Notes: generated by a model from the letters alone, not told the origin. A DNA stretch of 64,000 nt from Candidatus Latescibacterota bacterium (GCA_965217585.1 OZ244561.1:3712001-3776000), one strand, 5' to 3'. Counted from the first letter of the stretch, positions 1 to 64,000 are shown. Made by a program: numbers and translations.

Positions 1-2
1 GG

Positions 3-1034
3 CCGCCGAGACCAGGCCCGCTGAGCGTACTGACGCCCGAAGAGGGGGCCTATATCGATTTGGCGGTCGTCGGAGATCGGGGGTATGTGGCGACTGAAGG
101 GGGCTTGGCGGTCGTGGATTTGCGCGATCCTACCAAGCCTGAGCTACTAGCCACCGTGGAGGCACCGCTGTGGTCAATGCGCCGGGTCGCGGTCGTGGAT
201 TCGCTGGCCTATCTCCTCGGCCAGCGCAAGGGCTTGCCCGCCGACAGCCTCGGCATCGCCGTCTTCAGCGTCGGCAACCCGGGCCACCCGGTCTTCAAAG
301 GGTACCGGATAATCGGCGACGGTATAGGGGGATTGTGGGACTGGGATCGGTGCGGTGCGGGGCTGATCCTCAGCGGGCGTTGGGGCGACAAGTTGGGATT
401 AGTGTCGTTTGCGCTAGATGCGGAAGGGCTGCCAGCACGGGCTGATGAACTGGTCGTCGAAGAGCTACCAGAAGACTATAAGAATGACTTCAGAGGCTGG
501 TGGAATCGCAAACTGTCCATGCACATACGCAACGAGCGGATATGGGTAGGATACAGGGACGGTTTCCTCGCGGTGGATGCCCGGAATCTAAGGGCGCTGC
601 AAGAGACTGTGCGAGTGGAGATGGGCGACTACAATAGTGAGTACGACTCGCACAAGAGCCGTACGCTAACCCGCGAGGGCAACACGCTCTACGTCCAACG
701 GTACTGGCCCGGAAACTTGGTAGCCTTCGACATCACCGATCCGAATAGGCCACGTGAGATCGGGTACTGGTTTTTTGATGCTAAGAATACGATAAAAATA
801 ATCGACGACTGGGTGTACAGCACGGCAGGGAATGGGTTATTTGTCGATCGGTTGACCGATTATCACGCCTACGAGGACATGGGCTATTGGCAAGTGCCCG
901 ACGAACTACAGTCTTTCTCTTCTTTCGCTTATGGGTGGAGACGGCTCCATTTCGTCCGCGGCCATTTCTACACCCTGATCGGGCGTTCGCTCATGGTGTT
1001 CCCGCTGGAGCAGGCCAAAGGAGGCCGGCTATGA
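3..1034 (+). CDS. LVIVD-repeat beta-propeller protein (5'-partial; probable C-terminal part of an ABC-permease/LVIVD fusion)
   Basis: Frame is open from the window start. It has LVIVD-like repeats (GLAVVDLRDP, LVAFDITDP) and close similarity to the C-terminal half of the next gene (DSLAYLLGQRKGLPADSL vs DSLAYIVGWRKGLPSDSL). Confidence 0.75.
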   Translation, partial: PPRPGPLSVLTPEEGAYIDLAVVGDRGYVATEGGLAVVDLRDPTKPELLATVEAPLWSMRRVAVVDSLAYLLGQRKGLPADSLGIAVFSVGNPGHPVFKGYRIIGDGIGGLWDWDRCGAGLILSGRWGDKLGLVSFALDAEGLPARADELVVEELPEDYKNDFRGWWNRKLSMHIRNERIWVGYRDGFLAVDARNLRALQETVRVEMGDYNSEYDSHKSRTLTREGNTLYVQRYWPGNLVAFDITDPNRPREIGYWFFDAKNTIKIIDDWVYSTAGNGLFVDRLTDYHAYEDMGYWQVPDELQSFSSFAYGWRRLHFVRGHFYTLIGRSLMVFPLEQAKGGRL

Positions 1035-2902
1035 GAGTCTTATACGCGCTGTTGTGGAAAGAGGGTCGCGAAATCCTGCCCAAGGTGCTAGTAATCGTCG
1101 CGCTCGCCGCGCTGGTCTATCTGATGCGGCACAATGCCGATTTCAACCGCATCTATGCAGAAGGATTCGAAATTCTGATTATGGGTGGCCTAGTGATGAT
1201 GGCGATGGGGGCTGTGGACGCCGTCGCTCGCGAGCGCAGCACTGGCACCCTATCCTTCCTCCTAGACAAGCCGGTGGCGGGCGCGACGGTGCTGGCCGTC
1301 AAGTTTTTGGTGGGACTTGGCGGGCTGCTGTTGGTTGCGCTAGCGGCTTGGGCGACGATATATCTGGATCTGGCCGATCTCGAAGTGGGTAGCGAGTGGC
1401 GGGCATCTCAACTGGTCACCGTGCAGAGTATCGACTATGCCTCAATGGTCGCTCTGTCGTTTACTCAATTCTCGCTGCTCTACGCCTTGATTTTTATCGG
1501 CTCGGTGGTGGCGGATCATCCCTTCAAGGGAGCCGCCGTGGGTATTGCGTTGGCTGTAGTGTTGGGGGGGTTCCTCACAGGCCCGGCGACAGCTCTTTTC
1601 CCGCTTCTCAATCGCTACCCACTCGTCGCAATCGACTTGGATAATCAAGGGCATTTGGTGCGCTTGGCGACGGACGCGGCTCGGTTTTGGGTGAAGGTCT
1701 TGGCTAGCCTAGGCTTAACAGCGGCGGCCTTGGTAGTGGCAGCGGTGCTTTTGCGCCGCTATCGCGAGGCAATTCTCTCGTGGCGCACAGTGGCGATAGG
1801 GTGGGGTGTGGCCCTTGCCGCCATCTTTGCCGTCGCCTATGTCGAGCTCCCTTGGGACAACCAGCGAATGCCTACTGGGATATTAGAGCGCCCCGCTGAT
1901 GGGGCCTATATGGATCTCGCCATCCATGGGGAGTTCGCCTATATGACCACTGGAGAAAGCAGTATCGCCATCGCCGACCTGAGCGATCCACAGCAAATGC
2001 GCCTGCTCGGCAGCACTGCATCCAAGGACTATGTATTGAGCAGTCACGGGCTACCATCGAGCGAAATATGCGTAATCGATTCGCTGGCCTACATCGTCGG
2101 ATGGCGCAAAGGGCTGCCCAGCGACAGCCTCATGGTGACGGTCTTCGACGTCAGCGATCCGACCGCGCCTACGCTCAAGGGCCACCTCATGTTCGCCGCC
2201 GTCAAAAAGGCGAAGAGGCACTACCAGTACTGGGGGGCCACGGACGGCGGATTGCTCTTGGTCTGTGAGCGGGGCGACGTCGTGATCGCCGAGGCTTTTG
2301 CCCTCGACGCCGAGGGAATGCCGGTGGTGGGCGATGAACAGGAGCTCATGCCCATGCCCATTTTCGACTCCGTATGGGAGCGCCGGTGCCACGTACGGGT
2401 GCGCGGAAGTCGTGCCTACATTGGAACTGAGCGTGAATTGGTGGTCCTCGATGTGGCCGACGCACACGCGTTGCGCGAGATCGGGCGGCATACGCTAGAG
2501 TCCTTTCGGCCTTGGTCTTACTACGATTCTAGGCTGGTAGCTATCGATGGCGACAGGCTTTATGTCGAGCGCTTTTGGCCGCACGAGTTAGTCGAGTTCG
2601 ATATCACCGATCCCGACTCATTGCGCGAAGTAGGATACCTGCCGTTGTCTCGGAACGATAGGCTGGAACTTGGGCAGTTGCTGATTGCCAATGGAGTAGC
2701 CTACGGCCTAGTAGGCCATTCAGACGTCAAGATGAGAGCGTGGACTATAGCTGGATACGGGGCACTGATCGAGGGAGATCCCTTGATTGTACCCGAAGAA
2801 CCCGATAGGGATCACTATTGGGGTTTCAACGCCATATACGTAGCCAATGGGTATCTTTACGCGACGAGGCGCGGTGCGCTGCTGGCGTACCGTTTGGACT
2901 AG
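1031..2902 (+). CDS. ABC-2 type permease fused to C-terminal LVIVD-repeat propeller
   Basis: ATG overlaps the upstream TGA, with GGAGG upstream. N-terminus has ALLWKE.RE and the RERSTGTLSFLLDKPV...KFLVG permease motif, ~7 TM segments, then LVIVD repeats. Confidence 0.8.
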   Translation: MRVLYALLWKEGREILPKVLVIVALAALVYLMRHNADFNRIYAEGFEILIMGGLVMMAMGAVDAVARERSTGTLSFLLDKPVAGATVLAVKFLVGLGGLLLVALAAWATIYLDLADLEVGSEWRASQLVTVQSIDYASMVALSFTQFSLLYALIFIGSVVADHPFKGAAVGIALAVVLGGFLTGPATALFPLLNRYPLVAIDLDNQGHLVRLATDAARFWVKVLASLGLTAAALVVAAVLLRRYREAILSWRTVAIGWGVALAAIFAVAYVELPWDNQRMPTGILERPADGAYMDLAIHGEFAYMTTGESSIAIADLSDPQQMRLLGSTASKDYVLSSHGLPSSEICVIDSLAYIVGWRKGLPSDSLMVTVFDVSDPTAPTLKGHLMFAAVKKAKRHYQYWGATDGGLLLVCERGDVVIAEAFALDAEGMPVVGDEQELMPMPIFDSVWERRCHVRVRGSRAYIGTERELVVLDVADAHALREIGRHTLESFRPWSYYDSRLVAIDGDRLYVERFWPHELVEFDITDPDSLREVGYLPLSRNDRLELGQLLIANGVAYGLVGHSDVKMRAWTIAGYGALIEGDPLIVPEEPDRDHYWGFNAIYVANGYLYATRRGALLAYRLD

Positions 2903-2975
2903 GGGCAAGACTAAGGGAGGCCGTGGGACGATGGAGTTCCTATTTCAAGAAGGTTTTCAACCAAGGAGAAGTCTG

Positions 2976-5021
2976 ATGATCTCATACCGTGTCATCCTCG
3001 TCGCCCTGCTCAGCACAGCGAGCGTGGGGCTGGCCCAAGCACCACGCGCCGCGACCATCACGGGGAAGATACACAATCCCCCAGCGCGGGAAATTGAGTT
3101 TGGCTACCAGTCTTCACTGTCGCCAACAAGGTCTGAACGCCTCGTCGTGCTGGACAGCGAAAACCGCTTCGCCCTCACCTTTCCGGTTCCCCGAGGAACG
3201 CTCGTCATCGGACGCTACAAAGACCCACAACCCCCCAAGTGGAAATGGCTGGAGGGGCTGCGATCTTTCGTCTTTGGGCCGCGCGCTCAGTTGATCCTTT
3301 TTGTCGAACCTGGGGACAGTCTGCACATCGAGATGAATGAAGGCCATTTCTCCTCCTCCCTAGAGTTCAGCGGCCAAGGCGCGGACAACAACCGCTTCAT
3401 AGCCGAGATTTTGCCCGACTACTTCGCCTTTCGCCTCGACTACGAAGGGCTGGCGTTGGAAGATTTCATTCGCCAAATGGAGCAGCGGCGGCAGGATGAG
3501 TTTGAGTGGCTCGCCAAGGGGCGTGAGAAGTACGCGCTTTCTGCGGGGTTTATCGATTATGCGACAGCTCGCTTCAACTACGAGTGGGCCAATGGGATGA
3601 TTTCCTACCCGACGGAGTACAGATTTGCCAACGGACGCGACAACAGAGACATCACCCCGGAGTACTACGACTTTCTACAAGACATTCCCTTGGTCGATGA
3701 AAAGGCCATTGGCACGGGCGAATATAGCACATTTCTGGAGCGCACCTTGGACCGGGAGTCAGGCAAGGAGAAACCTAAACCCCTCACGCTATCCGATATG
3801 TACGATTTTTCGGGTTTGGAATTGTCGGACGCCGCACAGACCCAGCTCGACTCTCTATACGAAAAGGATGGCCGAAAACCCAGCCTGTCGAAAATGGTTG
3901 ATTTGTCGGCGTTGGGTTTGTCCGATTCGGAGCAGACCCAGCTCGACTCCCTGTACGCAAGTCGCCGATCACTCAAGCTGTCCGAAATATTCGATTTGTC
4001 GAAATTCGAGCTATCGGACGTCGCTCAAGCCCAGATCGACGCCTTCTACCAGCGATCGGATCAATCCTTTGGCATTACCCGTTCAAGCAAGTACGACTCG
4101 CCTAGCATTGATACGCTGGGCACGAGAGTGGTGTTTCACCTGCCAATGGAAGAAGAGCTTGAGGGTGTGGGCAGACCACCTAAGCTATCTGAGCTATTCG
4201 AGTGGTCGGAGTTGAGTCTATCGGCCGCTGCCGTGGCTCAGCTCGACTCCCTGTACGAACATCGCCGCTCGCTCAAGCTATCCGAGAAACTCGACCTAGC
4301 GGAATTAGGTCTGTCGGAAGCGGCGCAAGCCTAGCTCGACTCCATCTATGCCGCGCCTTGGATGAGGAGGATTAGTTTTGGTGGGAAACGATACGATCTA
4401 GCTAAGCAAAAACTGGCCGGGAGAGTGCTCTATTGGTTTCTGGCCGGCGAGCTAATTAATGGGTTTGAGCGCGGCCACACAGACTTTGCATTAGTCAATG
4501 AAAGGTGGGAGAAATTCAAAGAAACCAATCCCTACCCAGAGTACAACGAGGCCATCGAGGCGGCGTTGGCCAAGTCGCTGGTTCTACAACCGGGGCAACC
4601 CGCGCCCGACTTCACCCTCGACGACCTCGACGATCAGCCGGTATCGCTGAACCAATTCAAAGGGAAAGCGGTGTTTATTGATTTCTGGGCGAGTTGGTGC
4701 GGGCCGTGCATCGGTGATCTGCCCTATATACAGAAAATCAAGGAAGAGATGGCCGAGCAGCCGGTCGTCTTCCTCAACATCTCGTTGGACGACGATGAGG
4801 AAGCCTGGAGAGAGGCGGTTGCCAAACACGAGATCAAAGGCGTTCATCTGCGGGCGGCTGGATGGGGAGCGGAAGTAGCAAAAGCCTATAGCATCCGCAG
4901 TTTGCCTTCGTATTATGTGGTGGATGCACAGGGACGGATCGCAGAACGGCTGCGCGTATTAGACGATACCCAAAAGATCGTCGCCAAAATCGCGGAGAGC
5001 ACCAAAGCAGCGGGCGGCTAA
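2976..5021 (+). pseudogene. Secreted TlpA/ResA-like disulfide reductase interrupted by in-frame TAG (4332-4334)
   Basis: AGGAG RBS and signal peptide. ORFs 2847..4334 and 4362..5021 are in the same frame. C-terminal APDFTL...DFWASWCGPC thioredoxin motif. The TAG sits where sister repeats have CAG. Confidence 0.8.
3789..4349 (+). repeat. Five ~31-aa intragenic repeats (LSxxxDxSxLxLSxxxxxQLDSLY)
   Basis: Visible in the translation and in DNA (recurrent cagctcgactc). Confidence 0.85.
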
Positions 5022-5043
5022 TCGCCAGACTAGCCGAAGTTCA

Positions 5044-5078
5044 AGAAGAGGGGTCGGGATTGCTCCCGGCCTCTTTTT
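5044..5078 (+). terminator. Intrinsic terminator
   Basis: GGGTCGGGA-ttgc-TCCCGGCCT stem followed by a T-run, just after the stop at 5021. Confidence 0.7.
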
Positions 5079-5122
5079 GCGCTATCATCAAAATCTCTCC
5101 CCAACAACGAAAGCCAACGCAC

Positions 5123-5872
5123 ATGACCGCAGCGATATTTGCCGGGCGCACTGCCTTAGTAACGGGCGGCAGTCGCGGCATCGGCCGCGCCATCGTCCGG
5201 ATGCTGGCCGAGCACGGGGCCAGAGTCGCCATCAACTACCAACACAACGCCGAGGCCGCGCAGGAGATCTTGGCGCAGGTCGAGTCATGCGGCACCGAGG
5301 GCATGGCCGTCCAAGCCGACGTGTCACAGCAGGCAGAAGTCGAGCAGATGGTCGCCCAAGTGCGCGCGGCATTCGGACCGGTCGAACTGCTGGTCAACAA
5401 CGCCGGGATCGCCTATACCCAAGAGCACGGCGAGTTCGGCTTTGCCGAGTGGGAAAGGATGTTCGCGGTCAATGTCCACGGGCCGTTTTTGACCACCTGG
5501 GCCGTCAAGGACGAGATGATCGCGCGGCGCTTTGGGCGGATCGTCAATATCTCCTCGCTGGCCGCTTGGCTCCTCAAGCCGAACATGATCCACTACGCCA
5601 CGACGAAGGCGGCCGTCATCGCCTTCACCCGGCAGTGCGCCCAGGCGCTTGCCGAGCACAACGTGCGGATCAACTGCCTAGCGCCGGGGCTGACGGATAC
5701 CGATCTGGCGCGCTCGGCCAACCCCGGACAAGTCGCCGAGCTAATCGCTAGCACTCCGATGGGACGGATGGCCGATCCAGCCGAGATGGCGTCGGTGGTC
5801 CGCTTTTTATTGTCCGAAGAGTCCAGTTTTATCACCGGACAGACGATTACCGCCTGCGGCGGACGGTCGTAG
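5123..5872 (+). CDS. SDR family oxidoreductase (FabG-like)
   Basis: TGGSRGIG, NNAG and YATTK motifs. Confidence 0.9.
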   Translation: MTAAIFAGRTALVTGGSRGIGRAIVRMLAEHGARVAINYQHNAEAAQEILAQVESCGTEGMAVQADVSQQAEVEQMVAQVRAAFGPVELLVNNAGIAYTQEHGEFGFAEWERMFAVNVHGPFLTTWAVKDEMIARRFGRIVNISSLAAWLLKPNMIHYATTKAAVIAFTRQCAQALAEHNVRINCLAPGLTDTDLARSANPGQVAELIASTPMGRMADPAEMASVVRFLLSEESSFITGQTITACGGRS

Positions 5873-5883
5873 GGAGGAAGGCT

Positions 5884-7254
5884 ATGGCGATGCACGACGA
5901 AATATACGCGGCCTACGGGGCGGTGCGCCCCCGGTCACAGGAGTATTTTGCCCGCGCCTGCAAGGCGCTCGGCGGCAAGGCTGGACACGACTTGCGCTAC
6001 TCGACGCCGATGCCGCTCTATATCGAGCGGGGAGCCGGCGGCCGCAAGTGGGATGTCGATGGCAACGAGTATATCGACTTCCTGCTCGGCAACGGGGCCC
6101 TGCTTTTGGGGCACGCGCCCGCCGAAGTTGTAGCGGCCATCGCCGAGGCGGTGGGGCGCGGGACGCACTTTGGCAATGACCATCCACTGCACATCGAGTG
6201 GGCCGAGCGGATACAGGCGCTGGTCCCCTCAGCCGAGCGCGTGCGCTTAGTCAATTCGGGGACGGAGGCGACCCTGCTGGCGCTGCGTTTGGCGCGGGCT
6301 TTTACCGGCCGCCACAGGGTGCTGCGCTTTGCCGGCCACTTCCACGGGTGGCACGACGACGTGATGCGCGGCGTGCAGCCGCCCTTTGACGCGGACGGTT
6401 CGCTGGGTATCCCGCCACAGGTGCGCGAGCACGTGATCTGCGTACCGGCGGGGGATGCAGACCAAGTCGCCGACGTCCTCGACGCAGAGGGCGATATTGC
6501 GGCGGCTATTATCGAGCCGTCGGGGGGATCGTGGGGCCGAGTGCCCTTGGCAGCGGAGTTTTTGCGCGACCTGCAAACAATAACCAGAGCGCGCGGAGTG
6601 GTGCTGATTTTCGACGAAGTGGTCACTGGCTTTCGCTTCAGCCCAGGCGGTGCGCAAGTGCTCTACGGGCTGCGGCCGGACCTGTCTTGTTTTGCCAAGG
6701 TGGTCGCCGGCGGCATGCCCGGTGGGGCCGTGGTGGGGCGAGCGGACATTATGGCCCTTTTCGATGTGACGGACGATGCCCGTCAGCGAGTGACGCACCA
6801 AGGGACTTTTAATGGAGCACCGCTTTCGGCCGCGGCTGGGATCGCCGTGCTCAAGCGCGTGGCCACGGGCGAGCCGATCGACCAAGCCAACGCCCGCGCC
6901 GCCGAGCTGCGCACCGCCTGGGACGAAGTACTGGAGCGCCGAGGTGTCGCTGGGTATGTGTACGGGGTGTGTTCGACCTTCCACGTCTATTTTGAAACCG
7001 ATCGCCAGCGCGTGCAAAAGGCCCACAGCCGAGCGGATTTACACACGACCGAGGCCGAGCGGCTCAAGGGGATGCCGGGGAAGCTAGTCGAAGAGTACCA
7101 GCGCAATCTGCGCTATTATGGGGTCGATAACATGAGCTCTACCGGCGGAGTACTCTCGTCGGCGCACACGGCCCAGGATGTCGAGGAGGCGACCGAGGTG
7201 TTTGCCCGGACGGTTGAGTCGCTCTTGGCACAACGGCTGATTCTGACGTTGTAG
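5884..7254 (+). CDS. Class III PLP aminotransferase (glutamate-1-semialdehyde aminomutase-like)
   Basis: WDVDGNEYID, NSGTEA, FDEVVTGFR, FAKVVAGG (PLP lysine), HQGTFNG. Confidence 0.88.
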   Translation: MAMHDEIYAAYGAVRPRSQEYFARACKALGGKAGHDLRYSTPMPLYIERGAGGRKWDVDGNEYIDFLLGNGALLLGHAPAEVVAAIAEAVGRGTHFGNDHPLHIEWAERIQALVPSAERVRLVNSGTEATLLALRLARAFTGRHRVLRFAGHFHGWHDDVMRGVQPPFDADGSLGIPPQVREHVICVPAGDADQVADVLDAEGDIAAAIIEPSGGSWGRVPLAAEFLRDLQTITRARGVVLIFDEVVTGFRFSPGGAQVLYGLRPDLSCFAKVVAGGMPGGAVVGRADIMALFDVTDDARQRVTHQGTFNGAPLSAAAGIAVLKRVATGEPIDQANARAAELRTAWDEVLERRGVAGYVYGVCSTFHVYFETDRQRVQKAHSRADLHTTEAERLKGMPGKLVEEYQRNLRYYGVDNMSSTGGVLSSAHTAQDVEEATEVFARTVESLLAQRLILTL

Positions 7255-7343
7255 CGCCGCGGTCTTGCCGTATGGCGCGGTCGCCTGTAGTTTTTACGTT
7301 ACATTCCCTTCACATTCTCATTATTTTTCAGTGAGGTTCGTCT

Positions 7344-8819
7344 ATGGCCGAAGTCGTTCGCCACAACTGCGGTTTGACCGTAGCCCACTCTCTGCACGAT
7401 GCCTACCGCTTTATCCATTCGCTACAGCATCGAGGCCGCGAGGCGGCCGGCATTGCCGCAGTAGGCGACGGCCGCATCGACGTGATCAAGTGGAAGGGAG
7501 GGGTCTCGCGCTTCGACGTAACCGATCTGCACAAAATTTTCCTCAGCCCCAATTACCACACCTACATGGCCCACGTGCGCTACGCCACTCGCGGCTCGAA
7601 GAACAAAATCCTCGAGGAGGCGCATCCGCACGTCATCGGCGGCACGGTCGAACATCGCGACAACCACATCCTGATCTGGGATTGCGATATGGCGGCCGTC
7701 CACAACGGCCAAATTGACCGGGTCTTCTTCCAGGACACGGCTCCCTTGCGTCTGTATTCGAGCTGCGACACGGAGGCCTTGCTCTACCTCTACCGAGAGC
7801 GCGGGGCGAACAATTTTCTCAAGGAAGTGCCCGGTGCCTACACCTTGGCCATCGCCGACAAGCGCGAGCGCGACGTGATCGCAATACGCGATCGCACCGG
7901 GATCAAACCCGGAGTGCTCGGCTGGAAAGATGGCAAGTACGTGATGGCCTCGGAGGACATCGCCTTCCGCAAAAACGGCGGCGAATACGTCGAGGACTTG
8001 GAGCCGGGAGCGATCTACCGTCTCACGCCCGAAGGGAACTACAGCAAGCAAGGCGTGGTCTCGACCGACCTCGCCTATTGCTTTTTTGAGTGGAACTACA
8101 TCACCGATCTCGACTCGATCATCAACGGCGTCAGCGTGCGCCGCATCCGCGAATCGCTAGGGGAGATACTCAGTGAGGAATTTCTGCCGCCCGACGTCGA
8201 TCTGGTTACGTACCTGCCGCGCTGCCCCGAGGTAGCGGCCCGCGCCTACGCCAAGCAGGCGGAATTGCCCTTTGAACCCGTGTTTTACAAGATGCGCGGC
8301 GAGCGCTCGTTCCAAGGTTCGACCGCTGGCGAGCGCAAGGACTCAATTGACCAGAACCTGCACCTTTTGCCCGGGATGGCGCAAAAGCTCAGGGGCAAGA
8401 CCGTGATCCTGATCGACGACAGCATCATCCGCGGCAACAACTCCAAGCGCGCCTGCGATCTGCTCTACGAGGAGGCTGGCGTCGGGCAGGCTTATTTGGT
8501 GAGTTACACGCCGCCGATTGGCATTATCGGCGACGATGGCGTGCCGAGGGGATGCAACTTTGGGGTAGATATGCCGCCGGACCCGCCGCCGGGCGACGAG
8601 TTTATCGCACGTGGGCGCACGGCCGAGGCCATCGGCGAGGCGATGGGGATGCCAGTGATTTACTTGTCGCAGCAGGGGATGCTAGACGCCTTTGCGCGCG
8701 CCGGGTTGCCCGAGCGCGACTTGTGTACGTACTGCATTGGCGGACGCATGCCTTTTGAAGCGGCTGGATCGCTGATCCAAATTGGCGACAGGCCGCAGCT
8801 CGACTTGTGGCGGGCTTGA
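7344..8819 (+). CDS. Amidophosphoribosyltransferase-like protein (divergent PurF family)
   Basis: Short propeptide then CG. Motifs LQHRG, HVRYAT, HNG, CFFE, IDDSIIRG, GCNFGVDM, CTYC. Confidence 0.8.
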   Translation: MAEVVRHNCGLTVAHSLHDAYRFIHSLQHRGREAAGIAAVGDGRIDVIKWKGGVSRFDVTDLHKIFLSPNYHTYMAHVRYATRGSKNKILEEAHPHVIGGTVEHRDNHILIWDCDMAAVHNGQIDRVFFQDTAPLRLYSSCDTEALLYLYRERGANNFLKEVPGAYTLAIADKRERDVIAIRDRTGIKPGVLGWKDGKYVMASEDIAFRKNGGEYVEDLEPGAIYRLTPEGNYSKQGVVSTDLAYCFFEWNYITDLDSIINGVSVRRIRESLGEILSEEFLPPDVDLVTYLPRCPEVAARAYAKQAELPFEPVFYKMRGERSFQGSTAGERKDSIDQNLHLLPGMAQKLRGKTVILIDDSIIRGNNSKRACDLLYEEAGVGQAYLVSYTPPIGIIGDDGVPRGCNFGVDMPPDPPPGDEFIARGRTAEAIGEAMGMPVIYLSQQGMLDAFARAGLPERDLCTYCIGGRMPFEAAGSLIQIGDRPQLDLWRA

Positions 8820-8876
8820 AGGGCTGGTCCTAAAAAACCCAGTATATCCGCTTCATCTTGCTCTAGGCTTGGGCTG

Positions 8877-9791
8877 CTATTCGGCTCTCAGCATTTCGAC
8901 CCAGCTTTCGGGATCGTCAGTCTCAATTCCGGTAAACAACTCCAGCTCTTGCTCCATCCACAAAGTGTCGCCCGGCATCAGTTCGCTCAAAGGGCCGACG
9001 TTTTCGATCTCGCCAAAGCGCGGCTTGCCGTCGAATACTTCAGGCGTGGAGTTGAACATCGTCACCGTGCCGCCGTCTTCGGGGTATTCGGCGTTGGCGA
9101 CATGGGCGACCGTAGATTTGAGCGCATTTCCGTTCCACACAAAGGCGGTCCAACCGGCGTCGCTATTGGTGCCGACCTTGTGCCAGCCGTTTTGCGGCTC
9201 TATCCGATAGTCGAGCGCGAGCGCGCGGGGGCCTAGGTGGATGCCGCTTTCGTTGGGGTCGGTGCTCGGCCAGAACAGCAAGCTGCGGCGGCCCGTGCTG
9301 CGCCAGGGTACGACGCCGACGCCCGCATCGGGGCGGATGACGTTGAGGGCCCAACAGGCGATGCGGCGCTTTGCGGCGCGCATGTTTTTGAAGCCGTGGC
9401 GGATCTGGAGCACGGGCCGCTCGCTGTCGAGCGCGACCTCCATGATGAGTTGTAGGCCCGAGCTGTCGTCCGGGGCGGCGGTGAGGCGCACGGAGCGCGC
9501 GCCGGTCATCTCAGCGGTGGCCGGTTGCAGGGCCGGTAGCCCGGATGCGGGAATCTGCGTCGGCTCGAAGAACCACGAGCGCACGCCGATGTATTCGTAT
9601 TCGCGGGAGACGTGGAGGGGGGTTTCACCGCCTTTGAGGCGGAAGGCGAGGACCCGCGGATAGGGCGCGGCGATGGCAAAAGCCTCGGCGCGGTCGTTTT
9701 CGAGCCAGAAGCCGGCGAAGCCTTCGTACTGGTCGGTTTGGGCGGCTAGGGGCAGGGCGGCTAAGAGTAAAAAACAGCAAGCGATGCGCAT
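8877..9791 (-). CDS. Secreted hypothetical protein (DUF4380/mutarotase-like beta fold)
   Basis: Signal peptide MRIACCFLLLAALPLAAQ. Motifs PRVLAF, AEYPEDG, EIENVGPL. Family call is tentative. Confidence 0.55.
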   Translation of the reverse strand: MRIACCFLLLAALPLAAQTDQYEGFAGFWLENDRAEAFAIAAPYPRVLAFRLKGGETPLHVSREYEYIGVRSWFFEPTQIPASGLPALQPATAEMTGARSVRLTAAPDDSSGLQLIMEVALDSERPVLQIRHGFKNMRAAKRRIACWALNVIRPDAGVGVVPWRSTGRRSLLFWPSTDPNESGIHLGPRALALDYRIEPQNGWHKVGTNSDAGWTAFVWNGNALKSTVAHVANAEYPEDGGTVTMFNSTPEVFDGKPRFGEIENVGPLSELMPGDTLWMEQELELFTGIETDDPESWVEMLRAE

Positions 9792-9872
9792 GGGCGTTGT
9801 CTCCGGTCAATTAATTGTGCATGATAGGCCCTGAGAATTGCACTGTCAAACGCCAATCCGAGGAGTAGAACG

Positions 9873-10604
9873 ATGATCGTCGAAGAAGTACGGCTGTGGA
9901 AATTGACCCGCCGCCACGTGCGCGAGCGGCTGGAACAGGGGCTGATCAAGGGGGCGATTCTGCCCACCGGCAGCACGGAACAGCACAACGAGCACTTGGC
10001 GATGGAGCACGATACCGCCAGCGCGGCGCATGTGGCGCACCAAGCGGCCTTGCAGCTCTATCCGCAAGTGGTGGTGGCCACGCCTCTGTCCATAGGCATA
10101 TCCGAGCACTGGATGGAGTTCCCCGGCACCTTGAGCCTGCGGCCAGAGACCTTCTTTACCGTGGCCTACGACGTGTGCGAGTCGCTCAAGCGGCACGGGA
10201 TTGAGCACGTCCTGATATGCAATGGCCACGCCGGCAACGGCCCCTTGGGCGGCCAAGTCGAGGAGTTCAGCAAGCGGCTGGACATGGACGTGCAGTTTTA
10301 TTCGTATTGGACGGCGTATTCGCAGGAGCTGGTCGCCGAAGTGCTGGACTCTGGGGACTGCCCGGCGCACGCAGCCGAGTTTGAGACCTCGTTTGCCATG
10401 GCGGCGTTTCCCGAGAACGTACAGTGGAAGGGGGTCGATTACGAGGGGGCCAATCTCCAGATACAGAGCGAGAGATACGCCCCGCGCGACCCGATCTACT
10501 TCAAGGCGGGCCGCGACTTGGCCACGCCCAAAAAAGGCCGGGTGATGGCCGATGTGGCCATTGACTGGGTCGCCGCTAAGATGCAGGAGATGATCGGCGA
10601 GTGA
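9873..10604 (+). CDS. Creatininase family amidohydrolase
   Basis: PTGSTEQH.EHL...D, NGHAGN, HAAEFETS. AGGAG RBS. Confidence 0.9.
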   Translation: MIVEEVRLWKLTRRHVRERLEQGLIKGAILPTGSTEQHNEHLAMEHDTASAAHVAHQAALQLYPQVVVATPLSIGISEHWMEFPGTLSLRPETFFTVAYDVCESLKRHGIEHVLICNGHAGNGPLGGQVEEFSKRLDMDVQFYSYWTAYSQELVAEVLDSGDCPAHAAEFETSFAMAAFPENVQWKGVDYEGANLQIQSERYAPRDPIYFKAGRDLATPKKGRVMADVAIDWVAAKMQEMIGE

Positions 10605-10626
10605 GCACGTCGCGTGATTTGGACCC

Positions 10627-10662
10627 AAAAAAGTCGGCACCCCGAAGGGTGCCGGCTTTTTT
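10627..10662. terminator. Bidirectional intrinsic terminator
   Basis: AAAAAAGTCGGCACC-ccgaag-GGTGCCGGCTTTTTT between convergent genes. Confidence 0.85.
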
Positions 10663-10721
10663 ATGCGGTTGTTGAAAGAGGGAGACTAATGAGCGGCCTT
10701 GATGGGTGCTTAGGTCACCGC

Positions 10722-13659
10722 TTACCCATTCAGTATTGTCCCAACGTAACTGTCCTTGTCCTCTTCCTGAAAAAGGATATTACACTTCTGCATCTCGTTC
10801 TTTTCCTTATTCCACTGTCTCCGCATCGTCGCGGATGGAGTGTTCGAGACGATGAAGGACTGCAAGCTCACGTCGGAATCACCTAGGCGTTGTTCGATCT
10901 CCTTGACGGTCTCGTGGAACTGAATCTTGGGATCACTCGGCCCGAGGTTCCGGATTCCCTTGGGATCCACAAAGATGATCCGCTGCTGACCGTCCTCGAT
11001 CAGCCACAAGATGAAGTCGGGGTGGAAGTTGCCGGCTCCTCCTGCGACTTGTCGACTAAGATGCGGTAGCCCTCGTGCGGCGAATCCTTCACACCGAGGA
11101 AGTTTGGGTCGTCGCCGTCTAGGTCGCGGTATTCGAGGTGAGGAAGTTCCCACTCCCGCTTGCGAAAGGTGTAGTAGCGCTCGGTGTATTTCTTGAGCAG
11201 CGCAACGGCGATCTCCTCCCAGAGGCGCACCTTCTCGTAGGAATCCCCGACTAGTTCCTCTGCGGGAATCTGTAAGCGATACCAACTCGGGTCGCCGAGC
11301 AGTGCCTCGACCCCCTGCCGTGTGAGATTCAGGTTGTACCAGCCGCGCTCGGCCTTGAATCGCTCCAAATCGAAGCAAATGCGGTCGAGATCAAGGAAGG
11401 CCACATGGCGAGATGTCAGGTGGGTCTCGTTCGGCGCGGCATCGGCATCGCCGCCAATCAGACCGCCCGACGTCATCGCTTGGATCTTCGGATACCAGTT
11501 GAGCACCACTTGGTTTCTCTGGAGGTACTCGGTACTCGGATCACCAGCGGGGTCCGGCGGCGCGACGGTCGGGACGGGGGCGAGCTTGCGGAACGCGTCG
11601 CCGAACTCGGTGCTGATGCCGTTGATCGTCTTCCTGAGACGTATCGTCTTGAGTTTCTGCGTGCCGAGGTTTTTTATAACCGGCAGTAGGAACTCGATGC
11701 GGTCATCGTTGGTGGGTAGCCCCTCCTCTTCGAGGAAGTCACGGAACTGTGCCATGTAGTCGGCATGAATGCCGAAGATACCGAGCGTCTCGAGGACGCC
11801 GATGTGTTTAGGCCGCTCGACGCCTTCGGGGAGTTGTGTCTTGTCGCTACGTTTGAGACTCAGGTTAAAGCCCTTGAGCCGGACTCCGCGCCCGAAGAGT
11901 TGAATAATCTGCGCGCCTTCCCCCTTGCCCACATTCATCAGGCCCATCGTCGAGACGCGCCAACTGCTCCAGCCCTCGGTGAACTTCTTCGAGCCGATCA
12001 GCAGGTTCACCGTGGAGTGCGGTTGGTTGATCTCGTGGAATAGAGATCCCGAGAATTCCCGCTCACCCGTGGCAAGGCCGTTCTCCTCACACAGTTTCAC
12101 CAGCTTGGTGTCGTCGCCCACGTTGATGACGCCGAAGGCTTCGTTCTCGGCGCCCAGCCGTAGGGCCACTTCGCCGGTCACGCCTTTAAGGTTTTCGACA
12201 TAGAGCTGGCCGCCACCGGGGGCGTTGAAGAGCGCCTCCAGCGTCTTGTCGAAGACCTGCGCCGGCGAGAGTCCGCAGGTGTTGAGATACGGAAAGCGCC
12301 CGGCGAACAGGTTCTTGCCCGTTGCGGTGACAAGGCCCTGGTTGAGAATCTGGTCGATGCGCTGGATGCTGTCGGCGCGATCGGCCACATAGCGGGCCAG
12401 GAACTGCAAGATCTCCACGATGTCCGACGCGTCCTTTTTCGCGAGCGTCGCTGTCACGCTTCCACCGACGAAGACCCACAGAGGATGCTCGATGTTGAAT
12501 GGTCGGAAGGTGCCGCCTTGCTCGCGGTAGAGTCGCTGCTGCTGGAAGAACGAGAGCAGACAGGCCACCAGGTACAGCTCCAGGTGGTTCTGTTGCGTTC
12601 CTCGGTCGAGATTGAGGATCTGGTAGTCCTTGCCGAAGCCGTCCGCGTAGAAATAGCGGTACGAGTAGTCGCACAGCGTGCTCTTGGCGTACAGCTCGGT
12701 GAGCTTGGGGCTGTCCTTGACCGCTTGCCCGAAGGTGGCCGAGTACTCGAAGGAGAATCCCTTTTCGCACAGCGCATTGCGAAAGCGCATCCACGCGCCT
12801 TCTTCTCCTGCACTTGCGCCGCGGTGCCCTTCATCCACGAGCACCAGATTGTTCCCCTCGAAGGCGTCGATGGCGATGGTCTTGTCGCCCATCTCGTCCT
12901 TAAGCTTGTGGATGTCGAGGATTTCTATACTCTGCCCGCTAAACAACCCGCGCCCATCCTTGTTGAAGAGCTCCGCGTCGATGCCCGCCGCCTCAAACTC
13001 GCGCAGATGCTGCTGCGAGAGTCCTTCGTTGGGCGTAAGCAGGAGGATGCGGTTCAACTCGCGCCGCCGGCCGTGTTGGGTCAGAGCGTGCTGGTACTGC
13101 AGAATGTTGGCGTGCATCAGCAGCGTCTTACCGCTGCCGGTGGCCATCCAGAAGGCGAGCTTGTTTAGTTGCGGCCAGGCTTCAGCGGCTTCGTCTAAGG
13201 CGGCGATCTGGTCGGCCTCGGGCTTGTCCGCGTTGTAGGCGGCCACCTGCACGTTTAGATCCACAAGCAGCGCCTTGGGATCGCGGAAGTAGCGGTCTAG
13301 GTAGATTTCGCTGAAGAGCAAGGTCAGATACTGGAAGTACTTCCAGACGATCGGCTCCTCGCCGCGGGTGATCCGCCGTTCGTTCAGCCGTTGCGTGTGC
13401 TTGACGATATTCTGGTCGTACTCCAGCAGCAACTCGGTGGGCAATTGCGTCAGGTCGGAGTGATGCGTCGTGAGCGCGTGGTGGAAGCGGTGGATGTTGT
13501 TCTCGTCCAGCCCTTCCAGCGCCTCATCGTGTAGGTGTTCAGCCAGTTCCTCGAAGCGCTTTACGTTGAAGAGCGACAACAGCCACTGGTTGAGCACCAG
13601 CTTGTAGGCGAAGAGCACCTGCGGCTTTTTGTGGGTCGCTTTGGCCTTCTTCTTCGCCA

Positions 13660-13660
<1 letters not shown>
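10722..13660 (-). pseudogene. res: Type III restriction endonuclease Res subunit, frameshifted near 11040
   Basis: Start overlaps the Mod stop (TGATG). MATGSGKT and DEGH helicase motifs. The nuclease segment (FHPDFILW...FVDPKG) lies in a different frame ending at 10722. Confidence 0.85.
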
Positions 13661-16965
<3,305 letters not shown>

Positions 16966-17183
16966 GCGGTTTCTTCTTTATGGATGAAGTTCAATTTACG
17001 GGCGGGCACCAGTTCACATTCGGCGAGACCTGGAACGAACGCTATCCTACGATCCATCGATCCTGGGACCAGTATTAGGACCAGTTGAAAACAGGCAGAA
17101 GAGCGGAGCCTACTCGGGCGGTTCCACAAACAGTATGTTCGCTTCGATACGACTCATGTTGTTCTCTTTGGCTCTGTTATAAT

Positions 17184-17220
17184 AAAAAAAGCCCTACTTC
17201 CCGAAGGAAGCAGGGCTTTT
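17184..17220 (-). terminator. Intrinsic terminator (possibly bidirectional)
   Basis: AAAAAAAGCCCTACTTCC-cgaa-GGAAGCAGGGCTTTT downstream of the gene ending at 17252. Confidence 0.8.
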
Positions 17221-17251
17221 CGCATACCCTGAAAAAGCAGTCGCGGCTTTC

Positions 17252-18160
17252 TTAGTGAGCAGATTTGATCTGGCCCCAGCTCACGTCCTCGACAGCGGTC
17301 TCTTCCATCTCCGCCAGCGAAGGCTCCATCTCGGCCAGCACCACGTCGTTGGTCGCGGTGCAGCAGCTTTCCGGCGACATGGTCCAGAAGCCCTGATAGC
17401 TTTCGCGCACACACTCGGTGCAGGCCTCGTCGAAGTCGCCCACGGTCACGGAAGTGTGAATGATCTCGTTTTCCGCGAGATCGAACACCACGGCTTGCTC
17501 TGGGGTGGCCGACGCGTCATTGGGCAACGCGATGATCGGCGTGATGGCTAGCTCGTAATAATAGGTGCTCTCGCCGAACTGCTCGCCGTCGTAGCTCCAG
17601 CCAAAGTCCACCCAGTCGCTGCCATCTACCAGCCACTCGAGCGCGCTCACCGGGCGGTAGAACTGATAGGCACCTTCGACCGGCGGCACAGCCCACTTGT
17701 AGCTAAAGTTGTTGGCCGGCTCGCCTTCTTGGTTATGGTCCTCGGTCGGCGTGTGGTCCGGGTTGACCTCTACTTCCCAGGCGTCGTCCTGCCAGAAGGC
17801 CGAGGGGTTTTCGCGGTCCAAGTTGTGGACATTGTCGAAGACCTCGGTCATGTAGTAGAGCTTGTTGGCGCTGTCGTTCCAGCCGATGAGGTGGCGGATG
17901 TTAATGTCGCTGACATCGATTTCGCCACGGCCCACGGGCTGGATGTCGGCCACTGGCGAATAGAGGCGGTCGTTGCGGATCGTGTACGGATCGATCGGCA
18001 CGACGTCCCAGTCCGACAGGTCGCCGTCCATGGTGGGGACGAGATTGTCGGGGAACTGCACGGCGAAATAGAGCTCGCCGGGAGGCGCGTGGCCAAAGGA
18101 CGTACCGCACAGGCCCATGACCAAGACTGCCGCTAAGACGAATTTGCTCCGCTCTTTCAT
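17252..18160 (-). CDS. Secreted CBM9/DOMON-like sugar-binding protein with C-terminal WGxxK tail
   Basis: AGGAGG RBS and signal peptide. PTMDGDLSDWD and WQDDAWE motifs. Ends TAVEDVSWGQIKSAH. Confidence 0.7.
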   Translation of the reverse strand: MKERSKFVLAAVLVMGLCGTSFGHAPPGELYFAVQFPDNLVPTMDGDLSDWDVVPIDPYTIRNDRLYSPVADIQPVGRGEIDVSDINIRHLIGWNDSANKLYYMTEVFDNVHNLDRENPSAFWQDDAWEVEVNPDHTPTEDHNQEGEPANNFSYKWAVPPVEGAYQFYRPVSALEWLVDGSDWVDFGWSYDGEQFGESTYYYELAITPIIALPNDASATPEQAVVFDLAENEIIHTSVTVGDFDEACTECVRESYQGFWTMSPESCCTATNDVVLAEMEPSLAEMEETAVEDVSWGQIKSAH

Positions 18161-18218
18161 AGCGAAAACCCTCCTTAGGAGAAGTGAGAAATGCTGTATA
18201 AAACAATATGTACAAAGA

Positions 18219-18242
18219 TACAGCGCACTCGGCACGCGCTTA
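18219..18242. promoter_or_regulatory. Conserved motif TAyAGCGCA-N7-CGCGCTTA, copy 1
   Basis: Matches the copy at 20461-20484. Contains the inverted repeat AGCGC-N9-GCGCT. Confidence 0.5.
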
Positions 18243-18276
18243 GTGCCTCAATGAATAAACAACTCAGCGCCGTTTG

Positions 18277-20397
18277 TCAATAAGCGACCGCGAGGATGCC
18301 GGTGCGTTCTTCTTTCTCTTCTAGTTGCAGCCGCCAGATATAGGTGCCCGGGGGTACGAGCTGCCCAGCGGCGTCGCGGCCGTCCCAGCGATGGGCGAAT
18401 TCGCCGCTGCGAGCAGTGATGGACGGCAACTCGACCACGAGTTGGCCGGCGAGGTTGTAGATCGCCAGTCGCACTGGGCGGCTAGCCGTGACTTCGCGCA
18501 GCTTGTAGGCGATTTCCAAGGTCTCGTTCAGCCCGTCGCCATTCGGCGTGAGCGGGTTGGCAGTCACCGCAATATCGACGAGGAGCCGACCGCCGACGGG
18601 TGTATTGATGGCGAGGGCGTCGCCCGAAAAGCGAAAGGTAGCGTTGCCCGGGCGAATTTGCTGCTTGATCTGGTCGGGGTCGTTGCTGTCGAAGACCCAG
18701 CCTGAAAACTCGGTGCCAAAGCGCAAGACCGGCACGACAAAGCTCACTAGGAGCTGTTTGAAACTGTCGCCTTCGCCTTGCAGGCGGGGGAAGGACACCA
18801 CGAAGCGGTCGGCTTGGATATCTGGGACAAAGTCGTCCAAATCGAGTTCGGTGCCGTCGCGTTTGACCGCAGAGACGGCGCGGACTTGGGCGTGGGTGCG
18901 GATCTCTAGCCGGTCGAATCCAGTGTCATCGGCGCTGAATTCCGGCCGGACAACGTATGTAAATTCCGTGGGCGCGAAGGAATCGACGGCAATGGGCCAC
19001 ACCTCGCCGAGGATTTCGCGGGCGGCCGGTGCATTGCCGAATTGGAGTGTGAATGAGCGGATGCGGGGCGCGGTGGTAAAGGTGGAGAACAGGCGAAAGG
19101 CGAGTTGGATGTAGCGGCTCGGCCCGGGCGACAAAAGCGGCGTGCCGTCGCGCCATGCCTCAGCCGGCGCGTCGCTGTCGCGCAAGCCCGCGGCAAAGTC
19201 GTAGGGCGGCGACCAAAAGCTCCAGTTGTCGGTGTCGTACACGGTGGGCAGGCGGCCGGACGGGTCGAGTTTTCCGTAGGCGGCCAAGGTGATGGGTCGA
19301 ATGTCGCCGTTGATATTTTCGTCGAAGTAGAGACTGGGATCGGGGGTGTTGCCGGTGCGGGTGCGGACCTCGATGCGGGTGCCCTCGGGCACGTCGGCGT
19401 CCCAGCGAATTTTGCCCCAGTTGATCGGCTGGCCAAAATCGAGGATCTGGGTGACAAGGACGGTCTCCTCGACAAAGCCCTCGCCGTACACTTCGAATTC
19501 GGCGACCTCCCAGTCGCGCAAAGGGAAGGCTTGAGCCGTGATCCAGCGAATTGACTCGGTGGGGAAGCTCAGTTCGACTACTGGATCGAGATTTTCGCGA
19601 TTGGATTTGATCACAGTGAGCTGGGGATCTTGGTTGCGCACCCAGTTCAGACCCTTGGTGACGCGGCTGACCTTGTCACAGGGGCTGTTGGCAAAGCGCG
19701 CATTATTGTCGCCGACGCGGATTTCATACCAAGCGAGAAAGTTGCTGGCAAAGCTATCTATGCCAAAGTGTTCCAAGGGGGGACGAGGCTCGGTGAGTTC
19801 GTTGATGAGCAATAGGTCGTCCTCTTGACCGAGGCGGGGAAAGAAGCGGATGCGGTTGACGGGCACGGCCGCACGAAAATCTATGACGACCGCTTGTTTC
19901 CAGCCTTCGCCGGTGACCCCGGCGATGATCGTGCCGCCGCTGAAGATGCCTTGGCCTGGGGTGAAGCGGCGAAAGTGAGCGGTGGTCACATCGCCATCGA
20001 ATTGCTTCTTGACTACGGGAGTATGGTTATCGACGGCACCACAGCCATCGGTGGTCTGGGCCTCGCCGCCGATATAGGGCAGGGGAATCTTGATGGCCGA
20101 GGAATTGGGATCGGTCAGGGTCAGATTGACCGATGGGTCGATGAAACGCGGCTGAATGGCGTCGTCGGCAAAGTCGATGAGGGTGTCGGCAGCCACGCCG
20201 TGGGGCGTGACGCCCACGGGCTCGGTGCTCACGAACTGGCCTTCGGCATCAAAGAGCCAGTACTCGCCGGCCCCTTCTTCAGACAGCAGGTTAGGCCAGG
20301 GATTGCCGTCGTCTCCTCCGACGCGAAATTCCCCACGACTGTGCGCTGGCACAATCGACAGGACGAGCAGGAAACACGAAGCGATGATGCGCTGCAT
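18277..20397 (-). CDS. Secreted protein with C-terminal FlgD Ig-like / T9SS-B-like domain
   Basis: Signal peptide, RTRTG and WSFWSPPY motifs, NPLTPNGDGLN...WDGRD...PPGTY, ends AVAY. Confidence 0.8.
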   Translation of the reverse strand: MQRIIASCFLLVLSIVPAHSRGEFRVGGDDGNPWPNLLSEEGAGEYWLFDAEGQFVSTEPVGVTPHGVAADTLIDFADDAIQPRFIDPSVNLTLTDPNSSAIKIPLPYIGGEAQTTDGCGAVDNHTPVVKKQFDGDVTTAHFRRFTPGQGIFSGGTIIAGVTGEGWKQAVVIDFRAAVPVNRIRFFPRLGQEDDLLLINELTEPRPPLEHFGIDSFASNFLAWYEIRVGDNNARFANSPCDKVSRVTKGLNWVRNQDPQLTVIKSNRENLDPVVELSFPTESIRWITAQAFPLRDWEVAEFEVYGEGFVEETVLVTQILDFGQPINWGKIRWDADVPEGTRIEVRTRTGNTPDPSLYFDENINGDIRPITLAAYGKLDPSGRLPTVYDTDNWSFWSPPYDFAAGLRDSDAPAEAWRDGTPLLSPGPSRYIQLAFRLFSTFTTAPRIRSFTLQFGNAPAAREILGEVWPIAVDSFAPTEFTYVVRPEFSADDTGFDRLEIRTHAQVRAVSAVKRDGTELDLDDFVPDIQADRFVVSFPRLQGEGDSFKQLLVSFVVPVLRFGTEFSGWVFDSNDPDQIKQQIRPGNATFRFSGDALAINTPVGGRLLVDIAVTANPLTPNGDGLNETLEIAYKLREVTASRPVRLAIYNLAGQLVVELPSITARSGEFAHRWDGRDAAGQLVPPGTYIWRLQLEEKEERTGILAVAY

Positions 20398-20460
20398 GGC
20401 GTCTTTTCCTTGAGATAAAAGTAATATAAAGAAAGAAGAGGGCGGCTTGGCAAGTTTGAA

Positions 20461-20484
20461 TATAGCGCATGGCGAGCGCGCTTA
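20461..20484. promoter_or_regulatory. Conserved motif TAyAGCGCA-N7-CGCGCTTA, copy 2
   Basis: Lies in the divergent intergenic region, at a similar distance (~60 nt) from a minus-strand start as copy 1. Confidence 0.5.
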
Positions 20485-20542
20485 ACTTGATTTATGCTCG
20501 CTCTTTGGTTGTTTTATGCAGCAAATCGCACGGAGGATTGCA

Positions 20543-22633
20543 ATGAAAGCGCATTGTGCCGCAGTCGGTCTCGTCTTAGTGCTCTGGCTGCCGAGCGGAA
20601 GTTTGGCTCTCGACGCGGTCTCGATTGGGGAGGGCGGCGACTTGGACTGGCGAGGTGAAGGCGAGGCAATCGTCTCCACCATTGACGCCGAGCACCGCTC
20701 GCCCTTAGACCCCAACAACCTGCTAGTGGGCAACGCGCCCGGCGACTTAGTCGAATTCGCACGCGATGATTTTCCCCACAGCATCCTGCCGCTGCGCATT
20801 GCCGAGGGGGATAACGTGGCCGTCGGCACCATCGAGCGCGGCGGCGACATCGATTCGCCCAATGTCTTCGACTTCAGCGGTACGTTCAAGCCGCTCGACT
20901 TGAAGATGATGTTAAAGGAGTTGCTCTCGGACGACCCGGGCGGCGAGTTGTTGGCCTTTGAGCGCAAGAATCAGAACTCCCTCGGCATCCTAGTCCTGCT
21001 CAATTTAGGGGCGCGCTTCGGGGTGGAGCGGATACGCATCTATCCGCGCAATACGGTCGTATCTTCGCCCTCGACCCCCTTCCAAAACGACTACCTACGC
21101 GCGTATGAGCTGTTTACCAACGACGGCCTAAACCTGACCAGCGAGGACACGCCCATCTGGGATCCGCTGATCGCCGAGACCGACAACCAAGTCGCGGTTA
21201 TCGACGTGCCGCTCGACCCGCCGCGCTACGTCCAGCACCTGCGTTTGCGGGCGACCTCGCCGATAGACTTTGAGATCGACGAGATCGAGATTTTCGGCAA
21301 GGGCTTCCTGTCGCGGGCCCAGTACGTGTCGGACATTTTCGACGCCGGGCAACCAGCCGTGTGGGGCGCGCTGCGCTGGGTGGAAGAGGTGTTGGGCGAT
21401 CCGCGCTTCTCCAGCGCGCAGATCCGCACGCGCACGGGCACGGACACCTCGCCCTTTGTGTACACCCGCCGGTTGCGCGGCAAGCAAGACGCCGATGACA
21501 TCCCTTTTTCGCTGGAAAATCCCGGGGAGGGAATGGGCCTAGCCGAGTACCGGAAATTTCCCCAAAAGGCCGGTCAGACGCCCATTACCGACGCTGCGGG
21601 CCGCGAGTGGATGGCCGGGGCCGTGACTGACGACCTGATCAATTGGAGTCCTTTCAGCACGCCTTATCCGGCGAGCGCAGCTAACGGCCCGGGCCTGCCC
21701 ATTGTCTCGCCCAGTCCGCGCCGCTACATGCAGTTCGAAGTAATTTTTAATAGCAGCGACCTAGAGGCAGCGCGGGTGATCGAGTCGCTGAGCTTCGACT
21801 TGTTGACGCCGCCGTTTGCCGACGCCTTGGTCGGCGAGGTCTTTCCGCGCGAGGTAGAGGTGTCTGAGGAAGTGTCCTTTACCTTTGCCGTGCGCGCCGC
21901 CATGGGCACCGCCGACCTGCGCGGCTTCGACACCATTGAGATTGACACGCCGGCGCGGGTGTCGAGCATCGACGCAGTGCAGATTATTGATGGCGATGGT
22001 GCGGTCGTGGCCGAGCATCAGTTCGCTAGCCTCGACGCGGCTGGCGAGGATTTCGCCATTGCCGAGGTGACCGACGACCACTTTGCCGTGCGCTTCCCCG
22101 TGGTGACCGACGACCAGACGCAGGTGCATGTTCGCTTCCAGACCAACGTGCTGACGTACAGCACCAACTTCACCGCTGCGGCGCGGCTGACGACCGAGCC
22201 GGGTGCCGCCCAGGTCATCGACCCGAGCAATGTGGCCTTTTTGGGCGAAGGGGACGAGGACGCCTTTTCCGGCACCACGGTGCTCAGCCCGTCCGTATTG
22301 GCCGAAGGGCAGCTACTGGGCCAAGTGCAGGCGGCACCCAACCCCTTCACCCCCAATGGCGACGGCATCAACGACGAAGCGGTCATCTACTACAACCTGC
22401 TGGCGCTGAGTACTGCGCGGCCGGTCGAGGTAGCGCTCTACGACTTGAGCGGTCGGCGCGTGCGCGTCCTCTTCGCCGGCGAAGAAGCCAACGGCCGCTA
22501 CACGGACAAAGTGTGGGATGGTCGCGACGACCAAGGCCAAGCCGTTCCCCCGGGCCTGTACGTGGCCCGCGTCTTTGTCGCCGGGGACTCGGGCGACGCC
22601 GAGCAGAGCCGCGTCGTAGCCGTCGTTTACTAA
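20543..22633 (+). CDS. Secreted protein with C-terminal FlgD Ig-like / T9SS-B-like domain (paralog 2)
   Basis: GGAGG RBS and signal peptide. RTRTG, WSPFSTPY, PNPFTPNGDGIND...WDGRD...PPGLY, ends AVVY. Confidence 0.8.
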   Translation: MKAHCAAVGLVLVLWLPSGSLALDAVSIGEGGDLDWRGEGEAIVSTIDAEHRSPLDPNNLLVGNAPGDLVEFARDDFPHSILPLRIAEGDNVAVGTIERGGDIDSPNVFDFSGTFKPLDLKMMLKELLSDDPGGELLAFERKNQNSLGILVLLNLGARFGVERIRIYPRNTVVSSPSTPFQNDYLRAYELFTNDGLNLTSEDTPIWDPLIAETDNQVAVIDVPLDPPRYVQHLRLRATSPIDFEIDEIEIFGKGFLSRAQYVSDIFDAGQPAVWGALRWVEEVLGDPRFSSAQIRTRTGTDTSPFVYTRRLRGKQDADDIPFSLENPGEGMGLAEYRKFPQKAGQTPITDAAGREWMAGAVTDDLINWSPFSTPYPASAANGPGLPIVSPSPRRYMQFEVIFNSSDLEAARVIESLSFDLLTPPFADALVGEVFPREVEVSEEVSFTFAVRAAMGTADLRGFDTIEIDTPARVSSIDAVQIIDGDGAVVAEHQFASLDAAGEDFAIAEVTDDHFAVRFPVVTDDQTQVHVRFQTNVLTYSTNFTAAARLTTEPGAAQVIDPSNVAFLGEGDEDAFSGTTVLSPSVLAEGQLLGQVQAAPNPFTPNGDGINDEAVIYYNLLALSTARPVEVALYDLSGRRVRVLFAGEEANGRYTDKVWDGRDDQGQAVPPGLYVARVFVAGDSGDAEQSRVVAVVY

Positions 22634-22752
22634 CGCCCCAGTCTCTCGAACTGCTTTTGCACCCGTGGGTCGTCGGGTAACACGCTGAGCGGTCCATGCC
22701 CGAAAACCGCCCAGCGGCTCGCGTTGTGCATCGAGAAGTCGCTTTCTGCGGA

Positions 22753-24966
22753 TCAACCGCCGAAAATTTGTTCGATCTGGGCTTCCATTTCCCGGCGTGC
22801 TACCCTTTCCATGCGATAGGCGCGCTGACTGAGGCTAAAGGCCGCGAATTGGGCGTCCGCGTCGGCTTGGCGTCCGGTGCGTTGGTAGAGGTGCCCGAGG
22901 AATAGATGGGCTTGGTAGTCGCGCGGAGCGATCTGGAGCAAATGCTCAAACAGGGTCACGGCCTCTGCATAGCGCCCTTGGCGGGCGTAGAGCATCCCCA
23001 AGCTCCAATGGGGATGCGCGGCCTTGGGGTCGAGCGCGATGGCGCGGCGCAAAAGTCTTTCGGCCTCGGCTAACTGGCTCGTTTGCCCGAGGGCCATGCC
23101 CGTCCCTTGTTCGAGTTGGATGAGCAAGTCGGCGAGGCGGGTTGGGTACTCGGGAATGTGCGGTTCGCGCTGCACGAGTTGTTCAAACTCGGCGATGGCC
23201 TCGCGATTTTGCCCTTGCTCGGCGTACAGGCGAGCAAGTTGATAGCGCACGAGCGTCGAGTCCGGGTTCAGTTCGAGCGTACGGCTATAAGCTCGGGCTG
23301 CGCGCTGGGGTTGGTCCGTCATTAGAAGGGCGTAGCCGAGGCCGCCGTGCGCCGCTGCCCAGTTGGGACGCGCCGCTGTGATCTCAGAGTACGAGGCCGC
23401 GGCCTCGTCGTAGCGCCGAGCGAGCAACGCGGTGTGGCCGAGGAGAAAGCGCACGTCCGCGTCGTGGGGCCGCGTTTTAAGATAGCGCCGATAGAGGTCG
23501 ATGGCCTTGCCGTAGCGCTTGGCCTCGCCGTGGAGCGCCGCGAGCGCGAGAAGTGGCTCGGCGAAGTCGGGGTCGCGGGCCATGGCGCGGCGGTAGTGGC
23601 GGGCGGCGTGGGCCGGCATGTCCCGTTCCTCGTAGGCGTAGCCGAGATAGTAGTGCTCGTGGGCATCGCCCTCTAGGTCCATCGCGCCCGTGGCCACATT
23701 GCAAAAGACCAAGAGGGCGGCAAAGGCGGCGAGCGCGGGCCAAGGCCGGTGCCACAGGGCGCGCACCCCACAAGCCGCAAACAGCAACAGCACGGGCACG
23801 GCCGGCAGGCGATAGCGCCCGGTGACGAAAAACAGCACCACGGAAAGCGCGTAGCAAGCCACAAAGAGCGCGAGCAAGCGCCCCTCGGGAGGCTCGGGGG
23901 AGCGCAGAAAGGTAAAAAGCCCCATTAGGGCCAGCGGGGCGACCAAGCCGAAGGGAAACGCCAGCCCCTTTTTCCACAGCAGGATCGACAACAGCGAGGA
24001 GTCGTTGCGGGCAAAGTAGAGGTCGCGGTTGCGCGGGATTTCGTCGCCGCGCAGGAACAGATAGCCCTTGTAGGCCAGCAAGCCCAAGAAATTGAGCGGC
24101 TCGGAGGTTATGTACTGCCAAGATTGGGCAAAGAAATAGCGCGACTTGGCCGAAGGCTGCTCAATGCCGGCGCGGATTTCGGGCATTTCCACCAGCTCGG
24201 CCCAAGCTCGTCCCGGGCGGATGCGGGTCGTTTGCGCGTAGTCGGCGTTGTTGCCGATGTAAAAGTTGATGCCCGCGTTGTGCGAGATGAGCACTAGATC
24301 GTCGCCTACCGCCCAGTTGCGATACGCGACCGGCGCGATGACCAGCGCACAGCCCAAGAGCAGGAGAGCCGGTGGGCGGAATCGCCGCTGCCGCCAGTAG
24401 AAATAGCCCAACAGCACGAGCGCGAAGAGCAGCACATTGGCCACGGCGAGCGCGGACAGGCCCAGCAGCACACCGGCTGCCAGCGCGCGCGCCCAACCGC
24501 CCTCGCCGACTACGAGCAACAGAACGAGCAAGTTGAGGCAACAGGCCAGCAGGGTTGGCAGCAACTCGCCGCCAAAATAGATGAGGGGTCCGTACAACGC
24601 CGCGGCAAAACCCGCGCCTAGCCCGACCCCCGCGCCAAAGACCCGGTACCCCAACAGGCAGATGAGGACGCAGACGAGTGCGCCCATGACGGCTTGGATG
24701 AGTCGCGGCAGGTAGAGGTCGTCCCCAGCGACGGCAAAGAGGACGCCGAGCAGCACTGGGTAGAGCGGCGGTTGCCAGAAGGGCGCGGGCCGACCGGCAA
24801 AGGAGACGTCGCTTAGGTAGCGAGCGTCCTCGGCATAGGTGCGGGCATCGACGACGGGTGCGGTGAAAAGCGGGCTGGCGCGTATTTCGTGGAGGTAATA
24901 CAGGCGCGCTGAGAGGGCGAGCGCGAAGACGGCCACCACCCCCATGAACATCCAGCGTCTAGCCAT
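22753..24966 (-). CDS. GT-C fold membrane glycosyltransferase (PMT/ArnT-like) with C-terminal TPRs
   Basis: VVDARTY, PFWQPPLYP, many TM segments, RYRLP, then TPR repeats. Confidence 0.8.
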   Translation of the reverse strand: MARRWMFMGVVAVFALALSARLYYLHEIRASPLFTAPVVDARTYAEDARYLSDVSFAGRPAPFWQPPLYPVLLGVLFAVAGDDLYLPRLIQAVMGALVCVLICLLGYRVFGAGVGLGAGFAAALYGPLIYFGGELLPTLLACCLNLLVLLLVVGEGGWARALAAGVLLGLSALAVANVLLFALVLLGYFYWRQRRFRPPALLLLGCALVIAPVAYRNWAVGDDLVLISHNAGINFYIGNNADYAQTTRIRPGRAWAELVEMPEIRAGIEQPSAKSRYFFAQSWQYITSEPLNFLGLLAYKGYLFLRGDEIPRNRDLYFARNDSSLLSILLWKKGLAFPFGLVAPLALMGLFTFLRSPEPPEGRLLALFVACYALSVVLFFVTGRYRLPAVPVLLLFAACGVRALWHRPWPALAAFAALLVFCNVATGAMDLEGDAHEHYYLGYAYEERDMPAHAARHYRRAMARDPDFAEPLLALAALHGEAKRYGKAIDLYRRYLKTRPHDADVRFLLGHTALLARRYDEAAASYSEITAARPNWAAAHGGLGYALLMTDQPQRAARAYSRTLELNPDSTLVRYQLARLYAEQGQNREAIAEFEQLVQREPHIPEYPTRLADLLIQLEQGTGMALGQTSQLAEAERLLRRAIALDPKAAHPHWSLGMLYARQGRYAEAVTLFEHLLQIAPRDYQAHLFLGHLYQRTGRQADADAQFAAFSLSQRAYRMERVARREMEAQIEQIFGG

Positions 24967-25081
24967 ATAGCAATCCTACATCATTCATAAGATGATCCGC
25001 AGATGGACGCAGACAGACGCAGAATAGTAGGAACAAGACGATCCACCGCTCGAACCGTTCAAGTCATGCCGGATTGCTATA

Positions 25082-27745
25082 TCATTGCAAGCCCGCGTAG
25101 ATGGAAATAAAGATCTGGTTAATAATCACGGCGTCCTCGCCCCGGGGCTGGCGGCGGTCGATTTTCATCCCCGCATGAGTCGTGACCTTGTAGCCGAGAT
25201 AATCGGAGGTATTGGCTAGCTGCAAGGCCCAGACTAGGCCGTTGAAGTCGTTGGAGTCGCGCTTCATGTCGTTGAGGAAGGTCAGCTCCAGCCCGCTCAG
25301 CAGGGTCGTGTGGCTGAGCAGGGGAAAGCCAAGGACGAAGCCGCCGATCTCGGCCAACTCGGTGCGTGCGTCAGCCGAAATTAGGTCGCGGCTCTGGTGG
25401 CGATACTCGCTTTTCCAGCGCGGCTCCAGCCACAGGTGCCCAAAATCGAAGCGGTAGCTGATTTTGTTGATTAGGCCAAAGAAAAAGTCGCGCTCGCGCA
25501 GGCCCAACAGCGCGCGCTCATTGGCGCTGAGCCGCTGGTGATAGAGGTCGTATTTGAGGTAATTGGCCGTCAGCAGGCCGCGCAGCTTGTAGTCGTGGCC
25601 GATCCACAGGCTGTTGATCCAAGCGTCGCGGGCGATGAGGGGATCCTCGACTTTGGTTGGTTCGCCGGTGCGGATATTGGCGTTGGGCAGCCACTGCAAG
25701 AGGTCGTCGGGAATGTCGTCGGTGGTGGATTTGAGCATCTCAAAGGCGCGGAAGCGACCCCAAGAAGGGTGGTGGTAGTCGAGAGTTAGCAGGGCGTAAT
25801 TGGCGTGGTTTTTCTGGTTGGAAGAAATGAGGCCCTCGCGCAAGACGCCGACCATCAGCCGCACCTCCGGGGTGAAGTGGACGCCGCCGTAGGCGTTGTA
25901 CCCGCGGTGATCCTTATTGTAGGGGTAGTCGGGCAGTTCGTCGTTTTCAAAGCGATCGACCCACAGGTTGTTGTTCAAGTCGATGCCGAAGAGGAATTCG
26001 GGCCGATCGACGTTGTGGCGCAAAAACGGCTCCTCGTAGTCCGGGATGAGGTTACTCAAGAAGCGGTTGTCGTTCTGGTTGAAATCCGAGATGAAGTCGT
26101 TGTTCTCGTCCCAGCCGGGGAAGACGCTCGGATCGCCCACCTGCCAGTCCTTGCGCACTGTGTCGGGAAATTCGTCTTGGTCGTCGTTGTCCTCGACCAG
26201 CTCGACGACGTGGATGCGTTCGTCCTCGTAGTCGATAAAGCCATCGCCTTGGGCGGTGAACGTGCGGGTGGAGTAGCGAGGATCCATGCTGTATGCCTCG
26301 CCGAAGAAGAAGAAGGGAAACGCGACCCGCGAGAGGTTCATCATCCACGCGGCCGCGGCGCGGTCGCCGCGGATGCCCGAGAAGGTGGTGTGGGTTTTGG
26401 CGACTACATTGGGATATTTGGTGTAGCTGTAGCTGAGATCGTACTCGCCGTAGAAGTCGAAGCCGAGGACCTTTTGCAACTCTATGGTTGCTCCCCAGAT
26501 CTGGGTGGAAGTCGGCAGGCCGTAGTCGAAACTGACGATCTGCAAATTGGTGTTGTCTTGGACATTGCCCTCGGCTTGGGCGACGAGCAAGAGCACGGAT
26601 TCGCCGCTGAAGTTGAGCTGGCTGTCGGAGGTGACCCAGACCTGATAGTCGTTGCCCAGCACGAGGCGGAACTCGACCTTTTTGATTTCTTCTTTGGTGC
26701 CCGAGGCGCGGTTGACAAAGGCCGGGCTGTCAAAGTCGTAGCGCAGGCGGATCTCCTCGACGCCATCGGCCGAGAGAAAGCCCTCCCCCACGAGGCCGCC
26801 CTCGACGATCGGCTCAAAGCGAATGGCCTTGCCATTGTCTTGAGTTCCGTCGAGATAGGTGATAATGATGTCCGAACCGGCACTGAAGAAGGCCGCGCCG
26901 CCGACGCCGTCCTCGGGGCTGTCGTCGCGCAAGACGATCTCGATGATCGAGACGGTCTGGTTCTGATCGACTGTAAGCTCACCGGTGAAGGGGTTGCCGG
27001 TAAAGCCGTCGATGAGGGTGTTGGACTGGTGGGCGTTGACCATGGTCAGCCCTATGGTGGCGAAGTCGCCCACCTGCGCGGTGGTGCGGCTGCCGAACAT
27101 AGATGTTTCGTTGGTGACCAAGCTCTCTTGATCGTTGGTTGACGTGCCACCGGGGCGGCTGATACGCGAGTAGATCAGGGTGCCTTGGTATTTGTCGGCC
27201 GCGTAGTCGAATTGAATGCCGTCCCAGCGCGGCTTGGAGAAGGTCATCGGCGTCAGGGTCGAGCGGATCTTGGTGCCGGCCGTCAGGGCGTAGTGGTGCT
27301 GGCCCTTGGAGTCGGCCGAGATGACCAAGCCGCTAAACCACCCCTCGAAATTTCTGGACTTCAGCACAGAAGAGCCAAACTGCCGAGGCTGGGTCTGCGA
27401 GTTGTTGAAAATCAGCCAGCCCCGGGTGATGAGGTTGCCGTAGAGGTCGTAGTAGTAATCGCCCTCGCGGATGGCGCTGACGTAGCGCTGGTAGTGATCG
27501 CGGGCGTAGTTGGAGTATTCCCACTGTCGCCACTGGTATTCGTTAAAAAGCTCCTGTGGCACGTACCACCTGCGCTTGGCCGGGTCGAGGGCGCCGAACA
27601 GGACGCCGGGCCCCTGTGGCTCAAAGGAAACCACCCCGCCCCTTTTGACCGTGCCGGTGCGAGCGCCGTATTCCTGGGCTTCGGCAGCAGCACTGCCGAG
27701 CCACAGGATGGCTATTGCCGTCCAGAATATCCATCTCCGGTTCAT
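25082..27745 (-). CDS. ~890-aa secreted putative outer-membrane protein with acidic insert (paralog 1)
   Basis: AGGAGG RBS and signal peptide. DDSPEDG and DNDD..PD / GIDLNNN / PDYPY motifs shared with the genes at 40208, 43091 and 45925. Amphipathic C-terminal strand. Confidence 0.7.
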   Translation of the reverse strand: MNRRWIFWTAIAILWLGSAAAEAQEYGARTGTVKRGGVVSFEPQGPGVLFGALDPAKRRWYVPQELFNEYQWRQWEYSNYARDHYQRYVSAIREGDYYYDLYGNLITRGWLIFNNSQTQPRQFGSSVLKSRNFEGWFSGLVISADSKGQHHYALTAGTKIRSTLTPMTFSKPRWDGIQFDYAADKYQGTLIYSRISRPGGTSTNDQESLVTNETSMFGSRTTAQVGDFATIGLTMVNAHQSNTLIDGFTGNPFTGELTVDQNQTVSIIEIVLRDDSPEDGVGGAAFFSAGSDIIITYLDGTQDNGKAIRFEPIVEGGLVGEGFLSADGVEEIRLRYDFDSPAFVNRASGTKEEIKKVEFRLVLGNDYQVWVTSDSQLNFSGESVLLLVAQAEGNVQDNTNLQIVSFDYGLPTSTQIWGATIELQKVLGFDFYGEYDLSYSYTKYPNVVAKTHTTFSGIRGDRAAAAWMMNLSRVAFPFFFFGEAYSMDPRYSTRTFTAQGDGFIDYEDERIHVVELVEDNDDQDEFPDTVRKDWQVGDPSVFPGWDENNDFISDFNQNDNRFLSNLIPDYEEPFLRHNVDRPEFLFGIDLNNNLWVDRFENDELPDYPYNKDHRGYNAYGGVHFTPEVRLMVGVLREGLISSNQKNHANYALLTLDYHHPSWGRFRAFEMLKSTTDDIPDDLLQWLPNANIRTGEPTKVEDPLIARDAWINSLWIGHDYKLRGLLTANYLKYDLYHQRLSANERALLGLRERDFFFGLINKISYRFDFGHLWLEPRWKSEYRHQSRDLISADARTELAEIGGFVLGFPLLSHTTLLSGLELTFLNDMKRDSNDFNGLVWALQLANTSDYLGYKVTTHAGMKIDRRQPRGEDAVIINQIFISIYAGLQ

Positions 27746-27800
27746 GCAATCCCTCCTAAGGTGCGTCAATGATAATCGGCCCCGGGCGTTCCAGCAATAA

Positions 27801-30800
27801 CTAGTAGGCCACGGCGATAAGCCGCGCTTGGGTCGTCGGGTGCCCTGCGGCGTCGGCGTCGAGTTGGACTTGGCACAGATACAGCCCGGGCGGTGCTTGG
27901 CGGCCGCGGTCATCGAGGCCGTCCCAACGCACGGTGGTGCGGCCGCTTAGCACCATCTCCTCGCGCTGCCAAATCGGTCGCCCATCGAGCGCGTAAATCC
28001 GCACTTGGAGGCGGCGGCTGGAAGTGAGCTTGAAGATATCCAGCGAGATTTCAGCCGCGTCGTTGATCCCGTCGCCGTTGGGGGTAAAGGGGTTGGGACC
28101 GACTGCGAGGCCATGGAGAAGGCCGCTATCGATGGGGACCTTGATTGCTAGCGTGTTGCTGCCGACACTTTCGTCGGCGTTGCCCGCTTCAACGGCCTGC
28201 CACGCCACTTCGGCGTCGGCGCTCGCTGCATGGCGCACGAACAGGCGCAAGGTCGTACCGTTGAGAAAGACCGGTGCTGAAAGGCGCAGGCGAAAGCGCT
28301 GGCCCGGCCCGGTCACAATGCCGCGATTAGTCGAAGAGAGGCGGTTGTACGCTGCCGAGTCGAGCGAGTCGCCTCGCGCGTCAAAGGGAAACTGGGCCCC
28401 ATCGCCACGCAGAATGCGGAAGTAGCGGACGGGGCCTTGCTCTTCGCTGGGCAGGTCGCCGTAGCTGGTTTGGTCGATCTCGCTGAGCCGGTCGCCATTG
28501 CGGCGGAAATAGCGGATGGCCCCTCGTTCGTCTTTGTCGAGGGTCCCGTACGCCGCGGCCGTAAGCGGCAGGCCGTCTTGGGTCACGGGTACCTCTTCGC
28601 CCTCGAGGGTAATGCGGTTGTACGTGCGGCTGGTCGCGGGCAGGATGTTGAGCGCGTCGTCTAGGCGCACCCAGATCGAGTCGCCGCCATTCGCTATAAG
28701 CGCGACTTGCGTCTGGTCGTCGGCCGAGAGCACGCCGCGCTCGGTCCCAAGGCGAAAGACCTGCTCGTCGTCCGGGCCGCCGATGCCAAACTCCACGAGT
28801 TCGAGGTTTTCCGAGGCCGGCATGGTCAGCAGGATTTCGTTGAAGCCAGAGCTGCGCGAGGCTGAGGGCGACTCGATGAAGTAGGGCTGGGCAAAGACGT
28901 CAAAGGTCTCCCGCTCACCGGAGGTCTCCACCGAGGCCGGCCACAGCTCGGCCGCGATGCGCTCAGCCACGGGATTGAGCAGTTCGACCGCGAGCGAGCG
29001 GATCGAAGCTGCGGCCTCGCGATCGGTGGTAATCATCTCGACTTGGAACTGCAAGAACTTGCGCAGGCCGGGGGAGGTGACGATGTCGCCGGGCTGCTGG
29101 TAGGCGCGGCTCCAAGGGCTCCAGCCGCTGGTGGGCACGAAGGTGGTGTCGGCTGGCCCCTTGAAGCTGCCCAAGAGGTTTTTCCAAGCGTCATAGGTGA
29201 TTTCGTTGCCCGAGCTATCGAAGTAGCGGATGACCTTGCCCAGCAGGTCGCCGGTGCGGGTGCGGATTGCGACGGTCGTGCCCGGGGGCGTTTCGGCTTC
29301 CCAAGTGATGGGCCCGAAGTTGCGCGCCCCAGGTAGCGCAATCAGATCGGAGGTCAGCTCTACTTGCGCGGGGTAGCCAGTGGAAAAAAGCTGGTACTCG
29401 ACGATGGTCGGTCCGGTGTTGTACCCACCTCGGCGGCGCGGGTCTGCCGAGATGATGCTTATTTCGAGGAAGCGGAGCTTGGGACTGGGAGTATAGGTGT
29501 CGATGATGTGCTCAAAGCGGTCGGTGCTGTTGTCCTCGCGGAAGCGGGGGCTGAGGCGCGCCCACTTGATCTTGCCGCGCGTGTCGCGCGAGCCGTCGGA
29601 GCCGCGGATTAAGTAGCCGTCGATAAAAGGCCGGGGCCGGGCCGAGGAAATGCGCATGACGTCGAGCCAAAACGACGCGCCCATGTCGACGGTGAGCACG
29701 CCGCGGTCGATGGTCGGCGACCAAACGAGGTGCAGGAAGCTGGTGCTGAAATCCCCATCAAAAGCCGGCCCTGGTATGAAGCCGTCGCCGGTCAGGTTGA
29801 GTTGACCGCCGCCGGCCACCAACCCGCTGCTGATGTTGTCGCCAAACCCGTACACCTCGATTCCGGCTAGGCGCGGTCGTTCGCGCCGGTAGTAATCCAA
29901 GCGGCCTTGGCGCTGGGGGTCGAGGCTTTCATAGACGGTGCGTTCGACCGGCTCTTCAAAGCCCTGTTCGTCGCGGATGAAATAGACAATTGCGCCGCGC
30001 TCGTCGGCTGGCAGGGCCTGCCATTCATCTTCGCTGGTCGGCTCGCCGCGCTGGCCGCGGGTATCGCTGACCACGATGCGGATGGTCTGCACCAGCCTGC
30101 CCTGCCAGTCGGGGTCGGCTTTGAGCTGTTCGAGACCGATGCGAAAGGTGCGCTGGTCGCGGTTGGGGGCCTTGGTGTTGGCGATTCGTTCAAAGGTGAT
30201 TTTGTCGGCGTTTTCCTGCACCGGCTCTTGGTCGGGCGCGGCGAGGACGCGGAACTGGAAGAAGGGGTCGCCTAGCTCTTCCTCGACGAAGTGGATGACG
30301 AGGGAATCGACCGCCACGACGCGGCCCAAGTCCATTTCGATCCACCAGTCGTCGAGTGGTGCCTGCGGGTCGGGCTCCCAAAAGGTGGTTGGATCGTCGT
30401 CGAGGATGTGGGCGGCCGCGGCCTCATTCGAGCCGACGCGGCTGATACCTGGGCGAAAGAAATAGGAGTAGATGGGGTTGCCCTTGCGGTCGAGGATGAC
30501 CTCGCCTTTCACGTCGCGGGTTTGGGTACTGTCGATGTTGAGGATGGCGTTCTGGTTGCGGCGGCGACGCAGATCCACGATGGGGCGGGTGAAGGTCTCT
30601 AGATCGTCGAGCAAGTTGAAATGCGCGCGGAAAAAGTGCGGCTCGACGGTGCCGTCCGGCGACACCTTCACGGCGTGGATAGGTAGCTGCCAATTGTGCC
30701 AGTGCGCGGCCCTATTGACCACTACGGAGCGGCTGGTGACGCGGTGGCCCTTTTGGGCGTGAGCTGCGACCAGCGGTGCCAAGCAGATGCCTATAAACAC

Positions 30801-30812
30801 TAAGAGTCTCAT
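27801..30812 (-). CDS. Secreted protein with C-terminal FlgD Ig-like / T9SS-B-like domain (paralog 3)
   Basis: Signal peptide, discoidin-like segments (DDDPTTFW, DLGRVV), RTRTG, WSPWS, PNPFTPNGDGIND, ends AVAY. Confidence 0.8.
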   Translation of the reverse strand: MRLLVFIGICLAPLVAAHAQKGHRVTSRSVVVNRAAHWHNWQLPIHAVKVSPDGTVEPHFFRAHFNLLDDLETFTRPIVDLRRRRNQNAILNIDSTQTRDVKGEVILDRKGNPIYSYFFRPGISRVGSNEAAAAHILDDDPTTFWEPDPQAPLDDWWIEMDLGRVVAVDSLVIHFVEEELGDPFFQFRVLAAPDQEPVQENADKITFERIANTKAPNRDQRTFRIGLEQLKADPDWQGRLVQTIRIVVSDTRGQRGEPTSEDEWQALPADERGAIVYFIRDEQGFEEPVERTVYESLDPQRQGRLDYYRRERPRLAGIEVYGFGDNISSGLVAGGGQLNLTGDGFIPGPAFDGDFSTSFLHLVWSPTIDRGVLTVDMGASFWLDVMRISSARPRPFIDGYLIRGSDGSRDTRGKIKWARLSPRFREDNSTDRFEHIIDTYTPSPKLRFLEISIISADPRRRGGYNTGPTIVEYQLFSTGYPAQVELTSDLIALPGARNFGPITWEAETPPGTTVAIRTRTGDLLGKVIRYFDSSGNEITYDAWKNLLGSFKGPADTTFVPTSGWSPWSRAYQQPGDIVTSPGLRKFLQFQVEMITTDREAAASIRSLAVELLNPVAERIAAELWPASVETSGERETFDVFAQPYFIESPSASRSSGFNEILLTMPASENLELVEFGIGGPDDEQVFRLGTERGVLSADDQTQVALIANGGDSIWVRLDDALNILPATSRTYNRITLEGEEVPVTQDGLPLTAAAYGTLDKDERGAIRYFRRNGDRLSEIDQTSYGDLPSEEQGPVRYFRILRGDGAQFPFDARGDSLDSAAYNRLSSTNRGIVTGPGQRFRLRLSAPVFLNGTTLRLFVRHAASADAEVAWQAVEAGNADESVGSNTLAIKVPIDSGLLHGLAVGPNPFTPNGDGINDAAEISLDIFKLTSSRRLQVRIYALDGRPIWQREEMVLSGRTTVRWDGLDDRGRQAPPGLYLCQVQLDADAAGHPTTQARLIAVAY

Positions 30813-30870
30813 GGTGGCCTCCTGAGAATCCGGTAGTGCGCCTCGCGTTGGGCGATGCGGATGCGGCCGG

Positions 30871-31020
30871 GAAAGGCGCTCATAGTTGAAGCAAATAGGT
30901 CGAGATGCCCGTCGTTGTCAAGATCGAAGAAGAAGCCACATACCCGCCTTCCACCGGGAAAAGGACTCCAGTGCGCTTGGCCACCTCGGCAAAGGTGCCG
31001 TCGCCGAGGTGGCGAAAGAG
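30871..31020 (-). pseudogene. Remnant of FG-GAP repeat (CRTAC1/ASPIC-UnbV-like) gene
   Basis: Minus strand reads LFRHLGDGTFAEVAKRTGV...GGYV, then after a 1-nt shift FFFDLDNDGHLDLFASTMS. No start codon. Confidence 0.7.
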
Positions 31021-31025
31021 GCAGC

Positions 31026-32474
31026 TTACGGCTCTTGGTCCAGTTCGCCTAGCTTGGCCCGGGCGCGCTGGTGATCCGGGGCGAGGGCGAGCACCTTTTG
31101 CAAGGCTTGCCGCGCTTGCTCCCGCTGTCCTTGCTGCATGAGGATCAGCGCCAACCCGTAGTGCGATTCCGCGTGGTCTGGGTCGAGGGCAATGCTGCGG
31201 GCGAAATGGGTGTGGGCATCGCGGTAGTTTGCTTGGCGGACGTAGGTCAGCCCGAGGACGTAGTGGGCGTCGCGGTGGTCGGGATTGCGGGCGAGGGCTT
31301 GGCGCAGCGCGGTGACGGCCCCGGCAAAGTCGCCGCTTTTGAACCGCGCGCGGCCCAAGCCATAGGCCGCGGCAAAGGAGTCGGGATCGATTGCCAAGGC
31401 GCGGGCAAAGTGCGCGTTGGCTTCTTTGAGTACGCCTTCGTGCAAGTACAGGTCGCCCAGCATGATGTAGGCGTCGCGGTGGTCGGGCTCGCGGGCGAGG
31501 ACTTGCTCCAGCGCGGCGCGGGCGTCGGCAAAGTGCTTTTGCTGTGCGTACACGGTGGCGAGACGCAGGCGAATGTCCACGGAAGTAGAGTCGTTGGCGA
31601 GGGCGCGCTTTAGGGAGTCAATCGCCTTGTCCCACGCGCGTTGGCGGATGTAGATGTTGCCCTGATTGAGATGGCGTTCGGCCGTGCTCAAGCGCTGGAA
31701 GCGGCCCTGCGCGTTGCGGGCGTCGTCGGGGCGGTCGCGCTCGGCGTAGGCTTGGGCCAACAGGTAGTGGGGAGCGGGGTTGTGCGGCTCGGTGGCGGCG
31801 ACGCGCTCGAGCACGGGAATGGCCGCTGCGGGTTCTCCGAGGCGGATGAGCAAGCCGCCCAAGCCGAGACCGCCTTGGACGTGGTCGGGCGCGCGGGCGA
31901 GCAGGTCGGCAAAACCCGTGCGCGCTTGAGATAATTGCTGGTTGCGCACGAGGAGGTCGCTGTGGTAGTAGCGGGCCTCAAGATGGTCGGGCGCGAGTTC
32001 GATGGTGCGTTTGAAGGCCGCGAGCGCACCCGCAAAATCGCCCGTGGCGCGGCGCACTTCACCTAGATAGAAGTGATATTTGGCGCGCTCGGGCGCGCGG
32101 GCGATGGCCTGCTCCAGATAGGTAGCTGCCTCTAGATAGCGGTGCTGGTCACGCAGCACCGCGGCGAGGGCAAAGTGAGCACGGGGCTGGTCGGGCGTCA
32201 GGGCCAAGGCGCGTTTAAAGGCCGCAATGGCGTGCGCGGGTTGGTCGAGCCGAGCGTGGGCTAGTCCCTGCTGAAAATGGGCGGTGCTCGACGAGGAATC
32301 GAGCGCCACGGCCTGCGCGAGTGCCGCTAGGGCGCGGGCGGGCCGATCCTGTTGCAAGAAGAGCGTACCGCGTTGGAGCAAGCGGTGGGCTTCTGCGGGG
32401 CGCGCCGCATCTTGCGGATCGGGTTGGTCGGCGCAGGCGAGTGCGCCCAAAATCAGCAATAGGCGCGCGGTCAT
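31026..32474 (-). CDS. TPR repeat protein (possible lipoprotein)
   Basis: Many canonical TPRs. N-terminus LLLILGALAC. Confidence 0.88.
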   Translation of the reverse strand: MTARLLLILGALACADQPDPQDAARPAEAHRLLQRGTLFLQQDRPARALAALAQAVALDSSSSTAHFQQGLAHARLDQPAHAIAAFKRALALTPDQPRAHFALAAVLRDQHRYLEAATYLEQAIARAPERAKYHFYLGEVRRATGDFAGALAAFKRTIELAPDHLEARYYHSDLLVRNQQLSQARTGFADLLARAPDHVQGGLGLGGLLIRLGEPAAAIPVLERVAATEPHNPAPHYLLAQAYAERDRPDDARNAQGRFQRLSTAERHLNQGNIYIRQRAWDKAIDSLKRALANDSTSVDIRLRLATVYAQQKHFADARAALEQVLAREPDHRDAYIMLGDLYLHEGVLKEANAHFARALAIDPDSFAAAYGLGRARFKSGDFAGAVTALRQALARNPDHRDAHYVLGLTYVRQANYRDAHTHFARSIALDPDHAESHYGLALILMQQGQREQARQALQKVLALAPDHQRARAKLGELDQEP

Positions 32475-32477
32475 CGC

Positions 32478-34121
32478 TCAGGTGCCTTGGACCAGCGAAT
32501 CCGGCAGGGCGGCCTTGAGTGCTTGCTCGTCGATTTCGACCCGGCTCTGATAGCGCTGGCGCAGGTCTTGGACCAAGCTGGTGAAGGCCGCGTTTTCCCG
32601 TTCGCGGCGCAGCAGCGCGTGGGCGCGGCGCTGGACCTGTTCGTACGGCTCGACCCTGCCGGGATTGCGCCCTTGGACGCGGAAAATGGAGTACCCGTCG
32701 CGCACCCGAATCGGCCCGACGAGTTGGCCGGGTTCCGCCGCATAGATGGCCGGGACTAGGTGCGGATAGAGCTTCTCGTCGCGCGGGTGGAAGTGGAAGC
32801 GCGCTCGCGACTGGACGGCTTGGGCGCGCACGCTGCGGTCGGCGAACTCGGCAAAACTCGCGCCAGCGGTGAGCTGGTTGCTGAGCCACTGGGCCTCGGC
32901 CGGGCTGGACGCGAGCAGCTCTTCGACCTCGACGGACTCTTCGTGATAAAACATGTCGGGATGGCTGTCGTAGTATGCCCACACCTCGGCGTCAGATAGC
33001 ATTTCGACGGCAGCGAAGCGGTTGCGCACGGCGTTGAGCAGCGCGTCTTGGTAGGCCCTCGTGGCCAGCCGTTGGACATCCGGGTCGTCGTATAGGCCCT
33101 GTTCGCGGGCGGCGCGGCGCTGGAGGAGGGGCCGCAGCACCAGCCTGTCTAGCGCGGTGTGCGCGCGCGTGCTGTCTTTGAGGCTGCGCTGGGCATTGAG
33201 CCGCCGCAGGGCTTTATAAGCCGCAGCGACTGTGGCTTGACCCTCGGCAAAGGTGTAGAGTGGCGCAGCGCACGTGTCGAGCAGTGCGACGTCCTCGCGC
33301 TGAGCCGCGCTGAGCATGAGTTGTAGCCCGTCGCGGTCGAGGGCCGCACCCACCGCGGCGCTGAGCGACTCAAAGTGCTCGGCCTCAATTTGGGATAGGC
33401 GCTCGCTGAATAGCTGTTCTTCGATGAGGGGCCGGTAGCGCTCGTAGGGCGTGTCGCGGTCTTCGGTGAAGCGGACGATGTGCCAACTGCGGCCGGCGTG
33501 CAACGGGGCAGATATTTCTCCCAAGGGCAGCGTATTGAAAACCTCGGCCGGGATGTGCAGACTGGGCGCGGCCTCGCGGCCAATAAAACCCAACTCGCCG
33601 CCTTGTTCAGCCGAGCGCTTGTCGAGCGAGTGCGCGTGGGCCACCTCGGCAAAGGGCTGGCCGGCATTGAGCGCGGCTACGGCCGCTTCGATCTCGGCGC
33701 GGGTGTGGACCAAGATTGCGTTGAGCTTGCGCTCGCGGTGGTAGCCCTCTGCGGCAAAGACGCGCCGCACATCCTCTTCGGGCACTTGTATCTGAGCGGT
33801 TATGTTGCGCGCCCGATAGAGGGCGATGACTCGCGCATCCACGGCCTCATCGACGGCGCGTTGTACCGATTGCAGCGTATCCAGCCCGTGGGCGAGGGCC
33901 TCTTTGAGGATTAGTTGGCGGTCGATGAGCGATTGCACGTATTGACGCCGGGCCGCGTCGCCGCCTTCGGGATGGTGCAAGCCTGGGGGCAGCTTTTCGA
34001 CAAAGGCCCGCAGGCTCTCCGCCGAGATGGGTACGTCATCGACCCGCGCCACGGACGAGTTTGTTTCCTGAGAGCAGTTCGCGAGGGCGAAGACGATAGC
34101 GAGGATGTATAGAGGTCGCAT
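32478..34121 (-). CDS. Parvulin/SurA-PrsA-type peptidyl-prolyl isomerase lipoprotein
   Basis: Lipobox-like LANC. FAEVAHAHSLD...GGELGF and GYSIFRV motifs. Two rotamase-like domains. Confidence 0.8.
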   Translation of the reverse strand: MRPLYILAIVFALANCSQETNSSVARVDDVPISAESLRAFVEKLPPGLHHPEGGDAARRQYVQSLIDRQLILKEALAHGLDTLQSVQRAVDEAVDARVIALYRARNITAQIQVPEEDVRRVFAAEGYHRERKLNAILVHTRAEIEAAVAALNAGQPFAEVAHAHSLDKRSAEQGGELGFIGREAAPSLHIPAEVFNTLPLGEISAPLHAGRSWHIVRFTEDRDTPYERYRPLIEEQLFSERLSQIEAEHFESLSAAVGAALDRDGLQLMLSAAQREDVALLDTCAAPLYTFAEGQATVAAAYKALRRLNAQRSLKDSTRAHTALDRLVLRPLLQRRAAREQGLYDDPDVQRLATRAYQDALLNAVRNRFAAVEMLSDAEVWAYYDSHPDMFYHEESVEVEELLASSPAEAQWLSNQLTAGASFAEFADRSVRAQAVQSRARFHFHPRDEKLYPHLVPAIYAAEPGQLVGPIRVRDGYSIFRVQGRNPGRVEPYEQVQRRAHALLRRERENAAFTSLVQDLRQRYQSRVEIDEQALKAALPDSLVQGT

Positions 34122-34135
34122 AGAGATTCTTTCCT

Positions 34136-36088
34136 TTAATATACAGGTGTTCGATTGCCGACCATGCCGGTAAAGCCATCCACCACCAGCCACAGGCCAG
34201 CGGCGACGAACTGGCCGAGTACGACTCCGACGAAAAAGGGGCGGGTGAGGAGGTAGGTGCGGGGGCCGCCGTATTTGAGGACGGTGATCTTGATGAGCCA
34301 AGCGAGAAAGATCGAAAACCAGATGCTGTTCATTACCCAGCCGGTGCTCACCGCAAAGCCAAGTGGGTGAAAGGGCCACCAGACGAAGAAGTGGCGGGCG
34401 GTCATCAAGCCGCCCATGATCAGGGCACCGAAACTCGTCCACAGCCACCCGGCGAGGCTCGGTCCCGTGGGATTGGCGAGTTTTTGCGCGGCAAAGTCCG
34501 AGGGGTATGCGGCAAAGCCCGTGAAGTACTGGGGATGCAGGTTGAGCGCGCCGTCGCGATACGCGAGGTAGAGCATGAACCAGCAGGAGACCACGAGGCT
34601 GATGAGCATGGCCGCGACAATGGCCCAAAAGAGCAGGCGGCGAGTACCGTTAATCGCGCTGCCCAAGCGCAGGCTGTTGGCGAGGGGTGCGGTCATAAAG
34701 ACCAGCAGGTCACCAGTCCAGACGAAGGTGTAGCCCGTGGCGACCATGCCCTGCGCGCCGAGGGCCGGGACGCCAACGCCGGAGACGACAAAGCCGGCCG
34801 GAACCATTTCTGGGGTTACGGTGGGCATGCCTGCTTCGGCGATGACGCGCGCTAGGCCGATGAATATGACCAGCGACGAAAAGAGGAAGAAGGGCACGAT
34901 CCAAGCCGGGATTCCGCTCTTCCACAGCCAGAAGCCCATGGTGCAGACGCCACCGACGAAGAGCCAAAACGCGGCCCGATAGGAGAGGATCTCCTGCGAG
35001 TCGTCGATCCGGTCGTCGCCCCACAGGGCCTTGCGCAGGACGTTTTTGAGGTGGGGCCGCGCCGTCCACAGCCCATAGAACACCAAGATAATGATCGCGC
35101 CCATCATTTGATGCCCCATGATCGCGCCCACCGGCCCAGACCCGGTCCAAGGCCCTAGCTCCTCGGGGCTGAAGATGCCGATGTACCTGAAGATGCTTTC
35201 TTGTATTACGTGGAGCAGGTAGAAAAACCACAGGCTGAAGGCGATATTGGAGTTGATGAAGTACGCAAAGCCGAACATCAGGAAGTTGATGCGGATGTTG
35301 AGCGAGGCCGTGCGGTTAAAAAGCTCGACGCTGGTCTGGAGGGCGAGGGAGGGGACGAAGTTGAAGTAGTGGTGCAGAGCGTTGGTGCTGTTGAACAAGA
35401 AGGGCAACAGCAAGCCGCACCACATGATGGGGTTGCGAAAAAAGGGTTTGAGGCTTTTTTGCTCGCCGTCATCGTCGTCTTGGATCATGGCGAGGGGGAC
35501 TTGGGCCAGCGGAAAAACGAGTCGCTCGTTGTCAACCCACTGGCGGCGCAAGATGGATATGGCCGCGATAATGGCTGCGTAAAACCCCGCGTAGAATGCA
35601 AACCAGCGCCCGAGCGGCTTGAGCCAGACATCGTAGGGAATGGCCGAGCCTTTGGTGCCCTCGTAAAATGCCTTTACCGCGGCTGGATCGTACACCACCA
35701 TCCAATCCGAGAGAAACGGGTGGACTAAGTCGGCCCATTGGTTTTCAGGAGTGGCGTAGTAGAAGGTGCCGGTGATCATGGGCAGCAGCATCCCCACCAC
35801 GCCGCGCGTGGGGATGGCCGTGGCGACGGCCATCATGGCGAAGATGACGACCAACTCGCCGCGCCGAAAACCCCAGCGTCCCAAGGCAATTTGGAGGGTC
35901 AGGAGCAGAACGAACAGCAGGAAAAACGCCGCCGGTGTGGCCGAACTCAACCCGAGGCGCGAGCCTTGCACGACCATGCTACCGTAGGGAATACCGACGG
36001 CAATGACCAAGCTCAGCGCGGCGCCGACGAGGATGCTCCGGCCCGTAATGGCGGCTGGCGCATTGTCCGATCGGTCGATTTCAGCCAT
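34136..36088 (-). CDS. DUF6785/DUF6784-like multi-pass membrane protein (putative OPT-like transporter)
   Basis: YYATPENQW, LRRQWVDNERLVFPL, WWPFHPLG, KYGG. Many TM segments. Paralog at 55326. Confidence 0.75.
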   Translation of the reverse strand: MAEIDRSDNAPAAITGRSILVGAALSLVIAVGIPYGSMVVQGSRLGLSSATPAAFFLLFVLLLTLQIALGRWGFRRGELVVIFAMMAVATAIPTRGVVGMLLPMITGTFYYATPENQWADLVHPFLSDWMVVYDPAAVKAFYEGTKGSAIPYDVWLKPLGRWFAFYAGFYAAIIAAISILRRQWVDNERLVFPLAQVPLAMIQDDDDGEQKSLKPFFRNPIMWCGLLLPFLFNSTNALHHYFNFVPSLALQTSVELFNRTASLNIRINFLMFGFAYFINSNIAFSLWFFYLLHVIQESIFRYIGIFSPEELGPWTGSGPVGAIMGHQMMGAIIILVFYGLWTARPHLKNVLRKALWGDDRIDDSQEILSYRAAFWLFVGGVCTMGFWLWKSGIPAWIVPFFLFSSLVIFIGLARVIAEAGMPTVTPEMVPAGFVVSGVGVPALGAQGMVATGYTFVWTGDLLVFMTAPLANSLRLGSAINGTRRLLFWAIVAAMLISLVVSCWFMLYLAYRDGALNLHPQYFTGFAAYPSDFAAQKLANPTGPSLAGWLWTSFGALIMGGLMTARHFFVWWPFHPLGFAVSTGWVMNSIWFSIFLAWLIKITVLKYGGPRTYLLTRPFFVGVVLGQFVAAGLWLVVDGFTGMVGNRTPVY

Positions 36089-36104
36089 GTTTTTTTAGGT
36101 GTTG

Positions 36105-37646
36105 ATGGACGCGCAAAACAAAGTAAAAACGACAAATAGGGCAAAAGGCCGGGCCGTTGCCCTACTGATTGGTTTGTCGCTCGTCGTGCTCTTTGAGGCG
36201 GCCTTGTGGCTGATGGACGTCGGCCCAGACGACGCTCTTTTCGCGGCTACCGGCTCGTCCTACCGCATCAATCCGCAGGCCGCGCGGCGCTTCTTCCCCC
36301 GCCAATACGTGCGCTTGGCCCCGGGGCAAGATCGCTTTGCCCGCGACAAAGACGCGCGTGCGTTTCGCGTGTTCGCGCTGGGGGCTTCGACCCTACTCGG
36401 CTTCCCCAACCCCGCCTATACCTCGTTTCCCAACTTCTTGCAACAGATGCTCGCCGATGCGTATCCAGCACGCGAGATCGAGGTCGTCAACTGCGGCGTC
36501 ACCGCCATCAATTCTTTCGTCTTGCGCGAATTTGTCGAGGAGGTGGCCGAGCACGAGCCGGATTTGGTCGTGATCTATGCCGGCCACAACGAATTCGTGG
36601 GACCGTACGGGGCCGCGACTCCGTTTGCGCGCCTGAGCGGCAACAGGTCCTTCATACGGTTGCAGATACTTTTGCAGCGGGCGAAGACCTACTACTTGCT
36701 CGAAAATCTGCTGCACTACGCCGCGGCCGCGCTGCGCCCCGCCGCACCCGCCGAGTCCTTCGGCGTGCACTTGGTGCAGCGCGAGATCTACTTGGAGGAC
36801 GAAGCGCATCGGCAGACCGAGGCCCATTACCAGCGCAATATGGCCGAGGTGATCGAAGTGCTGCGCGAGCGCGAGGTACCGGTCGCGCTCTGTACGCTGG
36901 TTTCCAATTTGACCGGATTCTATCCCCTGCGCTCGCAGGGGCCGGTCCCGCCGCCGGACGCGGTGCCCGCGGATTATCCACAGCACGCGGCCCTGCACTT
37001 TGCCGCGGGCTTGGCGCACCAAGCGGCCAGGGATTCCGCGCAGGCACTAGCCGCGTTGGTGCGCGCTCGCGATTTGGACGGCATTCACCTGCGGGCCTGC
37101 TCGCCCTTCAACCGCGCCATTCGCGCCTTGGCCGCTGAATCTGGGGCGATCTTGATCGACGTGGAGCAGGCGTTTGCTACCCATGCTCCGGCCGGTTTGG
37201 TCGGCGACGAGCTAATCACCGAGTATTTGCACCCCACGGTCTGGGGCCACTACCTGATCGCGCAGACCATAATGACGACTCTCTTTGCGCGGGCGGATGT
37301 GCTGGGTTTGGCAGGGGGGCGGGCGGATGCTTTGGACGACTTTGACGGCTATTGCCGTGGCTTGGGCTACGGAGTCCGCGAGCGCGTCTTAGCGCGCAAC
37401 GACCTAATCCTGCTGCTGAAGAACATGCCGTACGCCGAGCGGCCGCCAATCTTAGAGCAGCGACTCGCGCACCTAGTGGGCGAGCAGCTAGCCGACCTGC
37501 CCAAGCTGAGTTACGCGCAGATTGCGGATTTTGCCCGCCGCCGTGGCGTGGTCTTCTTGGCGGCCATCATCGCCGATCTTGAAGATCCCCAGCCGTTGGC
37601 GGACGCGCTGGACGAGTTGGTTGGGCCGTTGGGGTTAGCCCCCTAG
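36105..37646 (+). CDS. Membrane-anchored SGNH/GDSL hydrolase-like protein
   Basis: N-terminal TM, LGAST (block I), NCG, YAGHNE (block III), EYLHP (block V). Start codon uncertain. Confidence 0.75.
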   Translation: MDAQNKVKTTNRAKGRAVALLIGLSLVVLFEAALWLMDVGPDDALFAATGSSYRINPQAARRFFPRQYVRLAPGQDRFARDKDARAFRVFALGASTLLGFPNPAYTSFPNFLQQMLADAYPAREIEVVNCGVTAINSFVLREFVEEVAEHEPDLVVIYAGHNEFVGPYGAATPFARLSGNRSFIRLQILLQRAKTYYLLENLLHYAAAALRPAAPAESFGVHLVQREIYLEDEAHRQTEAHYQRNMAEVIEVLREREVPVALCTLVSNLTGFYPLRSQGPVPPPDAVPADYPQHAALHFAAGLAHQAARDSAQALAALVRARDLDGIHLRACSPFNRAIRALAAESGAILIDVEQAFATHAPAGLVGDELITEYLHPTVWGHYLIAQTIMTTLFARADVLGLAGGRADALDDFDGYCRGLGYGVRERVLARNDLILLLKNMPYAERPPILEQRLAHLVGEQLADLPKLSYAQIADFARRRGVVFLAAIIADLEDPQPLADALDELVGPLGLAP

Positions 37647-38653
37647 TCGAGCAGGGCTTCTCCGTAGGCGAAGAGAAGCGGCGTGCCGCCGGTGTGGACG
37701 AAGACGACGTTTTTGCTATCTCGAAAACGCCCTTGGCGCACCTGATCAATTAGGCAGGCCAATCCCTTGCCCGAATAGGTGGGATCGACGAAGATGCCCT
37801 CGCTCTGGGCGAGGAGGCGGATGCTGTCGAGCGTGGCGCGGTCCAAATGGCCGAAGCCCGGGCCGACGTACTCATCGGTCACGGCGATGCGCTCTGGGTC
37901 GGGCGCGCATTCGAGGCCGAGGTGGGCTGCGGCTTCCGCGGCGGATTGGGCGATGCGCTCAGAGACTCCTTCGCGCTGGCTCAGCTTGCTCTGGGGGGTG
38001 CCGAGGAAGCGGGCCGACCGTTCCAAGAGGGAAAATCCGGCTACCAGCCCGGCCAAGCTGGTTCCTCCTGACCCGACTACCACGTCGTCGGCTTGGATGC
38101 CTGCGGCGCGCAGTTGGGTTTCGATTTCCAACGCACATTGGATGTAGGCAACGCGCGACAACAGCCCGGACAGGCCGGTGAACGGCTTGTGTCCTTCTGC
38201 CTTGAGTCGCTCCACTTCTTCGGCTATGGCTGCGCCGATGCCCTCGGGCGGAGCAAAGCGGATGCGCGCCCCACATAACTGGCCTAAAAGGTAGTTGCCC
38301 TGGGCCGGCGACTTGCGCCCCATGATGGAATCGTTCTCGCGCAGGACGACGACGCCCTTGAGGCCGAGCTGGGCGCAAGCTGCGGCGAATTGGCGGCAGT
38401 GATTGGACTGGACGACCGCGCTCAGCACGGCCGCATCGCATCCTTGGGCCGTGCCCTCGGCGAGAGTGAATTCGAGGTAGCGAGACTTGTTGCCGCCAAA
38501 GGCGAGGCCGGTCAGATCGTCGCGCTTGATCCAGATCTGCGGCCCCCCGAGCGCGGCCGACAGTCGCGGACAATGCTGTAAGGGCGTTGGCAAATGCGTC
38601 AGGCGGTGGCGAGGCTGCGCGTCGATGGCGCGTTGGATCGCTTGGAGGTCCAT
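37643..38653 (-). CDS. D-cysteine desulfhydrase family PLP enzyme
   Basis: KRDDLTGLAFGGNK, QSNH, DPTYSGK and HTGG (S/T rather than the E/L typical of ACC deaminases). Confidence 0.85.
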   Translation of the reverse strand: MDLQAIQRAIDAQPRHRLTHLPTPLQHCPRLSAALGGPQIWIKRDDLTGLAFGGNKSRYLEFTLAEGTAQGCDAAVLSAVVQSNHCRQFAAACAQLGLKGVVVLRENDSIMGRKSPAQGNYLLGQLCGARIRFAPPEGIGAAIAEEVERLKAEGHKPFTGLSGLLSRVAYIQCALEIETQLRAAGIQADDVVVGSGGTSLAGLVAGFSLLERSARFLGTPQSKLSQREGVSERIAQSAAEAAAHLGLECAPDPERIAVTDEYVGPGFGHLDRATLDSIRLLAQSEGIFVDPTYSGKGLACLIDQVRQGRFRDSKNVVFVHTGGTPLLFAYGEALLD

Positions 38654-38703
38654 ATCGTTAGCTCCGTGCGGCCCCAGCCGCTTCGCTCTGAGGCCGGAAA
38701 GCG

Positions 38704-39873
38704 CTACGCCCACAGATGGCGGTGGGTACCGATCCATTCGAGGTGGGCGCGGCGGATGAGTCCGTAGTTGTAGAAGGCGTAGCCATTGACGCCCGCTTGG
38801 CTCAGCGCGGTTAGATGCGCGCCGAGCGCGTCGCCGTCGGCGAATGATCCAGGGGAGACGATGGCACTCAGGCCGGTGTTGGCCGGGAATTCGCCGCGCA
38901 GAGAGCGGACGCTAGCGGCTAGCGCGTCCGGCTCGCCGCCCACGCCGGCGTTGACCATGTACACGTTGCGGAGGACGCGATCCGAGTCCAGCCCGTTGAC
39001 GGTCCGGTCGCGGCCCCCGAAGAATGAGGCGCGCGCGCCGGCTTGGTTGGCGATGGCAACGGCTTCCTCCATCAGTGAAGTTGCCGTTTCGACGCGGGCG
39101 TCGAGAAAGGTCTGCAAGCGGCCGGAAAAGGCGGTGGCGAGGCATTCGGCGCTCGGGGGCTGCATGTCCGGGGCAGGCTCAGCAGCGAGTTCGCGGGTGA
39201 GGAATTCGGCGACATCTGTGCGAAAGCCCTCCCCGTCCAAGCCGAGGGCACCAGCCCGCTGCAAGCAGTGCTGACAGTAGCACAATCCCATCAGCAGTTC
39301 GCAAAAGGGCGTGATCTTTACGCCGACCTTGGGATTGCGGAACCCGTAGCTGAAGTGCAGGTAGCCCAGCGATTCGAGGTGGAACTCGTCGGGCTGGAAC
39401 TGCGCGGCTATATCGCGGCAGAGAGCGCGAGCGTAGTCGCGCACCAAGGGGCTAGCCGGGCATAGCTGGGCGAAGTTGATGTGCCCAAAGGGATCGCGCT
39501 TGGCCGCGTCTGGATAGCGCTGGGGCAGGTAATGGTTGTAGTTGAAGACCAGCCAACTCGTCAGGTCGAGGCCGCGCTCCCGGATTTTATCTGCGATTCG
39601 GCGCATGTAATCCGGGCCATCGACGACGTTGCTGATCAGGGGCGCGATTGGGCTTTCGTCGTAAAAGGCGGCGGACGGCTCGAAGTAGAGCGCGCCTTCT
39701 TCCCCCCAGTAGAGGGGTCGCCGGGGATTGTGCGGCAAAAAGTACGTCGATACGTGGTAGCTCTGGGCTAGGCTGACGCTGTTGAGGCCGGCTGTGTGGG
39801 CGATGGTGTCTAGGGCCGGGTCAATGTCTTCGTCCGTCAAGTCCCAGGGGTACGTGTATATGGTCGCTCGCAT
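38704..39873 (-). CDS. Hypothetical TIM-barrel glycoside-hydrolase-like protein
   Basis: YTYPWD, LCPASP, FHLES, CYCQHC, FYNYG motifs. No signal peptide. Confidence 0.6.
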   Translation of the reverse strand: MRATIYTYPWDLTDEDIDPALDTIAHTAGLNSVSLAQSYHVSTYFLPHNPRRPLYWGEEGALYFEPSAAFYDESPIAPLISNVVDGPDYMRRIADKIRERGLDLTSWLVFNYNHYLPQRYPDAAKRDPFGHINFAQLCPASPLVRDYARALCRDIAAQFQPDEFHLESLGYLHFSYGFRNPKVGVKITPFCELLMGLCYCQHCLQRAGALGLDGEGFRTDVAEFLTRELAAEPAPDMQPPSAECLATAFSGRLQTFLDARVETATSLMEEAVAIANQAGARASFFGGRDRTVNGLDSDRVLRNVYMVNAGVGGEPDALAASVRSLRGEFPANTGLSAIVSPGSFADGDALGAHLTALSQAGVNGYAFYNYGLIRRAHLEWIGTHRHLWA

Positions 39874-39989
39874 GGGTGTGGTCTCCTTGTTTTGTAATCG
39901 TCTTTCCCGAGGAACTCATGGTTGAAATCGACTAGGCGCAAGCGACATCTAGGCTCGCAGGATATGCGACACTGGTTGAGCGATACGAC

Positions 39990-40200
39990 CTCGACCTTCG
40001 CGTAACAAAATTTTTTGCGCGAACTCACATTGATTTAGGATCGCTATATGAGTATGAAATTAGCATTTTTTTATTGAACTCTAGCTAAAAAGTTAGCATA
40101 CTGTTAAGACTGATAAAACGGTTTATGTAAAGACTATACATCCGACATGGGGATTGTTCACGTAATGTTCTGATAACTGCCTGCTGCCCTCTCCAAGGAA
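39990..40200. promoter_or_regulatory. AT-rich divergent promoter region, left border of cassette B
   Basis: Sharp AT enrichment and a repeated TTAGCAT (~40060 and ~40093) between divergent genes. Confidence 0.5.
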
Positions 40201-40207
40201 GTTGAGT

Positions 40208-43087
40208 ATGCGGTGGCCTATATCCATACTTCGATCTTTCCTCATAGGTGTGATGCTGGTTGGTGCCTTGGTATTTCCGGCGCAGAGTACTGCCCAGCCA
40301 CCAGAAGAGGGAGCCGAACCCACGGCAGGGAAGGGACACTTGCGCTTCCCTGGCTCGCCGTTCGCGGAGCCTGGCAGAGGCTTTCTCAACCGCGGAGTCT
40401 GGCAGGGTTATATAAACTACGGCATTGAACCTTACGAAACCTACACCGTCAGTACCCAGTCCTTCGAAGTTTACGACCGTCTGGGCAATCGGTTGCTGCG
40501 CGGCTATCCGCTCCTAACTTGGCAGGAGAATCGCTCAAAGGAACTCGACCTGCAGGAAAGCAGCATCTTCCGCTCCGCCCAGTACTGGCAGTGGTTCGAC
40601 AACCTCATAGTTTTCCAGGAAGCGCACAAGGGCTGGGCTGCCGGTTTATTCATAGGCGACAAAATCCGCACGACCCTCACTCCCCTCACCGTCAGCCGGC
40701 CGCGCTGGGACGGCCTCCGCCTTGATGCCCGCTCCGCATCCCATGGTTTGACCTTCCTGCTCACCCGGGGGCAGGCAAGGCGCTTTTCCACCTTCCAGTC
40801 GCGCAACGAAATCAATCCCATTCTGCAATACGGGGGACGGTGGTACTCCAGAATCGGCAAGGTGCTGACGGCCGGTTTTACCTTTTTCAACCAGCACCAA
40901 GCCGATATGCTGTCGGACCGGGGGAATTTACTGCGCGGCACCCTGCCCCGCGGCACGGAGGTGCCGACCACGATTTTCGTGCGGGTGCAGGACGACTCGC
41001 CGGAGGACGGGACCCCAGCGCAGGTGTACGCGCTGCACATCTACCTGAGGATTGTGCAGCCCAATGGAACGCGCACCACGCACACCTCGAATCCCGATGC
41101 CGGTCCTGGGGGCACCGAGTATATTCAGGATCTCAGACCCGTAGTGCTGCCCGGAGCGCGGCAGGTCGGAGATTACTACGAGGCCCGGGGCCCCGACGAG
41201 GTGGTGGATTTCGAATTCACCCTACCGCCAGGGGCGGTGGTGGATCGCGCCCGTTTCGAGGCCACGGTCGCCGGGGACTATCGGATCAGCGTGCGCCAGA
41301 AGCACCCCTTCTTCAACAGGGAATTGAGCGAACCAGACTGGGAGGAGCGACAGTGGCCGGCCAATCCCATAACTAGGCTGCACAACGTGGATGGGCGTCC
41401 CGGCTATCCGGTCGATTTCAAACCAGGCGAGACCGAGGCTTTTTTCATCCTCGTGCGCGCCAAAGGCAATCCCGCCACCCCCGGAGCCGATGCCCCTTCC
41501 GAGCAACCTAGGGTCGTTTCGTTTAAATACGGCATCCCCATCGGCCAGACCTTGATCGGGGCGGATTTTGCGATTGAGTCCATGGAGATGGTGGGCCGGG
41601 GAGAGCTGGTCTACAACTGGCAGGAGCACCAGTTCCCTCTCCACAGCGATTCCCTCGCGTTTGCGGGAAAGCACTTCGATACCAGCGCCCTGGCAGGATA
41701 CTTCACCCTCGTGAGGAATTTTGGCCCGCGTCTGCGCCATGGCGAAGTGGCGCTCGAAGTCTTCCGCATCGATCCCGATTACAGCGGCGGGTACGAGAGC
41801 CGGAGAGGGGGCGGGATTTTTTTTACGGACCAGGAGGGGGACTTCGAAACCGTGCGGCGGCAGCGGTTCTATTCCGGTTTTACCCAGGAGTTTGAACTGG
41901 TGGCCGACAACGACGACAATGACGATTGGCCCGACGACTGGCCCAAGGAGGAGGGCCGGTTCCAGCCATTGCAGCCGCAGGTGTACTCGGGTGCCAAGGC
42001 GCACTCGGGAGTGTTCCCGGGACTCGACGAGGACGGCGACAATAGCCCGGATACGGATCGCAACCGCAATGGGATCGCGGACTGGACCGAACCTTTTCTG
42101 CTTTACGACAGCGACCCGCCCGCCTTTGTCTACGGGATCGACTTCAACAACAACGGCATCCCCGACTTCCGCGAAAACGACGCCGAGCCCGACTATCCCT
42201 ATCGGCGCGACAGCAAGGGCTACCATGGCTTTGTCGCCGTCCCCGATCTGGTGCCTTTGTGCAAGCGCCTGACCATCGGCTATTTCTCGATCGGGCAGTT
42301 TGTCGGCGGGGGCGAAGCAAAGGGCCCCTACGCTCGCATCCAGCACCGCTCCCGTCCCCGGCGCTGGCTCGAAGTGGACTTTGACGACAATGTGAAGTAC
42401 GTGCGCGATAGCATCCGGGACGATGTCTACGTTTTCGACATAACACCGGAGGGTGTCAACTCGGGATCGGTGCTGAATCCCCCCCCTGCCGATCCGCTGA
42501 CCATGCGGAAAAGCATTGTAAACACCGGATTGCTCAGACTGGATTCGAGGCCGTGGCGCGATCGCAATCTCAGGCTGCAGGCGCAGATCTTGCATTTTAC
42601 CAACAAGCAACTGGAAGTGGAAGCGAGCGATGGGACGCGCCAGGAATCGGACCGCATCACCCGCCTGACATGGATCGGGCGCGCAGATTACGCCGTCGAC
42701 TGGGGCAAGTCGGATCTGTGGTTCGGGCTAAAATACCTAGCGCGGGAGGGAGACAAAGATAGCCTCGATGAGCCCGAATCCTCGCTGCGCTTCTTTACCC
42801 CCATCTTCCGGCTCAACTACCCGTTCATGGCCAATGTCTCCTTTCAGCTAGGCATGTCCGGTTTCGCCTGGCTGCCCATGCGCTATACCGACAACGTGGA
42901 CGAAGTCAACAGCTACGAGCAGAACTCGACCATCTTGATGATCACCAGTTCCACCGACGATTACCTCGGCTACAGCCTGTCGACCAGTGCGGGGATGCAG
43001 TGGCAGAAGATCGATTTTGACGCAAAAGAAAAATTTTTGGACTCGGATACCTTCGGGTTCTTCGTGGAAACCTTTGCCGGTTTTTAG
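40208..43087 (+). CDS. ~960-aa putative outer-membrane protein with acidic insert (paralog 2)
   Basis: Signal peptide, DDSPEDG, DNDDNDDWPD...GIDFNNN...PDYPY, ends FFVETFAGF (terminal Phe). Confidence 0.72.
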   Translation: MRWPISILRSFLIGVMLVGALVFPAQSTAQPPEEGAEPTAGKGHLRFPGSPFAEPGRGFLNRGVWQGYINYGIEPYETYTVSTQSFEVYDRLGNRLLRGYPLLTWQENRSKELDLQESSIFRSAQYWQWFDNLIVFQEAHKGWAAGLFIGDKIRTTLTPLTVSRPRWDGLRLDARSASHGLTFLLTRGQARRFSTFQSRNEINPILQYGGRWYSRIGKVLTAGFTFFNQHQADMLSDRGNLLRGTLPRGTEVPTTIFVRVQDDSPEDGTPAQVYALHIYLRIVQPNGTRTTHTSNPDAGPGGTEYIQDLRPVVLPGARQVGDYYEARGPDEVVDFEFTLPPGAVVDRARFEATVAGDYRISVRQKHPFFNRELSEPDWEERQWPANPITRLHNVDGRPGYPVDFKPGETEAFFILVRAKGNPATPGADAPSEQPRVVSFKYGIPIGQTLIGADFAIESMEMVGRGELVYNWQEHQFPLHSDSLAFAGKHFDTSALAGYFTLVRNFGPRLRHGEVALEVFRIDPDYSGGYESRRGGGIFFTDQEGDFETVRRQRFYSGFTQEFELVADNDDNDDWPDDWPKEEGRFQPLQPQVYSGAKAHSGVFPGLDEDGDNSPDTDRNRNGIADWTEPFLLYDSDPPAFVYGIDFNNNGIPDFRENDAEPDYPYRRDSKGYHGFVAVPDLVPLCKRLTIGYFSIGQFVGGGEAKGPYARIQHRSRPRRWLEVDFDDNVKYVRDSIRDDVYVFDITPEGVNSGSVLNPPPADPLTMRKSIVNTGLLRLDSRPWRDRNLRLQAQILHFTNKQLEVEASDGTRQESDRITRLTWIGRADYAVDWGKSDLWFGLKYLAREGDKDSLDEPESSLRFFTPIFRLNYPFMANVSFQLGMSGFAWLPMRYTDNVDEVNSYEQNSTILMITSSTDDYLGYSLSTSAGMQWQKIDFDAKEKFLDSDTFGFFVETFAGF

Positions 43088-43090
43088 CGC

Positions 43091-45919
43091 ATGTCCAATG
43101 CAGGCCACATTATCGCGGCAATCCTAGTCCTCGAACTGACGACGCTGGTTGGCATCTGCTCGTCCGCCCCTCCAGTCGACGAGGATCGCTTTATTCGCAA
43201 GGCACCGGCCTATCAGAATCTCGGCGTACGGGGATACGAGCGCTATCCCGAATTCACCCAACTCAGGCCGGTTTACAGCCGCATTGGAAGCTACGTGGGA
43301 CACGGCAGTTACCTGGTGCAATGGGACGAGATACGCGAGCGCTACATGGGGGAGAAGATGGAGGCGGGCAACAGCATGCTGGATACCCGGGCCCGGAGCG
43401 TCGTCTTCAAAGACGATCCGGGCCTCAACCCTTTCGGGGGGGTCTCCATGTCCCACGAAGGCTGGAAGGGACGCGGAGCTTCCTTCTTTGTGGGCCGAGG
43501 GCCCATAACCACCTTCAGTTCCCTGATTTTATACCACACGGACTTCAGCGGGGCCCGCATGGATTTTTCCCTGGCTTCCAACGACCTGACCTTGCTGTTC
43601 TCGCGCGGGGGGCTTTCGGAGCGCGGCAGCTTCACCGACTTCGACGGCACTACCAGCGGCATCGTCTCGACCAGTCCGGTGCTGCTCTACGGCGCCAACT
43701 GGCGCGGCAGCTTCGGAGCCCTCGACCTGGGCAGCACCTTCCTGCGCCAGGTTCAGTCGAGCCTCAAAGGGGATCGCGAGACCTTGTTCAGAGGCGATGT
43801 GCCCTACCCCGAGTTGCGCCAGCCCAAAACCATCACCGTGCGGTTTAGCGACGACTCTCCCCGGGATCCGTACGGCACCGCGGTCTACGAGGTGGAGGTC
43901 TTTGTCAAGGCCAGAGAACAAGACCAGATCTACACCAGTTCGAACGAGGCCACAGGTCCCGGCACGATCTACCGGGCCGACCTCGAGCCGGTAGTACCGA
44001 TCCGCAATGCCGGGGATCACTGGGAGGTACAGGGGGCGGGCGCGGCCATCGATTTTGTTTTTTCCCTGCCCGCGGACCTCGAGGCCGAGTGGGTCGAATT
44101 CGCCGCGACCGTGGCGGGCGACTACCGGATCGGGCTGCGCCAGATGCACGACTTTGAAAACCCCAGGTCGGGCGCGATCGAGCAGCGTTCGTGGCCCTCG
44201 CCTCCGACCCGCAACCGTTTCAATATCGACTTCAAGGACAATCCCTACGAAGCCGAGCCGTTCTACACGGTGAAACGAGCGGAGCGCACCCCGGCCCTGG
44301 ACGCAGAGCCCACTGTGGTGCGCTTCCAGCACGCCATCCCTACGGCGCAGACCTTCTACGGGGTCAACGGCCGGATCAATGCCGAAGCCCTTTTCGCAGA
44401 GGCTGAATTCGTCCTCAACCCTCAGGATTTCATCTTCCCGATCAAGGGGGGGAAGCGCCAGAGAGAACTCTCCTACGCCGGCTTCCTGACCCTGAAAAAG
44501 GACCTGAAGGGCATCGGGTTGGGGGCCGAACTCTACCGCATCCAGCCGACCTACGGAGGGTGGTACGACAGCCGGCGCGGCGGGGCGGTGTTCTTTTCCG
44601 ACCTGACTGGAGACGCGACCGCCGGAGAGGCTGCCAACCTCCAGGCTTCGACCCAGGAGTTCTCGCTCTACTCGGACAACGACGACCACGATCCCTGGCC
44701 GGACGACTTCGTGCCGGTGGATTTTCCCTACGTGCCCAAAGGCGCTTTTGAAGGGGTTGAATCTCTGGGCCCCCGCCCCGAAGCCGGTGTCTATCCAGGT
44801 CTGGATATGGACGGCGATCGGGTCTACGACATGGACCTCAACCGCAATGGAGTAGGGGACTGGTTCGAGCCGTTCTTCGCCTACGAAACCGATCCGCCGG
44901 AATTCGTCTACGGCATCGATTTCAACAACAATGGGATGCCCGATTTTCGCGAAAACGACAACGAACCGGACTATCCCTATCGGCGCGACCAGCGCGGCTA
45001 CCACCTCTTCTTTGATCTGAACAGGCGGCCCGACTGGCTGGACCGGGCGGCGGTGGGTCTGTACCGAGCGCGCGAGATCGCGGCGGGAGGGACCAGCCGG
45101 GGGCTCTACGCCCGGGTTGCGGCCCACGCCACCCTCTTGGGCGTTTCCCTGGGCTTGTTCGACGATATCAAGCGAGTCGAAGACGATATCGGCGACGATG
45201 TGTACCGCTTCGTGCTCACCAGCGATACGGATCTGTTCCGCCATTTCAACACCAGCGCCACGTTGCCGCCGCCCGATCCGTTGCTCATGCGCGACAGTGT
45301 GGTCAATACTCTGTTTTTGGAAACCCGCTACACTCCGTTGCGCTACCTAGAAATCGCCAACAACTTTAAATACCTAGTCAACCGGCGGGGAGAGGTACTG
45401 GATCGCCAAGAGGAATTCCTGCAGGATGGGCGCACCCTGCACAATTTCACTATGGTCAACAAGGCGCAGTACTTTCTGCAACCCTTCGAGGCGCTGCAGG
45501 TGGTCTTGCGGGCCAAGCACCTGCTGGTGAAGTGGGACGAGGAAAGCTACAACTTCAGGTACGTGATCTCCGCTCCGAGCGATACCTTGCTGGCCAATCC
45601 CAAGGCTTCGTGGTCGATGATCACACCCAGTTTGAAGGCGCGCTATCACCTCACGCCGCGCACCCGTCTGGAGTACGGCCAGGCCGGCTTTTTCATCCCG
45701 GCGCTGCGGGTTCGCTTCCACGACCGCGAGGACCCGGCCGCCAGTTATACCTCTAATATTTCCATCCTACAGTTGACCATGCAGGGGATTCACCAAGGGT
45801 ATGAGGTGACTACCAACGTCGGCGTGCGGCGAGAGCTGGTCAATTACGACGCGAAGGCAGAGCGCCCTAAAGAGCAATTCAGTGCCTTTTTCGCCGATGT
45901 GGTATTCGGGCTGGAGTAG
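43091..45919 (+). CDS. ~940-aa putative outer-membrane protein with acidic insert (paralog 3)
   Basis: Same motif set (DDSPRDP, DNDDHDPWPD, GIDFNNN, PDYPY), ends FFADVVFGLE. Confidence 0.72.
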   Translation: MSNAGHIIAAILVLELTTLVGICSSAPPVDEDRFIRKAPAYQNLGVRGYERYPEFTQLRPVYSRIGSYVGHGSYLVQWDEIRERYMGEKMEAGNSMLDTRARSVVFKDDPGLNPFGGVSMSHEGWKGRGASFFVGRGPITTFSSLILYHTDFSGARMDFSLASNDLTLLFSRGGLSERGSFTDFDGTTSGIVSTSPVLLYGANWRGSFGALDLGSTFLRQVQSSLKGDRETLFRGDVPYPELRQPKTITVRFSDDSPRDPYGTAVYEVEVFVKAREQDQIYTSSNEATGPGTIYRADLEPVVPIRNAGDHWEVQGAGAAIDFVFSLPADLEAEWVEFAATVAGDYRIGLRQMHDFENPRSGAIEQRSWPSPPTRNRFNIDFKDNPYEAEPFYTVKRAERTPALDAEPTVVRFQHAIPTAQTFYGVNGRINAEALFAEAEFVLNPQDFIFPIKGGKRQRELSYAGFLTLKKDLKGIGLGAELYRIQPTYGGWYDSRRGGAVFFSDLTGDATAGEAANLQASTQEFSLYSDNDDHDPWPDDFVPVDFPYVPKGAFEGVESLGPRPEAGVYPGLDMDGDRVYDMDLNRNGVGDWFEPFFAYETDPPEFVYGIDFNNNGMPDFRENDNEPDYPYRRDQRGYHLFFDLNRRPDWLDRAAVGLYRAREIAAGGTSRGLYARVAAHATLLGVSLGLFDDIKRVEDDIGDDVYRFVLTSDTDLFRHFNTSATLPPPDPLLMRDSVVNTLFLETRYTPLRYLEIANNFKYLVNRRGEVLDRQEEFLQDGRTLHNFTMVNKAQYFLQPFEALQVVLRAKHLLVKWDEESYNFRYVISAPSDTLLANPKASWSMITPSLKARYHLTPRTRLEYGQAGFFIPALRVRFHDREDPAASYTSNISILQLTMQGIHQGYEVTTNVGVRRELVNYDAKAERPKEQFSAFFADVVFGLE

Positions 45920-45924
45920 GAACC

Positions 45925-48726
45925 ATGGGCAAAAGTACATGGCAGTGGAAAGTGTTGCAGGCTCTGCTGGGAGTAGCCGTACTGGTCTCCCTAGCCCAGA
46001 GCCAGAGACTGACCCGTGCCGCGCCCGACCGCGGGTTCCTGCACGTGGACAACCCCATTGGTTACCAGAGTTATGCCCTCGAACCCTATGTGCTCTATCC
46101 CTCTTACACGCGCCGGGTGCCGCGCTACGATCGCATGGGCAATTTTCTCACGGTGGGCGAGTTGGCCTACTCGGTGGACGAGGCGCGTCCGGGGCTCAGT
46201 CAGTTCGGGGGCGTGGCGCGCGGCCTGTACGCCCAGCAAATCACGCTCAATTATTCGGTCCAGCGGGACGCCTACAAAGGCGCCGGTTACAGCCTGATGT
46301 TACTGACCGCCAACCCGAACCTGGATGCCCGCCAGCTAGCCGAGGGAGTCCGCACTCGCTTTTCGCCTCTGACCCTCAACACCACCCGCTTCGCCGGGGT
46401 GCGGTTCGATATGCACGGGCTCCGCAACCAGTCCACCTTCATATACAGCCGCGGGGCAGCCGACCGGCTGCGCTTTTCGTTCTTCGCTCCCGGCCGGGAT
46501 GAACGTTCCCCGGTGATCCTCTGGGGCGGCCACTGGCAAAGCTCGATCGGTGCGGCCCTGAAAATAGGCACGACCTTCGTGAACCAGCACCTCACTGATA
46601 CCACAGTCAAGGAGGGCAGCATCTTCCGGGGCAACCTGCCCTACCAGATGCTGCCGCCCAAGAGGATATACGTGCGGGTGACCGATGACTCGCCGGGGGA
46701 TCCGGAGACGGCCGCGGCGGTGTATTCGGTAGCCGTGGTAGTCCACGGCTCCGATGCGGATGGAACCTCCCGCGTCTTGACCAATGACCCGGCCCTCGCC
46801 GGGGAGGGCATCGAGGTCGAGGCGGATATACAGCAGCGCTTTGTCGCTGGCCGGCGGGTCGGAGACCACTACGAGGCCCGCGGCGGGGATGAAATTATCG
46901 AGGTGGAATTCACCATGCCGGGAGACTTCGCGCCCCACAGAGCGGAATTCGTGGCTTCCATGGCTGGCGACTACAGGGTTGGGGTGCGCCAGGTGCATGA
47001 TTATATCAAGGAAGGCAGAACCACGGCGACCGAGAGTTCGTGGCCGGCCACGGCCAACCCGGTCCACTTCGAACGGGCCTTTCTCACCCGGTTCGACCCG
47101 CGCTATCCGACCGATTTCAAGTTTCCCGAACAGGACCCGGTCTACACTGTTCTGCGCGCCAAGGGCAATCAAGGCGACCTGTCCCAGCCCAAGACCTTGC
47201 GCTTCATCTACGGCATGCCCACGGCCCAGACCCTAGCCTCGCTCGATTTCGCCTTCGAGTACCAGGGTTACACCATGGATGGAGAGGTGGCCCTCAACGT
47301 CCAGGACTTCCGCTTCCCGGCGGTGGGGGGCGAGCGCAGCAACCAAGACTACACCGCCTATTTCCTGAAGGGTTCGGGTCCCGTTCCCTTCTTCCCGACC
47401 CGTTTCCGTCTCCAGCTCGGGGCCGAGGTCTTCGCTTTGCCTGCCGCCTACAGCGGCGGCTACGACTCCAAGCGGGGCGGGGCGATCTTCTTCACCGATG
47501 TCGCGCCTTCTCCGCCCGGGGCTCTGACCCAAGAGTTCAACCTCTACGACGACAACGACGACGGCGACCAGTGGCCCGACGAACACCCTAATGACAGCGC
47601 TTTCTCGGAGATCAACGACGCCGGCGTATTCCCGGGCCTGGATGAAGACGGCGACAATATCATCGACACCGACCGCAACGCCAATGGCAGGCCGGACTGG
47701 ACCGAGCCTTTTCTCTTCTTCCACACCGATCCTCCCGAGTTCATCTACGACGTGGATTTTAACAACAATACGCTGCCGGATATGACGGAAAACGATGACG
47801 AGCCGGACTATCCGTATCGCCGGGGCCAACGCGGTTTCCACGGCTTTGTGGATTTTCCCGCTCTGTTCAGGGGCTTAGAGCGCTTGGCTTTCGGACTCTA
47901 CAGGACCGAAGATCCGCGCGCGGGACTCGAAAGCGTGGGACGCTATGTTCGGCTCGACGCGCGCTACACCCATTCCACCTGGGGCTACATCGCTGTGACG
48001 GACGTGTTGAAATGGGTGGAGGACGACATCCCCGATGCCAGCTACATCTGGCAGGTGAGCGACGATCCGACGGTCAATATGCTGGTGGTGCAGAGCAAGG
48101 AGAGGGCCACGGAGGGAGCCCTGCTCGACCTGGTGCCCCCCCGGCCCGATCCCATGCTGATGCGCAACAGCATGGTCAACACTTTGTACATTGAGAGCTT
48201 TTTGACGCCTCTTCCCGGCTTGGCGGTGAAGGGGCGCAACAAACTGGTGCTCAACCGGCGGCACGATGACGAATTCGAGGATGGCAGCAGCCAGAAAAGC
48301 GGCACCGTCCTGCGCTGGACCCTGTCCAATCGCGCCGAGTACACCTACCCGGTGCGGCACAATCTGGTGGCGGGCGTAAGAGCCAAGCACCTGTTCCGCT
48401 GGGATCGGGGTTTCGGCGCTGCCGAGCAGGTGCGCTTTTCCACGCTGGGACCCAGCGCCGACCTCAGCCTGCAGGTGTCGCGCCGCGCGCAACTGGTGCT
48501 GGGACAGGAGGGATGGCCCTTGCTGCCCTTCCGCTTTACGGATCTGTCGGAAAGCGCCAACAATTACCGCCAGCGGACCACGCTGGCGCTGGTGCGGGTG
48601 GACTGGGATTACTGGGGCTGGAAGATGACGGTGGAGAGCGGGATGCAGTGGCAGTCGCGCAAAACAAAGGCCGAGAAGGAACTGGGGGAGAGGACCTTTT
48701 TCCTAGAGGGTTATGTCGGCTTCTGA
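45925..48726 (+). CDS. ~930-aa putative outer-membrane protein with acidic insert (paralog 4)
   Basis: Same motif set (DDSPGDP, DNDDGDQWPD, DFNNN, PDYPY), ends FFLEGYVGF. Confidence 0.72.
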   Translation: MGKSTWQWKVLQALLGVAVLVSLAQSQRLTRAAPDRGFLHVDNPIGYQSYALEPYVLYPSYTRRVPRYDRMGNFLTVGELAYSVDEARPGLSQFGGVARGLYAQQITLNYSVQRDAYKGAGYSLMLLTANPNLDARQLAEGVRTRFSPLTLNTTRFAGVRFDMHGLRNQSTFIYSRGAADRLRFSFFAPGRDERSPVILWGGHWQSSIGAALKIGTTFVNQHLTDTTVKEGSIFRGNLPYQMLPPKRIYVRVTDDSPGDPETAAAVYSVAVVVHGSDADGTSRVLTNDPALAGEGIEVEADIQQRFVAGRRVGDHYEARGGDEIIEVEFTMPGDFAPHRAEFVASMAGDYRVGVRQVHDYIKEGRTTATESSWPATANPVHFERAFLTRFDPRYPTDFKFPEQDPVYTVLRAKGNQGDLSQPKTLRFIYGMPTAQTLASLDFAFEYQGYTMDGEVALNVQDFRFPAVGGERSNQDYTAYFLKGSGPVPFFPTRFRLQLGAEVFALPAAYSGGYDSKRGGAIFFTDVAPSPPGALTQEFNLYDDNDDGDQWPDEHPNDSAFSEINDAGVFPGLDEDGDNIIDTDRNANGRPDWTEPFLFFHTDPPEFIYDVDFNNNTLPDMTENDDEPDYPYRRGQRGFHGFVDFPALFRGLERLAFGLYRTEDPRAGLESVGRYVRLDARYTHSTWGYIAVTDVLKWVEDDIPDASYIWQVSDDPTVNMLVVQSKERATEGALLDLVPPRPDPMLMRNSMVNTLYIESFLTPLPGLAVKGRNKLVLNRRHDDEFEDGSSQKSGTVLRWTLSNRAEYTYPVRHNLVAGVRAKHLFRWDRGFGAAEQVRFSTLGPSADLSLQVSRRAQLVLGQEGWPLLPFRFTDLSESANNYRQRTTLALVRVDWDYWGWKMTVESGMQWQSRKTKAEKELGERTFFLEGYVGF

Positions 48727-48741
48727 GCAGGAGGATGGCGG

Positions 48742-51700
48742 ATGTTTGCTTTGTTTGTTCTGATGGTGGGGCTGACGCTGGTAGGCGGGGGACTCACCCG
48801 TTTCAGCCTCACGGTCGACGAGATCAAGAGTCGCTTCGACCTGGCGCAGAAGTACTACGCGGCCAAGGACTACGAGAACGGGGTCACCATTTTCAAGGAA
48901 ATCGTCGAAACCCCCAATCGCGTCATTCTCGAGGTGGATACCATCACGGTGGAGATTGACGATCTCGTACTGCCGGTGCGCATCGCAGCTACCTACCAAG
49001 TGGGCAATAGCCTGCGCAATGTGGGGCTCGACCTGCTGGCGCGCTCGAATTCGGCGCGGGAAGAAGGCGATTCCCTGCTGGCGGAACAGCGGCGGGGAGA
49101 GGCCCTCGAGGCCCTCAAGGCAGCCCGCGAACACTTTTCCGCGATTGTGGCCGACGCAGGCGTGCCGCGCAATGTGCGGGTAATGTCCCAGTACCAGACT
49201 GTGCGGGTAACCTATGCCATGGAGGACTTTCCGGGCGTGGTCGAAGAAGTGGACCAGTTGTTGAGGCAGTTTCCGGGCAACCCGTACGAGGAAGCCGCGC
49301 TTTACGATCTGGGCTGGTCCTACTTCAGGATGGAGGATTACCTCAATTCGATCGCAACCTTCGAACGCGTCCTGGAACGGTCTGCGGATGCTGTGCGCCT
49401 AGATCGCGCTCTTTTCCAGATTGCGGAGGCCCATAGCGCGCTGGCGGCTTATCCAGAAGCTCTGTTCTGGTACCAGAAGCTGGTGGACAAGTACGATTTT
49501 TCCACATTGTCTGCCAAGGATCTCAGGGCCATGCAGACCGCGAAAATCCGGGGGGTGGTACAGGAAACCACGCGCGAACTAGTGGCCAAAGCCCAGATCA
49601 AGCTCGGGGATACCTATGCTCTCCAGGGGCGAGAGGAACAGGCTATCACAGCCTATTCCCTGGTGCCCCGGCGCTACCCCCAGGAAGTGTTTCTCGTCGA
49701 GCAGTCCTACACCCGTCTGGCCCGGCTGATCTTGGAGCGGCGCGGCCTAGATGAAGGGATCAGGGCGTACGAACAGGCCATACAAAGTTCCGCTCGCAAG
49801 GAATTCCAGGCCACCACGCAACTGCAGATTGCCCGCCTGCTCTTCGAAGCGCGGCGCTTCCAGAAGGCCATCATGGCATACCGGGTCTATCTGAAAGCCT
49901 ATGGAGGGGTGGCCCGCATAGTCGGATTTACCGAGGAGAAGGTGATTTTCAAAATCGCTGAGGCCCATCGCGAGCGGGGTCTGGAGATGCTGAAAGAGGA
50001 TGGCGGGGGCGCGCAGGGCGAATTCGAGAACGCCCTGGCGCACTACGACTCCCTGCTGGCGCAGTACGGAGCCAGTCCCCTGACGCCGGATGCCAAGTTC
50101 GGCAAGGGGGTGTGCTATCAGGGCCTCAAGCGGCCGGATTCCGCTCTAGTGTTTTTCCAGGATCTGGTCGAATCCCATCCATCCCACCTAGCTGTTCCCA
50201 GTGCCCTGCTGCAGATCGGCCGCTTGCTCTACCAGGCCGGAGCTTATCCCGGCGCAGCGGTGACCTACGAGCGGCTTATCGCCCAGTACCCGCAATCCGA
50301 ATTGATCGACGATGCGCGCGTGGAACTCGGGGTGGTCTACAAAGCCCAGGAGCGCTTGGGCGAGGCCGTGGTGATTCTCCAGCAGGTCAGCCGCGACTCG
50401 CCCAACTGGGTGAAGGTGCGGGTAGAGATCGGCGATATGCTGACGGCTGCCGGCCGTTACGAGGAGGCGCAGGATGAGCTGGACGGAGCCATAAGCTTGG
50501 CCGGAGACGATTCGGAAGCCATGGCCGCATTGCAGTACATCAAAGGAAAAATTGCCTATTCGCAGAAGAAGTACGCCGAGGCCCTGCCCGCCTTTGGCCT
50601 GGCCATCGACACCGCCGCCAATCAACAGATCATCTCCAGCGGGTTGTTCCTGCGCGGCCTGGCCCACTACGAAGTGGGCCGCCGGATGGATGCGGCCGGC
50701 GACAGCCTCGCCGGGACCCGGAACTTCGAACGTTCCACTCAGGACATGCGCCGGTTGCTGGAGGTAGATATCTCGCTACAGATGCGGAACATCGCCTACC
50801 GGACCCTGGGTACGGCCATGACGCGGCTGGGCCGCTCCGAGGAGACCATAAGGTATTATGCGGAACTCATCGCCAGCACCACCGATGCCCAGGAGCGCGT
50901 GGGGTTCGAACTGCTGCTGCTGGAGCTTTACTACGACCAGCGGCGCTTTGAGGAGGCCATCGAGGTGGGTGAGAAGTTGATACGGGAGGACTTTGAGGAC
51001 AATGACGAGATGGGCTATTTCCTCGTGGAGCGCGCCTACTCGATTCTGGCTTCGGCCCAACTGGAGCGCAAGCGCTATGCCGAGGCCCTAGCCGCCGCGG
51101 GTGTGGGACTGTCCAGGTACCCGCGTTCGGGAGAGCGCGCGTCCATGGCCTTTGTGATCGGCCTGGGACACTACTTCCTCCAGCAATATGCCGAGGCCGT
51201 TGCGGGCTTTGTCAACTACGTCGAGCAATTCCCCCGCGACAGGAGGCAGCTAGAGGGTTGCTACTACGCTGCGCAATGTTATCAAATTCTCGGCGAGTAC
51301 GGGAAAGCAGCGACCTGGTTCCGCAGGGTACTCGATCAATTCGGGCCTTCGGAATACGCGTCGGAAGCCCTCTTCCTCTGTGCCGAGAACCTCTACAATG
51401 CCCTGCAGTTCGAGGCGGCCCTGAACACCTATGAAGAATTGCTCGCCGACTTCCCGCACAGCGAGTATGCCGACGACGCCATGTACTCCTCGGCCTGGGC
51501 GCTCTTCGAATTGAAGAGGATGGAGGAAGGGGTGCAGCGCATGGAGCAATTGGTAGCCGGATTTACCCGCAGCATGCACGCGCCGAGGGCGCAATTCACC
51601 ATAGGCGATTATTACTACAGCATCAAGGATTACCGCAGAGCCCAAGAAGGGTATCGGAAGCTGGTGGATCTGTCTCCGGAGAGCCCCGAGGCCGGCCGGG

Positions 51701-52002
51701 CTGGGGAACTTATCATCGAGCTGGACGAGGAAATCGCCAGCCAGATTTACGACCGGGCCGTCGAGCACTACCAGCGGCAGGATTACCGCAAGGCCATCCA
51801 GCTCTATCAGGAGATTGCCGCGCAGTACCCCGCGACTTACACGGCCTTTGCGGCGCTGGGCAATATGGGGGTGGCGCTCGAAGACATAGGTGAGAAACAG
51901 CAAGCTGAACAGGCCTATAAACAGGTTATTGCGCGGGCCGGAGGTGATCCTGCATACGGGGAAGTCGTGGCCTTTGCCCGAGCCCGCTTGGGACACTTAT
52001 AG
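48742..52002 (+). CDS. Large periplasmic TPR protein (CpoB/BamD-like repeats)
   Basis: GGAGG RBS, N-terminal hydrophobic segment, many repeats ending (Y/F)PxS...A. Confidence 0.85.
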   Translation: MFALFVLMVGLTLVGGGLTRFSLTVDEIKSRFDLAQKYYAAKDYENGVTIFKEIVETPNRVILEVDTITVEIDDLVLPVRIAATYQVGNSLRNVGLDLLARSNSAREEGDSLLAEQRRGEALEALKAAREHFSAIVADAGVPRNVRVMSQYQTVRVTYAMEDFPGVVEEVDQLLRQFPGNPYEEAALYDLGWSYFRMEDYLNSIATFERVLERSADAVRLDRALFQIAEAHSALAAYPEALFWYQKLVDKYDFSTLSAKDLRAMQTAKIRGVVQETTRELVAKAQIKLGDTYALQGREEQAITAYSLVPRRYPQEVFLVEQSYTRLARLILERRGLDEGIRAYEQAIQSSARKEFQATTQLQIARLLFEARRFQKAIMAYRVYLKAYGGVARIVGFTEEKVIFKIAEAHRERGLEMLKEDGGGAQGEFENALAHYDSLLAQYGASPLTPDAKFGKGVCYQGLKRPDSALVFFQDLVESHPSHLAVPSALLQIGRLLYQAGAYPGAAVTYERLIAQYPQSELIDDARVELGVVYKAQERLGEAVVILQQVSRDSPNWVKVRVEIGDMLTAAGRYEEAQDELDGAISLAGDDSEAMAALQYIKGKIAYSQKKYAEALPAFGLAIDTAANQQIISSGLFLRGLAHYEVGRRMDAAGDSLAGTRNFERSTQDMRRLLEVDISLQMRNIAYRTLGTAMTRLGRSEETIRYYAELIASTTDAQERVGFELLLLELYYDQRRFEEAIEVGEKLIREDFEDNDEMGYFLVERAYSILASAQLERKRYAEALAAAGVGLSRYPRSGERASMAFVIGLGHYFLQQYAEAVAGFVNYVEQFPRDRRQLEGCYYAAQCYQILGEYGKAATWFRRVLDQFGPSEYASEALFLCAENLYNALQFEAALNTYEELLADFPHSEYADDAMYSSAWALFELKRMEEGVQRMEQLVAGFTRSMHAPRAQFTIGDYYYSIKDYRRAQEGYRKLVDLSPESPEAGRAGELIIELDEEIASQIYDRAVEHYQRQDYRKAIQLYQEIAAQYPATYTAFAALGNMGVALEDIGEKQQAEQAYKQVIARAGGDPAYGEVVAFARARLGHL

Positions 52003-52016
52003 CGAGGAGCAGCATT

Positions 52017-52766
52017 GTGGGACAAAGACTAGGGCAGATTTGCGTTTGGGTTATCGCGGGCGCGGCCGTCCTCTTGCAGTACGGGTGTCTGACTCCTTTG
52101 GGTGCCGTGTACCACGTGGGTATGACGCCCCGGCTCGAGGTGGACGAAGGTTTTAGCATCGATCCGGTCGACGATGCCCTAGTGTTCAGCAAAGAGGGCC
52201 TGCAGGTCAAGGTGCGCTACCAGACCGATGGAGAGTTGAAATTCGAGATCCCCGGCCCTGAAAACCCGTATGTGTTCGAGGAAGTCGACTCTAGGCTGGG
52301 GTACCGGCCCAAGGCCTTCACGGTCTTCCAGGTCGAGGTGGTCAATCCCACCTTTGCCAAGGTCCGCCTAGATCCGGAGAAGGCCGCCTTGATCACCGAC
52401 CAGGGCAAGAGATTGGACAGTTATGCCATCAACCGCACCGATGCCAGAGGAGGGGTGCGCAACTTCGAGGCCTATTTCCTGGCCCGGGGAGTGCAAACGG
52501 GCAATGCCCAGAAGGTCTATCTGGAGCGCATGGGCAAGGTCCGCGAGACCATCTACCACCGCGATTCGCCGGTCTTCAAGGGGAGAACCTACAGCGGCAA
52601 AATCATCTTTGCAGCTATTCCCCCCGAGACCAAGCAGGTGGAGCTGGTTCTCTACGATTTCATCCTCGGCTTTGGCATCGACGACGAACCCACCGAAAGG
52701 GTTACCTTGCGATTTCCATTTTCCGTGGACCAAGGCGTGCGGAAATCCCCAACAGAAAGGAGGTGA
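52017..52766 (+). CDS. Hypothetical lipoprotein
   Basis: GAGGAG RBS, GTG start, hydrophobic N-terminus ending YGC. Operonic position. Confidence 0.65.
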   Translation: MGQRLGQICVWVIAGAAVLLQYGCLTPLGAVYHVGMTPRLEVDEGFSIDPVDDALVFSKEGLQVKVRYQTDGELKFEIPGPENPYVFEEVDSRLGYRPKAFTVFQVEVVNPTFAKVRLDPEKAALITDQGKRLDSYAINRTDARGGVRNFEAYFLARGVQTGNAQKVYLERMGKVRETIYHRDSPVFKGRTYSGKIIFAAIPPETKQVELVLYDFILGFGIDDEPTERVTLRFPFSVDQGVRKSPTERR

Positions 52767-52870
52767 TGTACAGTGCTTTGGTGGTTTCAGGGTGGGAATC
52801 ACAGGGAAGTTACTCTACACGAGGTAGAGGAGAACAACAGAAACACTCACTTTTTGGAGGAGGAATCATC

Positions 52871-53848
52871 ATGAGACGAATGCTCGTTTTGAGCTTGGGT
52901 GCATTGCTGGCATTCAGTGCCGTGGCTTTCGCCCAGGTTTCGAACAGTGCCCTGCAAGACGGCACCGAGTACATGGCGTTGATAGGACTCAGTGGCAAGC
53001 ACGATGTGCCCTACACCGACAGCCCGCCTACCCTCGACGGAGAGCTGTCACCAGGGGAGTGGGAAAACTACTTCTTTGTGGAGTTCGGCCCCTCTACCCT
53101 AGCCATGTGGGGCGATCAGATCGGCTACAAGAGGAACGACCCGGGTCAGGTCGTGGCCGATGGCCTAGTGAGCCAGCTGATCGAACACGCCGGCGGGTCG
53201 GAAGATCCGGCTGAAGTCGCTACCGACGCGGATCTGTATACCTTCACTTGGCAGGCCTGGGACGAGGAATACCTCTACGTCGCCGTAGACGTGACTGATA
53301 ATATCTACGACGTGGTGGGTACCCAGGACGGGGGTTACTGGGAGCGCGACGGATTTTTCATGGAGATCGACTTTCTCAACTCCCTCGGAAACGGTGCAGA
53401 CGCGGGGCCGGGCATGACTGCGCTAGCGTTCTCAGCCATGCCCATAGACAGCCAGCGGTATTCCATTACGTCCTGGAATTTCGGCATGTTCAGCACCGGC
53501 GGATCCGAGAATTTCACCTTCTTCTACGGTGACGACCCGGATCTGTTCATGGGTACCTCCAGCGCTTTCAGCCTTACCGATGTGGGCTATATCCTCGAAA
53601 CCCGCTCGTCCTGGGCCCACATGACGCGGCTGGTCCCCGAGGGGTTTTCGATCTTCAGCGGGTGGAACTTCGGCAACAGCTACCACATCCTCGACCCGGA
53701 TGGGGGCGGTGGCTATGGCGGCCAGTTCCAGTACGGCCGCAACGGGGATCCTTCCGATACGGGTGGATTCGCCCGCTGGAACTTGGTGGGCGGTTCCGTT
53801 ACAGCTATCGAGGCCACCACCTGGGGAGCGCTGAAGGAAACGTTCTAG
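52871..53848 (+). CDS. Secreted CBM9/DOMON-like sugar-binding protein with C-terminal WGxxK tail
   Basis: GGAGGAGG RBS and signal peptide. PTLDGELSPGEW, WDEEYLYVAVDVTD, WERDG. Ends TAIEATTWGALKETF. Confidence 0.75.
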   Translation: MRRMLVLSLGALLAFSAVAFAQVSNSALQDGTEYMALIGLSGKHDVPYTDSPPTLDGELSPGEWENYFFVEFGPSTLAMWGDQIGYKRNDPGQVVADGLVSQLIEHAGGSEDPAEVATDADLYTFTWQAWDEEYLYVAVDVTDNIYDVVGTQDGGYWERDGFFMEIDFLNSLGNGADAGPGMTALAFSAMPIDSQRYSITSWNFGMFSTGGSENFTFFYGDDPDLFMGTSSAFSLTDVGYILETRSSWAHMTRLVPEGFSIFSGWNFGNSYHILDPDGGGGYGGQFQYGRNGDPSDTGGFARWNLVGGSVTAIEATTWGALKETF

Positions 53849-53906
53849 TTCTAGTAGGGTACTTAATTCTTTCGGAGATAAGGAAGGTCTCCGGTTTGAC
53901 AGGAGA

Positions 53907-53937
53907 GGTTGCCGGGGCCGGTTGGGTCCCGGCAACC
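53907..53937 (+). other. Strong intergenic hairpin (mRNA stabiliser or weak terminator)
   Basis: GGTTGCCGGGGCC-ggttg-GGTCCCGGCAACC with no clear U-tract. Confidence 0.6.
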
Positions 53938-53970
53938 CGGAGATTTCGACGGGTTTAAAGAGGTTTAAGC

Positions 53971-55269
53971 ATGAGAGAAAAATTCGGGGTACTGCCTTCG
54001 TACTACCGGGAATTCGCCATCGGGATTGCGCTGTCCTTGGGGCTGCACTTGGGGGTTATGGGGCTTTACAGCCTGCTGCAGGAAAAGGTCGAGGAGGTGA
54101 TTCAGCGCATCACCTTTGAAAAGCCCCCGCCGCCCGGTTTCTTTGTAAAACCCCCGACTGCAACCACAAAGGTCCTGGAATTTCGCAAAGTGCCCGTGCC
54201 CCAGGGTCACTTTCTGCGCCAGAGGACGCAGACCACCACGCAGACGAGGGTGGAACAGGTGCAGGCCTTAGCCGCGCTGCGGACCGATGCAGTGGTGGAG
54301 CAACTAGAGGTGGCGGAGGTGACGCCGGCGGTGATGCGGCACCAGGGACGCTTGGGGGTGCGCGGGGATGTCGGGGCCGTGGCCAGAGGTATGGTGGGGC
54401 TGGGCCTTCCCGAACCAGCGCTGCAGGTGGCCGCGGTACAGGGGGTGAAAGAGGCGCGACACCAGGTGGACATGCAGCTAGACATGCTGAGCGTGAAGCA
54501 CCTAGATACCGGCCAGTACCAGGCCATGGTCATCCAAGATCCCAACCAGCGCCGCAAGGTGAAAGGGTTCCTGCACATTGCCCAGGCATACAGCGTGCAC
54601 TATACCCTCACCAACCACACGGATGTGACTTTGCCGCAATTGGACGTGCTCATCAAAACCCTGAAGGAGTACACCGGTATTGAAGCCGATTATGTAGGAT
54701 CTATTCCCCTGGCCGATCCGCAACTTTTGCAGATTCCCTGGTTGCTCCTGACCAAAGTATCCAGTCGCGACATAGGTGATGTAGAACTAGAAAACTTGGG
54801 GCGCTATCTGGCCGGCGGTGGGTTCGTCCTGAGTACCCTTTCCGCCAACAGCGGCTCGAATGCAGTGCTCAAGCGCAAGACGGGTATTTTCGATATTTTG
54901 CGTCGGGCCATGAAAACACAGGCCCTGAACGAGGGAGCGGACTGGCGCTTTGTGGTTCTCGAATCGGACCATCCGATCTACCACTCCTTCTTCGATTTCG
55001 ACACCTCGGTACGCGCCAATCAGATGAGTCAGCATTCGGAAGCCAATCCCCTGCCCAAAGATCTGGGACTCGAGATCGGAGAGCGCCTAGCGGTTTTTCT
55101 CAACTCCGGTCCCCAGGTAGAAGGTGGAAGGGGCAGTCTCGGAGAACAAAGTACCCATCAGGTGAAAGCCGATGCCACGCGGGCATTGCAATTCACGCTC
55201 AACACCATTGTATTCGCGCTCACTCAGGAGGGCTCAGTGACCCAGCAACTCATGACTGGTGTGCGATAA
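53971..55269 (+). CDS. DUF4159-like protein with TonB/TolA-type N-terminal anchor
   Basis: TM containing SLGLH, Pro-rich stretch KPPPP, C-terminal NLGRYLAGGGFV and DHPIYHSFFDF typical of DUF4159. Confidence 0.7.
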   Translation: MREKFGVLPSYYREFAIGIALSLGLHLGVMGLYSLLQEKVEEVIQRITFEKPPPPGFFVKPPTATTKVLEFRKVPVPQGHFLRQRTQTTTQTRVEQVQALAALRTDAVVEQLEVAEVTPAVMRHQGRLGVRGDVGAVARGMVGLGLPEPALQVAAVQGVKEARHQVDMQLDMLSVKHLDTGQYQAMVIQDPNQRRKVKGFLHIAQAYSVHYTLTNHTDVTLPQLDVLIKTLKEYTGIEADYVGSIPLADPQLLQIPWLLLTKVSSRDIGDVELENLGRYLAGGGFVLSTLSANSGSNAVLKRKTGIFDILRRAMKTQALNEGADWRFVVLESDHPIYHSFFDFDTSVRANQMSQHSEANPLPKDLGLEIGERLAVFLNSGPQVEGGRGSLGEQSTHQVKADATRALQFTLNTIVFALTQEGSVTQQLMTGVR

Positions 55270-55325
55270 GAGAGGGAAGGTATAAAAGTCACCTGCTGCG
55301 CAGTTCAGATGCGAATGGCTCAAGG

Positions 55326-57302
55326 ATGGAAAAGGGGATTACACTGCGGGCCCTGATTGCGGGGGTCTTCATGGCTGCTGCCATCGGGGCTGGAGCCGCC
55401 TATGAAAACCTGATGATCTCCGGCTCCACCATGAATTTCGATTACAGCATGGGCGCGGCCATTTTCTTTTTTGCGCTGTTCGTGCTGCTGGTCAACCCGG
55501 CACTGAGGCGCGTCCATCCGTCCTGGTCTTTCAGCCGCAGTGAACTGGCGACCCTGTACATCATGGCCATGGTGGCCTGCGTGCTGCCCACCAATGGCTT
55601 GGTCGGATTGTTGATTCCGGCTATTTCGGGAGGAAGCTATTACGCGACCCCGGAGAACAACTGGCTCGAATACATAATACCCAATATCGAGCCGGGATTA
55701 CTGGTCGTGGATTCGCAGGGCATCAAGGGATTCTACGAAGGCCTGTCCGAAGGCGAATCAATCCCGTGGGGTTTGTGGTTCCAGCCTTTGCTCTACTGGT
55801 CGATGCTGCTAGTGGGTTTCTTCGGCACCGTGATCGCGCTGATGCTTCTGCTACGCCGCCAGTGGGTGGTCAACGAACGCCTGCTCTATCCACTGGTACA
55901 GGTGCCCATCGCCATGATCGGCGAGGAAAGCGGGGTCCGGATTGGAAGCACGCCCTTGTTCAGGCGGTGGATGTTCTGGGGGGGCGTGATGATTCCGGTT
56001 TTGATGTACAGTCTAAAAGCGCTGCACAACTACTACCCGGCCGTCCCGATTGGGTTGCCGACATTCATACACGTGGGTTTTGCCAACGATGCCGTGGTGA
56101 TACCCTTCGGGATCAATTACGCCGGTATTGGTTTCGGTTATTTGCTGACCACCAAGCTGAGTTTTTCGATATGGGTGATAGCCTTGATGACCATAATCGA
56201 AGAAGTCGTTTTGATGCGGATTGGACTGTTCAGCAGCGAGCGCTTGATATACAACACCAGCCCGGCCGTTTATCCGGCCTACCAAGGGGTGGGTGCCTTG
56301 CTGGTGTTTTCCCTTTTTGTGATCTGGATGGCTCGGTCTCATCTGCGCGAGGTGTTCTACGTGGCCTGGAAGGGAAAAAGAAGAGAGAGCGTGGAAGAGT
56401 CCGGTAACAGTGAATATGGGAGGAAAAGGGAGGATGAGATTCTCTCCTATCGTTCCACCTGTGTGTTACTGCTGCTGAGCCTGATGTTGATGACCGGCTG
56501 GCTGGTGGGCGTCGGGTTGAGTTGGTGGGCGGCCATCCTCTTTATCGTGATATTCTTCTTGATGATGCTCGGAATCACCCGCATCGTGGTAGAGGGAGGG
56601 CTGGCCGTAAGCCGGATTCCAATCATTCCGAGCGATGTTGTGGTGGGTGTGGTCGGGAGTGGCAACCTCGGAGCGGCCAACCTCGGGGTCCTAGGGTTGA
56701 CCTTTCCATGGGCGGGCGAGATGCGCACCTCGGTGATGGCGGCTCTGGCACACGGTTTGAAGCTGGTGGAAATTCACGTCAAGAAGCAGCGCCAGCGCCT
56801 GATCCTGGCCGTGGTTCTGGCCATCGGTATATCCATCGGCTGCGCTGCCTTTACCATGCTGCTCCTGGGATATAGCTACGGGGCGATCAACCTGAGCGCG
56901 CACTGGTTTTTCGGCAGCACGGCCGGAGGGCGGGTCTTTGATTTTATCGCCTACCACCTCGCCCAGGACAGCGGGCCCCGGTGGGATAGCCTAAGCTTTG
57001 TCGGAATAGGCGCAGTAATTCAGTTGTTGTTGATGCTGGCCCACCAGCGCCTGACTTGGTGGCCGCTGCACCCGCTGAGTTTTCCGATCGGGGCTATCTG
57101 GTGTACCCATCAGGTGATGGCCAGCATGTTGATCGCCTGGGTGGCAAAGACGACGGCTCTGCACTACGGGGGGGGGCGGCTCTACAATACCACCAAACCA
57201 CTTTTCTTGGGTTTGATTCTCGGACAGTACCTCACTGGAGGACTCTGGCTCATAATCGATGGATTCACGGGTAAACAGGCGAATTACCTGTTCTTCTGGT
57301 GA
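55326..57302 (+). CDS. DUF6785/DUF6784-like multi-pass membrane protein (putative OPT-like transporter)
   Basis: YYATPENNW, LRRQWVVNERLLYPL, WWPLHPL, YGG. Paralog of 34136..36088. Confidence 0.75.
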   Translation: MEKGITLRALIAGVFMAAAIGAGAAYENLMISGSTMNFDYSMGAAIFFFALFVLLVNPALRRVHPSWSFSRSELATLYIMAMVACVLPTNGLVGLLIPAISGGSYYATPENNWLEYIIPNIEPGLLVVDSQGIKGFYEGLSEGESIPWGLWFQPLLYWSMLLVGFFGTVIALMLLLRRQWVVNERLLYPLVQVPIAMIGEESGVRIGSTPLFRRWMFWGGVMIPVLMYSLKALHNYYPAVPIGLPTFIHVGFANDAVVIPFGINYAGIGFGYLLTTKLSFSIWVIALMTIIEEVVLMRIGLFSSERLIYNTSPAVYPAYQGVGALLVFSLFVIWMARSHLREVFYVAWKGKRRESVEESGNSEYGRKREDEILSYRSTCVLLLLSLMLMTGWLVGVGLSWWAAILFIVIFFLMMLGITRIVVEGGLAVSRIPIIPSDVVVGVVGSGNLGAANLGVLGLTFPWAGEMRTSVMAALAHGLKLVEIHVKKQRQRLILAVVLAIGISIGCAAFTMLLLGYSYGAINLSAHWFFGSTAGGRVFDFIAYHLAQDSGPRWDSLSFVGIGAVIQLLLMLAHQRLTWWPLHPLSFPIGAIWCTHQVMASMLIAWVAKTTALHYGGGRLYNTTKPLFLGLILGQYLTGGLWLIIDGFTGKQANYLFFW

Positions 57303-57366
57303 GCCGGGCATGATACGGGGTAGGGAAACTCGCCATTTTCTCGCGCTAGCATAGGAGGATGCCTGT

Positions 57367-58053
57367 ATGGAATTTACGCTTTTGGGACTGTGGCAATCCA
57401 TGGGGCTGGCTGCAAAAACAGTGGTTGTAATTCTGGCGTTCCTGTCGGTTTACTCCATCGCCATCATGCTGGAGCGCGGCTTCTTGCTGCGCCGGACCCG
57501 GCAGCAATCCGGTGCCTTTGCCGAGTTGGTGGATACAGCGGAACGGCTAAGCATCGACGAGGTCATGGCCTTGGCCAGCGATCCGGAGCGCGGCAAGAAT
57601 TGCTATCTGGGCCAGGTAGTGCTCGAAGCTTTGCAGGAGTCCAAGTTGCTCCTGGACCAGGGCCATGATGCGGCCGCGGTCCTAGAAACCGCCCAGGCCG
57701 CCGTGACCCGCTCCATCACCATGACCGTGGCCATTCTGCGCAAGCGGCTGGTGCAACTGGCCAGCACCGCCTCTGGAGCGCCCTTCTTGGGTCTGTTCGG
57801 CACGGTTCTGGGCCTGATCCGCGCCTTCCAGACCATCGCCACCACCGGCTCGGGGGGAATCACTTCGGTCTCCGCCGGTATTGCCGAAGCCCTGATTACC
57901 ACCCTAGTAGGCCTGTTCGTAGCCATTCCCGCCCTGTGGGCGCACAATCTCATCGCCGACCGCATCGATACCCTGGTAGTGGAACTGGACAGTACGGCAA
58001 CGCGGGTGGTGGAGCGGTTGCTGAGACAAGAATTGAGCGAGCGGAACGGCTGA
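57367..58053 (+). CDS. MotA/TolQ/ExbB proton channel protein
   Basis: APFLGLFGTVLGLI and GIAEALITT..GLFVAIPA. Confidence 0.92.
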   Translation: MEFTLLGLWQSMGLAAKTVVVILAFLSVYSIAIMLERGFLLRRTRQQSGAFAELVDTAERLSIDEVMALASDPERGKNCYLGQVVLEALQESKLLLDQGHDAAAVLETAQAAVTRSITMTVAILRKRLVQLASTASGAPFLGLFGTVLGLIRAFQTIATTGSGGITSVSAGIAEALITTLVGLFVAIPALWAHNLIADRIDTLVVELDSTATRVVERLLRQELSERNG

Positions 58054-58066
58054 AAGGAGATATGCG

Positions 58067-58480
58067 ATGGCCTATCGGCCCGACTGGAACCGGCGCGGTG
58101 CCGGCATAGATATGACGCCTCTAGTGAACGTGGCCCTCATCCTGTTGATCGTCTTCATGGTGGTGACACCCATGATCCGCCAGGGCATCCAAGTGAACCT
58201 GCCGCCGGCCGAGCACGGCAGGGACTCGTCGCGCGCCAAGGAGAACCAGGTGGTGGTGTCCATCCGCGCCAACGGGGAGTTGTTCGTGGATCTGAAAAGG
58301 GTTTCCAAGCAGAATCTGGAGCGGGCCCTAGCGCAGGTGTATCGCGGCAAGGAAGAGATGCCGATCGTCATCAAAGGCGACAAGATCCTGGACTATGGCG
58401 ACGTGCTCGATGTGATGCACGCCTGTCGCAAGATCGGGGCCGCGGGCGTGGATCTGATGGCGATGAAACCCGGAGGTTAG
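58067..58480 (+). CDS. ExbD/TolR family protein (Asn in place of conserved TM Asp)
   Basis: IDMTPLVNVALILLIVFMVVTP, VNLP, IKGDK..YGDV. Confidence 0.88.
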   Translation: MAYRPDWNRRGAGIDMTPLVNVALILLIVFMVVTPMIRQGIQVNLPPAEHGRDSSRAKENQVVVSIRANGELFVDLKRVSKQNLERALAQVYRGKEEMPIVIKGDKILDYGDVLDVMHACRKIGAAGVDLMAMKPGG

Positions 58481-58516
58481 CTCCTCCAGCAGGAGCTATA
58501 AAAAAAGGACATCACT

Positions 58517-58921
58517 ATGGCGGTAAATCCCTGGGCAAAGAGCAGCAAGTTCAGTTCGGATATCAACGTCACTCCCCTAGCCGATGTCACGCTGTCCCTG
58601 CTGATCCTTTTTCTGGTGATCACCCCGCTCATCCTCTATTCCTTCACCGCCGATCTGCCGCGGGCAGATCGCGGGGGAGTGGCCGGTCAAGTCGAGCAGG
58701 AGGTGGTGGTAAAGGTCACGGATGACAATGTGATTCAACTCAATGGCAAAGAGATGTCGGAGGAGGAGTTCGCCGAGGGTTTGCTGGAATTGTTTCCCGC
58801 GGAAACCTCCCGGGAGCGCAAGGTGATCTTCGACGGCGGCAGGAAGGCGCGCTACGAGAAGGTGATCCGCGTGATGGACATCCTCAGAAAACAGGGCATT
58901 GAGGCGGTCGGGGTGCGGTAG
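58517..58921 (+). CDS. ExbD/TolR family protein
   Basis: INVTPLADVTLSLLILFLVITP, DLP, YEKVIRVMD. Confidence 0.9.
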   Translation: MAVNPWAKSSKFSSDINVTPLADVTLSLLILFLVITPLILYSFTADLPRADRGGVAGQVEQEVVVKVTDDNVIQLNGKEMSEEEFAEGLLELFPAETSRERKVIFDGGRKARYEKVIRVMDILRKQGIEAVGVR

Positions 58922-58934
58922 AAGGTAGAGCGCA

Positions 58935-60563
58935 ATGAGATTCACCGGAGCGGTCGTGCTGGGATGTGGGCTCGTCGCGGTCACCCTAGGTGCCTGCGGT
59001 GAGCCCGGGGAGCGCATCGTGGTCGAAGTCGGTGGGCGCGGGACCACGGTGAGAGAATTCGATGCCCTAGCGGCCAGACTGCAGGAGGAATACCAGGGCA
59101 GCGAAAGAGACCGGACGGCGTTCCGCAAGCAGGTCCTGGACATGGTGGTGGCGCGCCAGCTCCTGCTTTTAGAGGGGGAGGCGCGCGGCCTGGATCAGGA
59201 TGCAGAGGTGCAGGCCGAACTGGAGCGCTACGAACGGGAATTGTTGATTCAGGCGATGTACGATCGGCAGATCTACCGGGACATCGAGCCGATCCGGGAG
59301 GAAATCGAGGCCCTCTACCGCGAGCGCGGGGCGGGCGAACAAGTGCGGGCGAGTCACATCCTCTGTGCTACCCAGGAGGAAGCCGAAAAGGTGCTGGAGG
59401 AACTCGGGCAGGGCACGGCTTTTGAGGAACTGGCCAGAAAGGTGTCCATTCACCGGATGAGCGCGCCGGGGGGGGGGGACATGGGGTATATGAGAAAAGA
59501 AGAACTCCTGCCGCAGCTGCGGGAAGCGGTGTGGAATGCCCGACCCGGGGAACTCCTGCCGCGGCCTTTCAAGACCAGACTCGGCTATCACGTGGTCAAG
59601 GTGGTGGACCACACAACCCGTTCCCTCGAGGAACTGGAAAAACACCTGATGGGGGAAATCGCGCACAGCAAGCGGGATTCGAGCAAACGGGCCTTTGCGG
59701 CTGCGCTGAGGGCGCGCTACAGATTCCGCTGGCACGGGGCTGTGGCGCAGGGGCTAGTCGCAGGTGAGATCAGTGCGTCCCAGACGCCGGAGCGCCTTAT
59801 CGCGGAGTGGTCGGGGGGCGGTATGACGGTCGAGGACTACATCCAGCGGATCCAGCGCTACAGCGTCCGGCGGACCCTCGAGGATACGGTCGTAGCGCGC
59901 CAGAGGGGTGAGGAGGTGGTGTTAGACGATCTCCTAGTGGCCGAAGCTCGCGGGCAAAACTACGACAAAATTCCGACCATCGTGCACGCTGTGGAGGGGA
60001 AGAAAACCGCACTGCTGGCCGAGAGGCTGTTCGAGATTGAGGTGGGGAGCCGGGCGACGGTCAGTCGGGACTCCCTGAAGAGATTCCACCAGAAGCACCG
60101 GCAGAACTACAGGCACCATCCCGAAATCTACATCCAGGAAATCCTAGTGGACGACCAGGCTCTGGCGGATTCGCTGCGGCATCTCCTCCTAGGTGGGGCC
60201 GATATGGATTCTCTTGCCCGCCAGTACACCCAGCGGCGGTGGGCGCGCGCCAGAGGGGGTCATTTCGGTCCCCTGACAGGTAGCTCGCTGGGGTACCGGC
60301 CGATCTTGTCCAGGGCCCTCAGGGCCGCAATCGGGGTGCTCCAGGGACCGCTGCGGGCCAGTGGCGGGTACTCCCTGTTCCGGGTGACGAAGCGGGAAGA
60401 AGTCGGAGAGAGCCGTTTCGAAGAGGCCGAGGAACGGGTGCGCCAGGACCTGCGGGAACGCAGCATGGATCGTTTTATCCAGGCGCTCAGACAGCGTTAT
60501 GCGGCTCGCATACACATAGATCAGGAGGTACTGGCGGCGACGCTGGGGGGCATGGATGAATGA
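58935..60563 (+). CDS. Parvulin/SurA-PrsA-type peptidyl-prolyl isomerase lipoprotein
   Basis: Lipobox LGAC. VRASHIL, FEELARKVS, GGDMGY, GYHVVKV. Confidence 0.88.
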   Translation: MRFTGAVVLGCGLVAVTLGACGEPGERIVVEVGGRGTTVREFDALAARLQEEYQGSERDRTAFRKQVLDMVVARQLLLLEGEARGLDQDAEVQAELERYERELLIQAMYDRQIYRDIEPIREEIEALYRERGAGEQVRASHILCATQEEAEKVLEELGQGTAFEELARKVSIHRMSAPGGGDMGYMRKEELLPQLREAVWNARPGELLPRPFKTRLGYHVVKVVDHTTRSLEELEKHLMGEIAHSKRDSSKRAFAAALRARYRFRWHGAVAQGLVAGEISASQTPERLIAEWSGGGMTVEDYIQRIQRYSVRRTLEDTVVARQRGEEVVLDDLLVAEARGQNYDKIPTIVHAVEGKKTALLAERLFEIEVGSRATVSRDSLKRFHQKHRQNYRHHPEIYIQEILVDDQALADSLRHLLLGGADMDSLARQYTQRRWARARGGHFGPLTGSSLGYRPILSRALRAAIGVLQGPLRASGGYSLFRVTKREEVGESRFEEAEERVRQDLRERSMDRFIQALRQRYAARIHIDQEVLAATLGGMDE

Positions 60564-60635
60564 AGAGACCGGGAGGAACTGGTTGGCCTCCACGGGAAGC
60601 CGGCCGGCATCGCAGCTCGGCGAAAGGAACCCGAT

Positions 60636-62840
60636 ATGAAAAAAGCACAAATACGTAAACACAATGGTACCCCGACCTTGTTCATGGACGATCGGCCCAC
60701 CTTCTGCGCCTACTTGTGGGAACGCGGACCGAGTGCAGAGGGATACGAGCAGGAGGCCACGGCTAGAGCCTATGCTCGGGCCGGGATCCACTTTCACGCC
60801 TTTGATGTGGGTACCGTCGGGGTTGCACCGGAGTGGTGCGGGCCGCGGCAAGGCAATGATAGCCACTACGACTTCTCCACCTTGAAAGCCCGCTTTGAGC
60901 GCGTGCTCGAGGCCGATCCGCAGGCCCATTTCCACCTGCGCATCCACCTGAGGATGCAGGAGTGGTGGCTGAAACTTTACCCGGAAGAGCGCGAAATTCC
61001 CTCGGTGGGAGAAGGGCAGTTGCCAGTGACCCAGTCTTTTGCCTCCCAGGTCTGGCACCGGCAGGCCAAGGACTTTCTGCGAGCGTATGTGGAGGCCTTC
61101 AGGGAGGCAGGTCTGGAGGATCGCGTCTTTGCCTACCAAGTGGGTGCGGGCAATACCAGTGAATGGGTAAAAGGCGACCTGTCCATGGACTCGGTTTGCG
61201 GCGATTACAGCGCCCCCATGCGCCGGCATTTCCAGGCCTGGCTGCGCCGCGAGTACGGCGAAGACACCGCAGCTTTGCGGCAAGCCTGGGCCGACCCGGC
61301 AGTCGACTTCGATACGGCCGTGGTGCCCGCTGCCGAAGCTCAACTGCGGACCTTGCACTTCACTTTCCGGGATCCGCGCCGCGAACAGCAAGTGATCGAC
61401 TACTTCCGCTGCTTGGCCGATTTGTGCGGCGACTTGGTGGTGGACTTCTGTCGGACGGTCAAGCAAGCCACCGGAGGCCGGGCCTTGGCGGGGGCGTTTT
61501 TCGGCTACCTGATGGAGCTGGCCTGGAACAAGAGTTTCTTCAGCGCGGGCACCGAGAGCGAGTACTCCACCTACCAGCGCAGCGGCCATCTGGGCCTGCG
61601 CCGACTGTTGCGCTCGGAGTGGGTCGATTTTGTGGTCAGCCCGTACAGCTACGGCTTTCGCGCCGTGGGCGGGGAGGGTGTGGGCATGCCGCCCATCGAC
61701 TCGCTGCGCCACCACGGCAAGCTCTACATCTTCGAAGAAGATACCCGCACCCACCTGGCGGAGGAAACCCACGAATACGGTCGCTCCTATTCGCTCGCGG
61801 ACGCCACGGCCGTTCTGCAGCGCAACTTCGCCCAGATCGCTACCCGTGGACAGGCGGTGTGGTGGCACAGTCAGGTCGATCCCACCCGCGACCCGGCCCT
61901 GCAGCCGCTGCTGGCGCGCTTTCAGGAGCTGGGCGAGTTTGCCCTGCAACTGGATCGCAGTCCCAGCGCCGAGATCGCCGTCGTTGTGGATGACGAGAGC
62001 TTCTTGTACGAATCCGTGCGCAACGACCTGGACTTGCCGCTGATCTTCCAGCAGCGGCTGTGGGGGCTGCCGCGTCTGGGGGCACCCTTTGACACCTATC
62101 TGCTCGAAGATCTGTGCGAGGGCGCCCTGCCGGCGTACAAACTCTATATCTTTCTCAACGCTTTCAGGCTGGACCGGGCGCGGCGCGAGGCCCTAACGCG
62201 CGTGCTGCGGCGCAACGGCCAAGTGGCCGTGTGGCTCTACGCGCCGGGCTACATCGAAGACGAGCCATCCCTGGACCACATGCTGGATCTGACGGGCCTT
62301 TGCTTTGGCAAGGGCGAGCACCCTTGGGGGCCGCTGATGCACATCATCGACTTCGATCACCCGATCACGCAGGACCTATCCCAGGATCTGTTCTGGGGCA
62401 CCAACAGCATTCTGGGGCCGGTTTTCCATCTCGAAGATCCCGATGCGAGGATACTGGGCCAGGTGGTCTACTCGGAGGGACGCTGCCGGCCGGGGCTGGG
62501 GGTCAAGGTCTTCCCGGAGTGGAGTTCTATCTACGTTGCCGCGCCCAATATCCCAGCGCCGGTCCTGCGCGGCCTAGCTCGTTTTGCCGGGGTCCATCTC
62601 TACAGCGAAGCGGGCGATGTCCTCTACGCCACCCCCGAACTGCTGAGCGTGCACACCGTGGCAGGGGGGCCGCGGAGCTTTTCCCTGCCACGGAAGGTGG
62701 AAAGGGTCTACGATCTATTCAACCAGGTCGAACTGGGGCGCGATGTGGAACGCATCGACACCGTGCTGCCACCCCGATCGACCACGCTTTACTACACGGG
62801 GGATGCCGAGATCTTAGCCGGCCTGACCACTGCGGCCTGA
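60636..62840 (+). CDS. GH42-like (beta-galactosidase-like) glycoside hydrolase, cytoplasmic
   Basis: TIM-barrel motifs GNTSEW, DYS...FQAWL..EYG, SPYSY, EEDTRTH, followed by a trimerisation-like domain. No signal peptide. Confidence 0.65.
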   Translation: MKKAQIRKHNGTPTLFMDDRPTFCAYLWERGPSAEGYEQEATARAYARAGIHFHAFDVGTVGVAPEWCGPRQGNDSHYDFSTLKARFERVLEADPQAHFHLRIHLRMQEWWLKLYPEEREIPSVGEGQLPVTQSFASQVWHRQAKDFLRAYVEAFREAGLEDRVFAYQVGAGNTSEWVKGDLSMDSVCGDYSAPMRRHFQAWLRREYGEDTAALRQAWADPAVDFDTAVVPAAEAQLRTLHFTFRDPRREQQVIDYFRCLADLCGDLVVDFCRTVKQATGGRALAGAFFGYLMELAWNKSFFSAGTESEYSTYQRSGHLGLRRLLRSEWVDFVVSPYSYGFRAVGGEGVGMPPIDSLRHHGKLYIFEEDTRTHLAEETHEYGRSYSLADATAVLQRNFAQIATRGQAVWWHSQVDPTRDPALQPLLARFQELGEFALQLDRSPSAEIAVVVDDESFLYESVRNDLDLPLIFQQRLWGLPRLGAPFDTYLLEDLCEGALPAYKLYIFLNAFRLDRARREALTRVLRRNGQVAVWLYAPGYIEDEPSLDHMLDLTGLCFGKGEHPWGPLMHIIDFDHPITQDLSQDLFWGTNSILGPVFHLEDPDARILGQVVYSEGRCRPGLGVKVFPEWSSIYVAAPNIPAPVLRGLARFAGVHLYSEAGDVLYATPELLSVHTVAGGPRSFSLPRKVERVYDLFNQVELGRDVERIDTVLPPRSTTLYYTGDAEILAGLTTAA

Positions 62841-62913
62841 ATGCGCCCGGAGTGCCGACGGATCTGGTAGAGCGGGCACCAAACCGCTCGTATCTCAGAG
62901 GAAGGGCTTTTGC

Positions 62914-64000
62914 ATGGACGGTCCGCGCAACCGTTTCGCCAAGGAGTCAGCTCTTCTGCTCGGTGCCGCTCTGGCCCTGTGTTCGGCCTACGCCGAGCTA
63001 GGGGGGGAATCGCCGGCACCGGCTGCGGTAGCCTCCGTCCATTCCGCACGGATAGGGTACCGCAGCAAGACGGATCAGTGGCGTCAGGTCCTGCGGCGGG
63101 ATCCCTCTGATCGGGAGGCCCACATCCGCCTGGCCGGTGCGCTACTTGAAGAAGGTGCGGGTGAGGCTGCGATTGCGGCCTGCAGGGCCGGCCTAGCCGT
63201 GGATTCCACCCTAGTTCCCCTCTACGGCATCCTCGCCGCTGTGTACGCGCGTGAGGGCCGCTATATGCAGGCCATCGACAACCTGGAAAAAGCGGTGAAA
63301 CTGCAGCCGGACTACGCGGTTGGATACGCCAACCTAGGAGGGATGTACACCAAGCTGGGTCGTTACGAGCAGGCCGAACAAAGCCTCGAACGCGCCCGGG
63401 ACCTCGCTCCGGAGCGGCCTTCGATCTACCGGCGGCTGGGCGAACTCTATTTGAACACGGATCGGCCCCGGGCCGCCGTACGCCAGTTCGAGCAGGCGGC
63501 CCGGTTAAATCCAGATGAAGGGGTTGTATTTTATCTGGCGGGGAAGGCGCACGAAGCCCTCGGCCACAACGAAGAGGCTTGGCAGGCTTATAGAAAAGCA
63601 GCGCGGCTGAACATTTCGCTCGAAGAGGCGCTTTTCCGGGTGGCTACGCTGGGACGGCGGTTGGGGTACAAAGCCGAGGCGGATTCCGCCCTGCAAGCAT
63701 TTCACCGCCTGCGGCAAATCGGCGAGCAGGACAGAGCCCTGGCCATCCAGAAGCACAAACTCAGAACGGCTGTGCTCAATACCCCGGAAAATCCTTCCTA
63801 CCACTACGACCTGGGAGTGTTTTTCGCCGGCCTAGGCTACCATGACGAGGCGGTCAATAAATTCGATCGGGTGCTCCAGATGAGGCCGGAGGATTTCACC
63901 ACCATGACGCGCAAAGGCAATGTCCTTGCTGCTCTGGGAAAAATCGCAGCAGCGTTGGAATTCTATGGCCAGGCCCTGCGCTTGGCACCGGATTTCCCAC
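62914..64000 (+). CDS. TPR repeat protein (3'-partial; missing from ORF track)
   Basis: ATG at 62914 gives MDGPRNRFAKESALLLGAALALCS... then TPRs (LQPDYAVGYANLGGMYTKLGRYEQA). Frame is open to the window end. Confidence 0.85.
   Translation, partial: MDGPRNRFAKESALLLGAALALCSAYAELGGESPAPAAVASVHSARIGYRSKTDQWRQVLRRDPSDREAHIRLAGALLEEGAGEAAIAACRAGLAVDSTLVPLYGILAAVYAREGRYMQAIDNLEKAVKLQPDYAVGYANLGGMYTKLGRYEQAEQSLERARDLAPERPSIYRRLGELYLNTDRPRAAVRQFEQAARLNPDEGVVFYLAGKAHEALGHNEEAWQAYRKAARLNISLEEALFRVATLGRRLGYKAEADSALQAFHRLRQIGEQDRALAIQKHKLRTAVLNTPENPSYHYDLGVFFAGLGYHDEAVNKFDRVLQMRPEDFTTMTRKGNVLAALGKIAAALEFYGQALRLAPDFP

Follow-up and report, generated by a model that had tools for sequence, protein, structure and literature searches.

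Which kind of envelope machinery brings together Ton-like motor genes, very large exported proteins, CBM9-like proteins and permeases without a recognisable TBDT? The window analysed, a 64,000-nt stretch of a Candidatus Latescibacterota bacterium genome (GCA_965217585.1 OZ244561.1:3712001-3776000), raises this question with two cassettes, A and B, spread over 17252-64000, where 26 proteins were scanned. Common to both are a ~940-aa protein family, a CBM9-like tail protein, a DUF6785/DUF6784 permease, a parvulin and TPR proteins; ExbB, two ExbD, the DUF4159 protein B07 and the enzyme B13 are confined to cassette B, and the CHU_C/FlgD_ig-tailed A02, A03 and A06 to cassette A. A first-pass annotation had described the pair as two copies of an undescribed envelope machine. 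ORF calls and Pfam searches recovered the features it had named where it had placed them, and the system matches none described so far, with no published account of it found in the literature. The number of copies did not stand, as two or more of the core families come together at 39 loci of the genome. On the best reading, both cassettes belong to an envelope system of Latescibacterota that is lineage-specific and massively amplified.

Cassette layout and the ~940-aa family

Cassette B is a co-directional array on the plus strand with intergenic gaps of at most 123 bp, and RNA-library contigs from three studies map to it. It opens with the tandem genes B01 (40202-43087; 961 aa), B02 (43091-45919; 942 aa) and B03 (45925-48726; 933 aa), whose products carry signal peptides and share 33-36% mutual identity over ~950 aa (BLASTP, E 1e-135 to 1e-148). 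Their cassette A paralogue, A05 (25082-27913, minus strand), is 25% identical to B01 over 902 aa (BLASTP, E 6e-45; 2e-42 to B03), with a probable true start at MNRRW, ~56 codons inside the ORF. The family has a conserved Asp/Asn-rich insert, at residues ~565-670 in B01.

Pfam returned zero matches for A05, B01, B02 and B03, searches of the family against NCBIfam and PDB sequences were equally negative, and relatives, where named, are called 'hypothetical protein'. Plug and TonB_dep_Rec match none of the 26 window proteins, and all 25 Plug matches of the genome fall outside the window. The B01 model (pLDDT 80.5, pTM 0.84) is all-beta, with ~30 long strands as against the 22 of a TBDT barrel, and is devoid of an N-terminal globular plug; all that Foldseek aligned with it were generic, large barrels of the outer membrane, and the TM-scores were low (SlpA 7zgx, E 1.8e-9; MtrB 6r2q, TMq 0.25; TBDTs, LptD and FimD). 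Since Plug and TonB_dep_Rec are unmatched, the model has no N-terminal plug and its fold matches are generic, these data support the earlier suggestion that the proteins form a new family of predicted outer-membrane barrels and are not ordinary TBDTs.

TPR proteins and parvulins accompany the barrels in both cassettes. A04 (22753-24966, minus strand) joins a polytopic N-terminal part to a C-terminal TPR part matched by many TPR families; its PMT_2 scores (23.9-25.3 bits, cut-off 26.1), not reproduced in one paralogue, possibly mark it as a GT-C (PMT_2-like) glycosyltransferase, and its family numbers 67 ORFs in the genome. A07 (31026-32474, minus strand; TPR families with E down to 1e-65) and B14 (62914-63999), which is matched by TPR families and continues past the window end, are further TPR proteins. 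SurA/PpiD-like parvulins with two PPIase domains are encoded by A08 (32478-34628, minus strand; Rotamase_2 91.5, Rotamase 61.1 bits) and by the lipoprotein gene B12 (58935-60563; Rotamase 77.7, Rotamase_2 65.6 bits; N-terminal ...LGAC). A08 aligns with B12 starting at its residue 178, and its real start is probably near 34100, because the 5' part of the ORF overlaps A09. Sensor or regulator families were not found among the Pfam matches listed for the 26 window proteins, which comprise at most the best 25 families per protein, with TPR families making up this set for A04, A07 and B14.

Amplification and co-occurrence

The barrel family comprises 80 ORFs genome-wide and the DUF6785 permease 78, and the 39 loci, whose gene content differs from one to the next, together span 1,008,705 bp, or ~1.0 Mb of a 7.3 Mb genome. 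Within 15 kb of a permease lie 55 of the 80 barrel ORFs (genome background 0.25), and within the same distance of a barrel lie 32 of 35 CBM-type ORFs (background 0.23) and 41 of 51 parvulins; a CHU_C-tailed ORF is found within 15 kb of 77 of the 80 barrels, usually adjacent (background 0.46). Clustering of the families exceeds chance, and amplification of this kind is typical of nutrient-uptake families.

Of 81 genomes from the phylum, 45 encode the barrel. The TonB-like DUF4159 protein was detected in 44 of these 45 and in 4 of the 36 barrel-negative genomes, in the latter weakly (E 1e-16 to 1e-23); the tail protein was found in 28 genomes, all of them barrel-positive, and in none of the 36 others, these patterns resting on few clades in which related genomes are not independent. 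At 69 related loci in other genomes, the 1086-aa TPR protein of the B04 type was found 61 times, the lipoprotein 60, a CHU_C-tailed protein 49, the CBM protein 36, the parvulin 35, ExbB 34 and DUF4159 28 times. The B04-type gene adjoins a barrel gene in 61 of the 69, and about 30 of them keep a recurring order: CBM, barrel, lipoprotein, tailed protein, barrel, TPR, ExbB, ExbD, ExbD, lipoprotein, parvulin. The predicted co-occurrence of the families in other genomes was thereby borne out. TBDTs show a weak complementarity to the barrel: Plug matches number 8-39 per genome in the barrel-negative families f2, f3 and f7, as against 1-30 where the barrel is present; the near-complete genomes G002, G003 and G009 have 3-5.

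These data also bear on the view that no single system exists, and that T9SS cargo, outer-membrane proteins, OPT-like permeases and Ton motors pile up independently in variable regions of large genomes. Such an accumulation would fit the variable locus content, a permease that is separable from the barrel (see below) and the presence of ExbBD at few loci, but it does not account for the gene order kept across many genomes, the phyletic coupling of the barrel with DUF4159 and the tail protein, or the compact co-directional arrangement of cassette B, and we consider it improbable.

Motor, tailed proteins and permeases

Downstream of its barrels, cassette B encodes B04 (48742-52002), a TPR protein of 1086 aa whose N-terminus has a hydrophobic anchor and whose TPR stretches resemble BamD/YfiO (YfiO 58.4 bits), and B05 (52017-52766), a 249-aa probable lipoprotein (N-terminal ...LLQYGC, read from the sequence) without a Pfam match at E up to 10 or a place in a recognised family; 24 ORFs of the genome belong to its own family. 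The motor attributed to this cassette by the first-pass annotation was confirmed: ExbB (B09, 57367-58053; MotA_ExbB 99.1 bits) and two ExbD proteins (B10, 58067-58480, 93.3 bits; B11, 58517-58921, 68.8 bits) score above cut-off and are joined by B07 (53971-55269), the TonB-type anchored protein. B07 consists of one membrane helix with Ser22...His26, a Pro/Lys/Arg-rich linker (PPPP...KPP...RK.P.P) and a C-terminal DUF4159 domain (49.7 bits). We take the Ser...His helix to resemble the SxxxH motif of TonB/TolA and the Pro-rich linker to be like those of TonB and TolA; among 16 homologues His26 is invariant, and Ser at -4 occurs in 11. TonB_C has four matches in the genome and none in the window, B07 carrying DUF4159 in its place; one weak TonB_C match (25.6 bits) lies ~1 kb from another DUF4159 gene. 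Only ~6 of the 39 loci have their own ExbBD; of the eight ExbB paralogues, six have a barrel, TPR1086 or DUF4159 gene no more than 10 kb away. Elsewhere the genome retains ~25 ordinary TBDTs and a classical ExbB-TonB_C locus.

The locus thus shares with TonB-ExbB-ExbD/TBDT systems an ExbB with two ExbD and a large outer-membrane barrel as the presumed partner, but differs in the C-terminus of B07 and in a barrel with no recognisable plug or TonB box. Motors of the TolQR/ExbBD family together with TonB/TolA-like anchored, TPR, lipo- and outer-membrane proteins also make up the Myxococcus Agl-Glt and the Tol-Pal machines, whose motor family and general part list recur here; the barrels of the present loci are far larger, ~40-fold amplified, and accompanied by binding modules and importers. 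A surface motility machine of the Agl-Glt type, which would use motor, TonB-like, TPR and outer-membrane proteins to carry adhesins along the cell envelope, would explain why ExbB, two ExbD, the anchored protein and large TPR proteins form one co-directional array, and some tailed proteins bear the database name 'gliding motility-associated C-terminal domain'. Yet 39 loci and 80 barrels per genome are too many for one apparatus, the likeness stops at motor family and part list with no Glt homology seen, and the loci also hold carbohydrate-binding modules, permeases and catabolic enzymes, which makes motility highly improbable.

The CBM9-like proteins with a WGxxK tail, assigned to both cassettes at first pass, were likewise recovered as A01 (17252-18235, minus strand; tail ...TAVEDVSWGQIKSAH) and B06 (52763-53848; tail ...TAIEATTWGALKETF), both secreted. 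They score below the CBM9_1 cut-off of 23.4 bits (18.7 for A01, 22.3 for B06), and BLASTP does not detect the pair at 1e-3; the profile of their family (alignment A7) matches the CBM9 structures 1i82 (E 3.3e-9) and 7nwn (E 7.8e-5) over ~85 residues, and both end in 'TAVE..SWG.IK'. A01 probably begins at MKERSKF, ~25 codons into its ORF. All but one of the 35 family members in this genome keep the tail, as do all 35 taken from other genomes, and 92 ORFs of the genome carry the motif in their last 25 residues, compared with 14.7 expected.

This conservation could also be that of an export signal, by which an energised exporter or assembly machine, comparable to Slam, two-partner or TBDT-dependent secretion, would move the CBM9-like protein that bears it, perhaps along with the lipoprotein, through the barrel to the surface by means of ExbBD and DUF4159. 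The number of tail-motif ORFs (~15 expected by chance) is close to that of the 80 barrels, the tail family is confined to barrel-positive genomes (28 of 28) and kept nearly throughout, and the same loci encode a SurA-like chaperone and BamD-like TPR stretches. Against this, the tail protein is missing at E 1e-8 from 17 of the 45 barrel-positive genomes, including 11 of the 13 in family f9, ~40-fold amplification is unusual in secretion systems, and co-location with importers and cytoplasmic enzymes is better explained by uptake; we give an exporter little credence.

The three "FlgD-domain" proteins seen at first pass are present in cassette A and do match FlgD_ig, but their identity proved to be another one, namely T9SS type-B-tailed, discoidin-like proteins. 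A02 (18277-20397, minus strand; 706 aa, exported; CHU_C 44.9, FlgD_ig 32.9 bits) has a T9SS type-B-like C-terminal domain, A03 (20516-22633, plus strand; CHU_C 28.6, FlgD_ig 32 bits) is its paralogue with a matching C-terminal domain (29% identity over 595 aa, E 5e-52), and A06 (27801-30812, minus strand; 1003 aa, exported; CHU_C 29.9 bits), in which a discoidin-like domain is joined to a T9SS type-B-like tail, has two segments in common with both. All three exceed the CHU_C cut-off of 27 bits; A02 reaches 23.5 bits with NCBIfam TIGR04131, under its cut-off of 35, and some of its homologues are named 'gliding motility-associated C-terminal domain-containing protein'. F5_F8_type_C is found on the nearest Atlas clusters of A02, whose N-terminal part is related to discoidin-like proteins, and A06 gives sub-threshold matches to F5_F8_type_C (24.8 bits) and F5_F8_type_C_2 (25.7 bits). 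A T9SS core is encoded in the genome, with SprA_N (80.3 bits), PorU (627.5 bits, above cut-off) and a PorV-like gene beside PorU (153.8 bits, cut-off 250).

The revised identity opens an anchoring and display reading that the first-pass annotation did not contain, and which we regard as the main rival, if an unlikely one. In Flavobacterium SprB-SprF, a type-B cargo has a cognate PorP/SprF-like outer-membrane protein, and a type-B-tailed gene beside an outer-membrane protein gene is also the T9SS cargo-anchoring pattern. By analogy, the barrel would be the cognate anchor or shuttle of the lectin-like proteins and a functional counterpart of PorP/SprF, with no passage of substrate through it, and the many loci would diversify an adhesive coat by which cells attach to particles or a host. 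CHU_C-type tails on large surface proteins beside the gene of an outer-membrane protein, nearly ubiquitous proximity of tailed ORFs and barrels, a T9SS core with SprA, PorU and the PorV-like gene, and enzyme-poor loci rich in FG-GAP/ASPIC proteins all speak for it; a PorP/SprF (TIGR03519) match is lacking in the genome, a lack that would strengthen the case but for the search having been equally blank in all 14 control genomes. On the other side, the partner here is an unrelated ~940-aa barrel about three times the size of PorP/SprF, and three barrels stand in cassette B with zero CHU_C-tailed genes; phylogeny and synteny couple the barrel to a TonB-like protein and ExbBD, which would be superfluous for an anchor. 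Moreover, of the 35 genomes in families f2, f3 and f7, which are barrel-negative, 34 have a T9SS, so that the barrel is no general T9SS requirement.

The permeases A09 (34136-36088, minus strand; DUF6785 410.5, DUF6784 101.9 bits) and B08 (55326-57302) are 36% identical (E 8e-120). Even with the E-value limit at 10, DUF6785 and DUF6784 are their only Pfam matches, and OPT (PF03169) is not among them; in one archaeal Atlas cluster related to them, 11% of the members carry OPT. The model of B08, paralogue of A09, on which the fold assignment rests (pLDDT 83.2, pTM 0.87), matches the barley OPT/Yellow-Stripe-like transporter HvYS1 (TC 2.A.67; PDB 7wsr/7wst) over its full length (Foldseek, E 1.5e-9, TM 0.64/0.69) and nothing else significantly (next match E 0.024). 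Sequence identity is 12%, the Pfam class differs and 78 copies occur in this genome, but an inner-membrane importer with OPT/YSL fold is plausible, in support of the transporter role first proposed. Its inclusion as an integral part of the system was not supported: permease and barrel clearly occur apart, since DUF6785 is found in none of the 13 genomes of family f9, all barrel-positive, and in 35 of the 36 barrel-negative genomes.

Proposed uptake and the place among envelope systems

The enzymes bear on the proposal of glycan import. B13 (60636-62840), a cytoplasmic GH42-like enzyme and variable neighbour, has no Pfam or PDB match itself; its classification as GH42-like draws on homologues, as some of the 120 listed (58-73% identical) carry PF02449 (GH42) and several are named beta-galactosidase. 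Between the cassettes lie M1 (37643-38737, minus strand), a PLP-dependent enzyme (PALP 143.7 bits), and M2 (38704-39873, minus strand; 389 aa), with a weak GH42-like stretch (E 0.009 over 74 residues against the GH42 beta-galactosidase 4uni), while A10 (36099-37646, plus strand; Lipase_GDSL_2 57.7 bits) is a GDSL/SGNH-type hydrolase, again a variable neighbour. Tabulated over the 39 loci, degradative enzymes are few and FG-GAP/ASPIC proteins numerous: 85 unassigned ORFs at least 200 aa long most commonly match FG-GAP_3 (18), UnbV_ASPIC (16), PhyH (6) and Amidohydro_2 (3), and glycoside hydrolase families are not among the 25 commonest of their 91 Pfam families. With loci so poor in enzymes, glycan import as first proposed is not supported.

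With a likelihood somewhat short of even, the loci form a lineage-specific, Ton-like surface capture-and-uptake system without TBDTs. Its core would be the very large barrel of ~30 strands, with a Ca-binding-type acidic loop and no N-terminal plug, near which T9SS would deliver lectin-like surface proteins through their type-B C-terminal domains; the secreted CBM9-like protein with its family-wide tail and the SurA-like chaperone would complete the set. A B-type version would add the giant TPR protein, the lipoprotein, the ExbB-ExbD-ExbD motor and the TonB/TolA-like anchored DUF4159 protein. Glycan-bearing substrates would be captured by the lectins and the CBM9-like protein, oligomers would pass through the barrel with energy that ExbBD supplies, in cis or in trans, via the DUF4159 transducer, and DUF6785 permeases of OPT fold encoded nearby would complete uptake together with cytoplasmic enzymes, which are GH42-like here. 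The sequences themselves establish the gene families, folds, amplification, co-location and co-occurrence, whereas location in the outer membrane, binding, transport direction and energy coupling are inferred. Counting for uptake are the new barrel and its amplification, the clustering, kept gene order and phyletic coupling of the families, the Ton-like motor parts, binding modules of carbohydrate type (the CBM9 profile and discoidin-type matches) together with GH42-like B13 and M2, the OPT/YSL fold of B08, the weak complementarity with TBDTs and the RNA-library contigs. Counting against uptake are the few degradative enzymes, the separable permease, the small share of loci with ExbBD and a gene pattern like that of T9SS anchoring.

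The closest parallel to capture and uptake is offered by the SusC/SusD PULs of Bacteroidota, which likewise form dozens of paralogous loci, combine a large outer-membrane barrel with secreted or surface proteins of carbohydrate-binding type, co-locate inner-membrane importers and cytoplasmic enzymes, and are linked to a Ton-type motor. In contrast to them, the present loci show neither Plug nor TonB_dep_Rec, and a barrel model without an N-terminal plug; CAZymes are few, HTCS/ECF regulators were not seen in the window, and the binding proteins are T9SS type-B-tailed. SusD families have no Pfam match in any window protein, and the CBM9-like tail protein is unrelated to them.

Tentatively, and as a possibility we hold with limited confidence, the barrel of ~30 strands, the DUF4159 transducer, the giant TPR scaffold and the lipoprotein may constitute a pmf-driven outer-membrane machine of a new class, comparable in rank to Ton, Tol-Pal and Agl-Glt, for which T9SS lectins and tail-tagged CBM9-like proteins would serve as exchangeable adaptors and which would largely replace SusCD and TBDTs in Latescibacterota. 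If the capture-and-uptake reading is true, the system would stand in for SusCD or TBDT loci.

Two related gene arrays and their surroundings

ORF calling resolved two gene arrays, one at 17252-37646 mostly on the minus strand (cassette A) and one at 40202-64000 on the plus strand (cassette B), and the families that the first-pass annotation had described as common to both were borne out by Pfam and all-against-all BLASTP. Four paralogues of a family of about 940 aa, here called the barrel family, lie at 25082-27913 (A05), 40202-43087 (B01), 43091-45919 (B02) and 45925-48726 (B03); BLASTP identity is 33-36% among B01-B03 and about 25% between these and A05, and the Pfam scan, which covered all four, gave none of them a match. 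Both cassettes further carry a CBM9_1-like protein (A01 and B06, each under the Pfam cut-off), a permease with DUF6785 and DUF6784 (A09 and B08, 36% identity), a parvulin (A08 and B12) and TPR proteins (A04, A07, B04 and B14 by Pfam). The three proteins with a CHU_C/FlgD_ig tail (A02, A03 and A06) occur only in A of the two, and ExbB with two ExbD only in B, where B07 combines a membrane anchor, a Pro-rich linker and a DUF4159 domain. The 14 genes of cassette B run in one direction with intergenic gaps of at most 123 bp. Homologues of its product B13 in part carry GH42 by Pfam or a beta-galactosidase name.

Two gene assignments in cassette A call for caution. The longest ORF of A08 (32478-34628, minus strand) overlaps the 3' end of A09 (34136-36088, minus strand) by about 490 bases, and since the A08-B12 alignment begins at A08 residue 178, the true A08 start is probably downstream. 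A04 may be of the GT-C class, judging by a PMT_2 match just under the cut-off; the one paralogue that was also scanned did not show this match. Genes 5' of 17252 are unrelated to the cassettes. They include two LVIVD-repeat proteins (3-2902, plus strand) followed by redoxin, SDR, class-III aminotransferase and GATase genes, and, directly upstream of cassette A (11000-16965, minus strand), two long overlapping ORFs for a ResIII/DEAD type III restriction-type helicase (1136 aa) and an N6_N4 DNA methylase (1101 aa), probably a restriction or defence module.

RNA-library contigs from three studies, labelled as sponge metagenome or by code, cover cassette B. At 99% identity or more, 14 of 24 pieces matched in run X15 and 17 of 26 in run X16, and in each of these runs one contig of 1.8-1.9 kb spans B05-B06. 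Run X17 represents a relative at 90-95% identity, with contigs over 48449-53848 (B04-B06) and 54411-59775 (B07-B12). As all four runs consist of contigs, depth cannot rank genes, and neither operons nor expression levels can be shown; uncovered stretches carry no meaning, and RNA libraries may hold DNA.

Amplification in the genome and recurrence in the phylum

The genome is a single 7.32-Mb contig, whose 25,888 six-frame ORFs of at least 80 aa were searched by HMM or phmmer, with the window proteins as the source of the queries (E <=1e-5). On this simple ORF calling, which is not a gene finder and underlies all genome-wide counts, there are 80 barrel ORFs (a few of them fragments), 78 permeases (Pfam DUF6785 likewise gives 78 matches), 67 ORFs of the A04 type, 51 parvulins, 35 of the CBM type, 24 lipoproteins of the 249-aa B05 type, 22 TPR proteins of the B04 type (TPR1086) and 17 of the DUF4159 type; the 252 matches of the A02/A03 models are driven by the common tail. 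Co-location within 15 kb far exceeds the genome fraction lying that close: a permease is found near 55 of 80 barrels (genome fraction 0.25), a barrel near 32 of 35 CBM-type ORFs (0.23) and 41 of 51 parvulins, and a tailed ORF near 77 of 80 barrels (0.46).

When matches less than 5 kb apart were merged into 143 clusters and a locus was defined as a cluster with at least two of four core families, 39 loci with a summed span of 1,008,705 bp were obtained. Two gene orders recur. One runs CBM, two or three tailed genes, one or two barrels, parvulin and sometimes permease; the other, termed B-type, consists of barrels, TPR1086, DUF4159 and lipoprotein, often with ExbB-ExbD-ExbD. The repeated families account for all but 85 of the ORFs of at least 200 aa within the 39 loci. 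Among these 85, Pfam most often detects FG-GAP_3 (18) and UnbV_ASPIC (16), with examples at G000:C1:834444-837828 and 855294-857108 (genome coordinates on contig OZ244561.1), followed by PhyH dioxygenases (6), Amidohydro_2 (3) and the enolase superfamily (2). The 25 commonest Pfam families listed for these extra ORFs include no glycoside hydrolase; GH42-like enzymes do occur in the window, as B13 and, weakly, as M2 between the cassettes. At G000:C1:869724-872665 (plus strand) a barrel gene is apparently broken into two ORFs (701 and 262 aa), which may reflect a frameshift or a pseudogene.

The gene-neighbourhood co-occurrence proposed for other genomes was found as well. With a 9-row barrel alignment as query, 553 stretches encoding barrel relatives were recovered from the species-representative genome collection, and the best 69 of these loci belong almost entirely to MAGs with a Latescibacterota label, with Gemmatimonadota, Handelsmanbacteria or Planctomycetota as the label of some. 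Among these 69, the barrel is accompanied by TPR1086 in 61, the lipoprotein in 60, a tailed protein in 49, the CBM type in 36, the parvulin in 35, ExbB in 34, DUF4159 in 28 and the permease in 8. About 30 genomes share one order: DUF4159 on the opposite strand, CBM, barrel, lipoprotein, tailed, barrel, TPR1086, ExbB, ExbD, ExbD, lipoprotein and parvulin. In loci L052-L065 a module of DUF4159, tailed, barrel, TPR1086 and lipoprotein genes is repeated.

Each family was also searched across one set of 81 genomes sampled from the phylum. The barrel is present in 45 and absent from three families (0/24 in f2, 0/6 in f3, 0/5 in f7). The TonB-like DUF4159 protein occurs in 44 of the 45 barrel-positive genomes and, weakly (E 1e-16 to 1e-23), in 4 of the 36 barrel-negative ones, while all 28 genomes with the CBM-type tail protein are barrel-positive; related genomes are not independent, so these phyletic patterns amount to a few evolutionary events. 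SprA is found in 74 of 81 genomes, barrel-negative families included, and Plug domains number 8-39 per genome in f2, f3 and f7 and 1-30 in barrel-positive genomes.

Predicted barrel, energy transducer and permease

The AlphaFold2 model of B01 (alignment of 86 family members; pLDDT 80.5, pTM 0.84) shows an all-beta protein whose roughly 30 long strands begin at residue 88 and continue to the C-terminus. Ahead of them lie a signal peptide and an N-terminal stretch of poor order, and the model contains no globular N-terminal plug. Conservation across the family is strongest in motifs (DNDDxD and DxDxDG-like runs) of a disordered insert at residues 565-670. In Foldseek searches of the PDB the model matched solely large outer-membrane barrels, at low TM-scores (SlpA, MtrB, TBDTs, LptD, FimD). 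Sequence and profile searches of PDB, Pfam and NCBIfam gave no match, those of PDB sequences with B01 alone and the 86-barrel profile returning chance matches only. Among 1.84 billion representative proteins there were 430 matches at E <=0.001, and every named relative is a 'hypothetical protein'.

In B07 and 15 homologues alike, a single membrane helix carries an invariant His, accompanied by Ser at -4 in 11 of the 16, and a Pro/Lys/Arg-rich linker leads to the DUF4159 domain; we take the helix and linker to be the layout of TonB/TolA. Searches of the PDB gave no match for the single sequences of B07 and B13, and only the uncharacterised structure 4i66 for the DUF4159 profile. Six of the eight ExbB paralogues have a barrel, TPR1086 or DUF4159 gene no more than 10 kb away, and a seventh adjoins a classical TonB_C gene. 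At G000:C1:6005873-6006043 (minus strand), about 1 kb from the DUF4159 gene of another B-type locus (6007017-6008276), TonB_C is matched weakly (25.6 bits) by a 463-aa ORF, which could encode a canonical TonB-like partner there. Amplification of the TonB-like DUF4159 family in two other genomes, with at least 21 matches in G001 (family f4) and at least 16 in G003 (f6), suggests one transducer per barrel module in these lineages.

For the model of B08 (pLDDT 83.2), the barley Yellow-Stripe 1 transporter is the one significant match (E 1.5e-9, TM 0.64/0.69; next Foldseek match E 0.024), by which DUF6785/DUF6784 is predicted to be an OPT-fold secondary transporter. The permease had been placed within the system, and as a frequent neighbour of barrels it keeps a place there; it is not a fixed part, since DUF6785, present in 67 of 81 phylum genomes, occurs in 35 of 36 barrel-negative genomes and in none of the 13 barrel-positive f9 genomes. 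Genomes of f2 and f3 (among G007-G080, same class) have an expanded DUF6785 complement of 21-68 first-look candidates each, and family searches found no barrel, tail protein or TonB-like DUF4159 in them, so that the expansion of the permease would be older than, or independent of, the barrel set.

Proposed capture and uptake, or possible anchoring of secreted cargo

The tails of A02, A03 and A06 exceed the Pfam cut-off for CHU_C and resemble the C-terminal domain of PorU itself; some relatives bear the database name 'gliding motility-associated C-terminal domain-containing protein'. A profile of the A02 family matched the Ig-like tail and nothing else in the PDB; the N-terminal parts may be discoidin-like, a lead from sequence. 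The genome encodes the T9SS components SprA, PorU and a PorV-like protein; a PorP/SprF search, run without a positive control, gave 0 matches. The genome's sole SprA match, G000:C1:3680827-3682278 (minus strand), belongs to a frame of 2153 aa that is situated some 30 kb upstream of the window. The main rival reading, that the barrel merely anchors T9SS type-B cargo, would fit the near-constant adjacency of tailed genes to the barrel and the scarcity of enzymes in the loci; it leaves unexplained both the coupling of the barrel to DUF4159 and ExbBD and cassette B, with its three barrels and zero tailed genes, and we consider it rather unlikely.

The CBM-type family matches solved CBM9 modules by profile and ends in a conserved tail, T-A-V-E-x-x-S-W-G-R-I/V-K-x-x-F, kept in 34 of 35 members from this genome and 35 of 35 from others; W[GA]x[IVLM]K falls within the last 25 residues of 92 ORFs (14.7 expected). 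Co-folding of A05 residues 80-943 (alignment A6) with the C-terminal 58 residues of A01 (alignment A7) scored 0.00 in both runs, which had no controls, and bears neither way on binding.

Amplification, carbohydrate-binding-type modules, nearby importers and enzymes and dedicated Ton-like parts together lead us to favour, at somewhat short of even confidence, a PUL-like capture-and-uptake system that is yet not a PUL: the features that define PULs and Ton systems, SusC, SusD, Plug and TonB_C, were searched for in the cassettes and not found.

Members of the Latescibacterota occur widely, in sediments, waters and sponges; we know of no cultured model. Literature searches found no description of this system in print, nothing on DUF6785, only the Pfam database paper on DUF4159, nothing joining Latescibacteria with type IX secretion, and only unrelated works on the outer membrane of Latescibacterota and polysaccharide. 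In its available text, the metabolic reconstruction PMC4454575 furnishes the outer membrane, by assumption, with unspecific porins and ordinary TBDTs; neither that text nor the available part of PMC12993501 mentions such a system, and supplementary gene tables could list its proteins as hypothetical. If the reading is true, it would add a new outer-membrane transporter or anchor family and a new kind of TonB-like energy transducer, give DUF4159 a role and DUF6785/DUF6784 a context, and mean that PUL-like amplification arose independently of SusCD. A system with no annotation that occupies some 14% of a 7.3-Mb genome would have a central part in the interaction of these bacteria with their environment.
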